Below are positions 1 to 64,000 of a stretch of 64,000 nt of DNA, one piece after another; the first letter of the stretch is position 1; every line of letters begins with the position of its first letter. The DNA is from an uncultured Armatimonadetes bacterium (GTDB lineage Bacteria > Armatimonadota > UBA5829 > DTJY01): positions 3,168,001-3,232,000 of the forward strand of contig OY970325.1 in assembly GCA_963717145.1 (NCBI GenBank), written 5' to 3'. The notes below the pieces were generated by a model. The model had not been told where the DNA came from, searched no databases, and was given only the letters and a program-made list of their open reading frames with translations. A program made the position numbers and the translations under genes.

Positions 1-12
1 AGAAAAGATCGT

Positions 13-435
13 CTACCGAAACGACCTTCCTGTAGTCGTACACACCAGCTTGCCATGCTTGACTCCTCGGGTGCTGATCAGCCGGTCCGCGATCGATCGG
101 ATCTGCTCGCTCGAGCCTCTTACCACTATCACCTCGAGGCAGTTGTGCTCGTCGAGGTGGATGTGGGTCGTGCAAACGATCGCGTCGTGGAACTCGTGTT
201 GGAGGCCGGTCAGAGTATTGGACAACTCGCGCACCTCGTGGTCGTAGACGATTGTTACCGTGCCGACCACCGACCCCTCGTCTCCTCCTTCCCATTCGCG
301 TTCGACCAAGTGCTCGCGCATGATGTCGCGGATCGCCTCAGAACGCGTCCGATAGCCTCTGCTTCGAATGCTCTCATCGAAGCGCTTCACCAACTCAGAC
401 GGTATTGAGACCCCGAAACGTGTCAGATCAGACAT
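13..435 (-). CDS. nikR: Nickel-responsive transcriptional regulator NikR
   Basis: RHH N-terminus (RFGVSIP...RSEAIRD) and Ni-binding HIHLDEHNCLE motif; ATG at 435. Confidence 0.95.
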   Translation of the reverse strand: MSDLTRFGVSIPSELVKRFDESIRSRGYRTRSEAIRDIMREHLVEREWEGGDEGSVVGTVTIVYDHEVRELSNTLTGLQHEFHDAIVCTTHIHLDEHNCLEVIVVRGSSEQIRSIADRLISTRGVKHGKLVCTTTGRSFR

Positions 436-438
436 GTT

Positions 439-484
439 GTAGCACCTTCTGCATAATGGTAACACCGACCCGGCTCCGTGTCAA
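439..484 (-). promoter_or_regulatory. nikR sigma70 promoter with overlapping candidate NikR operator
   Basis: Minus strand TTGACA(484-479)-17 nt-TACCAT(461-456); GTGTTAC-N13-GTGCTAC (465-439) overlaps the -10. Confidence 0.65.
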
Positions 485-522
485 GCAGGAACTTGGGAGA
501 ATTATTTCTCTCGCACTGCGGT

Positions 523-1230
523 CTACTCCCGCTGCCAGTTGAAGCTCGTCTTGATGCTCCAGAGCTTGCCGGATGCCACGAGGTAGAGAAACGACGCGCC
601 CAGAAAGATCAGGAAGACTCCACAGATGACCACCACCGCGCGGTAGATCTCGGGGCTGATGAACGCGCGACCTGTGACGATCGCCGCCCCGAGGATGAGA
701 TACCACAGGATATCGCCGGAGATGTGGCCGAAGTAGAACGCACTGATATTGGAAGGCGTCCGGTTCGACGCGCCGGTGTTGCGGGCGACCGTTCCGAACA
801 GGGTCATCCCGACCGTCGCCCACCAGATCACCCAGTACGGATTCGAGATGCTCACGACCATGCCGGTGATCACCGGGTTGTCGAGGATTCCCATCTTCAC
901 TGCAGAAGGGGCCGAGGCCGACGCATTCAGATCGAGCGCGCCACTCAGTGCTGCCGGAATCATCCCCCACCCCATCCAGAGAAGCATCACGCCGCCGAGG
1001 ACGGAGATCGTGCCGATCACAGGCTTGATCCGCAGCACCTTTCCGAGCCCGAAGACCAGGCCGACGACAACCAGCAGTTCGAGCAGCGAGTGGCCGGCGA
1101 TCAGCAAGACGGGCGCGAGGAAACCCATGACCGTCGCCTGTGCGATGGTGACGGTCAGCAGAGGCCCCGGCATCAGCGCGCCGGATAGCGCCGTTATGAA
1201 CGATACTACGAAGATGCTGCCCTTGGACAT
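523..1230 (-). CDS. LysE-family translocator
   Basis: ALSGALMPGP and SISNPYWVIWW motifs, about 6 hydrophobic helices. Confidence 0.88.
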   Translation of the reverse strand: MSKGSIFVVSFITALSGALMPGPLLTVTIAQATVMGFLAPVLLIAGHSLLELLVVVGLVFGLGKVLRIKPVIGTISVLGGVMLLWMGWGMIPAALSGALDLNASASAPSAVKMGILDNPVITGMVVSISNPYWVIWWATVGMTLFGTVARNTGASNRTPSNISAFYFGHISGDILWYLILGAAIVTGRAFISPEIYRAVVVICGVFLIFLGASFLYLVASGKLWSIKTSFNWQRE

Positions 1231-1240
1231 TGGTGTCTTG

Positions 1241-1269
1241 ATTGTATGGCCGACCAGCGGGATTGTCAA
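1241..1269 (-). promoter_or_regulatory. sigma70 promoter of the lysE-type gene (near-leaderless)
   Basis: TTGACA-17-TACAAT ending about 10 nt before ATG 1230. Confidence 0.6.
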
Positions 1270-1278
1270 CCAGCGGGA

Positions 1279-1322
1279 GACCCTCACCCTGGGAGAGGGT
1301 GAGGGTCACTTCCGCACTCCAG
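1279..1322. repeat. Palindrome remnant (CCCTCACCC/GGGTGAGGG plus CCGCACTCC arm)
   Basis: Same motifs as the nested element at 32000-32115. Confidence 0.55.
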
Positions 1323-1326
1323 GATC

Positions 1327-1355
1327 TTGACGAAGGCCGGTGTTCCTGCTATACT
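1327..1355 (+). promoter_or_regulatory. sigma70 promoter upstream of ftsY
   Basis: TTGACG-17-TATACT with TG extension. Confidence 0.6.
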
Positions 1356-1371
1356 TACACTGCTAAGACGC

Positions 1372-1400
1372 CCCGATCCGCTCGGCGGATCGGGTTTTTT
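1372..1400 (+). terminator. Intrinsic terminator-like hairpin in the ftsY leader
   Basis: CCCGATCCGC-TCG-GCGGATCGGG followed by T6. Confidence 0.6.
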
Positions 1401-1407
1401 GTTGTCA

Positions 1408-1460
1408 GTAGGGAGGCCTTCAACGGCCTCCCATGGGCGACCGTGGAAGGATCGCCCCAG
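1408..1460. repeat. GTAG-type REP pair, family A
   Basis: GTAGGGAGGCCTTCAACGGCCTCCC...GGGCGACCGTGGAAGGATCGCCCC; related copies at 4103, 5924, 34110. Confidence 0.8.
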
Positions 1461-1485
1461 CGCAGCGTGGAGGCAAGCTTCACCA

Positions 1486-2364
1486 GTGAGACTTTTCAAG
1501 AACCTTTTTCAGCGAGTTGACAACCTGCTCACGGGCAGACGGCCTGTGGACGATGAGCTTTTCGACGAATTGGAGGAAGCGCTCATCGGTGCGGACTTGA
1601 ACGTCCACACGGCCATGCGCATCGTGGACGACCTCCGACGCATCTCGCGCGACGAGCGGTTGACCGAGGCCGAGCAGATCCGCGACCGCCTCAGGGACGA
1701 GATCGCCCAGTTGCTCGCCGGGCCGGATGTCGGACTTCGGGTCGCCGATGAGCCACCGACGGTCTACCTGGTCGTCGGTGTGAACGGCGTCGGCAAAACG
1801 ACGTCGATCGCCAAACTCGCCCACAGGTTCAAGCAACAGGACAAGCGGGTCATCCTCGCGGCGGCGGACACATTCCGCGCGGCGGCGATCGACCAACTCG
1901 AGATTTGGGCGAACCGCGCGGGAGTCGAGATCATCAAGCAGCGTGAGGGAGCGGATCCTGCGGCCGTGGTCTATGATGCCCTTCAGGCGGCCAAGTCGCG
2001 CGGCGCGGACATCGTGATCGCAGACACCGCCGGGCGACTGCACACCAGGACCAACCTGATGGAGGAACTGAAGAAGATCGGGCGGGTGATCGAGCGCGAA
2101 CTCGGACGCAAGGCCGACGAGGTGCTCCTCGCTCTCGATGCCACGACCGGTCAGAACGCGGTCAGTCAGGCAAAGGAATTCATGGAGGCCGTAAGCGTGA
2201 CCGGCGTCGTTCTGGCCAAGCTCGACGGCACCGCAAAGGGCGGAATCGTAGTGACGCTCAAAGAGGAACTCGGCATCCCGATCAAGCTCGTCGGCGTCGG
2301 CGAGGGGATCGACGACATCGAGGAGTTCAGCTCCCTCGACTTCGCGGCGTCGCTGGTAGGGTAG
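1486..2364 (+). CDS. ftsY: SRP receptor GTPase FtsY
   Basis: [34 protein letters not shown] start after GGAGG. Confidence 0.96.
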
Positions 2365-2666
2365 AACACAGAAACACTGAAAGAACACGGAAGCACGGAA
2401 AAGGCTTTCTATCAGGAAGCCAATCGGAGAGATGTCGAGGAGAACACGGAAGGATAGGGAAGCACAGAGGAGGCTTTTTTGCCAGGAAGCCAAGAATCGG
2501 AGGGCAGAAAAGCAGAAATGAAGCAATCTAGTATTCCATTTCGCCAACTCCCTATCCGCACTTTCCCCTTTTCCCTTCCTGCCTTCCTGGCTTCCTAATA
2601 GACTGCTTTCCGTGTTTCCATCCCGTTCTGTGCCTTCTGTGTTCCCATCTGTGTTTTCTGTGTTCC
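2364..2666. repeat. Compound inverted array of short (about 9-nt) imperfect tandem repeats
   Basis: Purine-rich GAACACAGA/GAACACGGA and AGGAAGCCA units on the left, mirrored by TGGCTTCCT and TTCTGTGTT units on the right. Confidence 0.7.
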
Positions 2667-2682
2667 ACGTGATCGGCGAGGT

Positions 2683-2712
2683 TTGACAAGACCCGCCTGA
2701 ATCAGGTATACT
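2683..2712 (+). promoter_or_regulatory. sigma70 promoter of ffh
   Basis: TTGACA-18-TATACT. Confidence 0.65.
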
Positions 2713-2768
2713 GTCTGTTGCGGTTTTTACGGATTAGGAGCGGCTTCTCGCCTCGGTGGTGAATTCGG

Positions 2769-4106
2769 ATGTTCGAAAGTCTGTCGGAAAAACTTCAGGG
2801 TGTTTTCAAGAAACTGCGCGGCAAAGGAACGCTTTCCGAGCAGGACGTCAACGAAGCTCTGCGCGAGGTTCGTCTCGTCCTGCTGGAGGCTGATGTCAAC
2901 TTCCGCGTGGTGAAGGATTTCGTCGCCCGGGTTCGCGAGCGCGCAGTCGGGCACGAGGTCCTCGGCAGTCTGACGGCTGCTCAGCAGGTCGTCAAGATCG
3001 TCAACGAGGAGCTGATCGAGCTTCTTGGCGGAGCAGATAACACGCTGAAGCTCTCACCGAAGCCTCCGACGATCATCATGATGGTCGGTCTGCACGGCGC
3101 GGGCAAGACAACGACGTGCGCCAAGCTGGCCAGTCTCATGCACAAACAGGGACGGAGACCGCTCCTGGTCGCGCTCGACGTATATCGTCCGGCCGCCATC
3201 AAGCAGCTTCAGGTCCTCGGCGAGCAGCTCGGCATGCCGGTGTTCACACTCGGGGACAAGCAGGACCCCGTGGACATCGCCAAAGCCGCCGTCGGTTCCG
3301 CCGCCGCGAACGGCCAGGACGTGCTTATATTCGATACCGCCGGGCGACTGCATATCGACGAAGACCTGATGTCCGAGTTGGGCCGCATCCGATCGGCGGT
3401 CTCTCCGACCGAGATACTTCTCGTTGTCGACGCGATGACCGGCCAGGACGCCGTCAACGTCGCCGAGCAGTTCAACAAGGCGCTGGAGGTCGACGGATTC
3501 GTCGTGACCAAGCTCGACGGCGATGCCCGAGGTGGAGCCGCCTTGTCGATCAAGGCGGTCACCGGCAAGCCGATCAAGTTCGCCGGCGTCGGGGAGAAGC
3601 TCGATGCACTCGAGCCGTTCCACCCCGAGCGGATGGCCTCTCGAATCCTCGGGATGGGCGACGTGCTCAGCCTGATCGAGAAGGCGCAGACAGCAGTCGA
3701 CGCGGATAAGGCAGTCGAGCTGGAGCGCAAGCTCAGAGAGAACAGATTCGATTTTGACGACTACCTGGACCAGTTGCAGCAGATGCGCAAGATGGGCCCG
3801 CTCGATCAGATCCTGGGCATGATCCCCGGGTTCAACGCCAAGAAGTTGCAGGGGGCCGAGATCGACGAGAGCCAACTGGGCAAGGTAGAGGCAATGATTC
3901 GATCCATGACAAAAGAAGAGCGCCAGCACCCCGATATTCTGAATGGAAGCCGGCGGCGAAGAGTGGCCATCGGAAGCGGAACAAGCATTCAGGACGTCAA
4001 CCGCCTGCTCAACCAGTTCGGCCAGATGAAGAAGATGATTCACGGCTTGAGCGAGATGGAGCAGGGAGGGAAACGCGGCCGCCCGACGATGCCGTTCTTC
4101 TCGTAG
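2769..4106 (+). CDS. ffh: Signal recognition particle protein Ffh
   Basis: MFESLSEKL start, GLHGAGKTT, DTAGR, FHPERMASRILGMGD, M domain. Confidence 0.98.
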   Translation: MFESLSEKLQGVFKKLRGKGTLSEQDVNEALREVRLVLLEADVNFRVVKDFVARVRERAVGHEVLGSLTAAQQVVKIVNEELIELLGGADNTLKLSPKPPTIIMMVGLHGAGKTTTCAKLASLMHKQGRRPLLVALDVYRPAAIKQLQVLGEQLGMPVFTLGDKQDPVDIAKAAVGSAAANGQDVLIFDTAGRLHIDEDLMSELGRIRSAVSPTEILLVVDAMTGQDAVNVAEQFNKALEVDGFVVTKLDGDARGGAALSIKAVTGKPIKFAGVGEKLDALEPFHPERMASRILGMGDVLSLIEKAQTAVDADKAVELERKLRENRFDFDDYLDQLQQMRKMGPLDQILGMIPGFNAKKLQGAEIDESQLGKVEAMIRSMTKEERQHPDILNGSRRRRVAIGSGTSIQDVNRLLNQFGQMKKMIHGLSEMEQGGKRGRPTMPFFS

Positions 4107-4161
4107 GGGCGGTGCTTCCATGCCCGCCCGCAGGCGGGAGGCCGTTGAAGGCCTCCCCTAC
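4103..4161. repeat. GTAG-type REP pair, family A, overlapping the ffh stop
   Basis: GTAGGGGCG...GGGAGGCCGTTGAAGGCCTCCCCTAC. Confidence 0.75.
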
Positions 4162-4269
4162 GGTGGCTGGCTGTGGCCCGGATCGAGTAGGGAGCCCTGC
4201 AGGAATAAGCGGGGCGTGAGTAGAATAGAGTAAAATACAGAAGCTACAAATCTCAGAAGGAGGGCAGTA

Positions 4270-4656
4270 TTGTCAGTTAAGATACGCCTTAGAAGAATGG
4301 GAGCCAAGGGGCGTCCCTTCTACAGAGTGGTCGTCGCGGATGAACGTTGCGCGCGCGACGGACGGTTCATCGAAGCGATCGGGTTCTACGATCCGTTGAC
4401 GGAACCGGTCACGATCAAGATCGATGGGCAGAAGGCTGTGGAGTGGCTAAGCAAGGGAGCCCAGCCGAGCGACACCGCGCGAGCACTGCTGAAGAAGCAG
4501 GGAATCCTCGACCAGTTCCTAAGCACAAAGCAGAAAGCACCGAAGAGTGCGCCTGCGGCAGAGGTAAGAGCGCAGCCGGTGGAAGAGACCGCGCCGTCGG
4601 TGGAGGAGACTGTGCCGTCGGTGGAGGAAACTGCGCCGTCGGAAGAGCAGGGATAG
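4270..4656 (+). CDS. rpsP: 30S ribosomal protein S16 with acidic C-terminal repeat
   Basis: [22 protein letters not shown]...GAQPSDT; three 21-nt repeats (VEETAPS) at 4579-4641. Confidence 0.97.
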
Positions 4657-4776
4657 CAGAATAGATCCAGTGACCGACTGGATCATGACTGCGGCCGGAT
4701 GCCAGTGGGCCCGCGATTGCGTCGGGTCTCCTGCATCTCAAGTGCCTTCACCCTGCTCCGGAAAGGAGTGTTCGGA

Positions 4777-5007
4777 TTGAAGGACATGATCGAGTATCTG
4801 GTCAAAGCGCTGGTTGATGAGCCCGAGCAGGTGAACATCGCAGAGATCGTCGGTGAGGAATCGACCACCTATGAAATCAGAGTGGCCGCTCCCGATCTCG
4901 GCAAGGTGATCGGCAAGCAGGGAAAGATCGCAAATGCGTTGCGCACGGTAGCAAAAGCCGCTGCCATGCGCACCAAGCAGCGAGTCTATCTCGAGATCAT
5001 CCCGTAG
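4777..5007 (+). CDS. khpA: KH-domain RNA-binding protein
   Basis: DLGKVIGKQGKIANALR; TTG start after AAGGAG; conserved position after rpsP. Confidence 0.92.
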   Translation: MKDMIEYLVKALVDEPEQVNIAEIVGEESTTYEIRVAAPDLGKVIGKQGKIANALRTVAKAAAMRTKQRVYLEIIP

Positions 5008-5010
5008 CCG

Positions 5011-5415
5011 ATGTTGCTACAGAGAAAAGTCACCGTCAAGGCGATCGTCACCGAGGAGTACAAGCGCAGACTGATTACGGAACTGGAGCAGGCGTTGGGG
5101 AAGGTGGAGTTGTCCCTGAGGGAACTCGATTTCCAGGGCCAACGCTACCTGAACGAACTGCGAGACGCCGACCGGGCTTCGATTGCCGAGTTCCAGAGGC
5201 GACTCCAGCGGCAAAAGAAGCGGCAGGAGCAGGTAAAGGGAAGTCTCTCCAGCCGACTCACCACCGTTCGCGAACTCGTTGTCGGCGCGGAGCACGTACA
5301 CGCCGTTCTCGATTGCCTGGCAGAGGTGAATGTCGGCGATAACCTTGCGCAAAAGCTGAACGCCGCCGAGTTGGTAATCCGGGACAACATAGTAGTGGAG
5401 ATACGAGACGCTTGA
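5011..5415 (+). CDS. YlqD-family protein
   Basis: RKVTVKAIVTE...VNVGD...IRDNIVVEIR; position between khpA and rimM. Confidence 0.8.
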   Translation: MLLQRKVTVKAIVTEEYKRRLITELEQALGKVELSLRELDFQGQRYLNELRDADRASIAEFQRRLQRQKKRQEQVKGSLSSRLTTVRELVVGAEHVHAVLDCLAEVNVGDNLAQKLNAAELVIRDNIVVEIRDA

Positions 5416-5921
5416 TGGATTCGGAAAAACGGGACATCGTAATAGGCAAGATTGTCGCGTCCTTCGGACGGAAGGGCGAGGCGAAGGTCGTTCCGTTCAC
5501 CGACTTCCCTGAGCGATTCAAGGAACTCGGCGAGGTCTACGTGGGAAGCGAGGCCGCGGGCAGGATGCGCCCGATCCAGAGTGTGCGTCTCCACAAAGGC
5601 AGCGTCCTTATCAAGTTTGAAGGAGTAGACGACATCGGCGCAGCGGAAGAACTTCGCGGCGCTGAGATCCGAATCCCTGAGAGCGATCTGATGCCTCTGG
5701 AGGAGGGGACCTACTACATACACGACCTGATCGGCGTGGATGTGCTGACCACCGAGGGCGAGAACCTGGGCAAGATCCAGGAGGTACTGACCGGGCCGGC
5801 GCAGGATGTGTATGTCACGGAGCGGGCGATGATCCCCGCCGTGAAGGAGTTCGTCGTCAGCGTCGATCTGCAGAAGAGGCAGATTATAGTGCAAGCGATC
5901 GAAGGCTTAGTACAGGAGTGA
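5412..5921 (+). CDS. rimM: Ribosome maturation factor RimM
   Basis: IGKIVASFGRKGEAKV, YYIHDLIG, IPAVKEFV. Confidence 0.95.
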   Translation: MMDSEKRDIVIGKIVASFGRKGEAKVVPFTDFPERFKELGEVYVGSEAAGRMRPIQSVRLHKGSVLIKFEGVDDIGAAEELRGAEIRIPESDLMPLEEGTYYIHDLIGVDVLTTEGENLGKIQEVLTGPAQDVYVTERAMIPAVKEFVVSVDLQKRQIIVQAIEGLVQE

Positions 5922-5923
5922 CT

Positions 5924-6039
5924 CCCCATAACCCGTAGGGGCGATCCTTCAACGGTCGCCCGTTTGCTGATCCTTCAACGGTCGGCGTGTATCTTGAAAC
6001 GGGCGACCATTGAAGGATCGCCCCTACGGGTTATGGGGG
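5924..6039. repeat. GTAG-type REP doublet, family A
   Basis: CCCCATAACCCGTAGGGGCGATCCTTCAACGGTCGCCC...GGGCGACCATTGAAGGATCGCCCCTACGGGTTATGGGG. Confidence 0.85.
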
Positions 6040-6048
6040 CTACCGTGT

Positions 6049-6801
6049 ATGCAGATGCGGGTAGATGTCCTAACCATCTTTCCTGAGGTCATCCACTGCG
6101 GAGTGGACTACAGCATCGTGAAGAGGGCACAGGACAAAGGCCTGCTCTCGGTTTTCGTGCATGATATCCGCGATTCGACCGCGGATAAGCATCGAACCAC
6201 CGATGAACCGCCATATGGAGGCGGTGCAGGGATGGTGATGAAGCCGGAGCCGATATTCACGGCTGCGGAGTCCGTCAAAACCGAATACTGGACCGAACAA
6301 AGCAGGATCATCCTGACCTCGCCCCAGGGGGAGCAGTTTTCTCAGGCCAAAGCCATCGAACTGGCCGCCTGCCCGCACCTGGTCTTCATCTGCGGCCACT
6401 ATGAGGGCGTCGATGAGCGAGTGAGGGAGCATCTTGTGACGGAGGAACTATCTGTCGGGGATTACGTATTAACCGGTGGTGAGTTACCGGCTCTCGTAAT
6501 CCTCGATGCCGTAATCAGGCTTATCCCGGGAGTCCTCGGCGGCGAACAATCGGCGCTCGAGGAATCGTTCTCGGACGGGCTTCTGGAGTACCCGCAGTAC
6601 ACGCGTCCGGCCGACTTCCGCGGATGGACGATCCCGGAGGTGCTTCTGTCCGGTCATCACGCCGAAATCGCCAAGTGGCGACGGCATCAGTCCCTCAAGC
6701 GGACACTGGAGAGCCGTCCGGATTTGCTGGAGACAGCGGATCTCTCGGACGCCGACAGGCGTTTTCTTGAGGAACTAAGAGAATCAGGGAACGAGAGGTA
6801 A
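6049..6801 (+). CDS. trmD: tRNA (guanine37-N1)-methyltransferase
   Basis: [45 protein letters not shown]. Confidence 0.97.
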
Positions 6802-6803
6802 TC

Positions 6804-7160
6804 ATGACAACGATCATACAGGAAATCGAGAAGGAGCAACTGAAGGCCGAGAAGGCCGATTTCAACATCGGTGACACGGTCAAGGTGCACGTCCGCGTTA
6901 TCGAGGGCGGCAAGGAGCGCATCCAGGTTTTCGAGGGCATAGTCATCGCCAAGCGCCATGATAGCGTCCGAGAGAGCTTCACTGCCCGCAAGATATCGCA
7001 CAGCATCGGAGTCGAGCGCACATTCCTGGTCAACAGCCCGAAGGTCGCAAAGATCGAGGTCACCAGGAGAGGCGCCGTCCGACGCGCAAAGCTTTTCTAC
7101 CTCCGTGAGAAGGTCGGGAAGGCAACTCGGATCAAGGAAGCTGACAAGCGCGGAAAATGA
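6804..7160 (+). CDS. rplS: 50S ribosomal protein L19
   Basis: [33 protein letters not shown]. Confidence 0.98.
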
Positions 7161-7817
7161 ACAAAGTGACTGAATGGCTCGGCGAACATGCCGGTCGAAT
7201 ACGTCCTTACGATCATTGTCGCACTATTCGCGATACGCATGGTCCTGGGCAGGTACAAGTCGCCGGTCGCGAAGTCATCCGCCGAGATGGCGGAATCGGC
7301 TCTGATGGCCATCGCCCTCGTGTATCTGCTCATCCGCCCGTTCATCGTACAGGCGTTCTTCATACCGTCCGGCTCGATGATTCCGACTCTGCTGGAGCGG
7401 GACCAGATCCTGGTCAACAAGTTCATCTACCGCTTCACGCCGCCCAAGCGAGGCGACATAGTGGTCTTCAAGTGCCCGACGTACGCCGACCCGGACGGGA
7501 TCGAGAAAGACTACATCAAACGGCTGATGGGGATCCCAGGCGACACCATCGAGGTGAAAGAGGGAGTCGTCTATCGGAACGGCAAGCCTTTGAAGGAGCC
7601 CTACACCAACCAGAGCGATCCTGATGCCAATTTCCCGGGCGAGATCCTCTACGACATGCCGCCGGTGAAAGTGGCGAAGGGCGAGTTCTTCGTCATGGGC
7701 GACAATCGCAACAACAGCAATGACAGCCACAGATGGGGCCAGCTCGACCGGAACCGGGTACTCGGCAAGGCCATGGTGACGTTCTGGCCCATCGGCAGGG
7801 TCGGGATTCTGCACTGA
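7157..7817 (+). CDS. lepB: Signal peptidase I, copy 1 (apparent extra base near 7181)
   Basis: [20 protein letters not shown]; removing one G gives [15 protein letters not shown], matching the paralogue MTEWLANV. Confidence 0.9.
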
Positions 7818-7824
7818 ACCAGGG

Positions 7825-8457
7825 GTGAAAATGACCGAATGGCTCGCAAATGTCAGCATAGGATACGTGATTGCGGCCATCCTGATGCTCTTGATCGCCC
7901 GTCTGATCCTGGGGAAGCATAAGACTCCGCTGGCAAAATCGATGGCCGAGGTGGTCGAATCAGCTCTCATGGCGATCGCTCTGGTCTTCCTGTTTATCCG
8001 CCCGTTCGTCGTACAGGCGTTCTTCATCCCCAGTCCCTCCATGCGCCCGACACTATCGGAGGGTGACCACATCCTCGTGAACAAGTTTGTATATCGGTTC
8101 CGCGAACCCCAAGTCGGTGACATCATCGTATTCAGAGCGCCGGCGGAGGCTTCGGACGACGGTACCGAGAAGGACTTCATCAAGCGCCTTGTCGGCCTGC
8201 CCGGAGACGTCATCGAAGTGAAGGATGGGGCACTCTATCGGAACGGCAAGCGCATGCGCGAACCATTCCTCTTCGACCAGAAGATCGGCTACTCGATGAA
8301 GCCCACCAAGGTACCTCCGGGAAAGCTCTTTGTGCTTGGGGACAATCGGAATGACAGCCGTGACAGCCATTGGTGGGGCACGCTCGAACGCAAGCGGGTC
8401 ATCGGAGAGGCTATGTATCGCTTCTGGCCGCTGAGCCGGTTCGGGGCACTGCACTAA
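7825..8457 (+). CDS. lepB: Signal peptidase I, copy 2
   Basis: IPSPSM, FIKR, GDNRNDSRDS. Confidence 0.93.
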   Translation: MKMTEWLANVSIGYVIAAILMLLIARLILGKHKTPLAKSMAEVVESALMAIALVFLFIRPFVVQAFFIPSPSMRPTLSEGDHILVNKFVYRFREPQVGDIIVFRAPAEASDDGTEKDFIKRLVGLPGDVIEVKDGALYRNGKRMREPFLFDQKIGYSMKPTKVPPGKLFVLGDNRNDSRDSHWWGTLERKRVIGEAMYRFWPLSRFGALH

Positions 8458-8470
8458 GTACCCAAGTCCC

Positions 8471-8581
8471 GTAGTGGCCGTGCCTCCGTGCCGGCCATCG
8501 GCGCTGCAAGGCCGGCACGGAGGCGCGGCCACTACATTGTACAGACACGATAGCTGGCCAGCACGGAGGCGCGGCCACTAC
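8471..8581. repeat. GTAG-type REP cluster, family B (three arms)
   Basis: GTAGTGGCCGTGCCTCCGTGCCGGCC followed by two inverted copies ending GGCCACTAC. Confidence 0.85.
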
Positions 8582-8591
8582 GTAGGCGAAC

Positions 8592-9284
8592 ATGCTTAAG
8601 ACAGCTCGGGACAGGATCGACCTCTGGATGTTCGAACGCGTTGCCCGGACGCGCGGTCACCGCACGATCGCCGGCATCGATGAGGCCGGGCGCGGGCCGC
8701 TCGCCGGACCCGTGGTCGCCGCCGCAGTCGTACTCCCCCAGGACCAGGACGTCGAGGGCGTCTTCGACTCCAAGCAGCTCACCGCCGAACAGCGAGAAGA
8801 GTGCTTCGAGAGGATACAGTCCACAGCAGTTTGCATCGGGGTCGGCATCGTCGGCCACAAGGTGATCGACCGCATCAACATCCTCCAGGCGACCTACAAG
8901 GCGATGCATCTCGCCGTCCGGAATCTGGGTGTGAAGCCCGACATCTGTCTTATCGACGGCAGCCCGATCCGGACCTTCCGCTATCGCAACGAGTGCATAG
9001 TCGACGGCGACTGCAAGAGCATCAGCATCGCGGCGGCCTCGATCGTCGCCAAAGTCACCCGCGACCGCATCATGTGCGAGTATGCAAAGAAGTATCCCAA
9101 GTACGGCTTCGAGAACCACAAGGGCTATTCCACGCCGGAGCACCGCGAGTGCCTGGAGAAATACGGCGTCTGTGCCATCCACCGGAAGTCGTTTGCACCG
9201 GTTGCGGAGGAGTTGTACCTGCTTTGGCAACGCCAAGATATGCGCTCGGGCAGCACGGGGAAGACCGAGCCGTCCGATACCTAG
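8592..9284 (+). CDS. rnhB: Ribonuclease HII
   Basis: GIDEAGRGPLAGPV, DSKQL, IAAASIVAKVTRD, HRKSF. Confidence 0.97.
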   Translation: MLKTARDRIDLWMFERVARTRGHRTIAGIDEAGRGPLAGPVVAAAVVLPQDQDVEGVFDSKQLTAEQREECFERIQSTAVCIGVGIVGHKVIDRINILQATYKAMHLAVRNLGVKPDICLIDGSPIRTFRYRNECIVDGDCKSISIAAASIVAKVTRDRIMCEYAKKYPKYGFENHKGYSTPEHRECLEKYGVCAIHRKSFAPVAEELYLLWQRQDMRSGSTGKTEPSDT

Positions 9285-9604
9285 AATCACACGGCTATGA
9301 GGTCGTGGAGAGGAACTATCACTGCCTTGGCGGCGAGATAGACATCGTCGCGCGCGACGGCGGCGACCTGGTGTTCGTCGAGGTCAAGACCCGGCGCAGT
9401 GATATCGACTCCTCCGCGTCGCAAGCCGTCGACTTTCGGAAGCGCTCGAAGATCGTGCGGTCGGCGCTCAAGTACCTGACCGAACGGAACCTCGGCGAGA
9501 TCGGCTGCCGGTTCGACATCGCGGAGGTGTACTTCGTGAACGGCAGGCCGGTGACCGTGGAGGTCATCAAGGGGGCTTTCTCAGCCGAGGAAGCTGGGTA
9601 CTAG
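9224..9604 (+). CDS. yraN: YraN-family endonuclease-like protein
   Basis: GQHGED, GEIDIVA, FVEVKTR, CRFD; TTG start after GGAGGAG. Confidence 0.92.
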   Translation: MATPRYALGQHGEDRAVRYLESHGYEVVERNYHCLGGEIDIVARDGGDLVFVEVKTRRSDIDSSASQAVDFRKRSKIVRSALKYLTERNLGEIGCRFDIAEVYFVNGRPVTVEVIKGAFSAEEAGY

Positions 9605-9616
9605 CAGTGTCACCTC

Positions 9617-9704
9617 GGGTCGGGAGTACAACTCCCGACCCAACAAGGTTCCCAACAGGGTTCCAGCCCCAACGATGTTAGGTCGGGAGTTGTACTCCCG
9701 ACCT
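9617..9704. repeat. Inverted pair of palindromes GGTCGGGAGT(ACA)ACTCCCGACC
   Basis: Copies at 9617-9641 and 9680-9704; similar hairpin at 14563-14608. Confidence 0.8.
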
Positions 9705-9721
9705 CGTACCGGAGAGAACAC

Positions 9722-9940
9722 GTGAACTGGCATTTTGATGAAGGCAAGGAACGGCTTCCCGACGAGGAAGACACATACGGCGTGAACGATCAGAATGAGC
9801 ACGACTTCGAGGTCTGGGTGCCCTTCGAGGCGGCTGAGCGTCGGAGGAAGAAGCGACTCCGCACATTCTCGATTGTCGTCATCATCGCCTTCGCCGTCGT
9901 CTTCGCCCTGGTGGGGATGCAGAGAGTCTTCGGCTGGTAG
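9722..9940 (+). CDS. Small hypothetical membrane protein
   Basis: GGAG RBS; acidic N-terminus, basic patch, one C-terminal TM helix. Confidence 0.55.
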   Translation: MNWHFDEGKERLPDEEDTYGVNDQNEHDFEVWVPFEAAERRRKKRLRTFSIVVIIAFAVVFALVGMQRVFGW

Positions 9941-10068
9941 CAGGCCCTCCGGCATCCATTCGTGTTGCGCTACCTTGAAAACATAAGCTATCGCCTGCAG
10001 GTACAAGCTGCCGAAGACAACTGATTCGGGTTCTCCCCTATTCGCTCATTCGTGCAATTCGTGTTTCC

Positions 10069-11130
10069 CTACTTCGCATACGGCGCCACGAGCGGGTCGC
10101 CGACCACGATGTCCTTCCAATACATGAACCTCGACGCCATGTAGAAGCTCTCCGCCAGGTTGTAGCCCGACACATAGCGGTCGAACAGGATCGCCGGATT
10201 CGCGATCGCGGCGAGCGTCGGCTCGTTGCAGTAGCCCTTGACGCCGGTGACGCCGGACTTGATGAGGTCGCCGATGAGCGACTGCCCCTCCTCGGTCGGC
10301 ACGAATGTCCTCGCACTTGTGGACACCGCCGTCTCAGCGATCGATCCGGGCAGGAACCTGTTGCCCCGGTACTTGGTCTTGTCGAACTTGGCGTCGTTGC
10401 TGCCCCATGAGCAGTAGCCCATCAGGTTATTCCGCTTGCCCACGAACTCGTCGGTGTTTTCGAGGACCGAGACATAGCCCCGCGCCTTCAGAATCTCGTC
10501 GGCCTTCCGCATGTCATCATTGAACTCTTTGTACCCGGGGTTGATTCGTCGCGGTTCGAGGTCGAACAGGAAGACCTCCTTCTGCGGGCGAGCGGCGAGC
10601 GCATGGTCAACGAGCGCCTTGGCGTCCTCTTTGGTGTATCCGTCCAGCCGCGTGACCAGGTACAGACCGTACTTGTCGTGCGAGTGATGCTCCTCCTTAC
10701 CATAGTACGGGTTCATCAGAGGGCCCTTGACCTTGCCGATATCGAGTCCGCCATCCATGGTCATCAGAAGGCCGTCGACCGAGAACTGGTTGAGGGTCGC
10801 GATCGGCACTCCCTTGGTCAGGACGATATAGTCTATGCTCAGCCCGCTCTTGGCCAGGAAGTCCTTCACCGGTTTGCCGATCTGCGGCATGTAGTCGGCG
10901 GAGGCCATCCGCTCCTGGTCAGTGCATTTGATGTGGAGGACATACTTTTCGGCGATCTTGCGCTTCTCGGCATAGTATGCGCCGACCTCTTTGGAGATCG
11001 CGCTGTTGTCGTTGACGATGATCAGCACATTGGTCGGTGAGGCGGGCTTCTCGACCGCCACGGGGGCATTCGCCTTGGAGCACGACGCGGCGACGAGCGT
11101 CACAAACATGAGGACGATGAGCTTTTTCAT
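10069..11130 (-). CDS. TIGR03790-family lipoprotein
   Basis: LVAASC lipobox; DYIVLTKGVP, LVTRLDGY, SWGSND, GVTGVKGYCNEP, VVGDPL. Confidence 0.8.
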   Translation of the reverse strand: MKKLIVLMFVTLVAASCSKANAPVAVEKPASPTNVLIIVNDNSAISKEVGAYYAEKRKIAEKYVLHIKCTDQERMASADYMPQIGKPVKDFLAKSGLSIDYIVLTKGVPIATLNQFSVDGLLMTMDGGLDIGKVKGPLMNPYYGKEEHHSHDKYGLYLVTRLDGYTKEDAKALVDHALAARPQKEVFLFDLEPRRINPGYKEFNDDMRKADEILKARGYVSVLENTDEFVGKRNNLMGYCSWGSNDAKFDKTKYRGNRFLPGSIAETAVSTSARTFVPTEEGQSLIGDLIKSGVTGVKGYCNEPTLAAIANPAILFDRYVSGYNLAESFYMASRFMYWKDIVVGDPLVAPYAK

Positions 11131-11195
11131 ATCTTGCCTTTCCATCGAGGTACCCATATCCTCTTACGAGCCACGACCGCTTCCGGTTCCACTCC

Positions 11196-13302
11196 CTAAC
11201 CCTTCAACTCATATACCTGGCACGGGGTGTTGCATTCTGACTCAAGTGTACGGGCCCATTCCAGCACGTGCCGATCGTGGGTCATGAGCAGGACTTGATT
11301 CCCGGCGGCGACACCCGCGAGCATCTCGAGCACGCTATCGAGCCGCGCCTGGTCGCTGTTGGCGAACGGGTCATCGAGGATCAAGGGAAGCGATCGGCCG
11401 GCTGAGAGGAGTTCCGCGCATGACAATCTGAGCGCGAAGTAGAGCTGATCGAGCGTTCCTGCGCTCAATATGGTCGGTGAGACGCCACTGTGGTCCACGC
11501 AGTCGAGCGTGATCTGCCAGTCGGGGCTTATCTCGACCGAGCAATATCGCCCGCCGGTGATGTCCTCCATGCACTCGGCCGCGCGCTCCCGGAGCGTCGG
11601 GAGGTACTCCGCCGAGACATCGTGCGTCACCGTCTCGAGCGCTGAGACTGCTTCACCGTATGATTTGTGGAGGAACTCCAGGTCTTTCTTCCGCCCGTGC
11701 AGGAATTCCAGTTCGCCCTCCAGGGCGGCGAGGTCCCGGGCATTCCGGGACTCGGCCTCCAATTCGCCCCTGACCTCGTGGATCCGCGCCTGCGACGCCG
11801 GCAGCCTCTGTTGGATCGCCTGGAACTCCGAACGCCAGCCTTCGGTCTCCTCGGTCACCGGCGAGTAGTCAGGGAACTCATCTTCGAGGCGGAGGTTCAG
11901 CCCGGACAACTCTCTCGCGAGGTCGGTCTCCTGCGCATCCCAATCATCCATCGAGCGGGAATTCAGTGTCGCCTTGAGAGTGATCTCGTACTCATGCGCG
12001 CGAGCCGCAAGCGCCCGATATGCTTTCAGCTTCGACCATGCCCTCGCCGCGTTGGAGCACTTCATGTAGCTGAGGATGTTCGCTTCCTCGGCCTCCACCT
12101 GGTTCAGCTCGGAATGTGCCGAATCCGCCAACTGGGTCAACTGCCTGCGCTCGCCTGTCCGATTCGAGCCGCGCAACTGGACGTACCTGATGATCAGCAC
12201 CGCGGAGGGCATCAGCAGAAGAAGCCACCGCAGATCAGAGAGGAATCCCGCCGCCAGACCTGCGACCGCGAGCACTGCGCCACCTATGAGCCAGGGCACG
12301 GGACGACCGGTCGGGGCGTCGGTAGATTCCTCCGCGGCCTTCTCGAGTTCCCACAGCCTGGTATCCAGTTCCCCCCGACGGCTCTCCAGCTTCGAGAGGT
12401 TGTCCGAAATCTCGTCAGACTTGCCGATGAGATCCGCGTAGTCCTCGAGTTGCCGATGAGTGTGGCTCAGATCGTCGATAAGCTCCTTCAACCGCTTCAT
12501 CGTGCCGAACGCCTCGCTGTGGAGCTTGTCCAACTCGGATACCCGACTCTTCAACTCGGACCAGCGCTTGTGCCGGTCCAGCAGATCGGTCAAAACCTGA
12601 AGTCGCTGCGAGTCCTGCTCGATACGGGATTCGAGGCCCTCCTGCTCCGTCTTGAGGTTCTCAGTGTGCTGCCGGACGTTCCGCACCTGCGCGACTTCGG
12701 CCGCCAGGGTCTGCAGCCGTGCCGTGACAGTCTCGTACTCCCTCGGCTTGGCCGGACGCGCCTTGCCGATGATGTCCGACTGCGCGCGTTTCAGCTTCCT
12801 GACCGCCTCGCTCGCCGAGGTCTGCTCCGTACCGCTCAACACGCGTTGGATCTCGTTCCCGATCGTCGTCAGGTTCGCCGTACTGAGCTTGCTGATCGCG
12901 GACTGGCGCACGGAGACGGTGTTGTCGAAAACCGTCTTGCGCGAGATACCGAGGTGCCCGGCGACTGCGGCGGCGACGGCATCCTTGTCGGTGAGGATGT
13001 CAACCTGCTCGCCCTCGGGGGTCAGCGTCCCCAGGCTGCACGCGCCCTCGGAGAACCGCCTCGCCAGCACATACGTCGCGCCGCCGCTCCGGTACGTCAG
13101 CGACACCGAGCAGATCCCGCCGTCCCAGTGCTCGACGGTCTGCATGCGCTCGCGGCCGAAGAGCGCGACGGAGATCGCCTCGTGGATCGTCGACTTGCCG
13201 GACTCGTTCGGGTCCCCACACGAGGTTCAGCCCGGGACAGAAACCGAGCCGCGCCTCGGGAAATCGTCTGAAGTTTTCGAGCGTCAGTTCGACCAGTTCC
13301 AT
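11196..13302 (-). CDS. SbcC/YhaN-like coiled-coil ATPase (extra base near 13212)
   Basis: Removing one base restores GLNLVWGPNESGKST (Walker A); LSAGTLDQLY, LILDDPF, LMTH. Confidence 0.85.
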
Positions 13303-13306
13303 ATCG

Positions 13307-14416
13307 TCATCCGTCAGAGAACGCCGTGAGCCCGAGATCCAGCGCCCTTCGAAGCAGACGCTGCCGCTCCGGGTCGGATGCGTTCTCGATCTGGTCGAGC
13401 AGATACTTGCAGAATCGACCCCGGATGCTGTTGTCGAGGGATATGTCCTGCGGGCTCGAGAGCCCGGAGGTATCGACGGTAATGTAGAGGCACGATTCCC
13501 TGAACCGTACCGGAATCTCATCGATGGAGGCCATCAGCTCCTGCACCGGCGTCCCGGTCAGCCGAACCTGCACCAGGGTCGCCTGGTCGCACAGCCGCCG
13601 AACCGCATCATCGAGCGCCGATGCCGTCTCGAACGACGTGCAGTCGATCTCTGCGCTTCGCATCGTCCGCATGTTGATCTTGACCGGTTCGAGGGCGACC
13701 GCACCGTCCTCACCGATCTCGCCTATCACGACGTGCCGCTCCTCGGTCTCCGGGGCATCGAATCCGAGGCCCTCGAAGCTTCCGGGATAGCATGCCGTCA
13801 CACCGCCTTCCCTGAGGATGTTCAGCCGGTGATAGTGGCCGAGCGCGACGTAAGCCGCCCCGCAGGCCTCGAGTTCCTTCTGCCCGAAGGGATGATACTG
13901 CTCCAACTGCCCTTCGAAGCTCTCGAATGACGCGTGAAGGAGCAGGATAGAGGGCGAATCCCCAGGCAAGTCGAGGCCATCGAACGCGCGCCGGTCGGAT
14001 TGTGTCTTGTCGAACGCGCACCCGGCGACGGCGACACCGAGATCATCGAGGATCACATGCTCGCATTGCGGCTCGAGAAAGAGGTGCAGGCCGGGGATTT
14101 CGAGCCTCCCCCAGAGGCTGTTCATCGCGCGGTAGTCATGGTTGCCGGGGATCGCGAAGACGCGCTTGCCCGCCGAGGTCAGCCGCGTGAGGTGCTCGAT
14201 CACGGCCTCGATGTCGGTTGGATCCGGATCCGGGCGGTCGAACAGGTCGCCGGCGATCAGGAAGAGATCGACATCCCGTTCGAGCGCCAGGTCCACCGTC
14301 TTGGCAAGCGCGCGTCTCTGGTCCCGCCGCCGTTCCTCCGCCAGAGTAGGCGGCAGGAATCCGAACGGCCGACTGAGATGGGAGTCCGCCATGTGCAGGA
14401 ACTTCACACGGGCCAA
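13307..14416 (-). CDS. SbcD/Mre11/YhaO-like metallophosphoesterase
   Basis: HMADSHL, AGDLFD, PGNHD, ALGHYH, YPGSFEG. Confidence 0.92.
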   Translation of the reverse strand: MARVKFLHMADSHLSRPFGFLPPTLAEERRRDQRRALAKTVDLALERDVDLFLIAGDLFDRPDPDPTDIEAVIEHLTRLTSAGKRVFAIPGNHDYRAMNSLWGRLEIPGLHLFLEPQCEHVILDDLGVAVAGCAFDKTQSDRRAFDGLDLPGDSPSILLLHASFESFEGQLEQYHPFGQKELEACGAAYVALGHYHRLNILREGGVTACYPGSFEGLGFDAPETEERHVVIGEIGEDGAVALEPVKINMRTMRSAEIDCTSFETASALDDAVRRLCDQATLVQVRLTGTPVQELMASIDEIPVRFRESCLYITVDTSGLSSPQDISLDNSIRGRFCKYLLDQIENASDPERQRLLRRALDLGLTAFSDG

Positions 14417-14498
14417 GCGAGCGCCTCCTTCCCGCCGATGCGTACGGTGGGAAATGATGGAGTAGTGGATCGAGTGGGTATGCAGGCCATGCGCTTGC

Positions 14499-14527
14499 AT
14501 TATATGCCCGCGCGTCCACAATGTCAA
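14499..14527 (-). promoter_or_regulatory. Consensus sigma70 promoter of the nuclease/ATPase operon
   Basis: Exact TTGACA-17-TATAAT. Confidence 0.8.
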
Positions 14528-14606
14528 ACGAAGGGAGCGGCTCTACAAGGGCTGGGAGGAAGGTGCGTTCAGGCAGGAGTTGCACTCCTGCCCGCCTGAC
14601 CACGCA

Positions 14607-14640
14607 GAAAACCCGGCCCCACGTGCGGGATCCGGGTCTT
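14607..14640 (-). terminator. rpsT intrinsic terminator
   Basis: ACCCGG...CCGGGT GC stem followed by TTTT on the minus strand, just after the rpsT stop. Confidence 0.55.
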
Positions 14641-14664
14641 GCGTTCATCACTTCGAAGCCTGAA

Positions 14665-14931
14665 TCAGGCCTGGGCCTTGTTCGCCGCGCGCATCAGCCT
14701 CGACTTGCGGCGTGCGGCGGCATTCTTGTGGATGATGCCCTTCTCCGCGGCCTTGTCGATGACGCTCGTCGCTGTGGAAACGGCCTTCAGCTTGGCCTCT
14801 GCGTCGCCGCTCTCGAACTCCGCCTTGGCCTTCTTCACGAAAGTCTTGATCTTCGACTTGACAGCGATATTTCGAGCGTGGCGCTCTCGAGACTTCTTCA
14901 CGTCCTTAATGACGGACTTGATATTCGGCAA
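14665..14931 (-). CDS. rpsT: 30S ribosomal protein S20
   Basis: MPNIKS, IDKAAEKGIIHKNAAARRKSRL. Confidence 0.97.
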   Translation of the reverse strand: MPNIKSVIKDVKKSRERHARNIAVKSKIKTFVKKAKAEFESGDAEAKLKAVSTATSVIDKAAEKGIIHKNAAARRKSRLMRAANKAQA

Positions 14932-14983
14932 TGGTTACACCCCCGTGTCATCACAAAACAGATACTGAAGCTTAAGACGATAC

Positions 14984-15012
14984 AGTATAGCAGGTTCGTC
15001 CTGACTTGGCAA
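14984..15012 (-). promoter_or_regulatory. rpsT promoter
   Basis: TTGCCA-17-TATACT. Confidence 0.6.
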
Positions 15013-15020
15013 GCATTACG

Positions 15021-15095
15021 GAAATGGTCGATGGTTTATGGTCAATGGTTCATGAGAAGCCAGTCCCCCATCAACCATGAACCATCAACCATTTC
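15021..15095. repeat. Inverted 7-nt-period tandem array (ATGGTnn x4 / nnACCAT x4)
   Basis: ATGGTCG ATGGTTT ATGGTCA ATGGTTC ... CCATCAA CCATGAA CCATCAA CCATTTC. Confidence 0.75.
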
Positions 15096-16239
15096 CCGGA
15101 GTCTGCCATCCGTCCGGGTAGATCAGATACACCGTACCCCAGGAACCGGGGTTCGTCAACCATGCGTATTCGAGTGCCTTGCGACTGTAGACGACCCGGC
15201 CGTTCCGGCCGAGATCGAGCCGCGTGTTCGGGTCGTTCAGGACGCACTCGCCCTCCGGAGTGAACCCGCGCATGACCATCAGGTGGCCCGCGGTCTGTTT
15301 GGTGTCCCTGGCGCGGAGTCTGTTGTAGTCGAGGCTCACAATTACCGGCACGCCTTTCGCTATCCACTCCTCGATCTGGTTGATACCGGTGAACCTGGTG
15401 ACGTATGCGCGCATTCCCTTGAAGCTGCCCGCGTAGGCGGTGTTGAACGGCCAGCAGCCCGTTCCGCCCCAGCCGATGTCGTAGATGCCGTCGACCGCCT
15501 GCTGGACTCCGCACGTCAGTTCCGGCCGGCCGATCTCCTGCGCCCAGTAGCTGAGCACCATGGCCGTCGAGGTCGCGCTGCAGAACCGGTTCCCGTCCGG
15601 CACGCTGAGCTGCGATAACTGCGGGACATCGAGGTCCTTCCCCCAGACGCTCTTCTTCGCGCGGGTGCGGGGCAGCGGAGCTTTGGTGTCGATCACCTGG
15701 ACCGCCAACAGCCGCAGTGTCGGGTAGACCTTGCCGTCCGCCGAGCAGAGTCTGGCCGAGATGCGCACGGCGTTGGCGGGCTTTTTGAGGTTCAGGATAT
15801 CGGCATTCAGCACGGCCATATTGTCGCGCTGTCTCCTCACGGTCATGCGCTTCATCGGGGTATTGTCGCTGTTCCAGATCACGTAGCAGAACCGGCGGCT
15901 CCACACATCCCCGCGACGCGCCTGGACGTATATCCTGATGTAGCTGCCCGACGGCGCCTCGGCATTCCACGAGAGGACCACCTCGTCGAAGTCGAAGCCC
16001 GGCTCGATGTCCCGCGATTCGATTTCCCCCATCGGGATGCCGTGTTCGTCATTCAGAGCGCCGTCCGCCTTGAAGACGACTCCCGACTGCGACGAGTCCC
16101 ACTTCGCCCCCGTGAAGAAAAAGGCCGCGAAGTCCCGTTTCGTCTCGAACTTGATCAGACGCCTCGACGCGCTCGCATCCGCCATCGAGCCGATCATGCT
16201 TAGGGTCAATACTATTGTCATCGCAAGAACAAATCTCAT
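15085..16239 (-). CDS. Secreted peptidase C39-like protein
   Basis: Signal peptide; VPQLSQ, CSATSTAMVLSYW, GCWPFNTAYA, GHLMVMRGF, NDP. Confidence 0.85.
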   Translation of the reverse strand: MRFVLAMTIVLTLSMIGSMADASASRRLIKFETKRDFAAFFFTGAKWDSSQSGVVFKADGALNDEHGIPMGEIESRDIEPGFDFDEVVLSWNAEAPSGSYIRIYVQARRGDVWSRRFCYVIWNSDNTPMKRMTVRRQRDNMAVLNADILNLKKPANAVRISARLCSADGKVYPTLRLLAVQVIDTKAPLPRTRAKKSVWGKDLDVPQLSQLSVPDGNRFCSATSTAMVLSYWAQEIGRPELTCGVQQAVDGIYDIGWGGTGCWPFNTAYAGSFKGMRAYVTRFTGINQIEEWIAKGVPVIVSLDYNRLRARDTKQTAGHLMVMRGFTPEGECVLNDPNTRLDLGRNGRVVYSRKALEYAWLTNPGSWGTVYLIYPDGWQTPGNG

Positions 16240-16255
16240 GTCAGCGGTTCCTCTC

Positions 16256-16290
16256 CCATCAACCATTCCCCATCAACCATCAGCCATTCC
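16256..16290. repeat. CCATCAA-type 7-nt tandem array
   Basis: CCATCAA CCATTCC CCATCAA CCATCAG CCATTCC. Confidence 0.7.
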
Positions 16291-17241
16291 CCCGTACATC
16301 CCCGCCATGCGCGCGCAGGTCTCCGCAACCGCCGTCCGCAGGCTCTCCGGCTCGACGACCTCCACCCGATCGCCGTAACTCAGTACCCAATGCCTGATCT
16401 CATCGACACCCGCGACCGTCACCTCGAACAGCAGCGATCCGTCCGGCTGAATGGTCTCGGTCTGATTCGGATGGAACTTGCTCCCCTTGATCCACTTGGC
16501 GCAATCCTTGTTGAACCGCAGGACGACGTGCTCAGGCTCGGCGTCGGCCTGAAGCTGCCAACCGCGCACGAGGTACTCCTCGAGGTCGAAATCATTGGGG
16601 TACTTGAAGTGATCGTTCACGAGCCGTATCCCTCGAATGCGGTCCACGCCGAACGTGCGGATGTCCTGTCTCAGGTGGCAGTGGCCGATTACGTACCACG
16701 TCCCGAAGCGGAACGTCAGCCCGTAAGGGTCGACTGTGCGCTTTGTCGTCTCGTCTCTTCCCGGCACGTAATAGGTAAGGTCGAGTGGATTGTGGCCGGA
16801 GATCGCCCTGCTGATCACGTCGAGCGTCTCGGTACTGCAGTCACGGACAAGATCGACGCCGACGGAAACGCGCCTCTTCATCTTGCGGATCGTCGCGCCC
16901 ACCTGATCTGAGAGCAGGGAGTCGATCTTGCGCAGGGCAGTGTGGATGGCGTCGGTCCGCGGCATGCGGATCCGGTCTGCGGCAACGCTACCGGCGAGTA
17001 CGAGCGCGAGCGCCTCGCTCGGGGTGAAGGTCGACGGCAGGAGCCTGAGTTCCTTGACTGCGAATCGCCCGTTGAGGCGTCTGATCGTGCCCCACTGCCG
17101 GAGTATCCGGATGTCGCGCTCGACGGTGGCGCTTCCCACGCCGAACTCGAGTTCCAGTCCTGCAACATCCCACTTCCAGGGGTCTTGTTCGATCATCTGA
17201 AGCGTTTTGATCAGCCGTGCGAATTGCTCTTCGAGTGTCAT
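16273..17241 (-). CDS. WYL-domain transcriptional regulator (HTH-WYL-WCX)
   Basis: TVERDI HTH; RTVDPYGL, WYVIGHC, RTFGVDRI; WVLSYGDRVEVVEP; start chosen by GGAG RBS. Confidence 0.93.
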   Translation of the reverse strand: MTLEEQFARLIKTLQMIEQDPWKWDVAGLELEFGVGSATVERDIRILRQWGTIRRLNGRFAVKELRLLPSTFTPSEALALVLAGSVAADRIRMPRTDAIHTALRKIDSLLSDQVGATIRKMKRRVSVGVDLVRDCSTETLDVISRAISGHNPLDLTYYVPGRDETTKRTVDPYGLTFRFGTWYVIGHCHLRQDIRTFGVDRIRGIRLVNDHFKYPNDFDLEEYLVRGWQLQADAEPEHVVLRFNKDCAKWIKGSKFHPNQTETIQPDGSLLFEVTVAGVDEIRHWVLSYGDRVEVVEPESLRTAVAETCARMAGMYGGMADG

Positions 17242-17256
17242 CTGCAACTCCGGTGT

Positions 17257-17350
17257 CATACTGAGCAACGAGTAGTGGCCGTGCCTCCGTGCCGGCCTGC
17301 GACGTTGCTGGCCGGCACAGAGGCACGGCCACTACTCGTTGCTCAGTATG
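17257..17350. repeat. GTAG-type REP doublet, family B, with extended arms
   Basis: CATACTGAGCAACGAGTAGTGGCCGTGCC...GGCACGGCCACTACTCGTTGCTCAGTATG. Confidence 0.85.
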
Positions 17351-17357
17351 GGAATCC

Positions 17358-17786
17358 CTATTCCTGTGCCCGCGCGATCCGGCGGACGGTGCTGACCGAC
17401 GAGCGCCGGCGGTCGAGCGCCTGGCCGACCTTGATGCTCATAAGGTCATAGACATCCACGCCGGGGATGTTCTTCTCGACGTAATCGAACGCGCCGCGCT
17501 TCATGCACTCGACCGCGTTCGCGACGTTGCCGTATGCGGTGAGGACGATCACTTCGGTGAAGATGTCCTCCGCGGCTGCGGCCTTCAGGACGTTCACCCC
17601 GGCATCGGGGTTCTCCATGACCATGTCGGTCAGGACAACGTCGTAAGTCGGGTCGGCTGCCTGAAGTTTGCCGATCGCCTCCGCCTCGCTCGTCGCCAGG
17701 TCCACCTTCAGGCCGTCTCTCGACAGCCGTCGAGCAACCGCCGCGCGGACTTCTTCTTCATCGTCAACAACAAGAATCTTGCACAA
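17358..17786 (-). CDS. Single-domain response regulator
   Basis: ILVVDDE, VLTDMVM, LTAYG, GAFDYVEK; TTG start after GGAGG. Confidence 0.92.
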   Translation of the reverse strand: MCKILVVDDEEEVRAAVARRLSRDGLKVDLATSEAEAIGKLQAADPTYDVVLTDMVMENPDAGVNVLKAAAAEDIFTEVIVLTAYGNVANAVECMKRGAFDYVEKNIPGVDVYDLMSIKVGQALDRRRSSVSTVRRIARAQE

Positions 17787-17805
17787 ATCGGTAGTACCTC
17801 CTAAG

Positions 17806-17860
17806 CATATGTCCCGTCGGTCCCATACGTCCCATGGGACGTATGGGACATATGGGACGG
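17806..17860. repeat. Inverted 9-nt-period array (GTCCCATAC x3 / GTATGGGAC x3)
   Basis: GTCCCGTCG GTCCCATAC GTCCCAT GGGAC GTATGGGAC ATATGGGAC. Confidence 0.75.
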
Positions 17861-17869
17861 ATGAAAACC

Positions 17870-19618
17870 CTATCCCGCCACCGGGAGCATGATCACGAAC
17901 CGCGCGCCGGACCTCTCTTGGCCGCACTCGCAGATTCCGCCCCGGTGCGCCTCCACGATTCCCTTCACGATCGAGAGCCCGAGGCCCATGCCCTTCGCCC
18001 GCGACGTGAAAAATGGGGTGAATATCTTCTCTTTGCTCTCCTGCGGAACACCCGGGCCGGCATCGGCGAGTTCTATCTTAACATAATCCTGCTTGCCAGA
18101 CAGCCCGCAGAGCGCCCGAGCCTCCTTGCCCGCCGCCCGGCTGGTGCTGACTCGAAGCAGCCCGCCGCCCTCCTGGAAGCTGATCGCGTTCTCGATCAAC
18201 TCCGCGAACGACCGCTTGAGTTTCGCCGGATCCGCCACGATATGCGGCAGGTCGGAAGCCAGATCGACCTCCAACTGCACAGGACACCGCTTTGGGAACG
18301 ACTCCTCGACCGCCTGACGCACGATCTCACTGATGTCATGTTCGCCAAGAGACAGTGAGGTCGCCATGACGAAGTCGCGGAACTCCATGAGTATCTCTTC
18401 CAGGCGGAAGACGCCGTTCTTGATGCTCTCGACAAGCGCCTTGAGCTGCTCGCGATCGACCTCAGACTGCCCGAGCCCGTACTCGAGTTCGTTCAGATCG
18501 CCCTTGATGGCGAAAACCCTGTTGCCGATCATGTGCGCCGACCGCGCGGACATCTCGCCCCATGCCGCCATCCGCTCGGCATTGACCACGCGATCCATCA
18601 GTCGAAGGCTCTGGACCGCCGCTCCGACCTGGCTCGCAATGCTCTGGAGGACGCACTCATCGTCGGAGCTAAACTCGTTGCGGAACCAGGGGAACTTGCT
18701 CCGACGGCGAAGGACCCTCAGCACGCCAATGATCCCCTGCCGGCTCTCGATCGGCACTCCGAGGTACGCTCGTGTCTCCTCGGCCGGATACTCCTGGTGC
18801 AGCCCTCGCCATCGCGAATCATTCAGGGGGTCTGTCGTTCGGATCGGGACACCATGCTCCGCGATCCATCCTGTCAGCCCCTCGCCGACCTTGTATGTTG
18901 CGCTTCCGGCCTTCTCGTTGAGCCGCCCGCGCGACGCCTGCAGAGTGAGCGTCTGACGATCGGCATCGAGCAGGAAGAGCGAGCAATCCTCGAACCGAAG
19001 GACCTCGGCGGCGACCTTGATGACTTTGGCGACGAGCGATGCGATGTCCCGACTGGCGGCCAGTTCGGTGCCGATCTCGACGAACGCGCGCTCCCGGGAC
19101 CGATGCTCATCGAGAGCAATGCCGGCGCCGGCGACATTGGCGATGACCCGAAGGCACTCCTGATGCCACTCCTCGAAGGCGTCGTTGCTCGGGCTCTCCA
19201 CATTGATGACGCCGCGAGTCCGTCCCTGCGCATCGAGGATCGGGACGGCGATCTCGCTGCGGACATCCGGGAAGTACGGGAGGTAATAGGAGTCGTGATC
19301 GACATCGCCCGTGCGGTAAGGCTTACCGGTGGCGGCGACGTATGTGGTGATGCCTGTGCCTTCGCCGGTATGGAGTTCGAGGCGACGGAGCTTTATTTCG
19401 TCGTTCCAGCCCTCACCGGTGACACTCTGGATGACGAGCTGCCCGCTGTCGAAGTCGACCAGCGCGACAAACCCGCGATTGCCGTTGACTGCCCGGACGC
19501 CCCGCTCTAGCAAATCCTGGAGCAGCTTGGAGAGGTCGGTAGTCGAGGTCGCCAGCGCCATCACGTCAACCATGAGCGAAAGCTCCGGCAAGCTGGACCG
19601 TCCGGGAGTCGGTTGCAT
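17870..19618 (-). CDS. Cytoplasmic GAF-GAF sensor histidine kinase
   Basis: Two GAF domains; AHMIGN H-box, ELIENA, DAGPG, FTPFFT, GMGLGL. Confidence 0.92.
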   Translation of the reverse strand: MQPTPGRSSLPELSLMVDVMALATSTTDLSKLLQDLLERGVRAVNGNRGFVALVDFDSGQLVIQSVTGEGWNDEIKLRRLELHTGEGTGITTYVAATGKPYRTGDVDHDSYYLPYFPDVRSEIAVPILDAQGRTRGVINVESPSNDAFEEWHQECLRVIANVAGAGIALDEHRSRERAFVEIGTELAASRDIASLVAKVIKVAAEVLRFEDCSLFLLDADRQTLTLQASRGRLNEKAGSATYKVGEGLTGWIAEHGVPIRTTDPLNDSRWRGLHQEYPAEETRAYLGVPIESRQGIIGVLRVLRRRSKFPWFRNEFSSDDECVLQSIASQVGAAVQSLRLMDRVVNAERMAAWGEMSARSAHMIGNRVFAIKGDLNELEYGLGQSEVDREQLKALVESIKNGVFRLEEILMEFRDFVMATSLSLGEHDISEIVRQAVEESFPKRCPVQLEVDLASDLPHIVADPAKLKRSFAELIENAISFQEGGGLLRVSTSRAAGKEARALCGLSGKQDYVKIELADAGPGVPQESKEKIFTPFFTSRAKGMGLGLSIVKGIVEAHRGGICECGQERSGARFVIMLPVAG

Positions 19619-19624
19619 TATCGT

Positions 19625-20044
19625 CTAACCCTTGGCTGTTTCGTTCGGCTTCGGCTCGCACGGCTCGGCGAGCACATCCTCGTAATCCGGCCCGGTGTGG
19701 TAGATCGTGGTGAAAGCTATCTGGCCGATGATCGGCAGCTTATGCTCTTCCCCGTAGTAGACCCTGACCATCATGTAACACGCGAACACAAACGCGATCC
19801 CACCAGGCACCCACCAGAAGAACTTGTTCAGCATGGGAATCCATACCACTGCCGCCTGCAGGCAAAGAAGCAGACCGAACGCCAGCATGGACTGGATGCA
19901 ATGGTACTTCACGAAGCTGCTGCGCTTTTCGATCAGCAGGATGATGATGCTGAGCGGCCCCAGATAGGCTGCAGCCGCGACGAAATTCTCTTCGACCCCA
20001 AGACTCGACAGGCCGTCGTGCTCCATGATTATTCGATCCCCCAT
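19625..20044 (-). CDS. DUF4870-like membrane protein
   Basis: LGVEENFVAAAAY, EKRSSFVKYHCIQS, KLPIIG. Confidence 0.75.
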   Translation of the reverse strand: MGDRIIMEHDGLSSLGVEENFVAAAAYLGPLSIIILLIEKRSSFVKYHCIQSMLAFGLLLCLQAAVVWIPMLNKFFWWVPGGIAFVFACYMMVRVYYGEEHKLPIIGQIAFTTIYHTGPDYEDVLAEPCEPKPNETAKG

Positions 20045-20169
20045 CAGGCAAGTGTTAGTCGGGCAGGCGTACTATGCGCGTGCCTATGGTGTATATTCCA
20101 CTTTAGTGTAGCACATGAAGCCTCGGAATTTCAAGCCTCAGCCGTCCCAGAACCTGTGCCAAGAGCCCA

Positions 20170-20286
20170 CACCGTCAGTCCTGAGTGCGCCGGTGAATGA
20201 CGGCGTGTATCGAAGGACGGCTCGGTGGAGTAAGGCCGTCCTTCGATACACGCCGTCATTCACCGGCGCACTCAGGACTGACGGTG
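20170..20286. repeat. Perfect 52-bp inverted repeat with 13-nt loop
   Basis: 20170-20221 is the exact reverse complement of 20235-20286. Confidence 0.9.
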
Positions 20287-20366
20287 GTTTCTCACGGAAA
20301 CAACCGCATACAGTGCAGTCACATGCTCAGAATGACACATCTGGTGGATCCAGCTACCGTGAAACC

Positions 20367-22682
20367 CTACTTCTCCTCGATCGCGATCTCCTCGCCACAC
20401 CGCACGGATACCGGCTTCATGTGCAGGTACGCATCGAGCGAGAACCAGGCGAGAGGCAATGCGCCGAACACGATGAGGATCGTGTCCGGGATCGCGCGCA
20501 GGCTGCCCAGCAGTTGGATGATCGGTCGGTTGAAGAACTCGGCGCTCTTCGCGAGCCACATCCCCTCGGTGTAGGAGGTAACGAACTGCATGATCCCCAT
20601 CGGCAGCAGCGACATGATGAACATCAGGAACAGCCCGCCATTCAGCCCCCAGAACGAGAGCTTCAGCCACCCGTCCTTCCAGTGCGCCGGATCGACGAGT
20701 CCGCGCCAGACGAAGAGCACCAGCGCGATCGCCAGCATCCCGTACACCCCGAACAGCGCTGTGTGCCCGTGGTTCGAGGTCAGGTAGGTCGCGTGCTCGT
20801 AGTAGTTCACTATCGGCAGGTTGATCATGAAGCCGAAGACGCCCGCGCCGAGGAAGTTCCAGAACGCCGACGCCACCAGGAAGAAGAGCGGCCATCGGTA
20901 TGGGAAGTCGACTCCCGCATCATTGATCGCCTTGTACTCCATCCATCCCCGTGACGCCAGCATGATCAGCGGTATCGGCTCGAGCGAGGAGAAGACCGCC
21001 CCCAGACCGATCCAGAACGTCGCTTGCCCGAACCAGAAGTAATGATGCGACATCCCGATGATCCCTCCCGCGAAGGAGAGGATCGCCGTCAAGAGCGCCG
21101 CTCTCACGGCCGATTCCCTCGTCACCAGCCCGAGAGTGACGAAGAGAAGCGCCGCCGTTGCGACCGCGAAGAACTCGAAGATTCCCTCGACCCATATGTG
21201 GACGACGAACCATCGCCAGTAGTCGGCGATACTCAGGTGAGTATGCTGATTGTACATCAGCCCGAATCCGAAGAACACGACGACCAGGACGATCGACAGC
21301 AGGTAGAGATTCGTCAAGCCGAGTGTATGCGCTTCCGCCTGCCGTCCGCGCAAACCTCGCCATGATATGAAGATCCATCCGATCAGGCCGACGAAGAGGA
21401 GTATCTGCCACAGCCGCCCGAGTTCCAGGAACTCCCATCCCTGGTGGCCGAGCCAGAACCACAGCGTGCCGGGCAGCTTCCCCATGATCGAGAGCGCCTC
21501 GCCCGTGAGGCTGCCGACTGCCACTATCAGTATCGCGCCGAAGAGGATGTTTACCAGCAGGCCCTGTTTCTTCGGCTCACGACGACTGATCAGGGGGGCG
21601 ATGTAGAGCGCCGATGCCACCCATGCCACAGCGATCCAGAAGATCCCGAGCTGCAGGTGCCAGCTCTTGGCCAGGCTGAACGGGATCCACTTCGCGATGG
21701 ACTTATAGAAGAACGATGCGGGATGCACCGTATAGTGCGCGAGCAGCCCTCCGTTCAGGATCTGGGCGATGAACAACGCCACCACCACCCCCAGGAACTT
21801 CCCGACGGCCCGCTGACTGACGGTGATCGGTGCATGGCAGATACGCTGGGAGAGGTGTACGAGGCTCTCCTCAGTGATGAAGAACCTGTAGCGGTGGACG
21901 ATGTAGATCATGAGGCCGAGCACAAGGAAGAGCGAGAGTATCCCCCCAAAGCTCCAGAGGAGCGCCTCGTTCGGGGCGACGTTGCCGACACTGCGGTCAG
22001 GCGGCCAGTTGTTCGTATAGGTTAGGGTCTTGCCCGGCTGCCTCGTGCCCGCGGCCCAGGCAGTCCAGTAGAAGAACGATGCGATCTGCCGGCGTTCCTC
22101 CGGGGTCTTAACGGTGTCCGGCAGGAAGCCATGACTTTGGTCGCCATCGTGGAACACGTTCTCCCAATACCGCTGAACGCTGCGGAAAGCATACGCCTGA
22201 TCGAAGCCCAGCGTGATGTCGCCTGTCGCCGGATCGTAGGTGTTCTTCTTGATGCGCGAGGTGACGACGGCATCCACGATGGCGCGGTCCTCCTCGGCCA
22301 GGTCACTGTAATCGCCTGTATAGCGTGCCCCTGTGACGACGTCCCTGATCTGCACGCCGATCATATGCAGGGTATGCGCGGAGAAGTCCATCCCCCTCAA
22401 TGAGCCGTGGCCCCAGACGCTCCCATGGTCCATCAGCCCGTACTTCTGGAATACCTGCTGCCCGGCCATGATGTCGGCACGGGTTGTCAGCACTTCGCCC
22501 CCGGCCATGATCCTCTCCGGGTAGGGAGGAACCATCCTCGCATTTGGCGCGCTGCCGATCAACACTACCAGTAGAGGGATGACGAATGCCGCCACGAACC
22601 CCCACGTCAGCAGTTTGGATATCGGTTTTCGCTGGCGAGTGCGTCCCGGCTCGTGCGCCGGCTCGGGTACTTCTCGGTCCAT
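20367..22682 (-). CDS. norB: Quinol-dependent nitric oxide reductase (qNOR)
   Basis: GSVWGHG, YTNNWP, WRWFVVHIWVEG, HHYFW, SSLEPIP, HGHTALFGVYG. Confidence 0.93.
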   Translation of the reverse strand: MDREVPEPAHEPGRTRQRKPISKLLTWGFVAAFVIPLLVVLIGSAPNARMVPPYPERIMAGGEVLTTRADIMAGQQVFQKYGLMDHGSVWGHGSLRGMDFSAHTLHMIGVQIRDVVTGARYTGDYSDLAEEDRAIVDAVVTSRIKKNTYDPATGDITLGFDQAYAFRSVQRYWENVFHDGDQSHGFLPDTVKTPEERRQIASFFYWTAWAAGTRQPGKTLTYTNNWPPDRSVGNVAPNEALLWSFGGILSLFLVLGLMIYIVHRYRFFITEESLVHLSQRICHAPITVSQRAVGKFLGVVVALFIAQILNGGLLAHYTVHPASFFYKSIAKWIPFSLAKSWHLQLGIFWIAVAWVASALYIAPLISRREPKKQGLLVNILFGAILIVAVGSLTGEALSIMGKLPGTLWFWLGHQGWEFLELGRLWQILLFVGLIGWIFISWRGLRGRQAEAHTLGLTNLYLLSIVLVVVFFGFGLMYNQHTHLSIADYWRWFVVHIWVEGIFEFFAVATAALLFVTLGLVTRESAVRAALLTAILSFAGGIIGMSHHYFWFGQATFWIGLGAVFSSLEPIPLIMLASRGWMEYKAINDAGVDFPYRWPLFFLVASAFWNFLGAGVFGFMINLPIVNYYEHATYLTSNHGHTALFGVYGMLAIALVLFVWRGLVDPAHWKDGWLKLSFWGLNGGLFLMFIMSLLPMGIMQFVTSYTEGMWLAKSAEFFNRPIIQLLGSLRAIPDTILIVFGALPLAWFSLDAYLHMKPVSVRCGEEIAIEEK

Positions 22683-22780
22683 TGTGGTAACCCTCCTGCC
22701 GTACAGTCGAATGGTGTAAGGGGCTTATCACCGTGCAGGTTACCCAGTCTCCAACCTGCGGAGAACATCGTGATAACCAC

Positions 22781-23476
22781 CTACATCAGCCCCCGCTCCT
22801 TTAGGCTCACCCAGCGCCCGTCGCCGATGATCATGTGATCGAGCACCTGGATGCCGATGTATTCGCCGGCCTGCGCCAGACGCTTGGTGATCGTGATATC
22901 CTCCCTGGAGGGAGTCGGGTCGCCCGAGGGATGATTGTGCGCCACGATCACCGAGGCGGCATTCCATCCCAGCGCCTCTCGGAACAGCTCTCTCGGACTG
23001 ATCAGGCTCGCATCGAGGGTGCCGACCGTAATCGTGGCGATCTTCAACACCTCGCACTTGAGGTTGAGAAACATGCCCTTGAACCGCTCCTGACTCTGGT
23101 CGCGGAGTTCCGGCATAAGGAGGTCGACGGCGTCTTGCGGCTCCCGGATCTTGGGCCGCGACTCACCCACGCTTGCGGCCAGGCGCTTACCTAGTTCGAC
23201 CATCGCCTGGATCTGCGCTCCCTTTGCCTCCCCCAGCCCCTTGATCTTGCTCAGGTCCGAGATGCTCGCAGTAGCGATACCTCGTAGCCCATCGAACCTG
23301 CCAAGCATGTGCTCCGCGAGACCGACAGCCGAATACTCCGGCGTACCGACGCGCAGAATGATCCCGAGAAGCTCGGCATTCGACAGGGCCTCCGGACCGT
23401 ATTTCAGGAGTCGCTCTCTCGGCCGCTCGTCCACCGGGAGTTCCTTGATTGTGAGGGTGTATCGCTCGTTTGCCAT
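22781..23476 (-). CDS. radC: RadC (UPF0758) JAB-domain protein
   Basis: ERPRERL, LSNAELL, HNHPSGDPTPS, LDHMIIG. Confidence 0.95.
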   Translation of the reverse strand: MANERYTLTIKELPVDERPRERLLKYGPEALSNAELLGIILRVGTPEYSAVGLAEHMLGRFDGLRGIATASISDLSKIKGLGEAKGAQIQAMVELGKRLAASVGESRPKIREPQDAVDLLMPELRDQSQERFKGMFLNLKCEVLKIATITVGTLDASLISPRELFREALGWNAASVIVAHNHPSGDPTPSREDITITKRLAQAGEYIGIQVLDHMIIGDGRWVSLKERGLM

Positions 23477-23480
23477 GTGG

Positions 23481-24237
23481 TTACTTGACGGTCAGTCTGA
23501 GCTTCATCCAGCCCATGCCGGTGCCGGGGAAGGGCGAGGAAGGCCACTCGCCGTAGTCGAGCACCTGCACATCGAAACTCATTCCGGCGGCGGATGCCGT
23601 CCACGATTGGCCCTTCGTGGTCTTATCGGAGTAGATCAGCGCCACTCGCTCGAACTTGCTGTCCGAAGGCTTGTCCGGCCGAGCAAGGACATGCACCTCG
23701 AGCGCATTTCCCTTCGCGCCCGCCGAGGTGACCGTGCCGAAGGTCAGATTCGCCTTCTGCCGACCACCCTCAGTGAGACTGACCATAAACATGCTCGGCG
23801 GGAAGTAGAGCAGAGTCACCGGCTTTCCATTGGCTTCGATCTTCGCCGGCGAGCCCTCAAAGTACTTGGCGTCATGGGCATTGATGTTGGCGCTCGGCAG
23901 ACGGGCTCTGAGGCTGAACGTCCTCCGTTGGCGCGGGTTTCGGCTTGGCCGGCTTGTCGGCTGTGGGTTTCACGGATGCCTTCGTGGTGTTGGCGGACTT
24001 GGGAGCCGGGGCGGGCGTCTTGTCCGGCGTCTTTTCCGGCTTCTTGTCCGGCGTCTTCGCGGCGACTGGCTTCTCGGTGGTGACCGGCTTCTCCGTGGCT
24101 ACCACCTGCTCCTCCGGCTGCACGTTGCGCGACACCGGGACGGCTTTCTTGCCGCATCCCTGCACTGTGAAGACGGTGGCCAACACGGCGCATACAATCC
24201 CGACGATGCCGATTGCTCTCATGATTCGTGTCATCAT
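23481..24237 (-). CDS. Hypothetical lipoprotein with P/K/T-rich linker (probable frameshift near 23922)
   Basis: VQGC lipobox; the downstream frame is open through FSLRARLPSANINAHDAKYFEG into ORF 23481-23819. Confidence 0.6.
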
Positions 24238-24262
24238 ACTCTCCAGTTCATTCGGTACGTTC

Positions 24263-24326
24263 GGTATACCATCTAGGCGCAGGATTGTCAACAAGGGTTG
24301 ACTATCCTGCAAGCCGAACCTACAAT
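24263..24326. promoter_or_regulatory. Back-to-back divergent sigma70 promoters
   Basis: Minus TTGACA-17-TATACC (24291-24263); plus TTGACT-17-TACAAT (24298-24326). Confidence 0.6.
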
Positions 24327-24380
24327 ATAGGCAGGACAGAGCTACCCAGTGTCCGAATGAGGGCGCAGGAGGAGAATGGG

Positions 24381-25226
24381 ATGAAACTCGGATATCTGAC
24401 GAATTTCAATGAGGACGAGTTGAAGCTCGCCTCGGACATCGGCTTCGACGGCCTGGAGGTCCATGCCAAGTCGTGGCCTGCTGAGGACCTGCAATCGGCC
24501 GATCGGCGCAAGGAGGCTGCGGCAAGGGCCGTTGCCCTGTCGGCGAAGTATGGAATAACGGTGACGGCGCTGGCCATGTACGGCAGCCCGTCCGAGCCGC
24601 AGGAGCGCATAGCAGCTTACCGGACCGTCATCGAGTTCTGCGCGGCGATGCAGGTCCCGGCGCTCGCCACTCTTACCGGCGGCAATCCGGACGCCGGACC
24701 GGGCGATAACGTGAAGCTGTGGGCTGAGGTGTTTTCTGAGGTCGCAAAGATCGCCGAGGACAACAACGTGAAGATCGCCTTCGAGAACTGGCCCGGCTTC
24801 GGACCTGTGCCGCCGTGTAAGAGCACGCAGTTCGGGTTCAACCCGGCCGCCTGGGAGATGATGTTCAACGCGGTCGACTCGCCGGCGCTTGGGTTGGAGT
24901 TCGATCCTTCGCACCTGGTCTGGCAGCAGGTCGACTACATCGGCGCGGTGAAACGCTTCGGGCCGAGGATTCACCACGTCCACCTGAAGGACACGGAGAT
25001 CCTGGAGGATGCGCTCGCCGAGCACGGCTCGTTCGGCGGAGGTTGGTGGCGATACCGAATACCCGGGTTCGGACTGGTGGACTGGATGGGCTTCTTCTCG
25101 GCGCTCTATGAGGTGGGCTACGACGGTGGGACGGCGATCGAGCACGAAGACGGCGTCTTCTCGGGTGCACGGCGCGCGGACGGCCTCAAGCTGGGGTACA
25201 ACTACCTCCGCCCGATGATTCTGTAA
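24381..25226 (+). CDS. Sugar phosphate isomerase/epimerase (xylose isomerase-like TIM barrel)
   Basis: GFDGLEV, IAFEN, LEFDPSHL, HVHLKD, IEHED. Confidence 0.9.
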   Translation: MKLGYLTNFNEDELKLASDIGFDGLEVHAKSWPAEDLQSADRRKEAAARAVALSAKYGITVTALAMYGSPSEPQERIAAYRTVIEFCAAMQVPALATLTGGNPDAGPGDNVKLWAEVFSEVAKIAEDNNVKIAFENWPGFGPVPPCKSTQFGFNPAAWEMMFNAVDSPALGLEFDPSHLVWQQVDYIGAVKRFGPRIHHVHLKDTEILEDALAEHGSFGGGWWRYRIPGFGLVDWMGFFSALYEVGYDGGTAIEHEDGVFSGARRADGLKLGYNYLRPMIL

Positions 25227-25232
25227 CATCAT

Positions 25233-25297
25233 GTAGTGGCCGTGCCTCTGTGCCGGCCATGAGGAACCGCTGGCCGGCACAGAGGCACGGCCACTAC
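25233..25297. repeat. GTAG-type REP doublet, family B
   Basis: GTAGTGGCCGTGCCTCTGTGCCGGCC...GGCCGGCACAGAGGCACGGCCACTAC. Confidence 0.85.
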
Positions 25298-25319
25298 GCA
25301 ATATTCCCGCAAGATAAGG

Positions 25320-25349
25320 TGTAACGATCAGCCAACTGGGTACGTCTAA
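25320..25349 (+). promoter_or_regulatory. Candidate ECF sigma promoter
   Basis: TGTAAC-17-CGTCTAA upstream of the STN/ECF operon. Confidence 0.6.
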
Positions 25350-25459
25350 ACAATAGAAAAGCGCACTGAGGTGTCCCGCGCGGGGCGGCCTCGGCGGCAC
25401 ACGATGTTTGTCTCCCACAACCGGGGAGATTGGCAATCCAAAACAGGAGGGGATGCAAG

Positions 25460-26232
25460 ATGCCAGCAAGACAAAGTGTATTACTCTATCTATTCGCGGC
25501 GGTTCTCGTCGCGGCATCAATGGGGACTGGTTTGACACAGATGGTCGCAACGGCCGAGAAGCCCATCAGTGTCAGCCTGCAGGATGTGCCCGTTCGGACC
25601 GCGATAGACACGCTCTTCCGCGAAGCGGGCCTGAACTACGCGTTCGAGGGGAGCATCTCAGGCGTGGTGAACGTGAACCTCCAGGATGTCCCGTTCGACC
25701 AGGCCCTGCAGGTCGTTCTTCGAAGCGCCGGGCTGACCATGCGCCGGGAGAACAACACCTACATGATCGGCCCCAAGAAGGAAGCAGCGGTGGCTGCGGA
25801 GACCTCGACCGGTCTCGTCTATGAGGACAACACCGAGATCACGCGCAGCACATCGCTGGAGAAGATCCGAATCAACTTCGCCGACGTGAATGAGATCGGC
25901 GCCATCTTCGGCTCCCAGTACGGTGGAGGCATGGGCGGCATGGGCGGCGGCATGATGGGTGGCTACGGCGGCATGATGGGCGGCATGGGCATGATGGGCG
26001 GCATGGGCGGCGGCATGATGGGCGGGGCATGATGGGCGGCTATGGCGGCGGCATGGGCGGCTATGGTGGCGGCATGGGCGGCTACGGTGGCGGCATGGGC
26101 GGCTATGGCGGCGGCATGGGCGGCTACGGTGGCGGCATGGGTGGCTACGGCGGCGGCATGGGCGGCTACGGTGGCGGCATGGGTGGCTACGGTGGCGGCA
26201 TGGTCGCCGGCGGTGGCGGCAGGCGCTGGTAA
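25460..26232 (+). CDS. Secreted STN/secretin-N0-like domain protein with Gly/Met/Tyr tail (missing base near 26026)
   Basis: Signal peptide; ISVSLQDVPVRTAIDTLF...VNVNLQDVPFDQALQVVL; tail continues in ORF 26029-26232. Confidence 0.75.
26035..26202 (+). repeat. Eight 21-nt coding tandem repeats (GGYGGGM)
   Basis: GG(C/T)GGCTA(C/T)GG(C/T)GGCGGCATG x8, with variation only at synonymous sites. Confidence 0.92.
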
Positions 26233-26287
26233 GTCACACCGCTGACTGCGTTCAGCGCCTTTTCGTTTGATCAGGAGTGCTCTGTGC

Positions 26288-26860
26288 ATGGAGTTCCACG
26301 ATGGCTTGGAGGTAAACTCCGGCGGGACCGATCCCGATCTGGTGCTCGTCCGGGAGTTTGCCTCCGGGCAGGTGGACGCGTTCGACCGAATTTACCATCG
26401 ACACAGCGGCTTCGTCTATAACACATGCATTGGGATACTCGGCGATCCCGACGATGCGCGGGATGCCATGCAGGAGACGTTTGTTCAGCTCTTACGATCT
26501 CTGCCGGCCTTTCGAGGACAGAGTCAGTTCTCCACATGGCTATATCGCATCACTGTGAATAAGTGTATGGACCTGCTCCGTCGTAAGCCGAAGCAGGAGG
26601 TTACGGATTCGATAGAATGGGCTTCAACTGAACCGCCGAGGTCTGACGGCTTGTTCGAGCAGCAGGTCAGGCTGACCATTCTAAGGCTGAAGCCCGAGTA
26701 CCGGGCCGTCCTGGTGCTCTACTACTTCCAGCAGCTTTCCTATGACGAGATAGCCGAAAGCCTCGGATGCTCCTTCGACCAAGTGCGCATCAGATTGCAC
26801 AGAGCCCGAAAGGCATTTCGGACGTTTTACACCGAGGGGGGTGGTGACATTGAAATGTAA
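26288..26860 (+). CDS. ECF RNA polymerase sigma factor
   Basis: DARDAMQETF, FSTWLYRITVNKCMD, LSYDEIAESL, RLHRAR. Confidence 0.93.
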   Translation: MEFHDGLEVNSGGTDPDLVLVREFASGQVDAFDRIYHRHSGFVYNTCIGILGDPDDARDAMQETFVQLLRSLPAFRGQSQFSTWLYRITVNKCMDLLRRKPKQEVTDSIEWASTEPPRSDGLFEQQVRLTILRLKPEYRAVLVLYYFQQLSYDEIAESLGCSFDQVRIRLHRARKAFRTFYTEGGGDIEM

Positions 26861-27686
26861 GCAAGTCTCCGATCTAGTCTCCCGGTTCACGGACGGGCTA
26901 CTGCCTGCGGACAAGGCTGAACAAGTCCGACTCCACATCGAGGGTTGTGCCTGCTGCAGGGCGGAAATGGCTGCCGAGCAGGTCTCGTCCAGAGCACTCA
27001 GCAGGCCCATGACGTCCTTCGAACCGCCGGACATCCTCGCTCAGGTGAAGAGTCGCGTGAGTCACAGGCCGTCTGCACGACCTCGATGGCAATGGGCATC
27101 CGCGGGTCTCGCCGCGGCATGCGCTTTGACCTGGTTCTCGCTGAGCCTCATGCACGAGAGTCCATCTCCTGGACAGACACCACCGAGCGTCGCAGCCAGG
27201 GAGACATCCCCGACCCAGCAGCCCCCAGTGCTGAAGATCGATCCTGAGCAGACCGTCACACCGGAGAAGGCCATCCGTCCGTCGAAGGCGAAGAGCGTCG
27301 TCGCACATGGCCGATCACCTAAGCCGAGGAAATCGGTCGTGCGCCACACGCCGAGGCCGGTCGCTTCCCCGCCGGAGATCGAATACATGGTGGTGTACCA
27401 ACACCCGGACCTCGGCGATGGAGTCCGAGTCGCGACGAGTGATGGTACCGGCGTCCCCGATCCTGTGAGTGCGATAACGAGTTCATATACGATCCGCATG
27501 ACCGATGAGTCAACCGGACTGGTAACAGATGTTTCGGCCTACAGCAATTCCGACGGCGAGACCGAGGAAAGCGCAACAGTCAAGTTCCGCAGTGACCCGC
27601 CGAACGTTGACGAGCCTGAAAGGAGTTCGACGGATGAGAAACCGCTGCCTACTCTCAGCGGCGCTCCTCGTAGCGATATGTGCTAG
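26850..27686 (+). CDS. zf-HC2 (ZAS) membrane anti-sigma factor
   Basis: C...HIEGCACC, one TM helix, Pro-rich periplasmic linker; overlaps the sigma gene. Confidence 0.82.
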   Translation: MKCKQVSDLVSRFTDGLLPADKAEQVRLHIEGCACCRAEMAAEQVSSRALSRPMTSFEPPDILAQVKSRVSHRPSARPRWQWASAGLAAACALTWFSLSLMHESPSPGQTPPSVAARETSPTQQPPVLKIDPEQTVTPEKAIRPSKAKSVVAHGRSPKPRKSVVRHTPRPVASPPEIEYMVVYQHPDLGDGVRVATSDGTGVPDPVSAITSSYTIRMTDESTGLVTDVSAYSNSDGETEESATVKFRSDPPNVDEPERSSTDEKPLPTLSGAPRSDMC

Positions 27687-28508
27687 CCTCGCATCGGCCC
27701 AGGGCATGAGCACACCTGTGCCGGCGGTCAGGATTGATGAGCCGCGGGTGGTCGCGCTCCAACTGGACAACGTCAGTGTTCTGCAGGCTCTCGACATCCT
27801 GCTCAAGGGAACGGGCCGAAACTATCGGCTGATGCCGGGCGCTCGTGTGGACGGCATGGTTACCGTGAATTTCCGAGACGTGCCGTTGGACGGCGCGGTG
27901 AAGATAGTGCTCCGGAGCGCGGGGCTCCAGGCGGTCAGGGAGAACCGCACCTACATGATCGAGCCGATTCTGGTTCCGATGAAGCAGCCGGCGGCAGTCC
28001 TGGCGCAACAGGTGCCGCCGCTGATGTTTCCCGGACCCCCGATCGGTTCCGTAGACGTCAAGCCCTCGGGCGCGCGGGCCGGAGGACAGAAGTTCGACAT
28101 CCTGCTCGACAAGGCTAATGTGCTCGAGGCGATGCGTCAGATACTCGAGGTCGCTGGCCAGAACTATGTCATTGATACCGGACTGAATTCCGCGTGGGCG
28201 GGTCCGCTCGGTCCGAGGATCAGCGCGCGGATGAGAGGCATGCCTCTTGACGACGCGCTGCAAGCCCTCGCGAAGAGTGCGAGCCTCGTAATGATGAAGG
28301 TCGGCAGCGCGTATACCATCCGCCCGCCGGATGGCGCGATCCCGCTCTCCTACGCGATTGGCGGCAAGGTCGGCAAGAGCGACCAGATAGCGCCCCCGAC
28401 CCTCGCGCTACCCCTCTGCGCCCAGTGCAGCCGGCCTCTCGACCCGGCCTGGCTGTTCTGCCCGTCATGCGGTCTGCAGGTCCCGCTCCCGCACCGACCG
28501 CCAAGTAG
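27634..28508 (+). CDS. Secreted tandem-STN protein with C-terminal zinc ribbon (probable missing base near 28490)
   Basis: AGGAG RBS, signal peptide, two STN-like repeats, CAQC...FCPSCG; adding one base gives VPLPAPTAK-TAG. Confidence 0.7.
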
Positions 28509-28514
28509 ACGCAA

Positions 28515-28619
28515 CAGTGGGAGGGCGAGGCTCCGTCTCGAGCCGGGATGCTTCGGCAGCAGAACGAAGTGGCGCTACCGAAGCATCCCGGCTCGGACGG
28601 AGCCTCGCCCTCCCATTGC
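28515..28619. repeat. REP-like inverted repeat (GGAGGGCGAGGCTCC family)
   Basis: TGGGAGGGCGAGGCTCCGTC...GACGGAGCCTCGCCCTCCCA, stem about 40 bp. Confidence 0.85.
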
Positions 28620-28818
28620 ATACCAACCCCCCTTTCCTCGACGGCAAACCCTCCCTTCGCTTGTCCTGAAACTAATTCCCTCGCGAATTCACCTGTTTTT
28701 TCTACAGAAGAGCTTTTTGGCCCGAAACTTGCACTATGACCTTTCTGAATCAACCTTGCTACAGCCGGTATGGCGGCGGCCTGATCGGGGCTGGGTCTGT
28801 GCAGAAAGGTCGTGGTAT

Positions 28819-29646
28819 ATGATGAAAGCCCGATTCTACGTCGGAACGTTCTTGTTTGTAATGGCGCTCAGTTGCTCTACACTGGTGCAGGCAGCCGGTG
28901 TGCCTCCGGGATCGTTCATAACCAAGAGTGTCAGCAACCCTGAGGCGCTCGCGAAGCTCATCGAGCAGGACAAGAAGGTGAGCCAGAGGTACTCTCGGCA
29001 CTTTGGGATGACCGCAAAGGACATGGCGGATTACGTGCGGAAGAACCTCAAGGTTTCGCAGTTGAAGACTTCGTGCACCTTTACAACCTACTACATCACC
29101 ACCGGTGATCACATCCTCGTGCACAAGAAGAGCTTCAAGGCCGGCCGCAAGGTGTTCGTCGCCCCGGACGGCAAGCCTGTGCTCGATGTCTTGTGCGGCA
29201 ACCCACTGGTTCGAACCTTGCCCAGGATCGTCGTCAAAGTGATGCCGAAGACGGAAGAGATCGCCGTTCAGCCGCCTCCCGCGGCCGTGGAGACTCCCCC
29301 AGCCGTGCAGCCGCCCGTGGTAGCCGAGCTTCCGACGACGCCACCGCAGTTCGAGGCTCCGGCTCCGGTAGCACCGTTGCCTGCGCCGCTTCCGGAGGTC
29401 GAGGTACTGAACCTGCCGCCGACCGAATTCAGTTCGGCAGCGTCGCTGTTCAGCAACGCTCTCGTTCCGGGTCTCCTCGCGGTCGGCGCAGCATCCGCGG
29501 TGTTCAGTGGGGGGAAGAAGACCAATGATCAGCCGCCTGTCCCTGAGCCGAGCGGCCTGATCATCCTGGGATCGTCGTCGTTCACAGCATTGATGGTGGG
29601 ACTTCGCAATCGGCGAAGAAGCAGCCACAGCACATCACGCAGCTAA
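28819..29646 (+). CDS. PEP-CTERM sorting-domain protein
   Basis: Own signal peptide, CGNP motif, Pro-rich linker, VPEPS + TM helix + RNRRR. Confidence 0.85.
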   Translation: MMKARFYVGTFLFVMALSCSTLVQAAGVPPGSFITKSVSNPEALAKLIEQDKKVSQRYSRHFGMTAKDMADYVRKNLKVSQLKTSCTFTTYYITTGDHILVHKKSFKAGRKVFVAPDGKPVLDVLCGNPLVRTLPRIVVKVMPKTEEIAVQPPPAAVETPPAVQPPVVAELPTTPPQFEAPAPVAPLPAPLPEVEVLNLPPTEFSSAASLFSNALVPGLLAVGAASAVFSGGKKTNDQPPVPEPSGLIILGSSSFTALMVGLRNRRRSSHSTSRS

Positions 29647-29647
29647 T

Positions 29648-29717
29648 CCTTCTGGAGTGCGGTGGCTTGACACCGCTTTGGGATGGAAAGCGGTGTCAAG
29701 CCACCGCACTCCGAAGG
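29648..29717. repeat. REP doublet, family D (GGAGTGCGGTGGCTTGACACC)
   Basis: GGAGTGCGGTGGCTTGACACCGCTTT...AAAGCGGTGTCAAGCCACCGCACTCC. Confidence 0.85.
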
Positions 29718-29937
29718 ACGGCAATTCGGGCACCTTCCAGCGACTTGCGCAGATTCGTTTCCGATCGGGATTCCGCAGGGTATAATGAAAACAACCGGCC
29801 GCACCCGATCCGAATCTGCAATGCGAGGATATAGTGTCGCTGGACCTCTGGTAATGGCGCAGGAAGCGGTTTTCTAAGCCACGGAACCGATCGCAATCGA
29901 TAGGCGCTTCGGAGACGCATGAGAGGTAGGTGCACCA

Positions 29938-31113
29938 ATGCGATATGTAAAGCGTTCGGCCAGCCTCGTTGTTTCGCTCATTGCGGTGCTGCTGGCGATA
30001 CTGCTCATATCGCCGACGGCATTTGCACAAAACCTTGGAGACCCCGAGATCAAAATGGGGCGCAAGGCCGCCACCGAAGTGGAGAAAGACTGCAAACTGG
30101 TCGATGATCCCGCCATCGTGCAACGGATCGAGATTATTGGCAACGCGATTGCCGAAATCGCCAACTCCCTCGAGGTAGAATCCACCTACGGCAGCAGTCG
30201 GATCACCCCGTTCAAGTATACGATCAAGGTGATCGACGATGAGGAGACGAACGCCTTCTGCCTGCCAGGCGGGTATGTCTACGTCAACAAGGGCCTCCTC
30301 GACGACGTTCAGTCCGATCACGAACTCGCGGGCGTCCTCGCCCACGAGATCGCTCATGCTTCCCACCACCACATGGCCTATATGCTGAAAGAGCAGAGCA
30401 AGCTCGATGGACGCATCGCGCTAGTGCTCATTGCCGGCATTCTGGGCAACATGGATGCCCAAGACCTCGGTCAGGTTCTGATGGGGGCACAACTGGTGCG
30501 GATAGCATACTCCAGCGGATACGGGCAGAAAGCCGAAGAGGACGCGGACAGAGCAGCCATTATGTACCTGAACAAGGCCGGGTACAACCCCGTCGGTTTG
30601 CTGACATTCATGGAACGCCTCGCGCGCGGTTACGCGGAGGAGACCCCAGATCGATCTGGGTATCTACCGCACTCATCCCCTTTCACGCGACCGTGCCAAG
30701 GCCATGATCGCCCAGATCGAGAGCCTCGGCCTCCCCATCAAGCGACGTGAGGTAACAGATGCGATCAAGGCCGTGACGGAGAGCGTCGGCGGAGACGACA
30801 AGGCGCTGAGTTGCGTCAAGCTCGCGGACAGCGTTGTATTCGAGCCGGCGGCGATCGGCGAGACCCTGACTTCCGAACAGCGCGCTCAAACCATCGCTGC
30901 CAAGATCAACCAGGCGCTGGATCAGGAACCGCAGTTCCGACAGATCAAGCTCGACTCGGACAAGCGCACGGTAATGGCGCGCGGGGAACCCTTGATCGTT
31001 GTGACCGATGAGGATGCGGCGCTGAACGGGAAGCCGGTCCCGGAACTCGCTGAGCAGGCCGCCGAGCCCTCCGGACCTTCATCTGGAGGCAGGCCCTTCT
31101 GTCGATGTATTGA
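29938..31113 (+). CDS. Secreted M48 (BepA-like) metalloprotease (frameshifts near 30640 and 31067)
   Basis: NAFCLPGG, HEIAH, EEDAD; correction restores IYRTHP and the end ALRTFIWRQALLSMY-stop. Confidence 0.85.
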
Positions 31114-31114
31114 T

Positions 31115-31208
31115 TCCTCGGAGTGCGGTGGCTTGACACCACCTTGTATCTCTAATGGCTATTGCACCCGGGATGCAAGGCGGTGTCAAGCCACCGCACT
31201 CCAGGGAG
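31115..31208. repeat. REP doublet, family D
   Basis: Same arms as 29648-29717. Confidence 0.85.
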
Positions 31209-31277
31209 CCCCTGTTGTTTGGCGCATCTCCCCTACCTGGGTATACCTCTGTAAATCCACTACACGGAGGTGTAATT

Positions 31278-31962
31278 GTGATCAGGAAGACTCTCTGCGT
31301 TTTGGCAGCCGTGCTTCTACTGGCGCTGCCGGTTCTTGCCCAGAATGAGCCGAACATGGGCGGAGGAATGCCTCCCGCAATGGGAATGCCCGGCATGGGC
31401 GGTGGCGGCATGATGGGTGGCATGGGTGGCGGCGGTATGATGGGTCACATGGGCGGTGGTGGCATGATGGGCCCGGGCGGCATGGGGCCGGATCAGTGTC
31501 TCATGATGCACATCCAGTCACTCGGACTCACTGACGACCAGATGGGCCGACTACGCCCCATCATGACCGACTACCAGAAGGAGAAGATCAACCTTAGCGG
31601 CCAGATCCAGATCAAGGAGATCGATCTCCACACCATAATGATGGCGGACACTGTGGACATGAAGAAGGTGGAAGCCCAGGTGCGCGATATCAATCGCCTG
31701 CAGGGTGACCTCCAACTGGCTCGGGATCCAGGCATTCCTTGCCGGAAAGAAGATACTTACCCCGGAGCAGATGCGGATGCTCCACCAGCAGATGGGGATG
31801 TGCATGGGCTCATGCCCGATGATGGGCGGAGGAATGCAGATGCCAATGATGGGCGGTCAGGGCATGATGGGAGGAGGAATGCCCGGAATGGCCCCCGGAC
31901 AGATGTCGCCCGGTCCCGGAGGCCCGATGAAGCCTCCCACTCCGCCGGCCGGTCGGTACTGA
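31278..31962 (+). CDS. Spy/CpxP-like periplasmic protein with Met/Gly-rich ends (extra G near 31724)
   Basis: Signal peptide; LGLTDDQ and ILTPEQ (LTxxQ) motifs. Confidence 0.8.
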
Positions 31963-31999
31963 CAGCCGGTTTAGCGCTGGTTTGTGTCGGGTACACATC

Positions 32000-32115
32000 T
32001 GGAGTGCGGGATCAGCCCTCACCCCCGACCCCTCTCCCAGAGGGCGAGGGAGGGTTCCGCGCTCCCCTCGCCCTCTGGGAGAGGGGTCGGGGGTGAGGGC
32101 TGATCCCGCACTCCA
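32000..32115. repeat. Nested palindrome: GGAGTGCGG ends around CCCTCACCCCCGACCCCTCTCCC arms
   Basis: About 50-bp inverted repeat. Confidence 0.88.
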
Positions 32116-32137
32116 CAGGAAGAAAGGTAGAAGAGTC

Positions 32138-32533
32138 ATGCCCGAGTTTGTCAACCCGTTTTCCGGAACCGTTCCGCGCACGATAACCGATGGCGAACTG
32201 GTCCGAGCCATCATGCTGAACATCGCAGCCGAGTTGGAAGCGGTCCATGCCTACACATCCCACATGGACGCCACCGACAATCCGGATGCGAAGAAGGTCC
32301 TGTACGACATCGCGCTGGAAGAGCTGGTACACGCCGGCGAGTTCACAAACCTGCTCTACCGGCTGAATCCGATCGCCGCGGAGAAGGCGAAGGAGGGTTT
32401 CGCCGAGGTGGATGCGCTCCTGGCCGCGAGTGCTCCGGTCGAGGTCGCCGCTGAGGAGACCGAGGAGGCCCCGATTGCGACGCCCCAGGGTCTGACGGTG
32501 GGCAACATGGTCGGGATGGAGCAATCTCAATAG
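32138..32533 (+). CDS. Ferritin-like (rubrerythrin-related) protein with putative encapsulin cargo peptide
   Basis: AAELEAVHAY, EELVHAGEF diiron motif; acidic linker then GLTVGNM. Confidence 0.82.
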   Translation: MPEFVNPFSGTVPRTITDGELVRAIMLNIAAELEAVHAYTSHMDATDNPDAKKVLYDIALEELVHAGEFTNLLYRLNPIAAEKAKEGFAEVDALLAASAPVEVAAEETEEAPIATPQGLTVGNMVGMEQSQ

Positions 32534-32541
32534 GCTGCACG

Positions 32542-32570
32542 TTGACTCCTACCCTCGGATATGGTAGAAT
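32542..32570 (+). promoter_or_regulatory. tRNA promoter
   Basis: TTGACT-17-TAGAAT followed by a GC-rich discriminator. Confidence 0.65.
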
Positions 32571-32589
32571 TCCGCGCGTCCACTCGCGC

Positions 32590-32681
32590 GGAGCGGTGTC
32601 CGAGTTGGTCTAAGGAGCACGACTGGAAATCGTGTAGCGGGGATAACTCGCTCGTGGGTTCGAATCCCACCCGCTCCGCCA
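32590..32681 (+). tRNA. tRNA-Ser(GGA)
   Basis: GGAGCGG/CCGCTCC acceptor stem, CACGA-CTGGAAA-TCGTG anticodon arm, long variable arm, GGTTCGAATCC, encoded CCA. Confidence 0.96.
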
Positions 32682-33611
32682 TTATCCCCTTTGCTGCCTG
32701 CCACAGTCCGATACTTCGGCGCGGATGACCTCCAGGGCGTGAGGGAGGATCGTCCGAAGAAGAGCCGAGCCCTCCTCGACCGCACGTCTGCTTCCCGGTA
32801 GATTGATGATGAGCGTCCGACCCCGCAATCCGCTCACTCCTCGGGAAAGGCACGCGTAGGGCGTGTGGCGCATTCCCTCCTGCCTCAACGCCTCCGATAT
32901 CCCCGGCGCGGGCGATTCGATGACCGCGAGCGTCGCTTCGGGCATTCGATCTCTCTCGGCAAGACCGGTACCCCCGGTCGTGAGAATGACGTCGACGGCG
33001 CATCGGTCCGCCAGGAATGTCAGTCTCTCGCTCAGAAGGCGTTCATCGTCGGAGAGGACGCTGTAGTCGGCAAGTGCGACGCCCAGGTCCTCGAGCAGGC
33101 CGACGAGCACGGGACCGCTCTCATCCTCCCGCTCGCCTCTCGAACATCGGTCGCTCGACGTGAGGACCGCGCCCACTTTCAACGCGGTCGGTTCGATCGA
33201 ATCGCCCGGTGAAATGCCCCCGCCGCGGAGGACTTTCGCGAACACGCCTTCCCGGGGCATAATGCAGTCCCCCAGGCGCTTGCCGATGCTGCACGGCGAA
33301 TGGCACACCTTCCCGATCTCGGAGATCTGGAGGATCGTCTCGCCCACCTGCAGCCGGGGTCCGATGCCCATCGAGATCAGGTCGATGCCCTGGACGGTCA
33401 AGTTCTCGCCGAAGTCGCCAGGGTTCAACTCCATTCCCTTGGCGCGCCCCTTGTCGATCGATTCCTCTGAGAGCAGGCTCACCTGCTTGCCCGCACCGAA
33501 GTGAGCGTCGCCCTCGACACCCTGACCGGCGACAAGGGTCACAGTGGCGGTCGGTAGCTTCTTCTCGCCCTTATTCGGAGCTGTGTTAACGGAGACTACT
33601 CTGCCTTGCAT
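32682..33611 (-). CDS. MOSC domain + MogA/MoaB molybdopterin adenylyltransferase fusion
   Basis: GDAH, PGDFGENL, CIMPREG; then SDRCSRGEREDESG, TTGGTG, INLPGS. Confidence 0.9.
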   Translation of the reverse strand: MQGRVVSVNTAPNKGEKKLPTATVTLVAGQGVEGDAHFGAGKQVSLLSEESIDKGRAKGMELNPGDFGENLTVQGIDLISMGIGPRLQVGETILQISEIGKVCHSPCSIGKRLGDCIMPREGVFAKVLRGGGISPGDSIEPTALKVGAVLTSSDRCSRGEREDESGPVLVGLLEDLGVALADYSVLSDDERLLSERLTFLADRCAVDVILTTGGTGLAERDRMPEATLAVIESPAPGISEALRQEGMRHTPYACLSRGVSGLRGRTLIINLPGSRRAVEEGSALLRTILPHALEVIRAEVSDCGRQQRG

Positions 33612-34090
33612 GACTCACCCTCGCGCTCGAAGTGTCCGCTCTTTCCGCCTGCTTTCTCGACGAGACGGATATCGCTGATCGTCGCCTCCCGGTCTATCGC
33701 CTTCACCATGTCGTATATGGTGAGTGCCGCGATCGAGACGGCGACGAGCGCCTCCATTTCGACGCCGGTGCGCCCGTGACACGAGACACGCGACTCGATC
33801 TCGACACTCGATCGATCGGCGCACAGTGTAAGTCCTATTTCCACGCTGTCCAGGGGGAGACTGTGGCACAGCGGAATGAGTTCGTCGCACCGCTTGGCGG
33901 CCATGATGCCGGCGATTCGAGCGGTGGAGAGGACGTCACCCTTGGCGACACGGTTCTCGGCGATGGCATCGAGTGTCGGCTGACGGACATAGACCGTTCC
34001 CCGAGCCCTCGCATAGCGCTCTGTGATCGGCTTCTCTGAGACATCCACCATTCGGGCCTTTCCACTCTCATCGACGTGCGACAATTCCAT
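33596..34090 (-). CDS. moaC: Cyclic pyranopterin monophosphate synthase
   Basis: LSHVD, MVDV, LIPLCH, TGVEMEAL, TIYDMVKA, GGKSG. Confidence 0.96.
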   Translation of the reverse strand: MELSHVDESGKARMVDVSEKPITERYARARGTVYVRQPTLDAIAENRVAKGDVLSTARIAGIMAAKRCDELIPLCHSLPLDSVEIGLTLCADRSSVEIESRVSCHGRTGVEMEALVAVSIAALTIYDMVKAIDREATISDIRLVEKAGGKSGHFEREGESCKAE

Positions 34091-34109
34091 GATTCGTCTC
34101 CCTTGCGAC

Positions 34110-34192
34110 CCTTGATTCCCGTAGGGGCGATCCTTCAACGGTCGCCATTTCGACGGGCGACCGTTGAAGGATCGCCCCTACGGGAATCAAGG
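34110..34192. repeat. GTAG-type REP doublet, family A
   Basis: CCTTGATTCCCGTAGGGGCGATCCTTCAACGGTCGCC...GGCGACCGTTGAAGGATCGCCCCTACGGGAATCAAGG. Confidence 0.87.
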
Positions 34193-34926
34193 CTACAACA
34201 ACTTGACCGCAGCAGTCACGAGAACTGCTGCGAGTACTCGACACAGCGTCAAACTGGAGAAGGTCCTGGCTCCAAGGCTGGACCCAGCAGTCCTCCGGCC
34301 AACGCGGCCAACGGCAGTACGGGAACGATACCGAAGTCTGCATTGTGGCTTATCACCCGACTGCCGAGGCCCGCAATCGAGTTCACGACGATGAAGAACG
34401 CCGATGTCGCGGCAATCTGCTTTGCATTTCCCCACCGCGCGAGCAGCGCCACGGGACTCAGGAAGATCCCGCCTCCGATTCCTACGATTCCCGACAGAAG
34501 CCCTATGAAGCCGCCAAGCGGTGCGGCCAGGGGAAGTCGAGGGGGACGAACCTCCCCCTTACCTATCAAGGGATTCAGCAGTCCGGACAAGCGGACCGCC
34601 GCCACGATCAGCGCAAAGGCAAGAAGCAGCGAATATGCCCTCTCCGGCACATCGATCGCCCCTCCGATAACGGCCCCTGGTATCGACAGCACGATGAACG
34701 GCCAGGTGAGACCAAGGCTGAAATGCTTCGAGTGACAGAAGCTGAGGCAGGCAGTCCCGGCTACCAGGATATTCAGCACCAGAGCCGTCGTTGCCATCTC
34801 AGCGCGTGGTATCGCAAGCAGAGAGAGAACCGCCAGATAGCCGGATGCTCCACCGTGCCCGACGGAAGAGTAAAGCGCTGCGACCGCAAATATCAGTATC
34901 GGCGCCCAGATCGGTAATCCGTCCAT
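34193..34926 (-). CDS. TauE/SafE-family transporter (missing base near 34283)
   Basis: YSSVGHGGASGY, GIGGGIFLSP, ATSAFFI; the last helix lies in the frame ending at 34193. Confidence 0.87.
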
Positions 34927-34929
34927 GAT

Positions 34930-36150
34930 TCACTCGAAGAAGATGATTTGCAGGTCTTGACCCGACGCCACGTCGCCGGAATGCTCAGGAATCACGACGT
35001 ATGAGTTCGCGCCGACCATCGAACTCAACCTGCCCGAGCCCTGCATCCCGGCGGGAGTCGCAACGTACCTGCCGTTCTCCCATTTCGTCGTCGCCCGGAC
35101 GAACTCCCGGACGCCGGGTTTGTGCCTGACGTTGCAGGTCACGGAACCTGAGACGGTCGCGTAAGTCGCGGACTCGACCCCCATCATGCGCCCGATCGCC
35201 GGGCGTACGAACAGGTCGAATGTCACCATCGACGAGACCGGATTGCCTGGAAGCCCGAAGAGCGGCACGTCCCCGATGCGACCGTAGGCGAGCGGCTTCC
35301 CCGGCTTCACGGCGACCTTCCAGAACCGCATCTCGCCGAGCTTGGCCAGCGTCTCCTTGACGAAATCGTAATCGCCTACCGACACACCGCCCGATACGAT
35401 GATCAGATCGGAAACCGCCGCTGCCGATGTCAAGACGCGCTCGAGTTCATCCCGCTCGTCGATGACCCGCGCGGTCAGCGACACCTCCGCGCCTGTCTGG
35501 AGCACCTGCCCGGAGAGAGAGTACTGGTTGCTGTTTCGTATCTGGCCGGGACCCGGAGATTCCGATACATCGACTAACTCGTTGCCCGAGGTGATGACCG
35601 CCACTCTGGGCTTCCTGTACACCATCACCTGAGCCTTCCCGAGGGCAGCCAGCATTCCCATCTCAGCGGGCCTGACGCGGACGCCTGACCTCAAGACCAG
35701 CTCGCCACGCTTGACATCTTCTCCCGCGGGCCTGACATTCCATCCCTGCCCGACTTCTCGGAGGATACGAACCGCTCCCTCACGGCGCTCAGTATCCTCC
35801 ACCATGATGACGGCATCGGCGCCTTTGGGAACGGGCGCGCCGGTCATGATCCGAACCGCCGTGCCCGGAACGACTACCTCGCTCACCATGACGCCGGCCG
35901 GCGCTTCCGCGATGACTCGCAACTCCCTCAGCGAGTCCTTCCCCGCCCCGACGGTGTCCGCGGCGAGAACGGCATACCCATCCATCGCCGAGTTGTCGAA
36001 GGGCGGGAGGTCACCGTCGGCCCGGATGTCCTCCGCCAGGATTCGGCCAAGGGCGTCCCCGAGGGCGACTACCTCAGAGCCGAGCTTGGGGGTGCTGCTC
36101 AGTATGGTCTCCAGGGCCGCGTCAGGACTCATGGGCGCGTTGTCGTGCAT
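34930..36150 (-). CDS. moeA: Molybdopterin molybdotransferase
   Basis: PPFDNSAMDGYA, IMTGAP, SGGVSVGDYD, KPGKP, LPGNPVS. Confidence 0.96.
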   Translation of the reverse strand: MHDNAPMSPDAALETILSSTPKLGSEVVALGDALGRILAEDIRADGDLPPFDNSAMDGYAVLAADTVGAGKDSLRELRVIAEAPAGVMVSEVVVPGTAVRIMTGAPVPKGADAVIMVEDTERREGAVRILREVGQGWNVRPAGEDVKRGELVLRSGVRVRPAEMGMLAALGKAQVMVYRKPRVAVITSGNELVDVSESPGPGQIRNSNQYSLSGQVLQTGAEVSLTARVIDERDELERVLTSAAAVSDLIIVSGGVSVGDYDFVKETLAKLGEMRFWKVAVKPGKPLAYGRIGDVPLFGLPGNPVSSMVTFDLFVRPAIGRMMGVESATYATVSGSVTCNVRHKPGVREFVRATTKWENGRYVATPAGMQGSGRLSSMVGANSYVVIPEHSGDVASGQDLQIIFFE

Positions 36151-37200
36151 CTATCCTCCAACCGAACACATCGCGTCGGCCTGAATGGCGCTGATCATCG
36201 ACGACGCCTCTGAGAGCTTGTGGCAACCGAGCCGGGAGAGCAATTCGCCCAACCTGGCGATCAAGTCCCGTTCGTGCAATATCGGGCGGAGGTCCGCCTC
36301 GATCGGGAGTCGCAGGCACGGCTTCAGCGCGCCTGAGGAGGTGACACGGACGCGGCTGCATCGGTCGCAGAAGGGCTCGGACATCGGACTGATGATACCG
36401 ATCGCGCCTCGTCCACCGGGAATGGAGTACAGACGCGCCGAGGAGCCCCTCTCACCGGGCATCGGCGTCAGATCGCCGAGGATCTCACGGATCTCCTCGG
36501 CCCCGACATACATGGCCTGCCATTCTGTCTCACAGCGCTGTAGGGGCGCGCCTTGTGCCGCCTGGTATCCGGTTGCGGGCGGCACAAGGCGCGCCCCTAC
36601 GGCGTGAGCCTGGCCTGCCAGCGGCATCAGCTCGATGAAGCGAACGTCCACGGGCATCGTCCTCGCCAGGTTCGCGATGGCCGGCAGTTCCCCGTCGTTG
36701 ATCCCTCGCATCACGACCGTGTTGATCTTCACCTTGTCGAAGCCGCACTGCACGGCGGCTTCGATACCGCTGAGGACCTCCTGGAGACGATCCTGGCCGG
36801 CTATCCGGCGGAAGGTCTCGGGGTTCAGCGTGTCGAGGCTGATGTTGACCGCCTGCAGCCCTGCGCCCCTGAGTTCTGAGGCAAGCTGAGGAAGCCGAGT
36901 GCCATTGGTGGTGAGCGCAACCGTTTCGATCCCCGGCGTGCGGGCAATGCTCCTCACTGTCTCCACGACATCGTCTCTTACGAGGGGCTCGCCACCCGTC
37001 AGTCGGACCTTGGTGATGCCGTTTTGGGCAAACGCATCGACCAGGATGGCAATCTCGGACGCCGATAGAGAATCGTCAGGCGTGACCGGCTGCTCACCGG
37101 GTCTGCAGTACGTGCAGCACAGGTCGCATCGGTCCGTTATCGAGAGCCGCAGATAGGTGCTCTTCCGCGACTCCAGGCTCAAGTGGGAGAGTTGCCGCAT
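36151..37200 (-). CDS. moaA: GTP 3',8-cyclase with in-frame palindrome insertion
   Basis: YLRLSITDRCDLCCTYC, TGGEPL, RFIELMP, FCDRCSRVR, C-terminal GG. Confidence 0.94.
   Translation of the reverse strand: MRQLSHLSLESRKSTYLRLSITDRCDLCCTYCRPGEQPVTPDDSLSASEIAILVDAFAQNGITKVRLTGGEPLVRDDVVETVRSIARTPGIETVALTTNGTRLPQLASELRGAGLQAVNISLDTLNPETFRRIAGQDRLQEVLSGIEAAVQCGFDKVKINTVVMRGINDGELPAIANLARTMPVDVRFIELMPLAGQAHAVGARLVPPATGYQAAQGAPLQRCETEWQAMYVGAEEIREILGDLTPMPGERGSSARLYSIPGGRGAIGIISPMSEPFCDRCSRVRVTSSGALKPCLRLPIEADLRPILHERDLIARLGELLSRLGCHKLSEASSMISAIQADAMCSVGG
36536..36604. repeat. GTAG-type REP doublet inside moaA
   Basis: GTAGGGGCGCGCCTTGTGCCGCC-N15-GGCGGCACAAGGCGCGCCCCTAC. Confidence 0.85.
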
Positions 37201-37210
37201 CAGAATCGTT

Positions 37211-37864
37211 TCAACCGCGTGAGACCATTATACCCCGGCGCGGGAAAGGGATCAATTCCATTGAGGCGGATGAGCACACATCGATGAAGGCCCGGTTTGC
37301 GGAGTCACGAGGAAGGAGCATTGGATGCACCGGGATCACCCTCCCTGTGTTTCTGAGCAGACTCGAAGGATCGCCGGCCGCGTGACCGGTGGGAACATTC
37401 AGTGCCACCAGATCGATCCGGTCGAGACACCTTAGCGCAGACGGTTTGACCTCCTCCACGCCCCCTCTCGCCACGAGAACGTTCAATCCATTGAGCAGAG
37501 GAATCGCAGTCGTGCTCTCGACGATGACTCCCGGTGCGTCCGATAGCTGGTCGAGCGCCGACTCCAGGGCGGCCGGAAGTGACTCCGGGAGCGAGCGTAT
37601 CCACAGGACGCGGTCCGCTCCGGCCTCGAGTAACAGAGCGGTGTCCTTGCCCCGACGGGCGATGGCCGTCGGGTCGGCGATGACCGCGAAGGGCCCGTCA
37701 GGAGGCGAACACGCGCCGCAGTCCTGGCCGTGCGGGCAGATCTCGTCGGGAAGAGAAGGGGTGACCTTGATCGCGGCCCAGCCGGGAAAGGCCCTGAGCA
37801 GCAGAGCAGCCACCGCTGTCTTACCGCAGTGAGCTGAAGCTCCGCCAATGCAAATCAACTTCAA
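37211..37864 (-). CDS. MobB-like P-loop protein with Cys cluster
   Basis: GGASAHCGKT, CPHGQDCGAC, GKDT..LLEAGA, VIVES. Confidence 0.6.
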   Translation of the reverse strand: MKLICIGGASAHCGKTAVAALLLRAFPGWAAIKVTPSLPDEICPHGQDCGACSPPDGPFAVIADPTAIARRGKDTALLLEAGADRVLWIRSLPESLPAALESALDQLSDAPGVIVESTTAIPLLNGLNVLVARGGVEEVKPSALRCLDRIDLVALNVPTGHAAGDPSSLLRNTGRVIPVHPMLLPRDSANRAFIDVCSSASMELIPFPRRGIMVSRG

Positions 37865-40557
37865 TTTGAAACAACCTCCACAACAGCGGCCGCAACCTTG
37901 TACTCCGCCGTCTTTGTAATCGGATCATGGGCATCCGTCGTCAGCTCGTTTGCCGCCGATTCGGCAAAATGGAACGGCATCCAGATCTGGCCCGGCCTCA
38001 CCTTCTTCGTCGCCCACGCGCGCGCCGTGATGCTTCCCCGTCGAGTGCTCACCCGAAGCATTTCCCCGCTCTGAGCGCCGAGCTGCTCGAGGTCGCGCGG
38101 ATGGATCTCCACAAAGCAGTCCGGCGACTTCTCAGCCATCCCCTTGACCCTGCGCGTCATCGTCCCAACGTTGTAGTGATATAGGATTCGGCCCGTCGTG
38201 AGCAGCCATGGATACTCCGAATCGGTCGGCTCACTCGGCGGCGAATACTCGACCGGCGCGAACTTGCCGAGACCACAGGCGAACCCATCCTCGTGCAGGC
38301 ATACTGTTCCGGGATGCTCCTCATGCGAGCACGGCCACTGAAGGCCGATCTTGTCGATTCTGGGGTAGTTGACACCTGCCAGCATCGGCGAAAGGGCCGC
38401 TACTTCGTCCCATATCTTCTCAGGAGAAGCGAATCTCATGTCCCCGCCCAGTCGGTTGGCGATCTCCATGATCACGCGCCAGTCCTCGCGCGCCTCACCC
38501 GGCGGCTCGACCGCCTTCCGAACGCGTTGGACGCGGCGTTCGGTATTGGTGAATGTGCCGTCCTTTTCCGCGAAACACGATGCCGGAAGGACCACATCGG
38601 CGATCTTGGCCGTCTCGCTCATGAATATGTCCTGGACCACAAGGAACTCCAGGTTGCCGAAAGCTTGCCGCACGAAGCTCGAATGGGCCTCGGACATCAC
38701 GGGGTCCTCCCCCATGACGTAAACGGCCTTCAGTCGGCCCGCAGCGGCCTCCTCCATCATCTCAGTGATCGTCAGCCCGGTCGACGTGGGCAGCGGCTTG
38801 CCATAGGCTTCCTCGAACTTCCGGCGGTTCGCCTCGACGGCGACCTTCTGGTAACCGGGGTACATGTCCGGCATTGCACCCATGTCGCACGCGCCCTGCA
38901 CGTTGTTCTGCCCTCTGAGCGGGTTGATTCCGCTGCTCGGCTTGCCGATCTGACCGGTGAGAAGCGCCAGGTTCGCGAGCCCTCGGACATTGTTGGTGCC
39001 GCAGGTGTGCTCGGTTATCCCGAGGGTGTAATAGATCGCCCCGCGGTCCGACTGAGCGTACAACCGTGCCGCTTTGCGGATATCATCCGCCGGCACTTCG
39101 CACATCTCCGCCGCGCGCTCGGGCGGCCACTGCTCGACGATCTTGAGGAACTCCTCGAATCCTTCCGTGCGCGACTTGATGAACTCCTCGTTCGCCAGGC
39201 CCTCGTGGACTATGACGTGCGCCATCCCGTTGATCAGCGCCAGGTCGGTGCCCGGGCGGATCGGCAGATGGATCGCCGCGATCTTGGTCAGCCATATCTT
39301 GCGGGGGTCGGCGACGATCAGTGTTGCGCCGTTGCTGACGGCCTCCTTGATCTTGAGACCGATGATCGGATGCGCCTCAGTCGGATTAGCCCCGATGACG
39401 AACAGCACGTCGGCGTCCGCTATCTCACCGATCGAGTTCGTCATCGCCCCGCTTCCGAGTGAAGCGGCCAGACCGGCCACTGTGGGAGCGTGTCAAGTAC
39501 GGGCGCATTGGTCAACGGAATTCGTTCCGATGACCGCACGCGCCAACTTCTGCATAAGATAGTTCTCTTCGTTCGTACACCGGCTGGAACTCATGAGGCC
39601 GATGGCATCCGGGCCGTCCGCTGCCTTGATCTCCTTCAACCGACCCGCCACGAGATCGAGGGCCTCGTCCCATGAAGCCGGCCCAAGCTCTCCATCGCGC
39701 CGGATCAGCGGAGTGGTAAGACGGTCCGGATGATGGATGAACTCGTAGCCGAACCGACCCTTCACGCACAGCCATCTGCCGTTTACCGGGTTGTCGGTGG
39801 CCGATGTGACACCGACTACGCGACCATCCCTCACGTTCAGGTCGAACTGACAGCCGACTCCGCAATAGCCGCAGGTTGTGCGAACCTTCTTCGCTCCCAC
39901 GAGGCCGACCATCCGGCGGGCCATGACGGCGCCTGTCGGGCAGACGGCGATGCAGTTGCCGCACAGTTCGCACTCGGACTCCTCACGGACGAGCCCAGGG
40001 GGGAGACCGATCTCGGTATCGAAGCCGCGCCCCTGGAAGTCGATCGCTCCGGCCTGCTGCACGTTCTGGCATACCAATACGCACCGACCGCACAGGATGC
40101 ACTTGCTGTTCTCCTCGGACATCATCGGAGCATCTTCGGATACCGTGTGGGAGGAGACTCCAGTCGGCGATGCCTTTCTCTCGCGGAGGCCGAACTCGTA
40201 CGCATACTCCTCAAGAACACATTCGCCGGATGTATCGCAGGTCGCGCAGTCATGCGGGTGGTCCGAGAGCAGCAGTTCGAGCACCGTCCGACGGAACCCG
40301 CGGAGGGCCTCGGTGTCGGTGTGAACGACCATTCCCGGAGACACCGGATGGGTGCATGACGCGACGGGACTAGGCCCGGCTTCAACCTCGACCAGACACA
40401 GACGGCACGAAGCGGTCGGCGGCAGGCCGAGGTCTGGGTCGTAGCAAAGATGAGGGATGTCGATGCCCGCTCTCCGGGCGGCTTCGAGGATCGTCATGCC
40501 GACGGAAGCGGTGACCTCTCTGGAATCGATCGTCAGCGTAATCTTGTTCTCAGTCAT
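37861..40557 (-). CDS. fdhA: Selenocysteine formate dehydrogenase alpha subunit
   Basis: Two ORFs in one frame joined by TGA at 39493-39495 in CART-U-HAPTVAGL; FeS N-terminus, CGYCGVGC, LRGQNNVQG, molybdopterin dinucleotide-binding C-terminus. Confidence 0.93.
39464..39495 (-). promoter_or_regulatory. Sec codon and bacterial SECIS hairpin
   Basis: TGA-12 nt-GTGGCC-GGTCT-GGCCGC, like the fdhF SECIS. Confidence 0.8.
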
Positions 40558-40576
40558 TATTCTCTCCGAGTTGCAC

Positions 40577-40614
40577 CACCGTGAGTCCTGAGTGCGCCGG
40601 TGAAGACTGACGGT
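40577..40614. repeat. Internally deleted derivative of the 20170-20286 element
   Basis: CACCGTGAGTCCTGAGTGCGCCGGTGAA joined to GACTGACGGT. Confidence 0.75.
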
Positions 40615-40647
40615 TCAGTGGGCTGCTAAGAAGCACAGTGCCCCTAC

Positions 40648-43600
40648 CTATTCCTCAAGATCGCAGCGCAGACAGCGGCGGGCCTCGAGGCACGCCGTCT
40701 CAGCCGAGTAGCCATGTACGACCTCATCGAAGACACAGGCGCGCTCCCGGGGCGACAAGTGGCACACCGCCTGACGGGGTACAGCCCCATACTCCTCATC
40801 CGGTTTGGCATCCGTCGCAAGTGCGGTGTCAGCGGGCAGCTCGCCACTCCCACCGAGGTAGACATCTATCGCCTTTGCCGCTTTCTGGCCGGCAGCTATG
40901 GCCTCGATTATGGTCGCCGGGCCGGTCACTGCATCACCACCGGCGAACACCTCGCCCTCGCCCGACCTCTGGGAAACCGGATCGGCGACGATGCGACCAC
41001 GTGCTACAACCAGGCGTCCGTCCGTTTGGGCAAAATCGAGTTCCGGCCCCTGGCCGATCGCCATAATCACGTGGTCCGCCTCGATCAGTACATCGAAATC
41101 CGGCTTCGGGATCGGGCGACGCCGACCGCCCTCATCTGCGTCCCCCAGCATCATTTCCTGACAGCGCACGGCTTGAACGCGCCCGGATCCTTCAATGGCG
41201 ACAGGTGCGACGAGTGTATGCAACTCGACGCCCTCCGCCAGCGCGTCCTCGATCTCTTCGCTGAGCGCCGGCATCTCTTCCCGAGTGCGCCGGTACAGTA
41301 TGGTCACGGGCCCCGCACCGAGTCTCAGGGCGGTGCGAGCAGCATCAATGGCAGCGTTGCCTCCGCCTATGACAACTACTCGCCCAGACAATTCCTTGAT
41401 CTCGCCGACGATCGCCTGGCGAAGGAAGGACAGCGCATCGTGCACGCCCTTCATCTCTTCGCCCGGGATGCCGAGCGTCGTGCTCTTGTGCGCTCCGGTT
41501 GCCACAAAGACCGCATCGAACCCCGCAAGCGATTCGAGCGACTCGATCCTGTGCCCAGTCTCGATCTCGACGCCTGCGCGCACGATATAGTCGATATCCC
41601 GCTGCAGGACCTCTTTCGGCAGACGATATGGTGGAATCCCGACGGCCAGCAGGCCGCCGACAGCGTCGAGGGCTTCGAATATCTTGACCTCGTGACCCAT
41701 GATGGCAAGGAAATATGCGGCAGTGAGGCCCGCCGGGCCCGAACCGATGACCGCCACCCTGCCCCTGCGCGGCCCTGTCCACGTGGGCGGATGGCCAGAA
41801 TCGGTGACATGATCGGTCACGAAGCGCTTCAACTGCCTGACTGCCACGGGCGCATCGATGTCGCCGCGCCTGCAGAACACCTCACACGGATGATCGCATG
41901 CACGGCCGCAGACCGAGGGCAGCGGGTTGCGCCGACGGATCACGTCGAGCGCCTCCGCGAACCTTCCCTCGGCGATCAGTCCCACATACTCGGGAACGTT
42001 CACGTGCGCGGGACAGGCGCTCGAGCACGTGGTGGTGATCAGCGCCTCGCACGAATTTGCCGGGCAGCGCTTCTCGATGATGTGGGCTTCGTATTCATCG
42101 CGGAAATAGCGGATCGTTGACAGGACCGGATTCGCAGCGGTCTGGCCGAGGCCGCACAAGGAGGCTCTCCGTATGGCCTCTCCAAGCTTTTCGAGTTCAT
42201 CTATGTCAGAAAGCTCGCCCTCGCCCTGCGTGATCCGGGTCAGGATCTCGAGCATTCGCTTCGTGCCGATCCGGCATGGGACACACTTGCCGCACGATTC
42301 CCTCTGAACGAAGTCCGCGAAGAAGCGAGCCATGTCCACCATACAGGTGGCTTCGTCCATGACGATCAGACCACCCGATCCCATGATCGCGCCGACCTGC
42401 TTAACCGAATCATAGTCGATCGGTAGATCAAGGTACTGCGCGGGAACGCATCCACCGGAGGGGCCGCCCATCTGGACAGCCTTGAACTTGCGATCGCGGG
42501 GGATGCCGCCGCCGATGTCGAACACGATCTGGCGCAGAGTGGCGCCCATCGGCACCTCGACGAGCCCCGTGTTTCTGACCTTGCCGGCAAGGGCAAAGAT
42601 CTTGGTGCCCTTGCTGCCCTCGGTCCCGAAGCTTCGGTAGTAGTCCTTGCCCTGAAGAATAATGATCGGCACATTTGCGAGCGTTTCGACGTTGTTGATA
42701 TTCGTGGGCTTGCCCATGAAGCCGCTTATCGAGGGAAACGGCGGGCGGGGGCGGGGCATACCTCGCCTGCCCTCCAACGAGGCAATGAGTGCGGTCTCTT
42801 CGCCGCAGACGAATGCGCCGGCGCCTCGGTCGATCTCGATATCGAAGTCGAAGCCCGTTCCCAGGATATCTGTTCCCAGTAGGCCACATTCGCGCACCTG
42901 GTCGAGGGCTATCTCGGTGTTCTTTACCGCAAGAGGATACTCCGCCCGGACGTAGATGATGCCCTTCGCCGCCCCGATTGCATAGCCCGCGATTATCATG
43001 CCTTCGAGGATTGCGTGAGGGGTGCCTTCAAGGAGGCTGCGATCCATGAAAGCGCCGGGGTCGCCTTCGTCGGCGTTACAGATGAGGTACTTGGGCTCAC
43101 CGACTGCCTTTCGACAGAAACCCCACTTTACGCCCGCGGGGAAGCCTGCTCCACCTCGGCCCCTCAGCCCGGCCTCACGGACTTCATCGATCACCTGTTC
43201 CGGCGTCATATCACAGAGGGCCTTGGCCGCAGCAGCATAGCCGCCGCGAGCGACGTAGTCCTCGAGGCTGATCGGGTCCAGTATGCCGTTGAGCCGAAAG
43301 ACGATTCTCTGCTGTCTCGCATAGAACGGCACTTCGTGGTCATGGACGATCTTACGGTCGGTAGCCGGATCGACGTAGAGGAGCCGCTCGATGACTTCAT
43401 CCGACAGAACAGTCCGCTCGACGATCTCGGGCACATCTTCGGCCTGCACACTCGGGTAGAAGACTTTGGCGGGGAGGATGACGACGACCGGCCCCTTTTC
43501 GCAGAAACCATGGCATCCCGTGATCTTGACGGGGATATCGCATTCGAGTCCGCGTCTCTTGATCTCATCCTCGAATGCCTTCTTCACTCCGGAAGCTCCG

Positions 43601-43716
43601 AAAGCGACGCAGCCGGTCCCGCCACAGATGGTGACCATCTTCCGGTCGGAGCTGATCTCTGCCTTCAGCCGGTCCTGCCACTCCCGGAAAGCCGATGCTG
43701 AGGAAGCCTGCTTCAT
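40648..43716 (-). CDS. NuoF/HydB-like NADH-FMN subunit fused to a GltD/NfnB-like FAD-NAD(P)H module
   Basis: GRGGAGFP, CNADEGDPGAFMDR, VCGEETAL, ESCGKCVPC; then CGRACDHPCE, GSGPAG, GGGNAAID, YRR, EARRCLRC. Confidence 0.92.
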   Translation of the reverse strand: MKQASSASAFREWQDRLKAEISSDRKMVTICGGTGCVAFGASGVKKAFEDEIKRRGLECDIPVKITGCHGFCEKGPVVVILPAKVFYPSVQAEDVPEIVERTVLSDEVIERLLYVDPATDRKIVHDHEVPFYARQQRIVFRLNGILDPISLEDYVARGGYAAAAKALCDMTPEQVIDEVREAGLRGRGGAGFPAGVKWGFCRKAVGEPKYLICNADEGDPGAFMDRSLLEGTPHAILEGMIIAGYAIGAAKGIIYVRAEYPLAVKNTEIALDQVRECGLLGTDILGTGFDFDIEIDRGAGAFVCGEETALIASLEGRRGMPRPRPPFPSISGFMGKPTNINNVETLANVPIIILQGKDYYRSFGTEGSKGTKIFALAGKVRNTGLVEVPMGATLRQIVFDIGGGIPRDRKFKAVQMGGPSGGCVPAQYLDLPIDYDSVKQVGAIMGSGGLIVMDEATCMVDMARFFADFVQRESCGKCVPCRIGTKRMLEILTRITQGEGELSDIDELEKLGEAIRRASLCGLGQTAANPVLSTIRYFRDEYEAHIIEKRCPANSCEALITTTCSSACPAHVNVPEYVGLIAEGRFAEALDVIRRRNPLPSVCGRACDHPCEVFCRRGDIDAPVAVRQLKRFVTDHVTDSGHPPTWTGPRRGRVAVIGSGPAGLTAAYFLAIMGHEVKIFEALDAVGGLLAVGIPPYRLPKEVLQRDIDYIVRAGVEIETGHRIESLESLAGFDAVFVATGAHKSTTLGIPGEEMKGVHDALSFLRQAIVGEIKELSGRVVVIGGGNAAIDAARTALRLGAGPVTILYRRTREEMPALSEEIEDALAEGVELHTLVAPVAIEGSGRVQAVRCQEMMLGDADEGGRRRPIPKPDFDVLIEADHVIMAIGQGPELDFAQTDGRLVVARGRIVADPVSQRSGEGEVFAGGDAVTGPATIIEAIAAGQKAAKAIDVYLGGSGELPADTALATDAKPDEEYGAVPRQAVCHLSPRERACVFDEVVHGYSAETACLEARRCLRCDLEE

Positions 43717-44225
43717 TGGCGTCCCTCCTCAGCGATCCGCTCCAGTATCTCCTGGACCCGCCGCGGAGTCGCTTTGCCGTAGTAGTTGCTGTCGACAACC
43801 ATCACCGGGGCGAGAGCACAAGCGCCGAGACATGCAACCGTTTCGAATGTAAACATCATGTCGTCAGTGGTTTGGCCGTCGTCGATTCCCAGTGCACATC
43901 TCACGCTGTGGATCACGCTCTTACCTCCACGAACGTGGCACGCGGTACCTCGGCAGCAGCGGATGGTATGTCGCCCACGCGGCTCAGTATAGAACTGAGC
44001 GTAGAATGTTACCACACCGTAGATGCGGCTGAGCGGGATATGGGTTCGGACGCTGATCTCTTCCAGAGCCGAAGGAGGCAGGAAGCCGAATCGCTCCTGA
44101 ACGCCCTGGAGGACGGCGATGAGGTTCGATTCGTCCGTCACATTCAGTTCGTCGAGGTGGGCGAACACGTCGTTATCATCGGGCAATCTGCTTCCCGCAG
44201 ACTCATCGACTGCCTGGTTTGCCAT
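43713..44225 (-). CDS. NuoE/HydC-like 2Fe-2S subunit
   Basis: YGVVTFY, CRGTACHVRG, ACLGAC. Confidence 0.93.
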   Translation of the reverse strand: MANQAVDESAGSRLPDDNDVFAHLDELNVTDESNLIAVLQGVQERFGFLPPSALEEISVRTHIPLSRIYGVVTFYAQFYTEPRGRHTIRCCRGTACHVRGGKSVIHSVRCALGIDDGQTTDDMMFTFETVACLGACALAPVMVVDSNYYGKATPRRVQEILERIAEEGRQ

Positions 44226-44805
44226 GTGAGCTATTCCTCCGGAGCGCTTCCTGATAGGCCTCTGGTGTGTTGATATTCAGAAAACTGAGCAGTTCCGGAT
44301 CGAGCGATCTCAGATCATTCTCGGGCACGTACACTGTGTCGACTCGATCGAGCAGGTCTCGCATCCTGAGAATGCCTGCCTCGAGATTCGCCTCCACCTG
44401 GGGCAGACACGATCTCCGATACGCCGCGTGAAGCGGCTCGATTCCATTCTCCAACATCGGCACGACCGCTTCATGTCGGTCCAGCAGGGAGAGCACATAG
44501 CGGGCCACTTCAGTATCCGCAAACGGCATGTCGCAGGCGAGGACGAAGTTTGCGGCATCCGGTGATGCGGTCAGCCCCGCTTGCAGGCCGCCGAGCGGGC
44601 CCTTTCCCTCATAGGAATCGTACACGAGGGTGGCATTCTCCACATCCAGGTCCTGCCCGGGTCTCGCGACCACTATGACCGGGCCGAATTCGCCGGCGAA
44701 CCTCGTGACAAGGGCCTGGAGGATCGTGGACCCGTCCATCTCGAGGGACGCCTTGTCCCGGCCCATGCGCGCGCTCGTGCCGCCTGAAAGGATGATGGTT
44801 GCCAT
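44203..44805 (-). CDS. mobA: Molybdenum cofactor guanylyltransferase
   Basis: LSGGTSARMGRDKA, GPLGG, ACDMPF, NINTPE. Confidence 0.94.
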   Translation of the reverse strand: MATIILSGGTSARMGRDKASLEMDGSTILQALVTRFAGEFGPVIVVARPGQDLDVENATLVYDSYEGKGPLGGLQAGLTASPDAANFVLACDMPFADTEVARYVLSLLDRHEAVVPMLENGIEPLHAAYRRSCLPQVEANLEAGILRMRDLLDRVDTVYVPENDLRSLDPELLSFLNINTPEAYQEALRRNSSHGKPGSR

Positions 44806-44810
44806 GCTGT

Positions 44811-46480
44811 CTAGAACAGGCCGTAGATCTCGCCGTCGGGCTTCATGCCGATCTTGACCGCGGCCGGTACTTTCGGAAGTCCCGGCATCGTCATGATGCT
44901 TCCGGCGTAGATCACCACGAATCCTGCGCCGGCACTGACCTTCGCCTCCCGTACCCCGATCTTGTAACCCCTCGGGCGTCCGGCGACCTTGGGATCGTCG
45001 GACAGGGAGTTCTGGGTCTTGGCGATGCAGACCGGCAGCTTCCCGAAACCGAGCGCGGTGATCTGACTGATCTGCTTCTCGGCGGCCGGAGCAAAATCCG
45101 CGCCATCCGCACCGTAGAACTGGCGCGCGACCGCCTCGACCTTCTCCTTGATGGACATATCCAACGGATATGCCGGATGGAAGGTCGATTCGCCCTCACA
45201 TGCCTTCAGCACGAGTTTCGCGAGTTCGATGCCGCCCTCGCCGCCCTTCGCCCAGACATCCGAGAGCGCCCATGTCGACACCGGTCTCCTTGCAGCACTC
45301 CGAGAGAGCCTCGATCTCTTCGTCCGTGTCGGTCGGGAACTTGTTGATGGCGACGATCGGGTCGAGGCCGACATTCCGCACGTTGTCGCAGTGCTTCTCG
45401 AGGTTCTCGATGCCCTTCAGCACAGCCTCCGGATTGTTGGCCTTGAGATCGGCGAGCGCCACCCCACCGTGCATCTTGAGCGCGCGGATCGTGGCGACGA
45501 CGACAGCGGTCACCGGCATCAGTCCGGCTGAGCGGCACTTGATGTTGAAGAACTTCTCCGCGCCGAGGTCGCTCCCGAAGCCGGCCTCTGTGACCATATA
45601 GTCGGCAAGCTTCAGGGCCATGCGTGTGGCGATCACCGAATTGCATCCGTGAGCGATGTTGCCGAACGGTCCGCCGTGTACGAACGACGGGGTGCCTTCC
45701 AGCGTCTGGACCAGGTTCGGGACGATGGCGTCCTTCAGGACGACGGTCATCGCGCTGCTCGCCTGCAGGTCCTTCGCGGTGACCGGCTGACCGGCCTTGT
45801 TGAGCCCGACGACGACACTCGCGAGCCGTCTCTCGAGGTCCGCTCGATCCGTCGAGAGGCAGAGCAGAGCCATTATCTCCGATGCGGTCGTTATATCGAA
45901 TCCGGACTGGCGGGGGATACCGTTCCCCTTGCCGCCGAGACCGATCACGATGTCCCTGAGCGCCCGCTCGTTCATATCCATGACGCGCTTCCAGGTGATC
46001 GAGTGGAGGTCTATGTCCAGCGGATTGCCCTGGTGGATGCTGATTATCGAGCATGGCCGAGAGCAGGTTGTGGGCGGTCGTGATCGCATGGAAATCACCG
46101 GTGAAGTGCAGGTTGATGTCGGCCATCGGGACGACCTGAGCATATCCTCCGCCGGCCGCGCCGCCTTTGACGCCGAAGCACGGCCCGAGTGACGGTTCCC
46201 TGAGCGCCAGGCAGGTGGACTTCCCGAGCTTGCGAATGGCATCAGCGAGACCGATCGCAGTGGTGGTCTTTCCCTCGCCGGCCGGAGTCGGAGTGATGGC
46301 GGTAACGAGAATCAGCTTGCCATCCTTCTTGTCCGCATTTCGATCTAGCAGATCGAGAGTGATCTTGGCTTTGTCGGCTCCGTAGAATACCAGGTCCTGT
46401 TCGGACAGATTCAGGTCTGCGGCGACATCTCTTATGTGCCGGGGCTTCGCCTGCTGGGCGATCTCGACGTCGGTTAGCAT
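44811..46480 (-). CDS. fhs: Formate--tetrahydrofolate ligase (frameshifts near 46043 and 45270)
   Basis: [47 protein letters not shown] spread over three frames. Confidence 0.93.
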
Positions 46481-46508
46481 AGGTGGAATCCTCCTCGGAT
46501 GGTAAAGG

Positions 46509-46925
46509 TTATTTCTCGTCTTTTTTCAGCTTTTTGCTGAAGGACATCTTCTCGATCTTTCCGGCAAACATGTTCATCCAGGCGCTGGTATGCTCGAGCC
46601 GCCTGTCCACGGGGATATGGTACTTCCTGAGCTTATCCTCCCAGCCAAGCTTCCTGGCGCGCTCGTTGATGAGCCACCATATGCAGGCCTGATCCTCGTG
46701 GACCTCGCAGTGACCGTCGGCCCTCGTACCTCCACACGGCCCGTTTCGAAGCTGCTTGGGGCACCTCATGCAGCAGGTAAACGCGTTATAGCTCAAGACG
46801 CACTGCCCACAGTCCTGGCATCGAAACACAGGCTTCTTGAACACATTCTCGCTGAGTAGAACGCACTTGTACAATGTCGGGTGCCGCTCGGTGAATGCGG
46901 CTACTCTCTCTGACAGCTTGCTCAT
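46509..46925 (-). CDS. metV: MetV-like subunit (MTHFR C-terminal Cys-rich domain)
   Basis: [22 protein letters not shown]...CIW; TAATG overlap with metF. Confidence 0.8.
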
Positions 46926-47881
46926 TATGCTACCGCTCCTGTCGGTTCCGGCTCGGTCTCGATCGGCTTCAGGGTCGGTCGAGGCAGGAGCCCCGCTCCG
47001 TCGACGATCGACTTCGTGATCGATTCCCACATCACGGGCATGATGTGAACGCCGCTAACGCCGGGGATCTCCTTGAGTTGCTTGATGGTCTCGATGCAGA
47101 TACTCACCCCTTCGTCCTTCGGCTCCTGAGCGGATTTCATGCGGGTGATGTACTCGGGCGCGATCCTCATGCCGGGGACGCTGTCCCTCATGTACTCCAG
47201 GGCCTTCGCCGACTTGACCGGCATGACGCCCGCAAGGATGAAGATCTCCTTGTCGAAGCCTTCGTCCCTTACGGCCGACATCCATTTCTCGAACCGGGGC
47301 ATATCGAACACCGGCTGCGTCTGGATGAAGTGCGCGCCGGCCTGGATCTTCTTGTACAAGTTGAGGATGCGCATGTTGAACGGCTCGCCGAACGGATTCG
47401 CCGCTCCTCCGATGAACATCGCGGGCGGCGGCTTTATCTCGTCCCCGGAGAGGAACTTCGCATCGTTCATCCCGGCCACCGTGTGAATAAGCTGAACCGA
47501 GTCGAGATCGAAGACTCCCTTGGCATCGGGGTGGTTGCCGAAAGACTGGTAATCACCGGACAGGCAGAGAAGGTTCCTCACACCCGCTGCATATGCCCCG
47601 AGGATGTCCGACTGCTGAGCGAGCCGGTTCCGATCTCGACAAGTCATCTGCATGATCGGCTCGATCCCGCCCTCGACCGCAAAGGCGCTGCTCATGGCCG
47701 AACTCATACGGACGATCGCCGTCTGGTTGTCGGTGAGATTCACGGCATCGACGACGTTGCGGAAATACTCGCATTTCTTGAGAATAGGCGCCTTATCGGC
47801 TCCCTGCGGAGGACTCATCTCACCGCAGACCGCGAAGTGCCCTTCTCTCAACATCCGTTCCAGATTACTACCTGATATCAT
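46925..47881 (-). CDS. metF: Methylenetetrahydrofolate reductase
   Basis: NLTDNQ, QMTCRDRNR, LSGD, KKIQAGAHFIQTQ. Confidence 0.94.
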   Translation of the reverse strand: MISGSNLERMLREGHFAVCGEMSPPQGADKAPILKKCEYFRNVVDAVNLTDNQTAIVRMSSAMSSAFAVEGGIEPIMQMTCRDRNRLAQQSDILGAYAAGVRNLLCLSGDYQSFGNHPDAKGVFDLDSVQLIHTVAGMNDAKFLSGDEIKPPPAMFIGGAANPFGEPFNMRILNLYKKIQAGAHFIQTQPVFDMPRFEKWMSAVRDEGFDKEIFILAGVMPVKSAKALEYMRDSVPGMRIAPEYITRMKSAQEPKDEGVSICIETIKQLKEIPGVSGVHIMPVMWESITKSIVDGAGLLPRPTLKPIETEPEPTGAVA

Positions 47882-47929
47882 CTATTTCGCCCCCTGGTCA
47901 CTCTTTGCTGACCATGTGATATGTCACAC

Positions 47930-48151
47930 TCATTCATCGCCCGTGAAATCGATGCACTCCTTCGCGTACGGACACCATTTCGCGCAGCCCAGGTCCAGAC
48001 ACGGATTCTTGAACCTCGTGCCACATTCCGGACACGCGCGCGAGCGGTCGTCCTTGAAGAACTCCACCTTGGCGCCGCACTTGGGACACGGCTGCTGCCG
48101 TATGTCGTCGATCTTCCAGAAGCGGCTATCCTGGCCGGGACACTTTACCAT
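47930..48151 (-). CDS. Small Cys-rich zinc-ribbon/FeS protein
   Basis: CPGQD, CPKCG, EFFKDD, CPECG, GCAKWCPYAKEC. Confidence 0.78.
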   Translation of the reverse strand: MVKCPGQDSRFWKIDDIRQQPCPKCGAKVEFFKDDRSRACPECGTRFKNPCLDLGCAKWCPYAKECIDFTGDE

Positions 48152-48163
48152 ATTGATCCAACT

Positions 48164-49270
48164 CTACACCAAAGAAGCCCACAGGGACTCCAGGTCGACA
48201 TGCTCCCGAATGAGGCTCGTTGCCAGGCAGGTCTTCTCCTCATCGGAAACGCGGGTCTTGACAGTCATATCGTGTATGCGCGAGGCCACGTCATATGTGC
48301 GCTCTCCGGTTGTGAGCACAGGAATACTTGTGCGCTGAACGAGGTCCATGGTTGACGGCTGTGGCAGCAACCCGCCTGTGAGAACAATCCCCGCCAGCTC
48401 GATGTCTTTTCTGAGCAAGTCGGTGGTGACGATGGCAAATATGACGTCGTCCCGATCGCCCGGGACGATCAGCAGCGACTTGTCCTGCACGTACTTAAGT
48501 GCATTGTAGGCCGTCATGGCGCCGATAATGATGTCTGCAATCGGATTGGCCAGTCTGTCCGCTCCGTTGATGACCGTGGCGCCGATGCTTTCCGCCACCT
48601 GCATCACCGTGGGCCACGACAGGCGTGGGGCGTATGGAACTACACCAAGCAGCTTCAGCCCCATTCTTTCAAACGACTTCGACAGATAGTAGCGGGTCTG
48701 ATCGAGCTTCTCGGGCAGCACCTTGTTGACTACTACGCCAACGACAGGGACTCCCTCCTTCTCGAAGAGACTGCAATTCACCGCGACTTCATCGACCGGA
48801 CGGCCTATGCCGCCGAGCGTCACGATGACGGCCTTAGCGTTTAGAAGCTTGGCGACGTGAGCATTCGACATGTTAAACACAGAGCCCACGCCTGCATGTC
48901 CGCTGCCTTCGATCACCACCAGATCATTGTTCCTGGAGGCTACTGCATATGAATCGCGGATCGATTTTTCCAGTTTAGGGAGTTCGATCTCCGGATTCTC
49001 GATGTACTTGCGGGTAAAATCGGGCGTGACCGCAACAGGACTCATGTCTTTGAGCGGATAATCGAGGTCACAAGCCTGCTGAATGAGCAGTGCGTCCTCA
49101 TCGATCATCTGGTCGTCGACTTCGACATACCGCTGCCCGACCGGCTTCATGAAGCCTACAGACTTCGTAAGATCACTGAACCCGCGAACAAACCCCAGGC
49201 TGCATGTGGTCTTGCCGTCATTCTGGTTGGTCGCTGCCACGAATAAGCGCCGTTCGATCTTGTTTATCAT
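48164..49270 (-). CDS. BioD-like P-loop + DRTGG protein (homologous to the N-terminal part of long Pta)
   Basis: NQNDGKTT, FMKPVG, IEGSGHAGVGS, PGDRDD, LTGG. Confidence 0.87.
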   Translation of the reverse strand: MINKIERRLFVAATNQNDGKTTCSLGFVRGFSDLTKSVGFMKPVGQRYVEVDDQMIDEDALLIQQACDLDYPLKDMSPVAVTPDFTRKYIENPEIELPKLEKSIRDSYAVASRNNDLVVIEGSGHAGVGSVFNMSNAHVAKLLNAKAVIVTLGGIGRPVDEVAVNCSLFEKEGVPVVGVVVNKVLPEKLDQTRYYLSKSFERMGLKLLGVVPYAPRLSWPTVMQVAESIGATVINGADRLANPIADIIIGAMTAYNALKYVQDKSLLIVPGDRDDVIFAIVTTDLLRKDIELAGIVLTGGLLPQPSTMDLVQRTSIPVLTTGERTYDVASRIHDMTVKTRVSDEEKTCLATSLIREHVDLESLWASLV

Positions 49271-49271
49271 G

Positions 49272-49958
49272 TCAACTCGGCGACCTCTCTTCCATAGGCT
49301 TTCCGGAGAGCGCATCCAGCAGCACTTCGGCGGCCACTATGCGATCCTCCGCAGGAAGCAAGTGCCCTGCGTCCGCCCGGTAGAGCACGCTTGCGCTCGG
49401 ACCGAATTCCTCGTCTTCATCATGTCTAACGATGGTGACCGGAACACGCGGCAGCACATCGAAACGGTAGCCTATCCCTGGAGAAGAAACACGAGTCGCC
49501 TGGAGCTGCTCGCTGAGTTCTTGAAATCGCTCCCTGGTTCTGCCCGAGGTCGCGAGGAATCGCCCCACAATTCGCTTCTCGAAGACGGTGCAATAGTTGC
49601 GGCAGTCGGCGAAATGCTTGAGCGATACCTCGTTGGTATCGAGCCCTACCTCGTCCGAACACAGGTAGTGAAGAGCCAGCAGCGCCCAGGAGAGCTTCGC
49701 CTTCCCGGAGTTCTCGACCAGGACCTCACGCCTGGCCGGATCGACGAGCAGTGCCCGTCCCAGCGAAGGGACGCGGATGATCTCCCCATCCCTGGCGACA
49801 CCGAGCGCCTGTAGTCTCTCGGCGGACAGCTCCCGGGATGTCAGGACATCGAAACCGAGGGCAAACGCCTGCTCGTAAGGTTGCTGAGCAGGCGGAACGG
49901 GACACGTCTGCCTGACAGTCACGTCCTGGGAAGAGTTCTCAGTCTGCTTTTTCTCCAC
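49272..49958 (-). CDS. DUF3786-domain protein
   Basis: LALHYL, LPRVP, DEEFGPSASVL, LPAED; common in ACS clusters. Confidence 0.8.
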   Translation of the reverse strand: MEKKQTENSSQDVTVRQTCPVPPAQQPYEQAFALGFDVLTSRELSAERLQALGVARDGEIIRVPSLGRALLVDPARREVLVENSGKAKLSWALLALHYLCSDEVGLDTNEVSLKHFADCRNYCTVFEKRIVGRFLATSGRTRERFQELSEQLQATRVSSPGIGYRFDVLPRVPVTIVRHDEDEEFGPSASVLYRADAGHLLPAEDRIVAAEVLLDALSGKPMEERSPS

Positions 49959-50009
49959 GACACCGACCTCCAGCCCTCACACGGCGAAGTCACGATCGGA
50001 GGAGGGCAC

Positions 50010-50801
50010 TTAGCCTTTCTGCCTGTACGCCTTCAGGAAAGAGTCACTGTAGATGGTGTGGTTCATCAGCATTTCGGCGGTGATGAGCCCGTCCATCAGT
50101 TCAGTGTCCAAAGGATCCAAAATCGCTGCATCGAGACCCGCGCCGATCGCCATCGTCAGGAATATCCTGTTGATGAGCTTCCTCTCCTCGGCGCCCTGTG
50201 ACAGGTTGCTGAGCCCGATGACAATGTGCGGAGACGGATCGCACAGCATGCCGAGCTGACGTATCGATTCCAGCACGATGCCGGGGCCTTTCTGCTCGGC
50301 CTTGACCGGGAGGATGATCGGATCGATGTAGAGATCGGTGATCGGCAGATCATATTCCATCGCCGTTGCCAGCACGCGCATGGCTACCTCGCATCGCCCA
50401 TCGATGTCCACCGGGACGCCGTTCTCATCGATGCACAGGGCCACTACGCCCGCACTATGCTCCTTGGCCAGATCCAGGAACTTGCGCAGGCTGGCATCCT
50501 CACCCGTCGTGGAGTTGATCACCTTCCTGCCGGAGCATGCTTCCAGTCCAGCCTTCATAGTATCGTAGTTCGGACTGTCGATCGACAGAGGCGCGTCGGT
50601 CACTTCCCGTACCGACTCGACCAGCCACTGCATAGCCTCCACGGGCTTAGTGGCGGCCGTGCCGACGTTGATGTCGAGCATGTCGGCGCCTTCCGCCAAC
50701 TGCCGCTTCGCCAGGTCCTGGATGGCTTTCTTGTCGCCGCTCTGGATGGCCTCTTTCACGATCTTGAACATGCCGTTGATGCGTTCACCGATGATGATCA
50801 T
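50010..50801 (-). CDS. acsE: Methyl-THF:corrinoid/FeS protein methyltransferase
   Basis: MIIIGERING, LDINVG, LSIDS, GLSNLS, GLDAAI. Confidence 0.95.
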   Translation of the reverse strand: MIIIGERINGMFKIVKEAIQSGDKKAIQDLAKRQLAEGADMLDINVGTAATKPVEAMQWLVESVREVTDAPLSIDSPNYDTMKAGLEACSGRKVINSTTGEDASLRKFLDLAKEHSAGVVALCIDENGVPVDIDGRCEVAMRVLATAMEYDLPITDLYIDPIILPVKAEQKGPGIVLESIRQLGMLCDPSPHIVIGLSNLSQGAEERKLINRIFLTMAIGAGLDAAILDPLDTELMDGLITAEMLMNHTIYSDSFLKAYRQKG

Positions 50802-50835
50802 TCGATTGTCCTCCGTTGTTTGATTGGAATTCTTG

Positions 50836-51804
50836 TCAAGCCTTGCACATCAGTTCTTCGATGGCGCGTCTGACCAGGTTCACTGCCTTGGGATGCCGCA
50901 TGATCAGAAGATCACTTCCCGCCTGGAGCAGAGGAATCGCCGTCATCGCTTCCCACATCGGTCCTCGCTCTTCCGCAGGTCCCCACTGAGGCACTTCCTC
51001 GGTGGATGCTTTGGCTTCCTTGCCGCGCCATGCTTCCTCGCCGATCTGGCAAATCACCGGCGGGGACATCATCTTGTCTCCGCCCAAAGCCGCAAGCCGG
51101 CCTCGTTCCTGGATGGAGTAAGCGTACTCGATGCCGTACCCCAAGCCGCCTGTGGTCGGGTACATGACGATCCTGTCCATGGGGAACCCCATCTCCGAGA
51201 CGAGGATATTGACCTGCTTGGCGATGTTGATGTCCAGCGGCGACTCGTTGATCATCGCGTGGCCGTCCGCCATACAGGATGCGGTGAGTGTCTTGTAGTT
51301 GTCCTCCTTGGCAGTGCCGAAGAGGCATCGCTCGCCCGCAGCCGCCTCGCTGCACTTCGGGAGCACCATGTTGTCCTTCTCGTCGACATCGCACCCCCAG
51401 ACGATGAGCGGCACCTTGACCGCGGCCAATACCGCCTTGACGACAGCAGCCGCATCATCCGGCGACCTATCCCCGAAATCGGGGTGAATGCTCTCGAGGC
51501 GCAGGCATATCATTTCCGCCCCATACGCCTCGACGCATTTCGCGGCCCATGCGGCCGGATCGCCGATGACGTCGGAAAACGGCTCGACGAGAGCATCGGG
51601 CCAGTCCGTGGGCTCCATGTCCAGGACCTCCATGGCGATTACCGGCTTGTTCGGAGTGTCACCATCGAAGTGCAGGAACGGCAGGGTTCCGGCTCCACCC
51701 ACGACAACCGTGGAGCCTCGAGTCCCGCCCTCCTGAGGCGTCGCGCCGATACTCACGGAGGCCACTGAGGCGGACCATTTTTCCTTCGGTTCTTCAACTG
51801 GCAT
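50836..51804 (-). CDS. acsD: Corrinoid FeS protein small subunit
   Basis: SPLDINIAKQVN, GLGYGIEY, ALGGDKM, LIMRHP. Confidence 0.95.
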   Translation of the reverse strand: MPVEEPKEKWSASVASVSIGATPQEGGTRGSTVVVGGAGTLPFLHFDGDTPNKPVIAMEVLDMEPTDWPDALVEPFSDVIGDPAAWAAKCVEAYGAEMICLRLESIHPDFGDRSPDDAAAVVKAVLAAVKVPLIVWGCDVDEKDNMVLPKCSEAAAGERCLFGTAKEDNYKTLTASCMADGHAMINESPLDINIAKQVNILVSEMGFPMDRIVMYPTTGGLGYGIEYAYSIQERGRLAALGGDKMMSPPVICQIGEEAWRGKEAKASTEEVPQWGPAEERGPMWEAMTAIPLLQAGSDLLIMRHPKAVNLVRRAIEELMCKA

Positions 51805-51818
51805 TTTCTATTCTCCCT

Positions 51819-52604
51819 TTATCGGTTTGCTTGGCTCCCGACGACGGGGGTCGCCGGGGAAACACCGATTCCTGTTAGTATCTCTTCGATTGCCGAGACT
51901 GCTTCAGACTCAGGGGGCAACCCGAGAAGCGGCTTACTGCTTAGCTCCAGTTCCCTCACAAGCGGGTCCTCGGGGACGCAGCCGATGAGTTCGAGCCCCG
52001 TTGCCGACATTGCCTGTTCTTTCGAAAACGATCCCGCGGGCGTTCGATTGACGATGAGCCCCATTCGCCCCTTCACGATGCCGAACTGCGTCGCCAACCC
52101 TGAGATTCGCCGTGCCGCCTGCAGACTCGTCGGCGTCGGATCGCTGACCACCAGCATCAGGTCCACCTTGTCATTCGTTCGACGGCTCAGGTGCTCCATA
52201 CCCGCTTCGTTGTCCAATACCACGTGCTTGTATCTCGACGACAACTCCTGCAGGAACGTCCGGAGCATATTATTGAGCGAGCAGTAACATCCCGGTCCTT
52301 CGCCTCGCCCCATGACGACCAGATCGAACCCGTTGCCTTCTACCAGTGTCTGCTCAACCTGGTACTCGACGGCGCGCTGCTTCGGAACGCCCGCAGGAGC
52401 CTCGTATTTGTTATGGAGGGCATCCTCCCTGATATCGCCTATCGTGACGTCAACCTTGACGCCCAGCTTTTCGGCGAGCGTGCTGTTGGGATCGGCGTCC
52501 ACGGCCAGCACCGGCGTCTCTTGCCGACCTATCAGGTACCGGACGACGAGCGCGGCCAGCGTCGACTTCCCCACCCCACCTTTTCCTGCGACTGCGATAA
52601 CCAT
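51819..52604 (-). CDS. acsF: CooC/AcsF Ni-insertion ATPase
   Basis: GKGGVGKS, DADPN, GPGCYC, DNEAGMEHLSR. Confidence 0.9.
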   Translation of the reverse strand: MVIAVAGKGGVGKSTLAALVVRYLIGRQETPVLAVDADPNSTLAEKLGVKVDVTIGDIREDALHNKYEAPAGVPKQRAVEYQVEQTLVEGNGFDLVVMGRGEGPGCYCSLNNMLRTFLQELSSRYKHVVLDNEAGMEHLSRRTNDKVDLMLVVSDPTPTSLQAARRISGLATQFGIVKGRMGLIVNRTPAGSFSKEQAMSATGLELIGCVPEDPLVRELELSSKPLLGLPPESEAVSAIEEILTGIGVSPATPVVGSQANR

Positions 52605-54523
52605 TATTCTTTCGCCAACTGCTTCTGCACAGAGGGAAACTTCTCTATGTCCGTGTGCGGAAGGAACAGTGCGGACGTGTATTCGTTCATAAACTTCGGA
52701 TCGGTGCTCAACTCGATGTATGTCATGTTGGCGGCGATGCATTCCGCCTCTTCCTGAGCCTGCCTCGACAGCAGCATCATCTTCGCGCCCTGCAGCGACC
52801 CGTTGCCCATGTACTGGAATGAATCCAGCGGAACATCGGGCAGCATCCCGATCGTGATCGCCTTCCCGGCGTCAAGATAGTTGCCGAATCCGCCTGAGAT
52901 ATAGATGTTCTGCAGGTCCGAGAACTGCAGGCCCACGGTGCCGAGCAGACACTCGGACGCGTGATATATCGCCCCCTTGGAGCGGATGAAATTGTGTACG
53001 TCTGCCTGCGTAATCACGATATCCCTGCCGTCAGCGGTGAGCGCGGCTTCGACGAGCACGAATTCCATGCCGTCTTCGCCTTCCCGCAATCGGCCTGAGC
53101 CACCGTTATCCACCAACCGTCCGCTTCTCTCGAGGCAGTTGTTCCTGAGCAACCCGGCGATCGTATCGATAAGCCCTGACCCGCAGAGTCCGGTCGGGTT
53201 TCCACCGCCGATGACGCTGTAAGAGATCACCTGACCGCCTTTTCGCATGCTCAGTCGCTCTATCGCGCCTTTGGTCGCCCGCATCCCACAGGAGATACCG
53301 CCTCCCTCGAAGGTGGGCCCGGCAGAAGCGGAACAGCAGACCAGCCAATCTTGGTTCCCGATCACGATCTCGGCGTTGGTGCCTACATCGATCAGCATAC
53401 TCGGCTCGGGCGACCGCGCCATCCCCGAGACCAGTACTCCGGCTGCGACATCTCCTCCGACGTAACAGGCGGCGGCCGGCGCGCAATACAGCAGACCGCG
53501 CGGATTGATCTTGATGCCTACCTCGGCGGCTCGTATCACAGGCGGCGCCGCGCTCACAGGGATATACGGCTCCAACCGTATCGCCGACGGGTCCAGCCCC
53601 AGGAGCAGGTGGGTCATCGTCGTGTTACCCGTGCAGGCCACATAAGTCACATCGTTGAGCGGCACCTCCGTTGAGCTCACGAGCCCCGCAATGAGATTGT
53701 TGATATCATCGATCACGCACTCGGAGAGCCGCGCGAGTTTCTCCTTGGTATTCGCATACATGATCCGCGAGATGACATCCTCGCCGTACTGGATCTGCGC
53801 GTTGTACGTCGCCTGCCTGCCAACCGTTCTCGGGCTGTTCAGATCTACCAGATGGGCCACGACCGTGGTCGTGCCAACATCCACCGCCACGCCGTAATTG
53901 CGCCCGGAGGTATCTCCGCCCTCCACCTGCAGGACTTCGACCGTGCCGCCGCGGAGTCCGAGGGTCGCCGTAACTGTCCAGTCGCATTCCCTGAGCAACC
54001 CGCTCAACTGCTTGAGTTGGGCCAACCCCATTTGGATCACGGGGATTTCACAGCCTCGCTTGAGTTCCCTGTACAGCCGTTCCAGATCGCCCAGACGATC
54101 GTCCAGGCTCGGCGTCGGCAGTACGAGAGCAAGTTTCCTCGAGAGCGGATCGTGCGGATACGGCTTGCCCTCACCCACCAGGACTCGAGTCGAACTGAAG
54201 CGGAGGGCATCCTCGTCAGCCATCTGCGGCTTTCCGCTCAGGCGTGACTCCGGCGGGACCTCGATAACCGCATCGCTTCGGAGGAAACACTTGCATGCCA
54301 GAACATAGCCGCTCTGGACCTCTTCGCGGCTGAGATGCATGGTCGGTTCGGCCCAGACGTCGCCGGACCGGACGATGACTTTGCACCGCCCGCACATGCC
54401 GTCCCCGCCGCAGGTGCGATTCACATACACGCCCGCCGATTCTGCGGCCTCGAGAACCGTCTTATGATCACCAACTCGCGTGGATCTTTCGTCCGGTAGA
54501 AAGGTAACCTGGAATTCAGGCAT
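52604..54523 (-). CDS. acsV: Corrinoid reductive activator (RACo/AcsV, 2Fe-2S + ASKHA)
   Basis: CGGDGMCGRC, DVGTTT, DVGTNAE, AGPTFEG, GLCGSG, FLPHTD. Confidence 0.92.
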   Translation of the reverse strand: MPEFQVTFLPDERSTRVGDHKTVLEAAESAGVYVNRTCGGDGMCGRCKVIVRSGDVWAEPTMHLSREEVQSGYVLACKCFLRSDAVIEVPPESRLSGKPQMADEDALRFSSTRVLVGEGKPYPHDPLSRKLALVLPTPSLDDRLGDLERLYRELKRGCEIPVIQMGLAQLKQLSGLLRECDWTVTATLGLRGGTVEVLQVEGGDTSGRNYGVAVDVGTTTVVAHLVDLNSPRTVGRQATYNAQIQYGEDVISRIMYANTKEKLARLSECVIDDINNLIAGLVSSTEVPLNDVTYVACTGNTTMTHLLLGLDPSAIRLEPYIPVSAAPPVIRAAEVGIKINPRGLLYCAPAAACYVGGDVAAGVLVSGMARSPEPSMLIDVGTNAEIVIGNQDWLVCCSASAGPTFEGGGISCGMRATKGAIERLSMRKGGQVISYSVIGGGNPTGLCGSGLIDTIAGLLRNNCLERSGRLVDNGGSGRLREGEDGMEFVLVEAALTADGRDIVITQADVHNFIRSKGAIYHASECLLGTVGLQFSDLQNIYISGGFGNYLDAGKAITIGMLPDVPLDSFQYMGNGSLQGAKMMLLSRQAQEEAECIAANMTYIELSTDPKFMNEYTSALFLPHTDIEKFPSVQKQLAKE

Positions 54524-54542
54524 CAGTTACAGACCGTCGATT

Positions 54543-55877
54543 CTATTCCGACTTCCACATCGTCTTGAGATACTTCGGAATGCTGGAGGACTCGCGCGGG
54601 CCCACAAGGACCTCCCATCCGGACTCCTCCTGAAGGCTTCCGCTCATGACGGTTATGTAGCCAGGTATAATGACTTTTCGGTGAGCGACTTTGCTCGTCA
54701 CCTCGTCGCTGTTCAGGAACTGCGCCACCTTGGCGGCGGTCAACTTCTCAGATGCCCATGCCGTCAGGACAGACGTTCCTTCCGTGTCGATGACCCCGAC
54801 GTAGCACGGTATTCGGCTCGCCTCGACGTCGCTCTCAACCGTGTAGTAGGTCAACGAGAAGTTCGTGGTGATCAGAAGCGGCGACTTATCGGTTACAGCG
54901 CCGATCTGGTACAGCTTGGGCTCAACCTGCACCGGCTTCCTGGGATCGGTGAAGATGTTCATGCGAACAGTCAACAGCGGGAGAATCCGCCAGGGCTCCG
55001 CGGTGTCAACGACGACAATGCCCGCGTACTTGGCGATGAACGTTCCCGCCTCCGCCAATGCCAGGTCCTGATCCTCGGTCGAAGGCATCGCCATGCAGGG
55101 ATATCCGAGTGGCCGGAAATTCTTCTTCAGGCTCAGTCGGCGTACTTTGGTCAGCGCCTCGACTGTCTCGGCAAAGCAGGCTGAGGTAACATCCAGGACG
55201 AGTTGCTGAACGCCCGCGCCCGCCAGCTTCTGTGTCAGTCCCGCTGCCTGATCGAGGCTTGACGCATCGACCGCCAGCGGGCAGCACTTCGCCTTCGCCA
55301 GAGCCGCCAGTTGCTCCCAGTTCTCTGCATCCGCGCGGAAAATCAATGGGTTCTGGTCCGCGCAGATGTCGAGAGCGGCGGAGAGCGCTTCAGGGTTCTT
55401 CGACATCAGGATGAGCGCCAACCCAGACTGGCTCGCGGCGGATACCGCGCTGACGAACTTGTCCTTATCGCCCGAAACATTGTCCACCGCGATCATATCG
55501 ACCGCGATCTTCTGGCCCACTCTCTCGAAGCTCAATGCCTTCACGGCATCGACGGCGGCCTGGATATCCGCGACGTCGTCTCCGATGCGGACGGCGACAC
55601 CTGTGGGGTGGTAGAAGGTCTCATCGTGGCGGAAGAGAACCGTCTCATTCCCCACCTCCACCTTCGCGTCACCCTTCCCGATAGTGACGAGGCGAACCGG
55701 CGGCTCGGAAGCACCCTCGAGAGCGGCGAGCGCCTCTGAGGTGATATCCGGGCACTGGTCGATGCTGGCTTTCTTTGCGGCCAGTTGCATCGCAAACGCC
55801 AGGCAAGTCGGATGCCCGCACTTCGCACAGTTCGTCTTCGGCAGATGCTTGTACACGTCCAGAGCTTTGAGAGCCAT
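54543..55877 (-). CDS. acsC: Corrinoid FeS protein large subunit
   Basis: LPKTNCAKCGHPTCLAFA, FRHD, NIFTDP, TTNFSLTY, SVLTAWA, VGPRE. Confidence 0.96.
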   Translation of the reverse strand: MALKALDVYKHLPKTNCAKCGHPTCLAFAMQLAAKKASIDQCPDITSEALAALEGASEPPVRLVTIGKGDAKVEVGNETVLFRHDETFYHPTGVAVRIGDDVADIQAAVDAVKALSFERVGQKIAVDMIAVDNVSGDKDKFVSAVSAASQSGLALILMSKNPEALSAALDICADQNPLIFRADAENWEQLAALAKAKCCPLAVDASSLDQAAGLTQKLAGAGVQQLVLDVTSACFAETVEALTKVRRLSLKKNFRPLGYPCMAMPSTEDQDLALAEAGTFIAKYAGIVVVDTAEPWRILPLLTVRMNIFTDPRKPVQVEPKLYQIGAVTDKSPLLITTNFSLTYYTVESDVEASRIPCYVGVIDTEGTSVLTAWASEKLTAAKVAQFLNSDEVTSKVAHRKVIIPGYITVMSGSLQEESGWEVLVGPRESSSIPKYLKTMWKSE

Positions 55878-55910
55878 GGTTTCCTCCAGGTCTGATTTTA
55901 TTGTATCTAG

Positions 55911-56050
55911 GCAGGGGCGAAGCATTGGCTACCGGCATCAGTGGACGCTGTCATTCTGAGCGAAGTGAAGAATCTGGCTTCTTCAGCCGGTTGCCAGATT
56001 CTTCACTTCGCTCAGAATGACAGCGTAGGCAGCCAATGCTTCGCCCCTAC
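55911..56050. repeat. Nested palindromes: GTCATTCTGAGCGAAG element inside a G(T/C)AGGGGCG REP
   Basis: Outer arms 55911-55933 / 56028-56050; inner arms 55945-55978 / 55993-56026. Confidence 0.88.
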
Positions 56051-56063
56051 AGGAATGCGTGTT

Positions 56064-58245
56064 CTAGAACAGCGGATCCAACTCCAGCGCCGGATGCCCG
56101 ACCTTGGTCAGATATTCCAGCAGCTCCTCGGCGGTCTCCGCGCACGTCTCATCGGCGATCTTGTCGGCGATATCGGGGATACCGATCTCTATGCCTCGCG
56201 CATCGAGCTTTGATCGCAGGAAGTCCTTCAGCTCCTTAGGCATCCAGACGAGCCGCTGTAATCCGCCATCGGCGGAGATGAACTTCTTGCTTGTTACGTA
56301 CAGCCGGCCGACGCCCAGGAACCCGGGAGTCTGATTGCCGCCGCCGACTGAACCCGCCAGCGTGGAGAACGGCATGCCGCACGGCGTCATCCCGGGATAC
56401 TCGCGATTGACGATCATCAGGCCGTTGGCTTCCGGCACGATGGCCATGATGCACTCGAAGCAGCCGCACGAGGTCATCGGGTCTTCCATCACCGAGTAGA
56501 GGTTCATATGCTCGATGGACCTGTTCGAGTGATCGTAGACGAACTGGTTGATCCCTTCCCACTGGCCCTTTTCCTCGTCGATGGTCCGTCCTTTGAGAAT
56601 CGGCTGGTTGCAGCCGACGGGGTTGATCTCGAATCCCGCCTTGCCGTCGAGCCAGTTGTATGCGCCGCACAGTCCGAGCCGCTCGGGGCTGATGACACAC
56701 ACGTGCGCCGGCGCATAGGACTGGCATAGCGTGCAGGAGTAGAATGTGTCCACGCTCTCGTCGATCATGCCGGCGATCCGGTCGTCGCGATACGCGTAGG
56801 TGGCCATCGCCTCCGGGAGTAGTTCATCGATCGCCTTCTGGTCGGTGATGACGGTGACCTGAATCTTGTCCACGATAGCACCGTAGTCGTCGTGCAACTT
56901 CGCGTGCAGGATGGTGCCGAAATGCTTGAGCCTGAATCCCTTGGCAAAGGCTTCTTTGCTGATTCGTACCCAGATCTGGTTTCGCTGACCCATGTGGAAG
57001 ATGCCCATCGCCTCGTTGATGAACGAGTGGACCTGTCGTTCCATGATCGACTCGAAGTCCTTCTGCATCTTTCGGCCGGCGATCTCGATGAGGATGCCGA
57101 GCGGCATGGCGCTCCCGACCTCGGCGGTGTCGACATCCGGGCCGATCAACTCGACCTTGCCGTCCTCGATCTGATCCGCGTCCTTCGTTCTGCAGATACT
57201 CGAAGGCCGTCGAATACTTGCCGCCGAACTCGACCTGCATGTCCTCCCTGCGCACTCGCTCGCCTTCGAAGGCTGCCGCGAACGGAACGGGGATGTCCAG
57301 GTCGTGAACCTTGATCTTGACGCCTCTGACTTCGACGCATCTCGGGACGATCTTGCTGTGATCGAGTTCGTGCACGACATGCTCGAACGTGCAGATGCCT
57401 GTCGGGAGGATCTCAGGAATCGGGGTGTCGGCGATGACAGGGAATCCCATGTTGATCGCACCGGCGCCCGTCGCATACTTGATGTCGTCGACCTCGCCGA
57501 GCGTCAGACCGAATGCGAAGACTCGGTCCTTGCAGTATAGCAGAGCCTTGCGCGCCTCGCCGGGCTTCACGCCGCCGAATGTGAGCGCGCCGCGGATCGC
57601 CCAGTGCAGGGGATAGATGCCGGTGATGGTGTCTCGGCCGTAGGGTACGATGTACGTATCCCAGCCCATCTCGACCTTGGCTTCCTTGAGCTGGTCGACG
57701 ATGCTGATGCCGTTGGTGCTCGATCCGACGAACGACAGAATGCTTCTCTTCTGCAGCTCACGAACGATGTTCACCGCGGTCTCGGTGTCAGGGGCGGCTC
57801 CGAGTATGGCCGCGAACCCCGGCATTCGTCCGTCAACCAACTGAATGCCCAGAGTCCTCAGGATGGTATCGGAGAAGAATCCGTTGCAGTCCGGCTGGGG
57901 CTCCGTCGCCGTTGCAGATATCGGATCGCGACGATGATCTCTTCGGCCAGCATCGTCGCGATGCCCGAGTCGAGCGCGTCGCCGAGATATGGCAGCCACA
58001 GACTGTCGGATGGCAACTGCGGCAGCAAGATCTTGGCAGTGGTCAAGGACCGGCTTCACGTCGCCCAGGGTCTTGACCTCTATCCCCATCAGTGCGTTTG
58101 CCATGGGGAAGAAGAACGCGGTTTCCGGGAACCCGACCTTGGTGTCCTCTCCCTTTGACTCCCGCGCTTTGCTCCAGGCCTCATCGGCCTGTGATACTAC
58201 GTCGTGTGCGCCTCGAATTGCTGCACTGGCTATGATCTTTGACAT
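56064..58245 (-). CDS. acsB: Acetyl-CoA synthase (indels near 58036, 57903-57915 and 57193)
   Basis: LGIQLVDGRMPG, CTLCQSYAP, PERLGLCGA, PMTSCGCFEC, GGGNQTPGF. Confidence 0.93.
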
Positions 58246-58344
58246 GAACTTGAATCTCCTCTACCGCCCGTAGGGCTCCATTATTGAAGACGCGCGGTTT
58301 CGCCGCATGGCTCACCCGTAGCGCCAATAATCAGTATATCCATC

Positions 58345-58417
58345 GCCGACCGCTTATCTCTCGGTCGGTCGCCGACCGTCTATCTCTCGGTCGGTTGCCG
58401 ACCGACTATCTGTCGGC
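58345..58417. repeat. Tandem 26-nt self-palindromic repeats (two full, one partial)
   Basis: GCCGACCG-nnTATCTC-TCGGTCGGT units at 58345, 58371, 58397. Confidence 0.85.
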
Positions 58418-59704
58418 ACAGAGCAGCACCTCGCGGTACTCAGGCTCCGGGAACTTCTCCCGCTGATCGCCTATCAAGGGCATGATCGTCGCGAAACCAA
58501 AACTGCTGTCCAGCAGCCGATCCTTGATCGACGAAATGTCCACTTTCTTCCGCATAAGAGTTCCATAGACGCCGGCGCTGTCGATCTCGCCGACGAGCAC
58601 GGCTCCGACCACATCGTTGCCATCGAGGACAACCTTCCGGAAGACGTCTTTCTTCTCGCTGAACCGAGTGAGTATCTCATAGTCCGACGGCGACTTGGGT
58701 TTGACCAGTCCGATCGAGATCAGCGGCAGTCCGAAGAACTCGGCGGAGTTCATCCGCATCGAGCCAAGATACTCCTGATGCTGACCGGCCATGTTCGCGC
58801 CGGCGATCCGTCCCTGCTCGGCCGCTGCCGGCCAGATGGCGTTGACTGTTTCTTCGCCGGTCACCACGTCCATCGTCTCCGCCACGTCGCCGGCGGCATA
58901 GATGTCGGGGACGTTCGTCTTCAACTCGCTGTCGACCAGGATGCCCCAGTGCGTTCGGACTCCCGCGTCGCGTACGAGATCGATGTTGGAGTTGACGCCT
59001 TTGCCGACCACGATGATCTGGCAGTCGAGCTCGGTTCCATTCTCGAGCTTAACGCCTTCGACCTTGTCATCTCCGAGCACTTCGGTGACATCCGTACCGG
59101 TCACGACCGATATTCCGTTCGCCTCGAAGCGTCGGCGGAAGATCTCACCTGCCTCGGCATCGGCGATCTGCGAGAGCAGGTGTGGAGATCGGATAACCAC
59201 CGTGACCTTGAGCCCCATCGCATGGAGTCCGCTCGCCGCCATGAGGCCGACACATCCGCCGCCGAGGACGATTGCGCTCCCAGCGGTCTTGGCAACGCGA
59301 AGAATGCCGTGGAGGTCCATGGTAGTTCGGAAGCCGAAAACGCCATCCTTGTCCATGCCGGGAGTTTTGGGGATCTCCGGCGAGCCGCCCGTCGCGATCA
59401 GCAGCTTGTCATAGTTCAGCGTGTCGCCGTCGTCGAGCAGCAGGGACTTTTCATCCGGGTGGACCGACACAACACGCTTGCCCAGGAGAGCCTCGAAGCG
59501 GTTCGTCTCATAGTAGTCCTTGGGCCGGTACAGCATGTCCTCCTCGGAGATCTTACCTTCCATGAAGTATGGGATCAGACATCTGGAGTAGGCCGGATAG
59601 CTCTCCGCCGAGATGATCGTGACGGCTCCATCGGCATCCAGAGCGCGGATCGCCTCTGCTGCGTTCAGTCCTGCGGCGCTATTACCTACGATTATGTAAT
59701 GCAT
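58406..59704 (-). CDS. FAD/NAD(P) oxidoreductase (CooF-associated)
   Basis: GNSAAG, YSRC, IATGG, GGGCVG, YAAGDVAE. Confidence 0.92.
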   Translation of the reverse strand: MHYIIVGNSAAGLNAAEAIRALDADGAVTIISAESYPAYSRCLIPYFMEGKISEEDMLYRPKDYYETNRFEALLGKRVVSVHPDEKSLLLDDGDTLNYDKLLIATGGSPEIPKTPGMDKDGVFGFRTTMDLHGILRVAKTAGSAIVLGGGCVGLMAASGLHAMGLKVTVVIRSPHLLSQIADAEAGEIFRRRFEANGISVVTGTDVTEVLGDDKVEGVKLENGTELDCQIIVVGKGVNSNIDLVRDAGVRTHWGILVDSELKTNVPDIYAAGDVAETMDVVTGEETVNAIWPAAAEQGRIAGANMAGQHQEYLGSMRMNSAEFFGLPLISIGLVKPKSPSDYEILTRFSEKKDVFRKVVLDGNDVVGAVLVGEIDSAGVYGTLMRKKVDISSIKDRLLDSSFGFATIMPLIGDQREKFPEPEYREVLLCADR

Positions 59705-59716
59705 CGTTGTCTCCCC

Positions 59717-60205
59717 TTACCTGGGTACAGTCTCAGGAATCTTGCTTTCCTTCTGATCTTCTTCGAACTCTTCGAACTCCTCATAGTGCAGCGCATGGGT
59801 CGGACAAGCCGCCACGCACGCAGGATCGTCGTGTCCTTCGCATAGGTCACATTTCAGCGCCTTTTCAGACTTCATGTCCGGGAACACCGCACCGAACGGA
59901 CAAACCATCACGCACATCCAGCAGCCGACACATTTGTCCCGATCGATCAGCACCTTGCCGGTCAACGGATCACGATAGGTCGCGCCGGTCTTGCATGCGT
60001 CGATGCAGGCGGCGACCTCGCAATGATGGCACCTCAGAGGGAACGGTCCCAGCTCTGAACTCCTGATCTTCACCAGCCGCTTGGGCCCGGATTCTTCCAG
60101 CAGCGCGCGGTAGAAATCGCCGCTCTTCGAGTGTCTGACCGCACAGGCGATCTCGCATGCCCGGCATGACAGGCACTTGCGACTATCACAATAGACTCTG
60201 GCCAT
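59717..60205 (-). CDS. cooF: CooF-like polyferredoxin (four 4Fe-4S motifs)
   Basis: CLSCRACEIAC, CHHC...CIDAC, CVGCWMCVMVC, KCDLC...CVAAC. Confidence 0.9.
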   Translation of the reverse strand: MARVYCDSRKCLSCRACEIACAVRHSKSGDFYRALLEESGPKRLVKIRSSELGPFPLRCHHCEVAACIDACKTGATYRDPLTGKVLIDRDKCVGCWMCVMVCPFGAVFPDMKSEKALKCDLCEGHDDPACVAACPTHALHYEEFEEFEEDQKESKIPETVPR

Positions 60206-60225
60206 CGCTATATCCTCCTCCGGAC

Positions 60226-62164
60226 TCACGCGGAAACGGCTGCTTCCTCTTTGTTGGTTTCCGACAGCATCGGTCGGAGCTTGAGCGCGGCTCGCTTCTT
60301 GTTGATGTGCTCGATCATCATGCCCGCTGCCTTGATCGGATCTATCTCGAAGGCGAACTTCCCGCCGTATTCCTTCTCGATGCCTCCGCAGATGTAGTCG
60401 GTCAGGTTCTTACTCCCGAGGACGGGATGCGGAGAACCGAAGATCGTGTAGAGGCCCGAAGCAACGACATAGAAGCCGATCGAGATGGCCTTCTCGCTCA
60501 TCCATTCCGGGGCGGCGCCTGCTACGGGAATATCGCTTATATCCTCGCCCAGGCCGCCTTCCGCCAGAACATTGCACAGAGCGATGAGTATGCGCGTGTT
60601 GTCCACGCATGCGCCCAGGTGCAGCACCGGTGGAATGCCGACTGTCTCACAGATCTCCCGCAGTCCCGGGCCGGCGTACTTCGGCGCCCTCAGGAGAGAG
60701 CAGCCCCGTCTTCGCACATGCGATTGCGGCACATCCGGTCTGAACCACGAGGACATCGTTCTTGATGAGTTCCATCGTCATGTCGAGGTGAGCGGAATCT
60801 TGGCACACATTCGGGTTGTTGCAGCCGACAACGCCGGCCAGCCCGCGTATTCGGCCCTCGATGATTGCATTGTTGAGTGGCCGATAGGTGGAGCGGTATT
60901 TCCCGCCAAGGAACTGGAAGACGTTATCCGCCGTGAAACCTGCCACCAGGCCCTCCCTGATATCAGGGATCTGCACGCCCGCCTTCTCACGATTGGGGAA
61001 GTTCTCCACTGCCAGGCGAACTATCTGCTTGGCGATCTCCAGGCCACGCTTCTCATCGAACTCGATGTGAGTCACTTCTGCCGGGAACCGGGATTTCGGG
61101 GAAGTGGTGACCAGCTTGGTGTGGAAGCACTTGGCGATCTCGGTCAGACCGGGCATGACGCACTGCACGTCCACGATCATGGCATCGACCGCGCCGGTCA
61201 GCATCGCCAGTTCCTGCGACAGGAAGTTGCCGGCCACAGGGACCCCGTGGCGCATCAATATCTCGTTCGCCGTGCAGCAGATCCCGGCGAGGGTGATCCC
61301 ATTTGCGCCCTTCTCCTTCGCCAGCGCGAGGAGTTCCGGGTCGCGGGAAGCGGTCACGATCATCTCGGACAGCGTGGGCTCGTGACCGTGGACGACGATG
61401 TTGACCTCGCCTTCCTGGAGCACGCCCAGGTTCACCTGGGATCGAACGGGAGTCGGCGCACCGAACAGGATGTCGCTCAGCTCGGTGGCGAGCATGGATC
61501 CGCCCCACCCGTTCGCCAGCGCGGTCCGAATCCCATGGGAGATCACGCTCTTGTAGTCGTTGTCGACGCCCATGGTGGAGATGTCCATCAACTGGACGAC
61601 TTCACGGTCGATACCCCGCGGGGTGACTCCACGCTCCTGCCATAACTTCTGTCGCTTCTCAGGCGCGCGTTTCACGAACCGAAGCTGCCCGTGCTGCCTT
61701 CCGAACTCCTCGAAGGCGATCTCGGCGACCTTGCCCGCAATCTTGTTGATGTCGAGGCCCTTGGTGTCTATGCCGAATTCCTCAGCCAGCGCGCGAAGCT
61801 TCTCCGGGTTCTTGATCTGGTATCCCCCGGTTTCTCCTTGTCCGGCCATCAGGAGCGCCTCGGCAACATCCCGTCCGTGGTCGCCGTGCGCAGCCGTGCC
61901 TGCTGCGATCATTCTGACCAGGTTTCGGGCGGCAATCGTATCGGCATCGGCGCCGCAGACCCCGGTCTGAGGGCCTTCGCCAAACGGATCTATTCGACAA
62001 GGACCCATGTTGCATATACGGCAGCAGACTCCGAGCTTGCCGAATCCACACTGGGGCTGCATAGCGTCCCAGCGATCAAAGGCGGTCGGAATCTCGGCCT
62101 CGGCCGCGCGATCGAGCATCGCTTGTGCGGCGGCATCGGCAGTGCGTTTCTTCTTCGAATCCAT
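60226..62164 (-). CDS. cooS: Ni-CO dehydrogenase catalytic subunit (extra base near 60688)
   Basis: CGFG...CCRICNMGPC, HGHEP, GICCTANE, DVQC, GCNN, GACVDN, PEWMSEK. Confidence 0.95.
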
Positions 62165-62189
62165 GATCTGTATCTCCTCTGTCGGGCGG

Positions 62190-62960
62190 CTAACCCGTCT
62201 CTTCCAGTAAGCGGGCTATGATCTTCTCAATCGCATCATTGACCGCGGGCAGACTCGCCTGCGGTGCGCGTCCTTCAATCTCGGCCAGACGCAGGGCTTC
62301 ATCATACGGTATCACACCCAGAACCGGCATTGGGGCCACGGAATGCTCCAAAAACTCGGTTTCCTGATCGCTGCGACTCTTGCTGCCGATCACTCCTACG
62401 TGAGTTATGCCGATATCGGCGGCAAGCGACTGAATGCGCTTGGCGGTCTCGACGCTTTGCCGCGTGGGTTCGGCAACTACCAGCAACCAGTCTACACCAG
62501 AAGCGGTGCCTCTGCCAAGGTGCTCGACACCCGCTTCCATATCCATAATAAGGACATCCTGTTCGCTCAGCAAGAGATGGGATACCAGGTTCTTAAGGAA
62601 GACGCTCTCGGCGCAATAGCAGCCGGATCCACCCTTCTTGACCTCGCCCATACGCAGCAGTGCAACCCCTTCATGCTTCGCAGCAAACTTGTCCGCGACA
62701 TCCTCGACGCGAGGATTCAGCTTGAAGAAGCCTCCCGGCGTTCCAGGCTTTGCCCCGGTACGTTCCTCTATGAGTTCAGTCATCTCGCTGAGGGGAACAA
62801 TGCAATCCGGAGAGGGAAATCCCAGGCAGGATGCCAAAGTCGCATTCGGATCCGCATCGACCACCAGAACTCTGTGACCAGTTTTCACAAAGGCGGTTGC
62901 CAGCAGCGCGCAGATCGTTGTCTTTCCTACTCCACCTTTGCCGGTTATCGCTATTTTCAT
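62190..62960 (-). CDS. cooC: CODH nickel-insertion ATPase
   Basis: GKGGVGKTT, DADPN, FFKLNP, GSGCYC, DMEAGVEHLGR. Confidence 0.93.
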   Translation of the reverse strand: MKIAITGKGGVGKTTICALLATAFVKTGHRVLVVDADPNATLASCLGFPSPDCIVPLSEMTELIEERTGAKPGTPGGFFKLNPRVEDVADKFAAKHEGVALLRMGEVKKGGSGCYCAESVFLKNLVSHLLLSEQDVLIMDMEAGVEHLGRGTASGVDWLLVVAEPTRQSVETAKRIQSLAADIGITHVGVIGSKSRSDQETEFLEHSVAPMPVLGVIPYDEALRLAEIEGRAPQASLPAVNDAIEKIIARLLEETG

Positions 62961-63076
62961 ACGTACATTATCCCGCTGAGTTGCCCCGGCTCAAACACCA
63001 GGCAGCTTTTCAGCCCCAACGGCTGACATCGATGACACCACGGGCTTCCGCTGGTGTCATCTTTGTCCTTTTTGTA

Positions 63077-63105
63077 ACAATATCACTCGTTTCCGCGATT
63101 GTCAA
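63077..63105 (-). promoter_or_regulatory. sigma70 promoter of the cooC-led cluster
   Basis: TTGACA-17-TATTGT with extended -10 TG. Confidence 0.65.
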
Positions 63106-63237
63106 GTGAAAAGGCGGATTGGGTGCATTTCGGGAGAAAAACGGGCGTGCACAAGGGGTGGAGCGCGGTGATGCCGACCGGGAACGATCGTCATCGCGCG
63201 CTCGGGAACTCCTCCAGCCACCGGAGTCGGGCATATC

Positions 63238-64000
63238 TCAGCTCGTCAAGAGCCTGACCTGATCGAGTATATCCTCGGCCGATGAGCCTCTGGGTATGTA
63301 CGTACCGTGATACCTGAGCCCCTGCAGGATCGGCCCCAGAATCTGGTAGCCCGTGAACTTCTGGAAGATCTTGATCGCGATGTTACCGGCGCTCAGATCG
63401 GGGAAGACCAGTACATTCGCGCTGCCCGCGACCGAGCTGGACGGAGACTTCGCTCCTGCCACGGAGGGAATGAGCGCGGCATCTATCTGCATCTCGCCGT
63501 CGACCGCAAGGTGCGGTTTCCGAGTTCGCGTCAGAGCGACGGCATCCCGAATCTTGACCGCCGCCGGATGATCGGAGCTTCCAAGGGTGGAGAACGACAG
63601 GAAAGCCACCTTGGCCTCAGTCCCGGTCATTCGCTCGTAGTTTGCCGCCGACTGTATGGCGATATCCGCAAGCTGCTCGACCGTCGGCTCTGGAACAACG
63701 CTCACGTCCGCCATCCCCACGACCTGACTTCTGACAAACTGGCAGTCGTCGAACGCCACGAGGGACATGCCCGACACGGTCTTGCAGTCGTCAGCCACGC
63801 CCAGGAGCTTCAGAAAGACCCGTATCACGTGAGTCGGTGTCGAGGTCGCACCGCCGAGGACGGCATCGGCCAGGCCGTTCCGCACAAACCATGCGCCTGC
63901 GACGACCGGATCGGTCGGATCGAATGTGTCGCCCAGACCAAACTCGGCGAGTGACGCTTTGATCGCATCCTGCGTCTTTTCGCTTTCGTATTCGAGGACT
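63238..64000 (-). CDS. pta: Phosphate acetyltransferase-family protein (5' part outside the window)
   Basis: VAFLSFSTLGS, DGEMQIDAA, NVLVFPDLSAGNI, GPILQG; frame is open to the window edge. Confidence 0.85.
   Translation of the reverse strand, partial: VLEYESEKTQDAIKASLAEFGLGDTFDPTDPVVAGAWFVRNGLADAVLGGATSTPTHVIRVFLKLLGVADDCKTVSGMSLVAFDDCQFVRSQVVGMADVSVVPEPTVEQLADIAIQSAANYERMTGTEAKVAFLSFSTLGSSDHPAAVKIRDAVALTRTRKPHLAVDGEMQIDAALIPSVAGAKSPSSSVAGSANVLVFPDLSAGNIAIKIFQKFTGYQILGPILQGLRYHGTYIPRGSSAEDILDQVRLLTS

Follow-up and report, generated by a model that had tools for sequence, protein, structure and literature searches.

We identified, on the minus strand of a 64-kb stretch of DNA (hereafter, the window), a gene array that we read, with a probability of roughly 0.7, as a native Armatimonadota chromosomal array for the Wood-Ljungdahl (WL) pathway, a selenocysteine formate dehydrogenase (Sec-FDH), and Moco synthesis, which comprises at least two modules and whose region carries nine single-base insertions that are most likely consensus errors. 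Specifically, NCBIfam and Pfam profile searches revealed 26 co-directional genes spanning ~30 kb from position 63105 to position 32682, a count that includes a 73-aa Zn-ribbon ORF (48151-47930), and all of the WL, FDH, and Moco genes named in a preliminary description of this DNA were found there (Table 1). The order begins with cooC, cooS, cooF, the FAD/NAD oxidoreductase gene, acsB, acsC, acsV, acsF, acsD, and acsE; continues with DUF3786, the Pta-N-terminal-like gene, the Zn-ribbon ORF, metF, metV, fhs, mobA, and the nuoE-like gene; and ends with the NuoF-GltD fusion, Sec-fdhA, the MobB-like NTPase gene, moaA, moeA, tauE, moaC, and MOSC-moaB. At least two modules can be distinguished: the conserved acs module, which runs from cooC to the DRTGG gene, and an appended one that holds the methyl-branch, FDH, and Moco genes. 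Many of the genes indeed overlap or lie only a few nucleotides apart, as had been described: with refined starts, 17 of the 25 junctions overlap or have gaps of ≤25 nt, and the remaining eight gaps measure 28, 34, 48, 51, 90, 158, 160, and 186 nt. Directly upstream on the same strand lies pta, whose 5′ end is beyond the window and which was missing from the preliminary description. The window is part of a 5.37-Mb contig and also holds a quinol nitric-oxide reductase (qNor) gene at 20367-22682.

The Ni-CODH catalytic subunit is recognizable from its N-terminal piece (520.6 bits versus a TIGR01702 cut-off of 478), and AcsB, AcsC, AcsD, and AcsE are all present and adjacent, in an order shared with Armatimonadota and Omnitrophota loci. 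Within the window, the methyl branch is represented by fhs (broken by two insertions), metF, and metV, and acetate formation by the C-terminus of pta only. In agreement with the earlier account, no folD/fchA, ackA, rnf, or ech was detected among the window ORFs scanned by profile; likewise, the 64-kb window yielded no moaD/moaE, selA/selB/selC/selD, or energy-conserving complex. Judging from the gene content, the array would provide three methyl-branch steps (Fhs and MetF/MetV), a cytoplasmic selenocysteine FDH wired to pyridine nucleotides via NuoE-like and HydB-GltD subunits, and most enzymes for the bis-MGD cofactor of this FDH. CO2 would be reduced to formate by FDH with NAD(P)H, possibly plus ferredoxin; formate would be activated by Fhs and converted to methyl-THF via FolD (presumably encoded elsewhere) and MetFV; the methyl group would then pass to CoFeSP via AcsE and be condensed by AcsB with CODH-derived CO and CoA, while the upstream Pta could link acetyl-CoA to acetyl-phosphate. 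The flux may run toward CO2 fixation or an electron sink, or toward acetate/CO oxidation. Provided that the cell carries these genes intact, a near-closed 5.37-Mb genome would hold, on one strand, an almost self-contained CO2-to-acetyl-CoA module with its own formate dehydrogenase and cofactor genes, a convenient template for pathway organization and expression outside Bacillota.

Table 1. Features of the array and its flanks (window coordinates).
Feature	Position	Strand	Evidence or remark
pta (phosphotransacetylase), C-terminal 253 codons	63238..63999	-	Pfam PTA_PTB E 3e-66; NCBIfam TIGR00651 E 1.9e-59
Sigma-70-like site TTGACA-17-TATTGT with extended -10 TG, 10/12	63077..63105	-	consensus match only
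16-nt inverted repeat, 88% complementary, 11-nt spacer, just downstream of -10	63025..63067	-	
cooC-type Ni-insertion ATPase	62190..62960	-	CbiA/MinD-class P-loop; cooC name given by position
cooS (Ni-CODH catalytic subunit)	60226..62164	-	TIGR01702, two pieces, 520.6 + 126.2 bits
cooF-like 4Fe-4S ferredoxin	59717..60205	-	profile match; 74-77% to L001
FAD/NAD(P) oxidoreductase (FNOR type)	58406..59704	-	Pyr_redox_2 E 3e-59; PadH-like E 7e-98
acsB (acetyl-CoA synthase)	56064..58245	-	profile search; four extra bases
28-bp perfect hairpin, acsB-acsC spacer	55945..56026	-	z -8.5
acsC (CoFeSP large subunit)	54543..55877	-	NF003195 572.7 bits, cut-off 306
acsV (corrinoid reductive activase)	52604..54523	-	NF040756 E 2.5e-193, 643.9 bits, under cut-off 800
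acsF (second CooC-type ATPase)	51819..52604	-	profile matches
acsD (CoFeSP small subunit)	50836..51804	-	NF003376 434.3 bits, cut-off 280
acsE (methyl-THF:CoFeSP methyltransferase)	50010..50801	-	NF005719 301.7 bits, cut-off 259
DUF3786 protein	49272..49958	-	PF12654 E 3e-27; conserved in L001, L002
AAA_26 + DRTGG protein, like long-Pta N-terminal domain	48164..49270	-	conserved in L001, L002, L004
73-aa Cys-rich Zn-ribbon ORF	47930..48151	-	Zn_ribbon_NUD E 8e-6
metF	46925..47881	-	PF02219 E 1e-33
metV, start overlapping metF stop	46509..46925	-	PF12225 E 3e-23
fhs (formate-THF ligase)	44811..46480	-	three pieces over profile positions 2-557; two extra bases
mobA	44203..44805	-	profile match
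NuoE/HydC-like 2Fe-2S subunit	43713..44225	-	NF005722 144.3 bits, cut-off 141
1022-aa fusion, HydB/NuoF-like flavoprotein + GltD/NfnB-like NADPH module	40648..43716	-	profile + PDB matches
fdhA, NuoG-like N-terminus + Mo/W-bisPGD domain, selenocysteine at TGA 39495-39493	37861..40557	-	
SECIS element	39440..39498	-	Rfam SECIS_3 RF01989, full length, 46.2 bits, under gathering score 63
217-aa divergent MobB-like SIMIBI P-loop NTPase	37211..37864	-	family profile + structure search
moaA	36151..37200	-	TIGR02666 303.7 bits, cut-off 284
61-nt palindrome inside moaA frame	36540-36600	-	
moeA	34930..36150	-	E 1.3e-123
TauE/SafE-family membrane protein	34249..34926	-	PF01925 E 1.5e-25
~37-bp perfect hairpin, tauE-moaC spacer	34110..34192	-	z -13.4; same repeat family as 5936-6026
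moaC	33596..34090	-	NF006870 228 bits, cut-off 162; start refined
MOSC + MoaB/Mog-like fusion, last gene	32682..33611	-	profile matches
tRNA-Ser(GGA), convergent, abutting cluster's last stop codon	32590..32681	+	

The FDH carries selenocysteine, as had been proposed, since the in-frame TGA of fdhA lies within a conserved ...CART-U-HAPTVAG... context; TIGR01591 aligned on both sides of it, with profile positions 1-127 upstream and 135-672 downstream (674 bits, cut-off 666). The SECIS_3 match that follows this TGA had an E-value of 5e-10 in a 151-nt search and 1e-7 in a 32-kb search, and the folding energy of the 69-nt SECIS stretch was no better than that of shuffles (MFE z −0.77).

The least ordinary part of the cluster, though a widespread one, is the fusion that partners FDH, and new biochemistry might be learned from this part alone. 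PF01257, PF01512, and PF10589 fall within its residues 25-545, and its HydB-like half matched bifurcating hydrogenase B subunits with E-values of 1e-232 to 1e-198 (7t2r_B, 1.5e-232). It displays BfuB-like features (an N-terminal 2Fe-2S domain and an FMN/NADH site) next to a BfuC (NuoE-like) gene. The alignment to HydB ends at around residue 542 of 597, where the Fer4_20 domain of the GltD module follows, which suggests that the C-terminal 2x[4Fe-4S] ferredoxin domain of HydB has been replaced in the fusion. Fusions of ~1020 aa are common in genomes labelled Armatimonadota, Planctomycetota, and Methylomirabilis, and neither a literature search directed at Bfu enzymes nor the available portion of Schut et al. 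2022 (PMC9304861) yielded a biochemical study of a HydB-GltD fusion. NuoE-like and HydB-like subunits and a NuoG-like N-terminus link this enzyme to the Bfu family (HydABC, Fdh-Bfu, and NfnABC/StnABC) described in that paper. A GltD-like NADPH module is also present in NfnABC/Stn; however, in solved Nfn/Stn complexes (8oh5_C, 9bov_A, and 9n5u_A) it resides within the large NuoG/HydA-like subunit, whereas here it extends the HydB-like subunit at the C-terminal end, with a true Sec-FDH as the large subunit. It is conceivable, if rather doubtful, that this FDH represents an undescribed Bfu/HydABC-family architecture composed of Sec-FdhA with its NuoG-like N-terminus, a NuoE-like subunit, and a HydB-like subunit in which a GltD/NfnB-like NADPH-FAD module takes the place of the ferredoxin domain. 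Were this so, such an assembly could link CO2/formate with both NADH and NADPH, or use ferredoxin in confurcation, and one enzyme would do the work of both FDH and an Nfn/Stn-type transhydrogenase.

Among the Moco genes, the MobB-like protein of the window had no Pfam match (PF03205 included), while 23 of 48 aligned members of its family had a MobB Pfam match (best E 1e-9). The family profile matched MobB chains in the PDB weakly (E 0.016-0.96), and the best Foldseek matches of the protein were other SIMIBI NTPases (TM 0.4-0.5).

A single promoter and a single transcript for the whole cluster are unproven, because long perfect hairpins occupy internal spacers and the acs clusters of the two available Armatimonadota relatives end before metF. 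The promoter-like site coincides exactly with the end coordinate (63105) given in the preliminary description, and the region holds eight sigma-70-like sites, compared with 5.9 ± 2.4 in shuffles; the adjacent inverted repeat is a possible operator or leader hairpin. There is close to an even chance that the cluster comprises two to four adjacent co-directional transcription units that are merely juxtaposed, namely cooC-FNOR, acsB...DRTGG-Zn ribbon, metF...fdhA-mobB-like, and moaA...moaB, rather than one operon behind one promoter. Spacers of 160, 186, 158, and 90 nt, the perfect hairpins (28 bp and ~37 bp) in the acsB-acsC and tauE-moaC spacers, a 10/12 promoter-like site just upstream of moaA (37255-37227), and the end of the acs module after the DRTGG gene in both Armatimonadota relatives (loci L001 and L002) all fit such units. 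However, some of the tight junctions are stop/start overlaps, both inside modules and across their borders, counting the Zn-ribbon ORF leaves gaps of just 12 and 48 nt between the DRTGG gene and metF, and a scan for terminator-like sites found no more than in shuffles. The spacer hairpins lack U-tracts and are members of genome-wide repeat families and, therefore, might serve RNA stability, or be repeats, instead of acting as terminators; L002 likewise has a perfect hairpin in its acsB-acsC spacer.

The frameshifts noted earlier in fhs, acsB, and cooS are present but more numerous than reported, with nine sites, two of which lie outside the WL genes. All nine events are +1 insertions: one in cooS (near 60680-60700, from a 1-nt gap versus intact L001 and a frame HMM), four in acsB (~58022-58030, two within 57900-57917, and one within ~57180-57205), two in fhs (~46036-46049 and ~45267-45273), and two in unrelated genes (an M48 peptidase and a Spy-like protein). 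As deposited, the CODH/ACS catalytic subunits are consequently without uninterrupted frames. Three insertions fall within ~120 nt, and the C-terminal 375 aa of AcsB, read through the shifts, share 94% identity with an intact relative of 725 aa. The frame HMM, which gives false alarms in low-complexity regions (as in an anti-sigma gene) and could miss short shifted stretches, was also run on 20 other cluster genes and detected no shift there. Because each of the nine adds a single base to a frame that is otherwise well conserved, errors in the consensus of a long-read-type assembly are the most likely cause, rather than gene decay. The breaks are thus probably technical, and we keep the functional claim for the catalytic subunits at reduced confidence.

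It is unlikely, in our estimate, that the frameshifts are real, i.e., that a facultative, qNor-carrying lineage is losing the WL pathway, with cooS, acsB, and fhs having recently become pseudogenes. With a uniform error rate, 7 of 9 insertions would not be expected to fall in three catalytic WL genes that take up ~5.8 kb of the 64 kb, and the 14 kb shared with L001 and L002 contain five insertions in cooS and acsB but none in the other 9.5 kb; the qNor gene in the window also suits such a lineage. Every close relative examined is intact (AcsB measures 676-755 aa, mostly 725, among the best 120 matches listed, and all 11 loci inspected carry an unbroken fhs) and, therefore, the breaks are specific to this sequence. 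Nevertheless, nine insertions and no deletions would have a chance of ~0.002 under equal odds, by our own reasoning, and mutation in bacteria tends, in general, to favor deletions. Moreover, in-frame stops and large deletions are both absent, the shifted frames are highly conserved, and acsC, acsV, acsD, acsE, and metF are undamaged, which neutral decay of an abandoned pathway would not give. The same type of insertion also affects the two unrelated genes, and the three closely spaced insertions resemble a patch of poor consensus. Consensus error, the reading we favor, brings a caution: given these extra bases, an automated annotation would label cooS, acsB, and fhs as pseudogenes and count the pathway as missing.

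An Armatimonadota-like host, suggested previously, is supported by the relatives of Ffh, AcsB, and AcsD. In a single-marker, label-based test, all 13 organism-named sequences among the best 120 matches to Ffh were Armatimonadota/Armatimonadetes MAGs (70-84% identity). The nearest two AcsD loci among GTDB species genomes are Armatimonadota MAGs (79% and 78%; next, 54%), and AcsB falls within a clade (SH-aLRT 95) whose named members are Armatimonadota. Two earlier concerns were not borne out, as the gene order differs from that of Desulfobacterota and neither composition nor the repeat family indicates a chimera at the junction. Tetranucleotide correlation was 0.97 between the left and right halves of the window, compared with 0.91 within the left half and −0.12 to 0.89 versus other loci, and a palindromic repeat family with 100% identical arms of 25-28 nt has copies at 5936 (ribosomal-protein block) and 34110 (cluster); because composition and this shared family link both halves, we consider the contig not chimeric. 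That the cluster is an island acquired by recent transfer, or that the assembly is chimeric with its joint at tRNA-Ser (32.68 kb), is largely refuted and highly improbable: the tRNA gene abuts the cluster end, tRNA genes are common integration sites, which fits an island, and AcsB-like sequences from Planctomycetota, Latescibacterota, and PVC phyla branch in among those of Armatimonadota, but r = 0.97 holds across the junction, the host repeat family occurs on both sides, no integrase or tRNA-derived direct repeat was found within the window, and relatives of both the host marker and the WL genes are labelled Armatimonadota.

Overall, the cluster is ordinary, and its capability is real but already reported for the phylum. 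The Armatimonadota loci L001 and L002 share cooS...DRTGG or acsB...DRTGG, with linkage to metF in 0 of 2; the DRTGG gene is followed by a Zn-ADH gene in L001 and by opposite-strand glycoside hydrolases in L002. In Pierce et al. 2008, the Moorella/Carboxydothermus-type order is reportedly cooC-acsA-acsB-acsC-orf7/acsV-acsF-acsD-acsE, followed by metV-metF. The present cluster has the same backbone (cooC-CODH-acsB-acsC-acsV-acsF-acsD-acsE, with metF/metV downstream on the same strand) but, unlike that type, it contains cooF and the FAD/NAD oxidoreductase gene between the CODH gene and acsB, has metF before metV and no hdrABC-mvhD, and includes inserted DUF3786, DRTGG, and Zn-ribbon genes as well as appended fhs, FDH, and Moco genes.

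The available text of Shin et al. 2016 (PMC5039349) states that acsB/C/D/E/F are always clustered in the 14 acetogens compared; the single WL cluster of Clostridium described there joins methyl- and carbonyl-branch genes, as here, but has fchA/folD, absent from our cluster, and is without FDH or Moco genes. The cooS-cooF-FAD-dependent NAD(P) oxidoreductase trio is the Ni-CODH/CooF/FNOR unit of Inoue et al. 2019 (PMC6344411), whose available text reports no biochemical study of this FNOR type; unlike that unit, the trio is embedded directly upstream of acsB and, therefore, the same CODH is presumably the partner of ACS. The view that the lineage is not regarded as acetogenic did not hold, as the accessible part of Carlton et al. 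2023 (PMC10290634) describes the WL pathway and acetogenesis in the Armatimonadota classes 'Hebobacteria' and 'Zipacnadia', and that of Nou et al. 2024 (PMC11535203) a partial pathway in a third Armatimonadota lineage; novelty is weaker because the pathway was published for the phylum in 2023. These two classes share with the present array the phylum label and WL genes with Pta (Zipacnadia use Pta-Ack), and an anaerobic, acetogenic or electron-sink use was proposed for them, as here (PMC10290634, same part). In comparison, the present genome measures 5.37 Mb and also carries qNor.

Family scans against NCBIfam and Pfam, followed by start refinement, yielded 26 genes, all on the minus strand, in agreement with the preliminary description, whose location of the array, gene annotation, and predicted host phylum all proved correct. 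Overlaps or gaps of ≤25 nt make up 17 of the 25 junctions, with the remaining gaps ranging from 28 to 186 nt, and the G+C content is 58–63% across the whole 64-kb window. The earlier inventory was right as to the 26 genes but overlooked an adjoining pta, tRNA-Ser(GGA), and two spacer hairpins. Specifically, the same strand carries the C-terminal 253 codons of pta, which stop at 63238, 277 nt before cooC begins; conversion of acetyl-CoA to acetyl-phosphate is therefore encoded beside the cluster. The convergent tRNA-Ser(GGA) gene (32590–32681, + strand, CCA encoded) ends a single base away from the stop codon of the last cluster gene; a promoter-like site (32542–32570) lies upstream of it. The gene order of the array extends a Moorella-type acs backbone.

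Genes of the array, insertion sites within acsB, and perfect hairpins in the window
Feature	Coordinates	Strand	Basis or remark
cooC	62960-62190	−	family scan
cooS	62164-60226	−	family scan; split as deposited
cooF	60205-59717	−	family scan
FAD/NAD(P) oxidoreductase	59704-58406	−	family scan
acsB	58245-56064	−	family scan; split as deposited
acsB hidden-stretch insertions	~58022-58030; 57900-57917 (two sites)	−	
acsC	55877-54543	−	family scan
acsV	54523-52604	−	family scan
acsF	52604-51819	−	family scan
acsD	51804-50836	−	family scan
acsE	50801-50010	−	family scan
DUF3786 protein	49958-49272	−	family scan
AAA_26+DRTGG protein, like N-terminal domain of long phosphotransacetylases	49270-48164	−	family scan
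73-aa Cys-rich Zn-ribbon ORF	48151-47930	−	Pfam and start refinement
metF	47881-46925	−	family scan
metV	46925-46509	−	family scan
fhs	46480-44811	−	family scan; three pieces as deposited
mobA	44805-44203	−	family scan
NuoE-like gene	44225-43713	−	family scan
1022-aa NuoF/HydB-GltD fusion	43716-40648	−	family scan
fdhA	40557-37861	−	family scan; two ORFs joined by TGA
217-aa P-loop protein	37864-37211	−	without own Pfam/NCBIfam match
moaA	37200-36151	−	family scan
moeA	36150-34930	−	family scan
TauE/SafE membrane protein	34926-34249	−	family scan
moaC	34090-33596	−	family scan
MOSC-MoaB fusion	33611-32682	−	family scan; last cluster gene
Hairpins, first six	5936-6026, 9618-9703, 17258-17349, 20183-20273, 25233-25297, 28521-28612		
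Hairpins, last six	29654-29712, 31120-31202, 32012-32103, 34110-34192, 36540-36600, 55945-56026		

An Armatimonadota-like host is borne out by the names of Ffh relatives, the two best AcsD loci, and the AcsB clade. The best 120 relatives of Ffh (2769–4106) are 68–100% identical, and all 13 organism-named ones among them are Armatimonadota/Armatimonadetes MAGs (70–84% identity). AcsD, searched against one genome per GTDB species, returned 24 loci, a sample tilted toward near relatives because the scan requires exact 8-residue words. The best two (79% and 78%) are Armatimonadota MAGs, followed by Omnitrophota (54% and 49%), a Clostridiales MAG (50%), Desulfobacterota and MAGs labelled "Pseudomonadota" (46–51%), and Dehalococcoidia/Chloroflexi (38–42%). 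For the C-terminal 376 aa of AcsB, the top match is 94% identical and the named ones are Armatimonadota (83, 80, 77, and 73%) and "bacterium ADurb.Bin429" (80%), then Planctomycetes (75%), Latescibacteria (69–73%), Verrucomicrobia (72%), Lentisphaerae (71%), and Kiritimatiellia (69–70%). In a quick maximum-likelihood AcsB tree of 42 rows (the window, 18 loci, and 23 of the 120 matches, picked for being named or top matches), the window falls inside a clade of 11 rows (SH-aLRT 95) whose named members are three Armatimonadota and ADurb.Bin429; two more Armatimonadota rows adjoin with Latescibacterota, so the phylum does not form one clade on AcsB. The left half of the window carries ftsY-ffh-rpsP-KH-ylqD-rimM-trmD-rplS-lepB, an order typical of Bacillota and relatives.

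The contig is not chimeric, and the cluster is not a recent island. A chimera at the cluster junction, which the preliminary description had raised, was looked for and not found: the tetranucleotide profiles of 1–32500 and 32700–64000 correlate at r = 0.97, compared with 0.91 between halves of the left side and −0.12 to 0.89 against the other loci (highest for L001, one of the two Armatimonadota AcsD loci). Moreover, hairpins 34110–34192 in the cluster and 5936–6026 in the rimM-trmD spacer have identical arms of 25–28 nt, placing one hairpin family on both sides. A genomic island at tRNA-Ser was rejected, as composition is continuous and the 64-kb window contains no integrase and no tRNA-derived repeat elsewhere (one unrelated 15-mer matched with 1 mismatch).

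Synteny was analyzed by local tblastn of the window proteins against the 24 AcsD loci. L001 has the order cooS-cooF-oxidoreductase-acsB-acsC-acsV-acsF-acsD-acsE-DUF3786-DRTGG, the second Armatimonadota locus (L002) runs from acsB to DRTGG, and the two Omnitrophota loci share the acsB/acsC-acsV-acsF-acsD-acsE core. In contrast, the ten Desulfobacterota-type loci that are long enough read acsD-cooS-acsB-acsC-acsE, then cooC in seven, and Dehalococcoidia show a third order. Directly after DRTGG, which is as far as the short contigs of the two Armatimonadota relatives inform, L001 continues into a Zn-dependent alcohol dehydrogenase and L002 into opposite-strand glycoside hydrolases; thus, the methyl-branch, FDH, and Moco genes are joined to the acs module in neither. 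At its 3′ end, the acs module closes with conserved DUF3786 and AAA_26+DRTGG genes in the window (49958–47930), L001 (11797–13688), and L002 (6937–8732). The AAA_26+DRTGG protein is a free-standing Pta N-terminal-like domain, and a DRTGG homologue also lies 3′ of acsE in one Omnitrophota locus (L004).

Frameshifts in fhs, acsB, and cooS, noted previously, are indeed present, yet they belong to nine events in five genes (~1 per 7 kb in the window) and are probably consensus errors. cooS is split at ~60690 (~60680–60700) and acsB at ~57190 (~57180–57205), and L001 shows a 1-nt gap relative to the window at both places. Mapping the 94% identical relative onto acsB exposed a hidden stretch of ~40 codons (~58028 to 57905) in which no stop interrupts the ORF, yet the translation is unrelated; the homologous peptide runs in the +1 frame, briefly in +2, and then in the original frame, which implies three more single extra bases. 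fhs consists of three pieces tiling the profile, with +1 shifts at ~46040 (~46036–46049) and ~45270 (~45267–45273), and is one open frame in all 11 loci holding all three pieces. A three-state frame HMM based on codon usage and trained on 13 clean genes, used in place of a coarse GC3 frame plot that was too noisy, recovered every cooS, acsB, and fhs break and reported no shift for the 20 further cluster genes that were tested. Likewise, sliding-window identity against L001 and L002 gave no sign of hidden shifts for cooF, acsC, acsV, acsD, acsE, the oxidoreductase, DUF3786, or DRTGG; flags were confined to one N-terminus and the divergent C-terminus of acsF.

HMM flags in the left half were checked by inspection, and two cases, both on the (+) strand, were confirmed. 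In an M48 (BepA-like) peptidase, the conserved THP...R end resumes in the +1 frame at ~30646 (~30640–30650). In a Spy/Metal_resist-like periplasmic protein, the Met/Gly-rich tail resumes in the +1 frame (~31703–31726), and the Metal_resist profile match halts at the break (position 100 of 125). Flags at the 5′ ends of ftsY, yraN, RR, AP_endo, STN1, STN2, and EncB were attributed to over-extended start codons, the anti-sigma flag was a false positive (a transmembrane helix in frame 0), and "u310" (23151–24083) is probably not a gene. By eye, the nine insertion sites share no common sequence motif. Seven of the nine insertions fall in three key Wood-Ljungdahl genes, which a uniform error rate leaves unexplained, and for this reason we retain real, recent inactivation as an unlikely reading. 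However, all nine events are single-base insertions and come grouped in patches, conservation is still obvious in the shifted frames, and unrelated genes are struck too, which argues for consensus error. The extra bases would be errors of an insertion-prone assembly, the single 5.37-Mb contig suggesting long reads, and the cluster's broken genes are probably artefacts.

The predicted selenocysteine FDH was upheld. In fdhA, TGA 39495–39493 joins two ORFs in frame (...CART-U-HAPTVAG...), with FDH-alpha profile positions 1–127 upstream and 135–672 downstream. A full-length match to Rfam SECIS_3 begins at the UGA, with 46.2 bits (below the gathering score of 63) and E-values of 5e-10 (151-nt search) and 1e-7 (32-kb search). 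The apical hairpin has a GGUCU loop 18 nt 3′ of the UGA, which we take to resemble the E. coli fdhF SECIS. We accept this TGA as a predicted selenocysteine codon. The FdhA N-terminus is NuoG-like (Pfam Fer2_4, NADH-G_4Fe-4S_3, Fer4_Nqo3, and Molybdop_Fe4S4), and the nearest PDB entries to its catalytic part are F420-dependent, HDCR, and FdhH-type formate dehydrogenases (E 1e-169 to 1e-146). In the 1022-aa partner, residues 25–562 match B subunits of bifurcating NiFe/FeFe hydrogenases and NfnABC/Stn (E 1.5e-232 to 1e-198), and residues 563–1019 match the GltD-like part of 9bov_A, 9n5u_A ("NfnA"), and 8oh5_C (E 1e-116 to 1e-97); in Nfn/Stn, the GltD-like part sits in these large subunits, whereas here it is fused to a HydB-like protein. 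Among the best 120 relatives of the C-terminal half, most have a length of ~1020 aa and carry PF01512 and PF07992, the named ones among them being Armatimonadota/-etes, Planctomycetota/Phycisphaerae, and Methylomirabilis. A frameshift artefact was rejected as the origin of the fusion, given relatives of the same length and domains and the single frame seen by the HMM. From these matches, we infer that the FDH module would be cytoplasmic and NAD(P)H-linked, and it may possibly be bifurcating. The accessible portion of Schut et al. 2022 (PMC9304861) names Fdh-Bfu and Nfn-Bfu among the classes of the Bfu family and contains neither a HydB-GltD fusion nor the word "fused." This HydB-GltD/Sec-FDH module is the only part of the cluster with some prospect of new biochemistry.

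Among the Moco genes, mobA, moaA, moeA, moaC, and the MOSC-MoaB fusion have clear NCBIfam identities, and moaD, moaE, and moeB are absent within the 64-kb window. Neither Pfam nor NCBIfam gave a match for the 217-aa ORF itself, and an FdhD identity was dropped on that ground. At E ≤ 1e-3 it belongs to a family of 746 representatives, and Pfam MobB is matched by 23 of the 48 family members that were aligned; the AlphaFold model of the ORF product is confident (pLDDT 90.4) and falls among SIMIBI P-loop NTPases in Foldseek (TM 0.4–0.5). With moderate confidence, we substitute a putative divergent MobB-like NTPase. A near-perfect 61-nt palindrome (36540–36600) lies within moaA (codons 201–221) and leaves the frame unbroken, and two MoaA profiles break into two stretches near residue 195, a pattern suggestive of a palindrome inserted in frame within a loop.

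Of the one clear promoter claimed for the array, the sigma-70-like match with an extended −10 stands (63105–63077, − strand, cluster head), but the scan found 8 promoter-like sites compared with 5.9 ± 2.4 in shuffles, so this is a plausible start and not a demonstrated one. An inverted repeat of 16 nt, with 11 nt between its arms (63025–63067, − strand), follows right after the −10 and could be an operator or leader hairpin. The Rfam scan of the whole window at gathering score returned tRNA only, and neither it nor a permissive scan of 32–64 kb found Moco, THF, cobalamin, or Ni/Co riboswitches; the latter added SECIS_3 as well as microRNA-like matches, the microRNA-like ones being rejected since their sites proved to be long palindromes. 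Perfect hairpins occupy the acsB-acsC spacer (55945–56026, 28 bp, z −8.5) and the tauE-moaC spacer (34110–34192, ~37 bp, z −13.4). They are two of 12 in the window with perfect arms of ≥16 bp, which group into three or more sequence families (34110~5936, 17258~25233, and 29654~31120) and look like REP-like palindromic elements of the host genome. In L002, too, the acsB-acsC spacer (627–739) contains a perfect 14-bp hairpin, so a hairpin there may be a conserved feature.

The suggestion that the lineage is one not usually regarded as acetogenic was not supported, as the Wood-Ljungdahl pathway (WLP) in Armatimonadota is already in print: the accessible portion of Carlton et al. 2023 (PMC10290634) covers 77 MAGs, and in it 7 of the 13 Hebobacteria have the complete pathway, while Zipacnadia have Pta-Ack. 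In the portions available of three further papers, a methyl-branch core is described in Thermosaccharophagaceae (Nou et al. 2024, PMC11535203), Ni-CODH in four Armatimonadetes genomes along with a CODH/CooF/FNOR unit (Inoue et al. 2019, PMC6344411), and single Wood-Ljungdahl clusters in Clostridium (Shin et al. 2016, PMC5039349). We found no description of the 26-gene arrangement in the available portions of the Armatimonadota WLP literature and do not claim that it is unpublished.

Elsewhere in the window, nikR, encoding a nickel-responsive repressor (13–465, − strand), adjoins a LysE-type exporter (523–1287, − strand), a pair that may bear on how CODH/ACS obtains nickel. A quinol-type nitric oxide reductase (20367–22682, − strand; NorB with a cytochrome c-like domain and COX1) hints at a host other than a strict fermenter or acetogen. 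The segment 25430–29646 (+) encodes an ECF sigma factor, an anti-sigma factor of the zf-HC2 type, and a pair of STN-domain proteins that have no recognised secretin or TonB-receptor barrel. An EncB-family ferritin-like encapsulin cargo protein (31982–32533, + strand, likely start near 32135; NF058679, 103.5 bits, cut-off 90) has no recognised shell gene beside it, and a perfect 45-bp palindrome (32012–32103) lies just upstream of its likely start. A TIGR03790 protein (10069–11157) and SbcCD (11196–14527) are also encoded.

Follow-up and report, generated by a model that had tools for sequence, protein, structure and literature searches.

Type 1 Fdh-Bfu is the formate dehydrogenase branch of the Bfu enzymes, predicted for instance in Carboxydothermus hydrogenoformans (Schut et al., 2022; PMC9304861). 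The NuoF subunit of Bfu enzymes has specific residues that are reported as absent from non-bifurcating homologues (Schut et al., 2022; Xiao, 2025). StnABC/NfnABC is another type, a transhydrogenase with structures from S. ovata (8oh5), C. saccharolyticus (9bov), and T. sibiricus (9n5u), and the FAD of its GltD modules (StnC, NfnA) has been reported to act simply in electron transfer, without bifurcation. Some formate dehydrogenases use a GltD-family FAD subunit that bears an RR phosphate-binding pair as their link to NADP(H), as described for T. onnurineus Fdh3 (PMC8965080) and Moorella FdhAB (PMC5736913). The Fdh3 account attributes the NADP+ preference of the purified enzyme to the RR-bearing GltD/NfnB-like subunit, assigns the pair as the 2'-phosphate ligand in Fdh3B, and defines the Cys/Sec-His-Arg catalytic triad of formate dehydrogenases (PMC8965080).

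The locus characterized here very probably encodes a selenocysteine formate dehydrogenase with a BfuBC core that carries a GltD module, judging from domain matches and conserved cofactor ligands. A NuoF–GltD formate dehydrogenase was not found described in a full-text literature search, although the parent Bfu and Stn/Nfn types are already known.

Gene layout and domain architecture

The window is the whole stretch of 64,000 nucleotides analyzed from contig OY970325.1 of an uncultured Armatimonadetes bacterium (Table 1). ORF calling placed three minus-strand genes at 37861–44225, which encode a NuoE-like subunit, a NuoF–GltD fusion, and a selenocysteine formate dehydrogenase, in agreement with the coordinates given by the sequence-only reading. 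The mobA-like gene overlaps the start of the nuoE-like gene, the stop of which overlaps the start of the fusion gene. The operon is flanked by fhs/metFV/acs genes and by molybdenum cofactor genes. The P-loop ORF had no Pfam or NCBIfam match, and a homologue follows fdhA in only one of the related loci (L017). Frameshifts in the neighboring genes spread fhs across three frames and both acsB and cooS across two, which leaves sequence quality or pathway integrity uncertain. Elsewhere in the genome, hydA also appears split.

Table 1. Features of the locus, with coordinates in the window.
Feature	Coordinates	Strand	Basis
moaA, moeA, TauE-like permease, moaC, MOSC-MogA	32682..37200	-	Pfam; downstream of P-loop ORF, same strand
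P-loop ORF (GGASAHCGKT), 217 aa	37211..37864	-	overlaps fdhA stop by 4 nt
FdhA, 898 aa	37861..40557	-	Pfam, NCBIfam, structure-chain matches
In-frame TGA, putative selenocysteine 355	39493..39495	-	alignment to relatives
BfuB(NuoF)-GltD fusion, 1022 aa	40648..43716	-	Pfam, NCBIfam, alignments
C-terminal segment, residues 985-1022, ending C1015-x2-C1018	40651..40764	-	HMMER second domains
FAD + NADPH Rossmann domains, residues 650-955	40852..41769	-	PF07992 (Pyr_redox_2) E 3e-33; alignments 9bov_A, 8oh5_C, 4ylf_B
GltD-type 2x[4Fe-4S] domain, residues 563-640	41797..42030	-	PF14691 (Fer4_20) E 1e-22
Zn (B2) linker H545-x5-C551-x4-C556, fourth ligand C458	42049..42084	-	conservation, HydB alignment
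FMN/NADH domain + SLBB + four-helix bundle with B1 [4Fe-4S], residues 135-546	42079..43314	-	Pfam, NCBIfam, conservation
N-terminal thioredoxin-like [2Fe-2S] domain (B5 site), residues 25-101	43414..43644	-	PF01257 partial match (E 9e-6)
NuoE/BfuC-like subunit, 170 aa	43713..44225	-	PF01257 E 4e-48; NCBIfam NuoE 144 bits
mobA-like molybdenum cofactor guanylyltransferase	44203..44805	-	PF12804 NTP_transf_3, E 1e-33

The NuoE-like subunit possesses the C1 [2Fe-2S] ligands (CxxxxC...CxxxC). The 1022-residue product next to it had been read from the sequence as NuoF fused to GltD, and domain matches bear this out: besides the thioredoxin-like 2Fe-2S domain, Pfam found Complex1_51K (residues 179–350, E 3e-46) and NADH_4Fe-4S (residues 461–545, E 5e-36), followed by Fer4_20 (residues 553–639) and Pyr_redox_2 (residues 653–943) in the C-terminal half, while NCBIfam returned nuoF_fam (503 bits, residues 147–546) and the PRK12771 NAD(P)-binding protein (490 bits, residues 516–1018). 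The AlphaFold2 model of the fusion has a mean pLDDT of 86.3 and a pTM of 0.71. The motifs ADEGDPGAFMD, GGPSGG, GGGNxAxD, and YRR, quoted in the sequence-only reading, are all present and conserved across 75 family members, over which residue conservation was computed; they are not chance patterns.

The NuoF half is assigned by its sequence to the electron-bifurcating HydB/BfuB type. It scores 663–778 bits against bifurcating HydB/BfuB chains, with the NiFe-HydB chain 7t2r_B at the top (778 bits), vs. 416 and 361 bits against non-bifurcating FdsB chains. The Bfu-type signatures of its FMN/NADH domain comprise GAFMD, F302, E307, and GGPSGG (G417–G422); D216, A222, M224, F302, E307, and GGPSGG show either no variation or at least 90% conservation across the family, and D216/A222/M224/F302/E307 correspond without gaps, at a constant offset of 21, to D195/A201/M203/F281/E286 of Tsi NfnB (E286 being the residue for NADH), which are among the positions singled out in the literature (Schut et al., 2022; Xiao, 2025). 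The B1 ligands C475/C478/C481/C521 are invariant, as are C68 and C72 of the B5 site, in which C31 and C36 reach at least 90% conservation. The Zn ligands C458/H545/C551/C556, including the His that non-bifurcating homologues lack, are likewise invariant, and the linker maps at an offset of 20 to C438/T476/H525/C531/C536 of A. mobile HydB.

The ferredoxin-binding C-terminal 2x[4Fe-4S] domain (B3, B4) is absent, and Fer4_20 and Pyr_redox_2 stand in its place from residue 563. With the B3/B4 domain replaced, the fusion is best described as a Bfu-derived variant rather than a canonical BfuABC member. The GltD module (460 aa) starts right after the Zn linker, where three close relatives (L054, L061, and L067) carry a 2x[4Fe-4S] ferredoxin domain, so the junction with these relatives upholds the sequence-only reading that GltD sits where HydB has its C-terminal ferredoxin. 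The cluster ligand C564 lies eight positions past the Zn ligand C556, with seven residues between, and this closeness suggests that the GltD clusters are tethered at the B3/B4 position.

The GltD cluster ligands (Cys 564, 568, 603, 607, 611, and 615 together with Lys630) are invariant across the family, and the Fe-S domain aligns to C108/C147/C151/K170 of Csac NfnA and to K170 of StnC, the counterpart of K630. The Rossmann motifs GSGPAG, R698 (R239 of StnC in the alignment), GGGNAA, and Y808-R809-R810 are invariant in the 75 sequences, as are C1015 and C1018 of the C-terminal segment. That segment matches residues 11–43 of 4ylf_B and 15–48 of 5jca_L as second HMMER domains; it is thus the counterpart of the segment that opens NfnB, which indicates a circular permutation of the GltD module like that of StnC. 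The GltD half scores 396 bits against the Csac NfnA insert, 370 against Tsi NfnA, and 332 against StnC, with NfnB lower at 307. Its Lys-ligated cluster, permuted end, and YRR motif assign the module, on sequence grounds, to the Stn/NfnABC (Nfn-Bfu) subtype.

FdhA is encoded by ORFs of 354 and 539 aa that lie in one frame and are bridged by a TGA. At the aligned site, 23 downstream FdhA genes encode Cys, and two loci (L038 and L039) have TGA. The genome encodes SelB (383 bits, cut-off 242), and thus the capacity for selenocysteine decoding is present; a search for a SECIS element downstream of the TGA returned a non-significant hairpin (z -0.63) and no Rfam match. Against TIGR01591 (cut-off 666), FdhA reaches 883 bits; it also matches PF00384, PF01568, and PF04879, and its closest structure chains are FdsA 9wxb_B and 6tg9_A. 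The NuoG-like N-terminus carries one [2Fe-2S] and four [4Fe-4S] clusters and is followed by the molybdo/tungstopterin domain, with U355-H356 and the Arg of RGQNN as catalytic residues. These residues, the pterin domains, and the proximal [4Fe-4S] identify a predicted metal-dependent formate dehydrogenase of the FdhA/FdsA type.

Distribution among related loci

The fusion is present in 76 of 80 related loci, and 65 of the 76 have a same-strand gene of the FdhA type; nine of the remaining 11 are cut by contig ends. A NuoE homologue lies directly upstream in 71 of the 80 loci under a scripted neighbor rule. The fusion variant is therefore widespread and not peculiar to the source genome. The three relatives that retain the ferredoxin domain share 66–69% identity with the source in the NuoF part and 55–56% in FdhA and diverge only past a shared H-x5-C-x4-C-x-AL junction, where they run into the classical 2x[4Fe-4S] domain. 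These non-fused sisters nest within the fused formate dehydrogenase clade in two places on a quick ML tree (a four-row clade with support 100 and a 19-row clade with support 96).

A Dehalococcoidales sister clade keeps the fusion, has lost the catalytic residues from its FdhA-like subunit, and places the FdhA-like gene upstream; every Fe-S ligand in the N-terminus of that subunit is invariant. The fusion does not, then, seem to need formate. At two loci, it is paired with a glutamate-synthase-like protein. The source genome also encodes an HdrA–GltD fusion (L004).

Candidate electron routes

The NADH and NADPH sites are both intact and invariant across the family, which makes a connection to both NAD(H) and NADP(H) the natural interpretation, in support of the sequence-only reading. 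It is tentatively favored here that the enzyme is a Bfu-derived formate dehydrogenase in which NADP(H) replaces ferredoxin, linking formate/CO2 to both pyridine nucleotides. The enzyme would be cytoplasmic and built on the BfuBC (HydBC-type) core, and electrons from formate would reach FMN by way of the FdhA clusters and B1; there one pair would leave as NADH, and the second would travel by the NuoE [2Fe-2S] cluster (C1), the two GltD clusters, and FAD to NADP+, along the route that normally reduces ferredoxin. The net reaction would be 2 formate + NAD+ + NADP+ <-> 2 CO2 + NADH + NADPH and reversible. Since the FAD of this GltD subtype is reported to be non-bifurcating, any bifurcation would sit at the FMN core. 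An obligatory 1:1 coupling of NADH and NADPH is conceivable, though on the doubtful side. If the proposal holds, the enzyme would serve the adjoining Wood–Ljungdahl genes and tie formate/CO2 to both pyridine-nucleotide pools without ferredoxin.

Several considerations weigh against this route, among them the loss of the catalytic residues in the fusion-bearing Dehalococcoidales clade and the frameshifts in the neighboring genes. The counterpart of the GltD module in Stn/NfnABC supplies the NuoG-like chain and not the C1 branch. Moreover, with published potentials (formate -420 mV; in vivo NAD -280 mV and NADP -380 mV), CO2 reduction by NADH and NADPH is approximately 90 mV uphill unless formate is very low, which makes the favored mechanism a poor fit to a reductive Wood–Ljungdahl role (Schut et al., 2022; PMC9304861).

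By the same potentials, formate oxidation is downhill to NAD and NADP alike, so bifurcation is thermodynamically unnecessary, and the FMN and FAD sites could be independent exits or entries of one Fe-S network that serves NAD(H) or NADP(H) by supply, perhaps with slow transhydrogenation and with neither fixed stoichiometry nor energy coupling. The reported non-bifurcating FAD of StnC/NfnA, whose Lys ligand the fusion shares, accords with such an uncoupled dual-coenzyme enzyme, as does T. onnurineus Fdh3, a simple NADP-dependent formate dehydrogenase with an NfnB-like subunit (PMC8965080). It is nevertheless rather unlikely, as all the Bfu-specific residues and the Zn linker are retained, which non-bifurcating homologues are reported to lack (Schut et al., 2022; Xiao, 2025), and the ferredoxin-type relatives inside the same clade argue for an unchanged core mechanism.

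A CO2 reductase of reversed, Nfn-like topology would give the best energetic fit to the reductive role, at approximately +30 mV net by those potentials (Schut et al., 2022). Here NADPH, as the mid-potential donor, would enter at FAD and by way of the GltD clusters and C1, and the B1-FMN-C1 site would split electrons to NAD+ (high potential) and to CO2 at FdhA (low potential), with the net reaction 2 NADPH + NAD+ + CO2 -> 2 NADP+ + NADH + formate. The Dehalococcoidales pattern of a lost catalytic site with kept Fe-S ligands would be expected if the A-subunit chain fed a low-potential partner and NADPH came in from the fusion. This arrangement is improbable, for it inverts the Bfu topology without precedent: in all the solved Bfu enzymes, the mid-potential substrate comes in by the A subunit and B1, and the low-potential exit is at C1-B3-B4.

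Still less probable is Stn-like docking, by which GltD would pack on the NuoG-like FdhA N-terminus and NADPH and formate would share the mid-potential chain, leaving no third branch and an NADPH-linked formate dehydrogenase with an attached NADH site. The GltD subtype, its permuted C-terminal segment, which in StnC runs on into the NuoG-like part, and the position of fdhA immediately after the fusion gene in the source clade are in line with it; the short C556–C564 spacing, which fixes the Fe-S domain in the place of B3/B4, and the upstream FdhA-like gene of the Dehalococcoidales clade speak against it. Finally, an inactive remnant decaying along with the split fhs, acsB, and cooS and the apparently split hydA is highly improbable, since the three formate dehydrogenase ORFs are intact, align end to end with homologues (100% coverage and 82% identity to P0004), and hold every cofactor ligand, and assembly indel errors also look like scattered single frameshifts in a one-contig assembly.

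Relation to described enzymes

Type 1 Fdh-Bfu shares with the source enzyme the Bfu signatures and the three-gene set of NuoE-like, HydB-like, and NuoG-FdhA subunits (Schut et al., 2022; PMC9304861). It ends, like the three ferredoxin-type sisters, in the B3/B4 2x[4Fe-4S] domain, whereas the source enzyme ends in the GltD FAD/NADPH module.

StnABC/NfnABC has the same modules (BfuC, BfuB, NuoG-like, FDH-like, and GltD), and its GltD, with the Lys-ligated cluster, permuted end, and YRR, is the nearest relative of the source GltD. The module is inserted in the A subunit (in StnC) after the [2Fe-2S] domain, while in the source enzyme it is carried on BfuB, and the remark of the sequence-only reading that Stn holds the same parts in another arrangement was accurate. 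In addition, the FDH-like domain of StnABC/NfnABC is catalytically dead, whereas the source FdhA has Sec-His-Arg, and its BfuB retains B3/B4 for ferredoxin, which the source fusion lacks.

The NAD-dependent FdsABG (R. capsulatus 6tg9, C. necator 6vw7) has the NuoE/NuoF/NuoG-FdhA layout in common, and FdsA provides the nearest FdhA structures (782–794 bits). However, FdsB reaches approximately half the score of HydB-type chains against the source NuoF, belongs to the non-bifurcating group without the extra BfuB sites, and has no NADPH module. T. onnurineus Fdh3 (PMC8965080) and Moorella FdhAB (PMC5736913) are set apart by having no NuoE/NuoF FMN-NADH module; here, instead of a separate NfnB-like subunit without NuoEF, both NuoE and a GltD-fused NuoF are present. 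The same design principle was reported for ANME-1 HdrA, a bifurcating enzyme with an NfnB-like insertion in its ferredoxin domain, where it would likewise place an NADPH module; HdrA belongs to a different, FAD-based bifurcating family (Chadwick et al., 2022; PMC9012536).

Architecture of the fused subunit

The formate dehydrogenase (FDH) is encoded by three closely packed minus-strand genes (window 37861-44225), with a gap of 90 nt between the gene of the NuoF-GltD fusion and that of FdhA. The domain description in the sequence-only reading, namely a 2Fe-2S domain, an FMN/NADH domain, a 4Fe-4S motif and a GltD-like FAD module, agreed with Pfam and NCBIfam throughout, and the AlphaFold2 model of the fusion is confident (pLDDT 86.3, pTM 0.71). 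FdhA, whose N-terminus is NuoG-like, scored 883 bits against TIGR01591 (cut-off 666). Among related loci, the in-frame TGA of fdhA aligns with the Cys of the CARxCH motif in 23 downstream FdhA genes and with a TGA in two more (L038 and L039), and the genome encodes SelB with a score above the curated cut-off. The hairpin 3' of the TGA was no better than shuffles (z -0.63) and matched no Rfam family; the probable reading of the TGA as selenocysteine therefore rests on the alignment and SelB.

Features of the FDH locus, its surroundings and related loci (window positions unless a locus or residues are named; fhs, formate-tetrahydrofolate ligase; G000, the source organism's own genome)
Feature	Position	Strand	Remark
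NuoE-like protein, 170 aa	43713-44225	minus	
NuoF-GltD fusion, 1022 aa	40648-43716	minus	ATG overlaps stop of preceding gene
Formate dehydrogenase FdhA	37861-40557	minus	two ORFs in one frame, connected by TGA at 39493-39495
Fusion: thioredoxin-like [2Fe-2S] domain	residues 25-101		Pfam/NCBIfam
Fusion: NuoF FMN domain, then SLBB	residues 179-350 (FMN domain)		Pfam/NCBIfam
Fusion: NuoF [4Fe-4S] helix bundle	residues 461-545		Pfam/NCBIfam
Fusion: GltD/DPD 2x[4Fe-4S] domain Fer4_20	residues 553-639		Pfam/NCBIfam
Fusion: FAD/NAD(P) double Rossmann domain	residues 653-943		Pfam/NCBIfam
P-loop ORF, 217 aa	37211-37864		GGASAHCGKT; overlaps fdhA stop by 4 nt
tRNA-Ser (GGA)	32590-32681	plus	just past molybdenum cofactor genes
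fhs	44811-46525	minus	FTHFS profile 2-149, 147-415, 397-556 in three overlapping ORFs
Complete Wood-Ljungdahl cluster, metV to cooC	46509-62960	minus	DRTGG protein = DRTGG/AAA_26
acsB (ACS)	56064-58260	minus	frame-split
FAD-dependent NAD(P)H oxidoreductase	58406-59704	minus	
CooF-like protein	59717-60229	minus	
cooS (CODH)	60226-62215	minus	frame-split
HydABC-type [FeFe]-hydrogenase cluster (L097)	G000:C1:106000-124000		
HdrA fragment fused to GltD/NfnB-like module (L004)	G000:C1:2978251-2979529		HdrB-like gene adjoining
921-aa ORF (L005)	G000:C1:4134507-4135814		OYE/FadH-like flavoprotein N-terminus, GltD-like C-terminus
FdhA-like gene, Dehalococcoidales clade (example)	L042:3912-6545		
NuoE + NuoF-GltD, then 216-254-aa NuoG-like Fe-S protein + glutamate-synthase FMN-region protein (PF01645)	L064:6950-12474; L086:6974-12451		

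The NuoF half is of the type found in the HydABC-type bifurcating (Bfu) family. Against all PDB sequences, residues 25-562 scored 663-778 bits to the B subunits of bifurcating enzymes, including NiFe-HydB (7t2r), FeFe-HydB (7q4v/8a6t/7p5h), StnB (8oh5), Csac NfnB (9bov) and Tsi NfnB (9n5u), but just 416 and 361 bits to non-bifurcating FdsB chains. Since the NuoF alignments have no gaps, residues could be mapped by a constant offset: D195/A201/M203/F281/E286 of Tsi NfnB correspond to D216/A222/M224/F302/E307 of the fusion, and C438, T/C476, H525, C531 and C536 of A. mobile HydB to C458, T496, H545, C551 and C556, the B2 site (B1-B4 being the cofactor sites of the B subunit). The Tsi NfnB residues are described as conserved in bifurcating and absent from non-bifurcating members, with E286 selecting NADH (Xiao et al., 2025), and the B2 site is nowadays taken as Zn (Schut 2022, PMC9304861; Li 2025). 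A family alignment of 75 sequences (27 of 120 listed proteins plus 48 of 59 clean full-length locus translations) showed either invariance or at least 90% conservation at the mapped Bfu residues, at GGPSGG, at the ligands of B1 and at the N-terminal cluster Cys.

The GltD half (residues 563-1019) best matches the GltD inserts of Csac NfnA, Tsi NfnA and StnC (396, 370 and 332 bits), with lower scores for NfnB of T. maritima (307 bits) and P. furiosus (288 bits). At the proximal cluster, it has Lys630 (StnC K170, Csac K170) where NfnB has Glu; the C-terminal 35 residues, up to C1015-x2-C1018, match the segment with which NfnB begins, a circular permutation common to StnC residues 103-566; and R698 corresponds to StnC R239. 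Lys630, the permuted end and R698 place the module in the subtype of Stn/NfnA, ferredoxin-using transhydrogenases with GltD inserted in the A subunit. The FAD of this subtype is described as a plain electron-transfer, non-bifurcating flavin (Kumar et al., 2023; Xiao et al., 2025). On the NADPH side, the motifs GGGNAA and Y808-R809-R810 do not vary across the 75 sequences; in T. onnurineus Fdh3, which prefers NADP, the RR pair of the NfnB-like subunit is reported to bind the 2'-phosphate (PMC8965080).

Junction and module exchange

The earlier claim that a GltD module stands in place of the C-terminal ferredoxin of HydB was borne out by comparison with three non-fused sisters (L054, L061 and L067), whose NuoF homologues share 66-69% identity over residues 14-568 and, like the fusion, have FdhA downstream. 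The sisters parallel the fusion through ...YFRxEYEAHIxxxxCPxxxCxxL, past which a classical CxxCxxCxxxC...CxxCxxCxxxC ferredoxin domain follows in the sisters and TCSSACPAH..., the first GltD cluster motif, in the fusion. Just 7 residues lie between the Zn ligand C556 and C564, which is assigned with C603, C615 and C1015/C1018 to the distal GltD cluster. In Stn, a Zn ion stabilizes the linker to the C-terminal ferredoxin-like domain, the proposed ferredoxin site, and for Csac NfnABC a low-potential path C1 to B3 to B4 is described, C1 being the NuoE-like [2Fe-2S] cluster. Based on this spacing, linker and path, the two GltD clusters are predicted to be tethered at the normal B3/B4 position; by analogy with StnC, docking of the module on the FdhA N-terminus is a possibility. 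Stn does combine like parts in another arrangement, as previously noted, with the GltD of StnC inserted after the [2Fe-2S] domain, and the idea of a domain order simply following that of Stn, with gene boundaries as the one difference, was therefore rejected.

In a quick ML tree built from 81 rows of NuoF parts, with SH-aLRT values as support and a midpoint root that serves the drawing alone, non-fused L061 and L067 group with fused L009 and L010 in a four-row clade (support 100), and non-fused L054 lies beside fused L023 (support 91) within a fused clade of 19 rows (support 96). Non-fused rows nest at separate places among fused ones on this tree; thus, exchange between ferredoxin domain and GltD module has occurred more than once on one FDH scaffold.

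Genomic setting and distribution

Upstream on the same strand lie mobA, fhs, metV, metF, a DRTGG protein, DUF3786, acsE, acsD, acsV, acsC, acsB, an FAD oxidoreductase, a CooF-like protein, cooS and cooC, and downstream a P-loop ORF, moaA, moeA, a TauE permease, moaC and MOSC-MogA; by these neighbors, the FDH belongs to the Wood-Ljungdahl cluster. The three reading frames of fhs imply two frameshifts, real or assembly indels; acsB changes frame near CdhC profile position 35 and cooS near Prismane position 406-409, unlike the FDH genes, which are intact. The P-loop ORF had no family match, with a homolog 3' of fdhA in one of 80 related loci (L017).

The genome, a single contig of 5.37 Mb, also encodes a canonical [FeFe]-hydrogenase of the HydABC type, in whose cluster HydB is normal (594 aa) and has its ferredoxin domain; the organism therefore uses ferredoxin-type Bfu enzymes too. 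This cluster also holds a NuoE homolog, a second truncated NuoF-like ORF, an apparently split hydA, a second hydrogenase-like protein with a putative Fe-S domain and a histidine-kinase ATPase fragment. Elsewhere, the HdrA-GltD gene, in two pieces so that a further frameshift may exist, resembles the HdrA-NfnB fusions reported in ANME-1 (Chadwick et al., 2022, PMC9012536).

The protein search returned at least 120 clusters (63-100% identity), all with both NuoF and GltD Pfam domains, mostly 995-1058 aa with a few truncated, and named in databases just as NuoF or FAD-dependent oxidoreductase; the named sources are Planctomycetota, Phycisphaerae, Armatimonadota and Methylomirabilis MAGs. GTDB species genomes gave 213 related stretches, and the best 80 of these comprise 76 fused loci, three non-fused and one ending before the junction, with a NuoE gene directly upstream in 71 (by the script's rule). 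The proposed search for such fusions beside fdhA was answered positively, with an FdhA-type gene on the same strand in 65 of the 76 fused loci: 26 directly downstream, 37 within 1 kb upstream and two at 2.0 and 5.2 kb upstream. Contig ends interrupt nine of the other 11; the remaining two (L064 and L086) carry a small NuoG-like Fe-S protein and a Glu_synthase (PF01645) protein in place of the FDH.

The downstream-FdhA clade, from Planctomycetota, Armatimonadota, Anaerolineales and others (62-73% identical, two at 54-55%), has canonical catalytic residues: 23 with CH+R, one with TGA-H+R and two covered incompletely. The upstream-FdhA clade is nearly all Dehalococcoidales (loci L041-L088) at approximately 52% identity, with Tyr at the Cys/Sec position in 31 of 39 sequences (His 1, gap 2, uncovered 4, canonical with TGA 1 in L039) and mostly Gln for the Arg of RGQNN. 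In both clades, the NuoG-like N-terminus nevertheless keeps every Fe-S ligand without variation (51-sequence alignment, the window sequence plus 50 of 60 N-terminal translations).

Possible reactions and relation to known Bfu enzymes

Ferredoxin as the low-potential partner defines Bfu-type enzymes at present, and their mechanism is still debated. The complex has three intact redox sites, a Sec pterin, FMN/NADH and FAD/NADPH, with complete cluster ligands in between, and the wiring among them is inferred. In the most economical reading, the Bfu core mechanism would be kept and the C1-branch acceptor alone changed from ferredoxin to NADP+, giving 2 formate + NAD+ + NADP+ <-> 2 CO2 + NADH + NADPH. 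By the potentials tabulated in Schut 2022 (PMC9304861), this reaction would be approximately 90 mV downhill oxidatively; coupling is therefore energetically unnecessary, and formate would have to be kept very low for CO2 to be reduced. This weakens the coupled reading and keeps alive its rival, an uncoupled dual-coenzyme FDH, for which formate oxidation is downhill as it stands. An unlikely alternative is a ferredoxin-free Nfn-like bifurcation with CO2 replacing ferredoxin (2 NADPH + NAD+ + CO2 -> 2 NADP+ + NADH + formate), in which NADPH would enter on the branch normally leaving to ferredoxin and low-potential electrons exit via the A subunit; it is the best energetic fit to a reductive pathway and suits the A-subunit Fe-S chain kept in the catalytically dead clade, but goes against the topology seen in every solved Bfu enzyme.

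If coupling is real, formate electrons would be split between the NADH and NADPH pools or, alternatively, CO2 reduction would be powered by pyridine nucleotides alone, without ferredoxin. If NADPH instead enters on the inverted branch, the B1-FMN-C1 site would be able to work with inverted topology and BfuB-GltD would be a portable driver for an FDH, a glutamate-synthase-like protein and a degenerate FDH-like subunit. Among close relatives, nature has placed either a ferredoxin domain or an NADPH-FAD module at one junction on a constant FDH scaffold, and these swaps offer a direct test of the role of the C1 branch. Real coupling would bear on how many uncultured Planctomycetota, Armatimonadota and Chloroflexota fix carbon, and on NAD(P)H-driven CO2-to-formate biocatalysis.

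The full-text literature searched, which comprised papers readable without subscription, contains no description of a BfuB/NuoF-GltD fusion in an FDH, and neither "GltD" nor "fused" occurs in the main text of Schut 2022 (PMC9304861), although fusions of this kind may already be among the 1,558 BfuB sequences of its Supplementary Table 1. With its catalytic residues lost and Fe-S ligands kept, the Dehalococcoidales complex is like Stn in having a dead FDH-like domain, and unlike it in carrying GltD on the B subunit and lacking the B3/B4 ferredoxin domain. Within the Bfu family, the fusion FDH constitutes a new and widespread variant and not a new kind of system.
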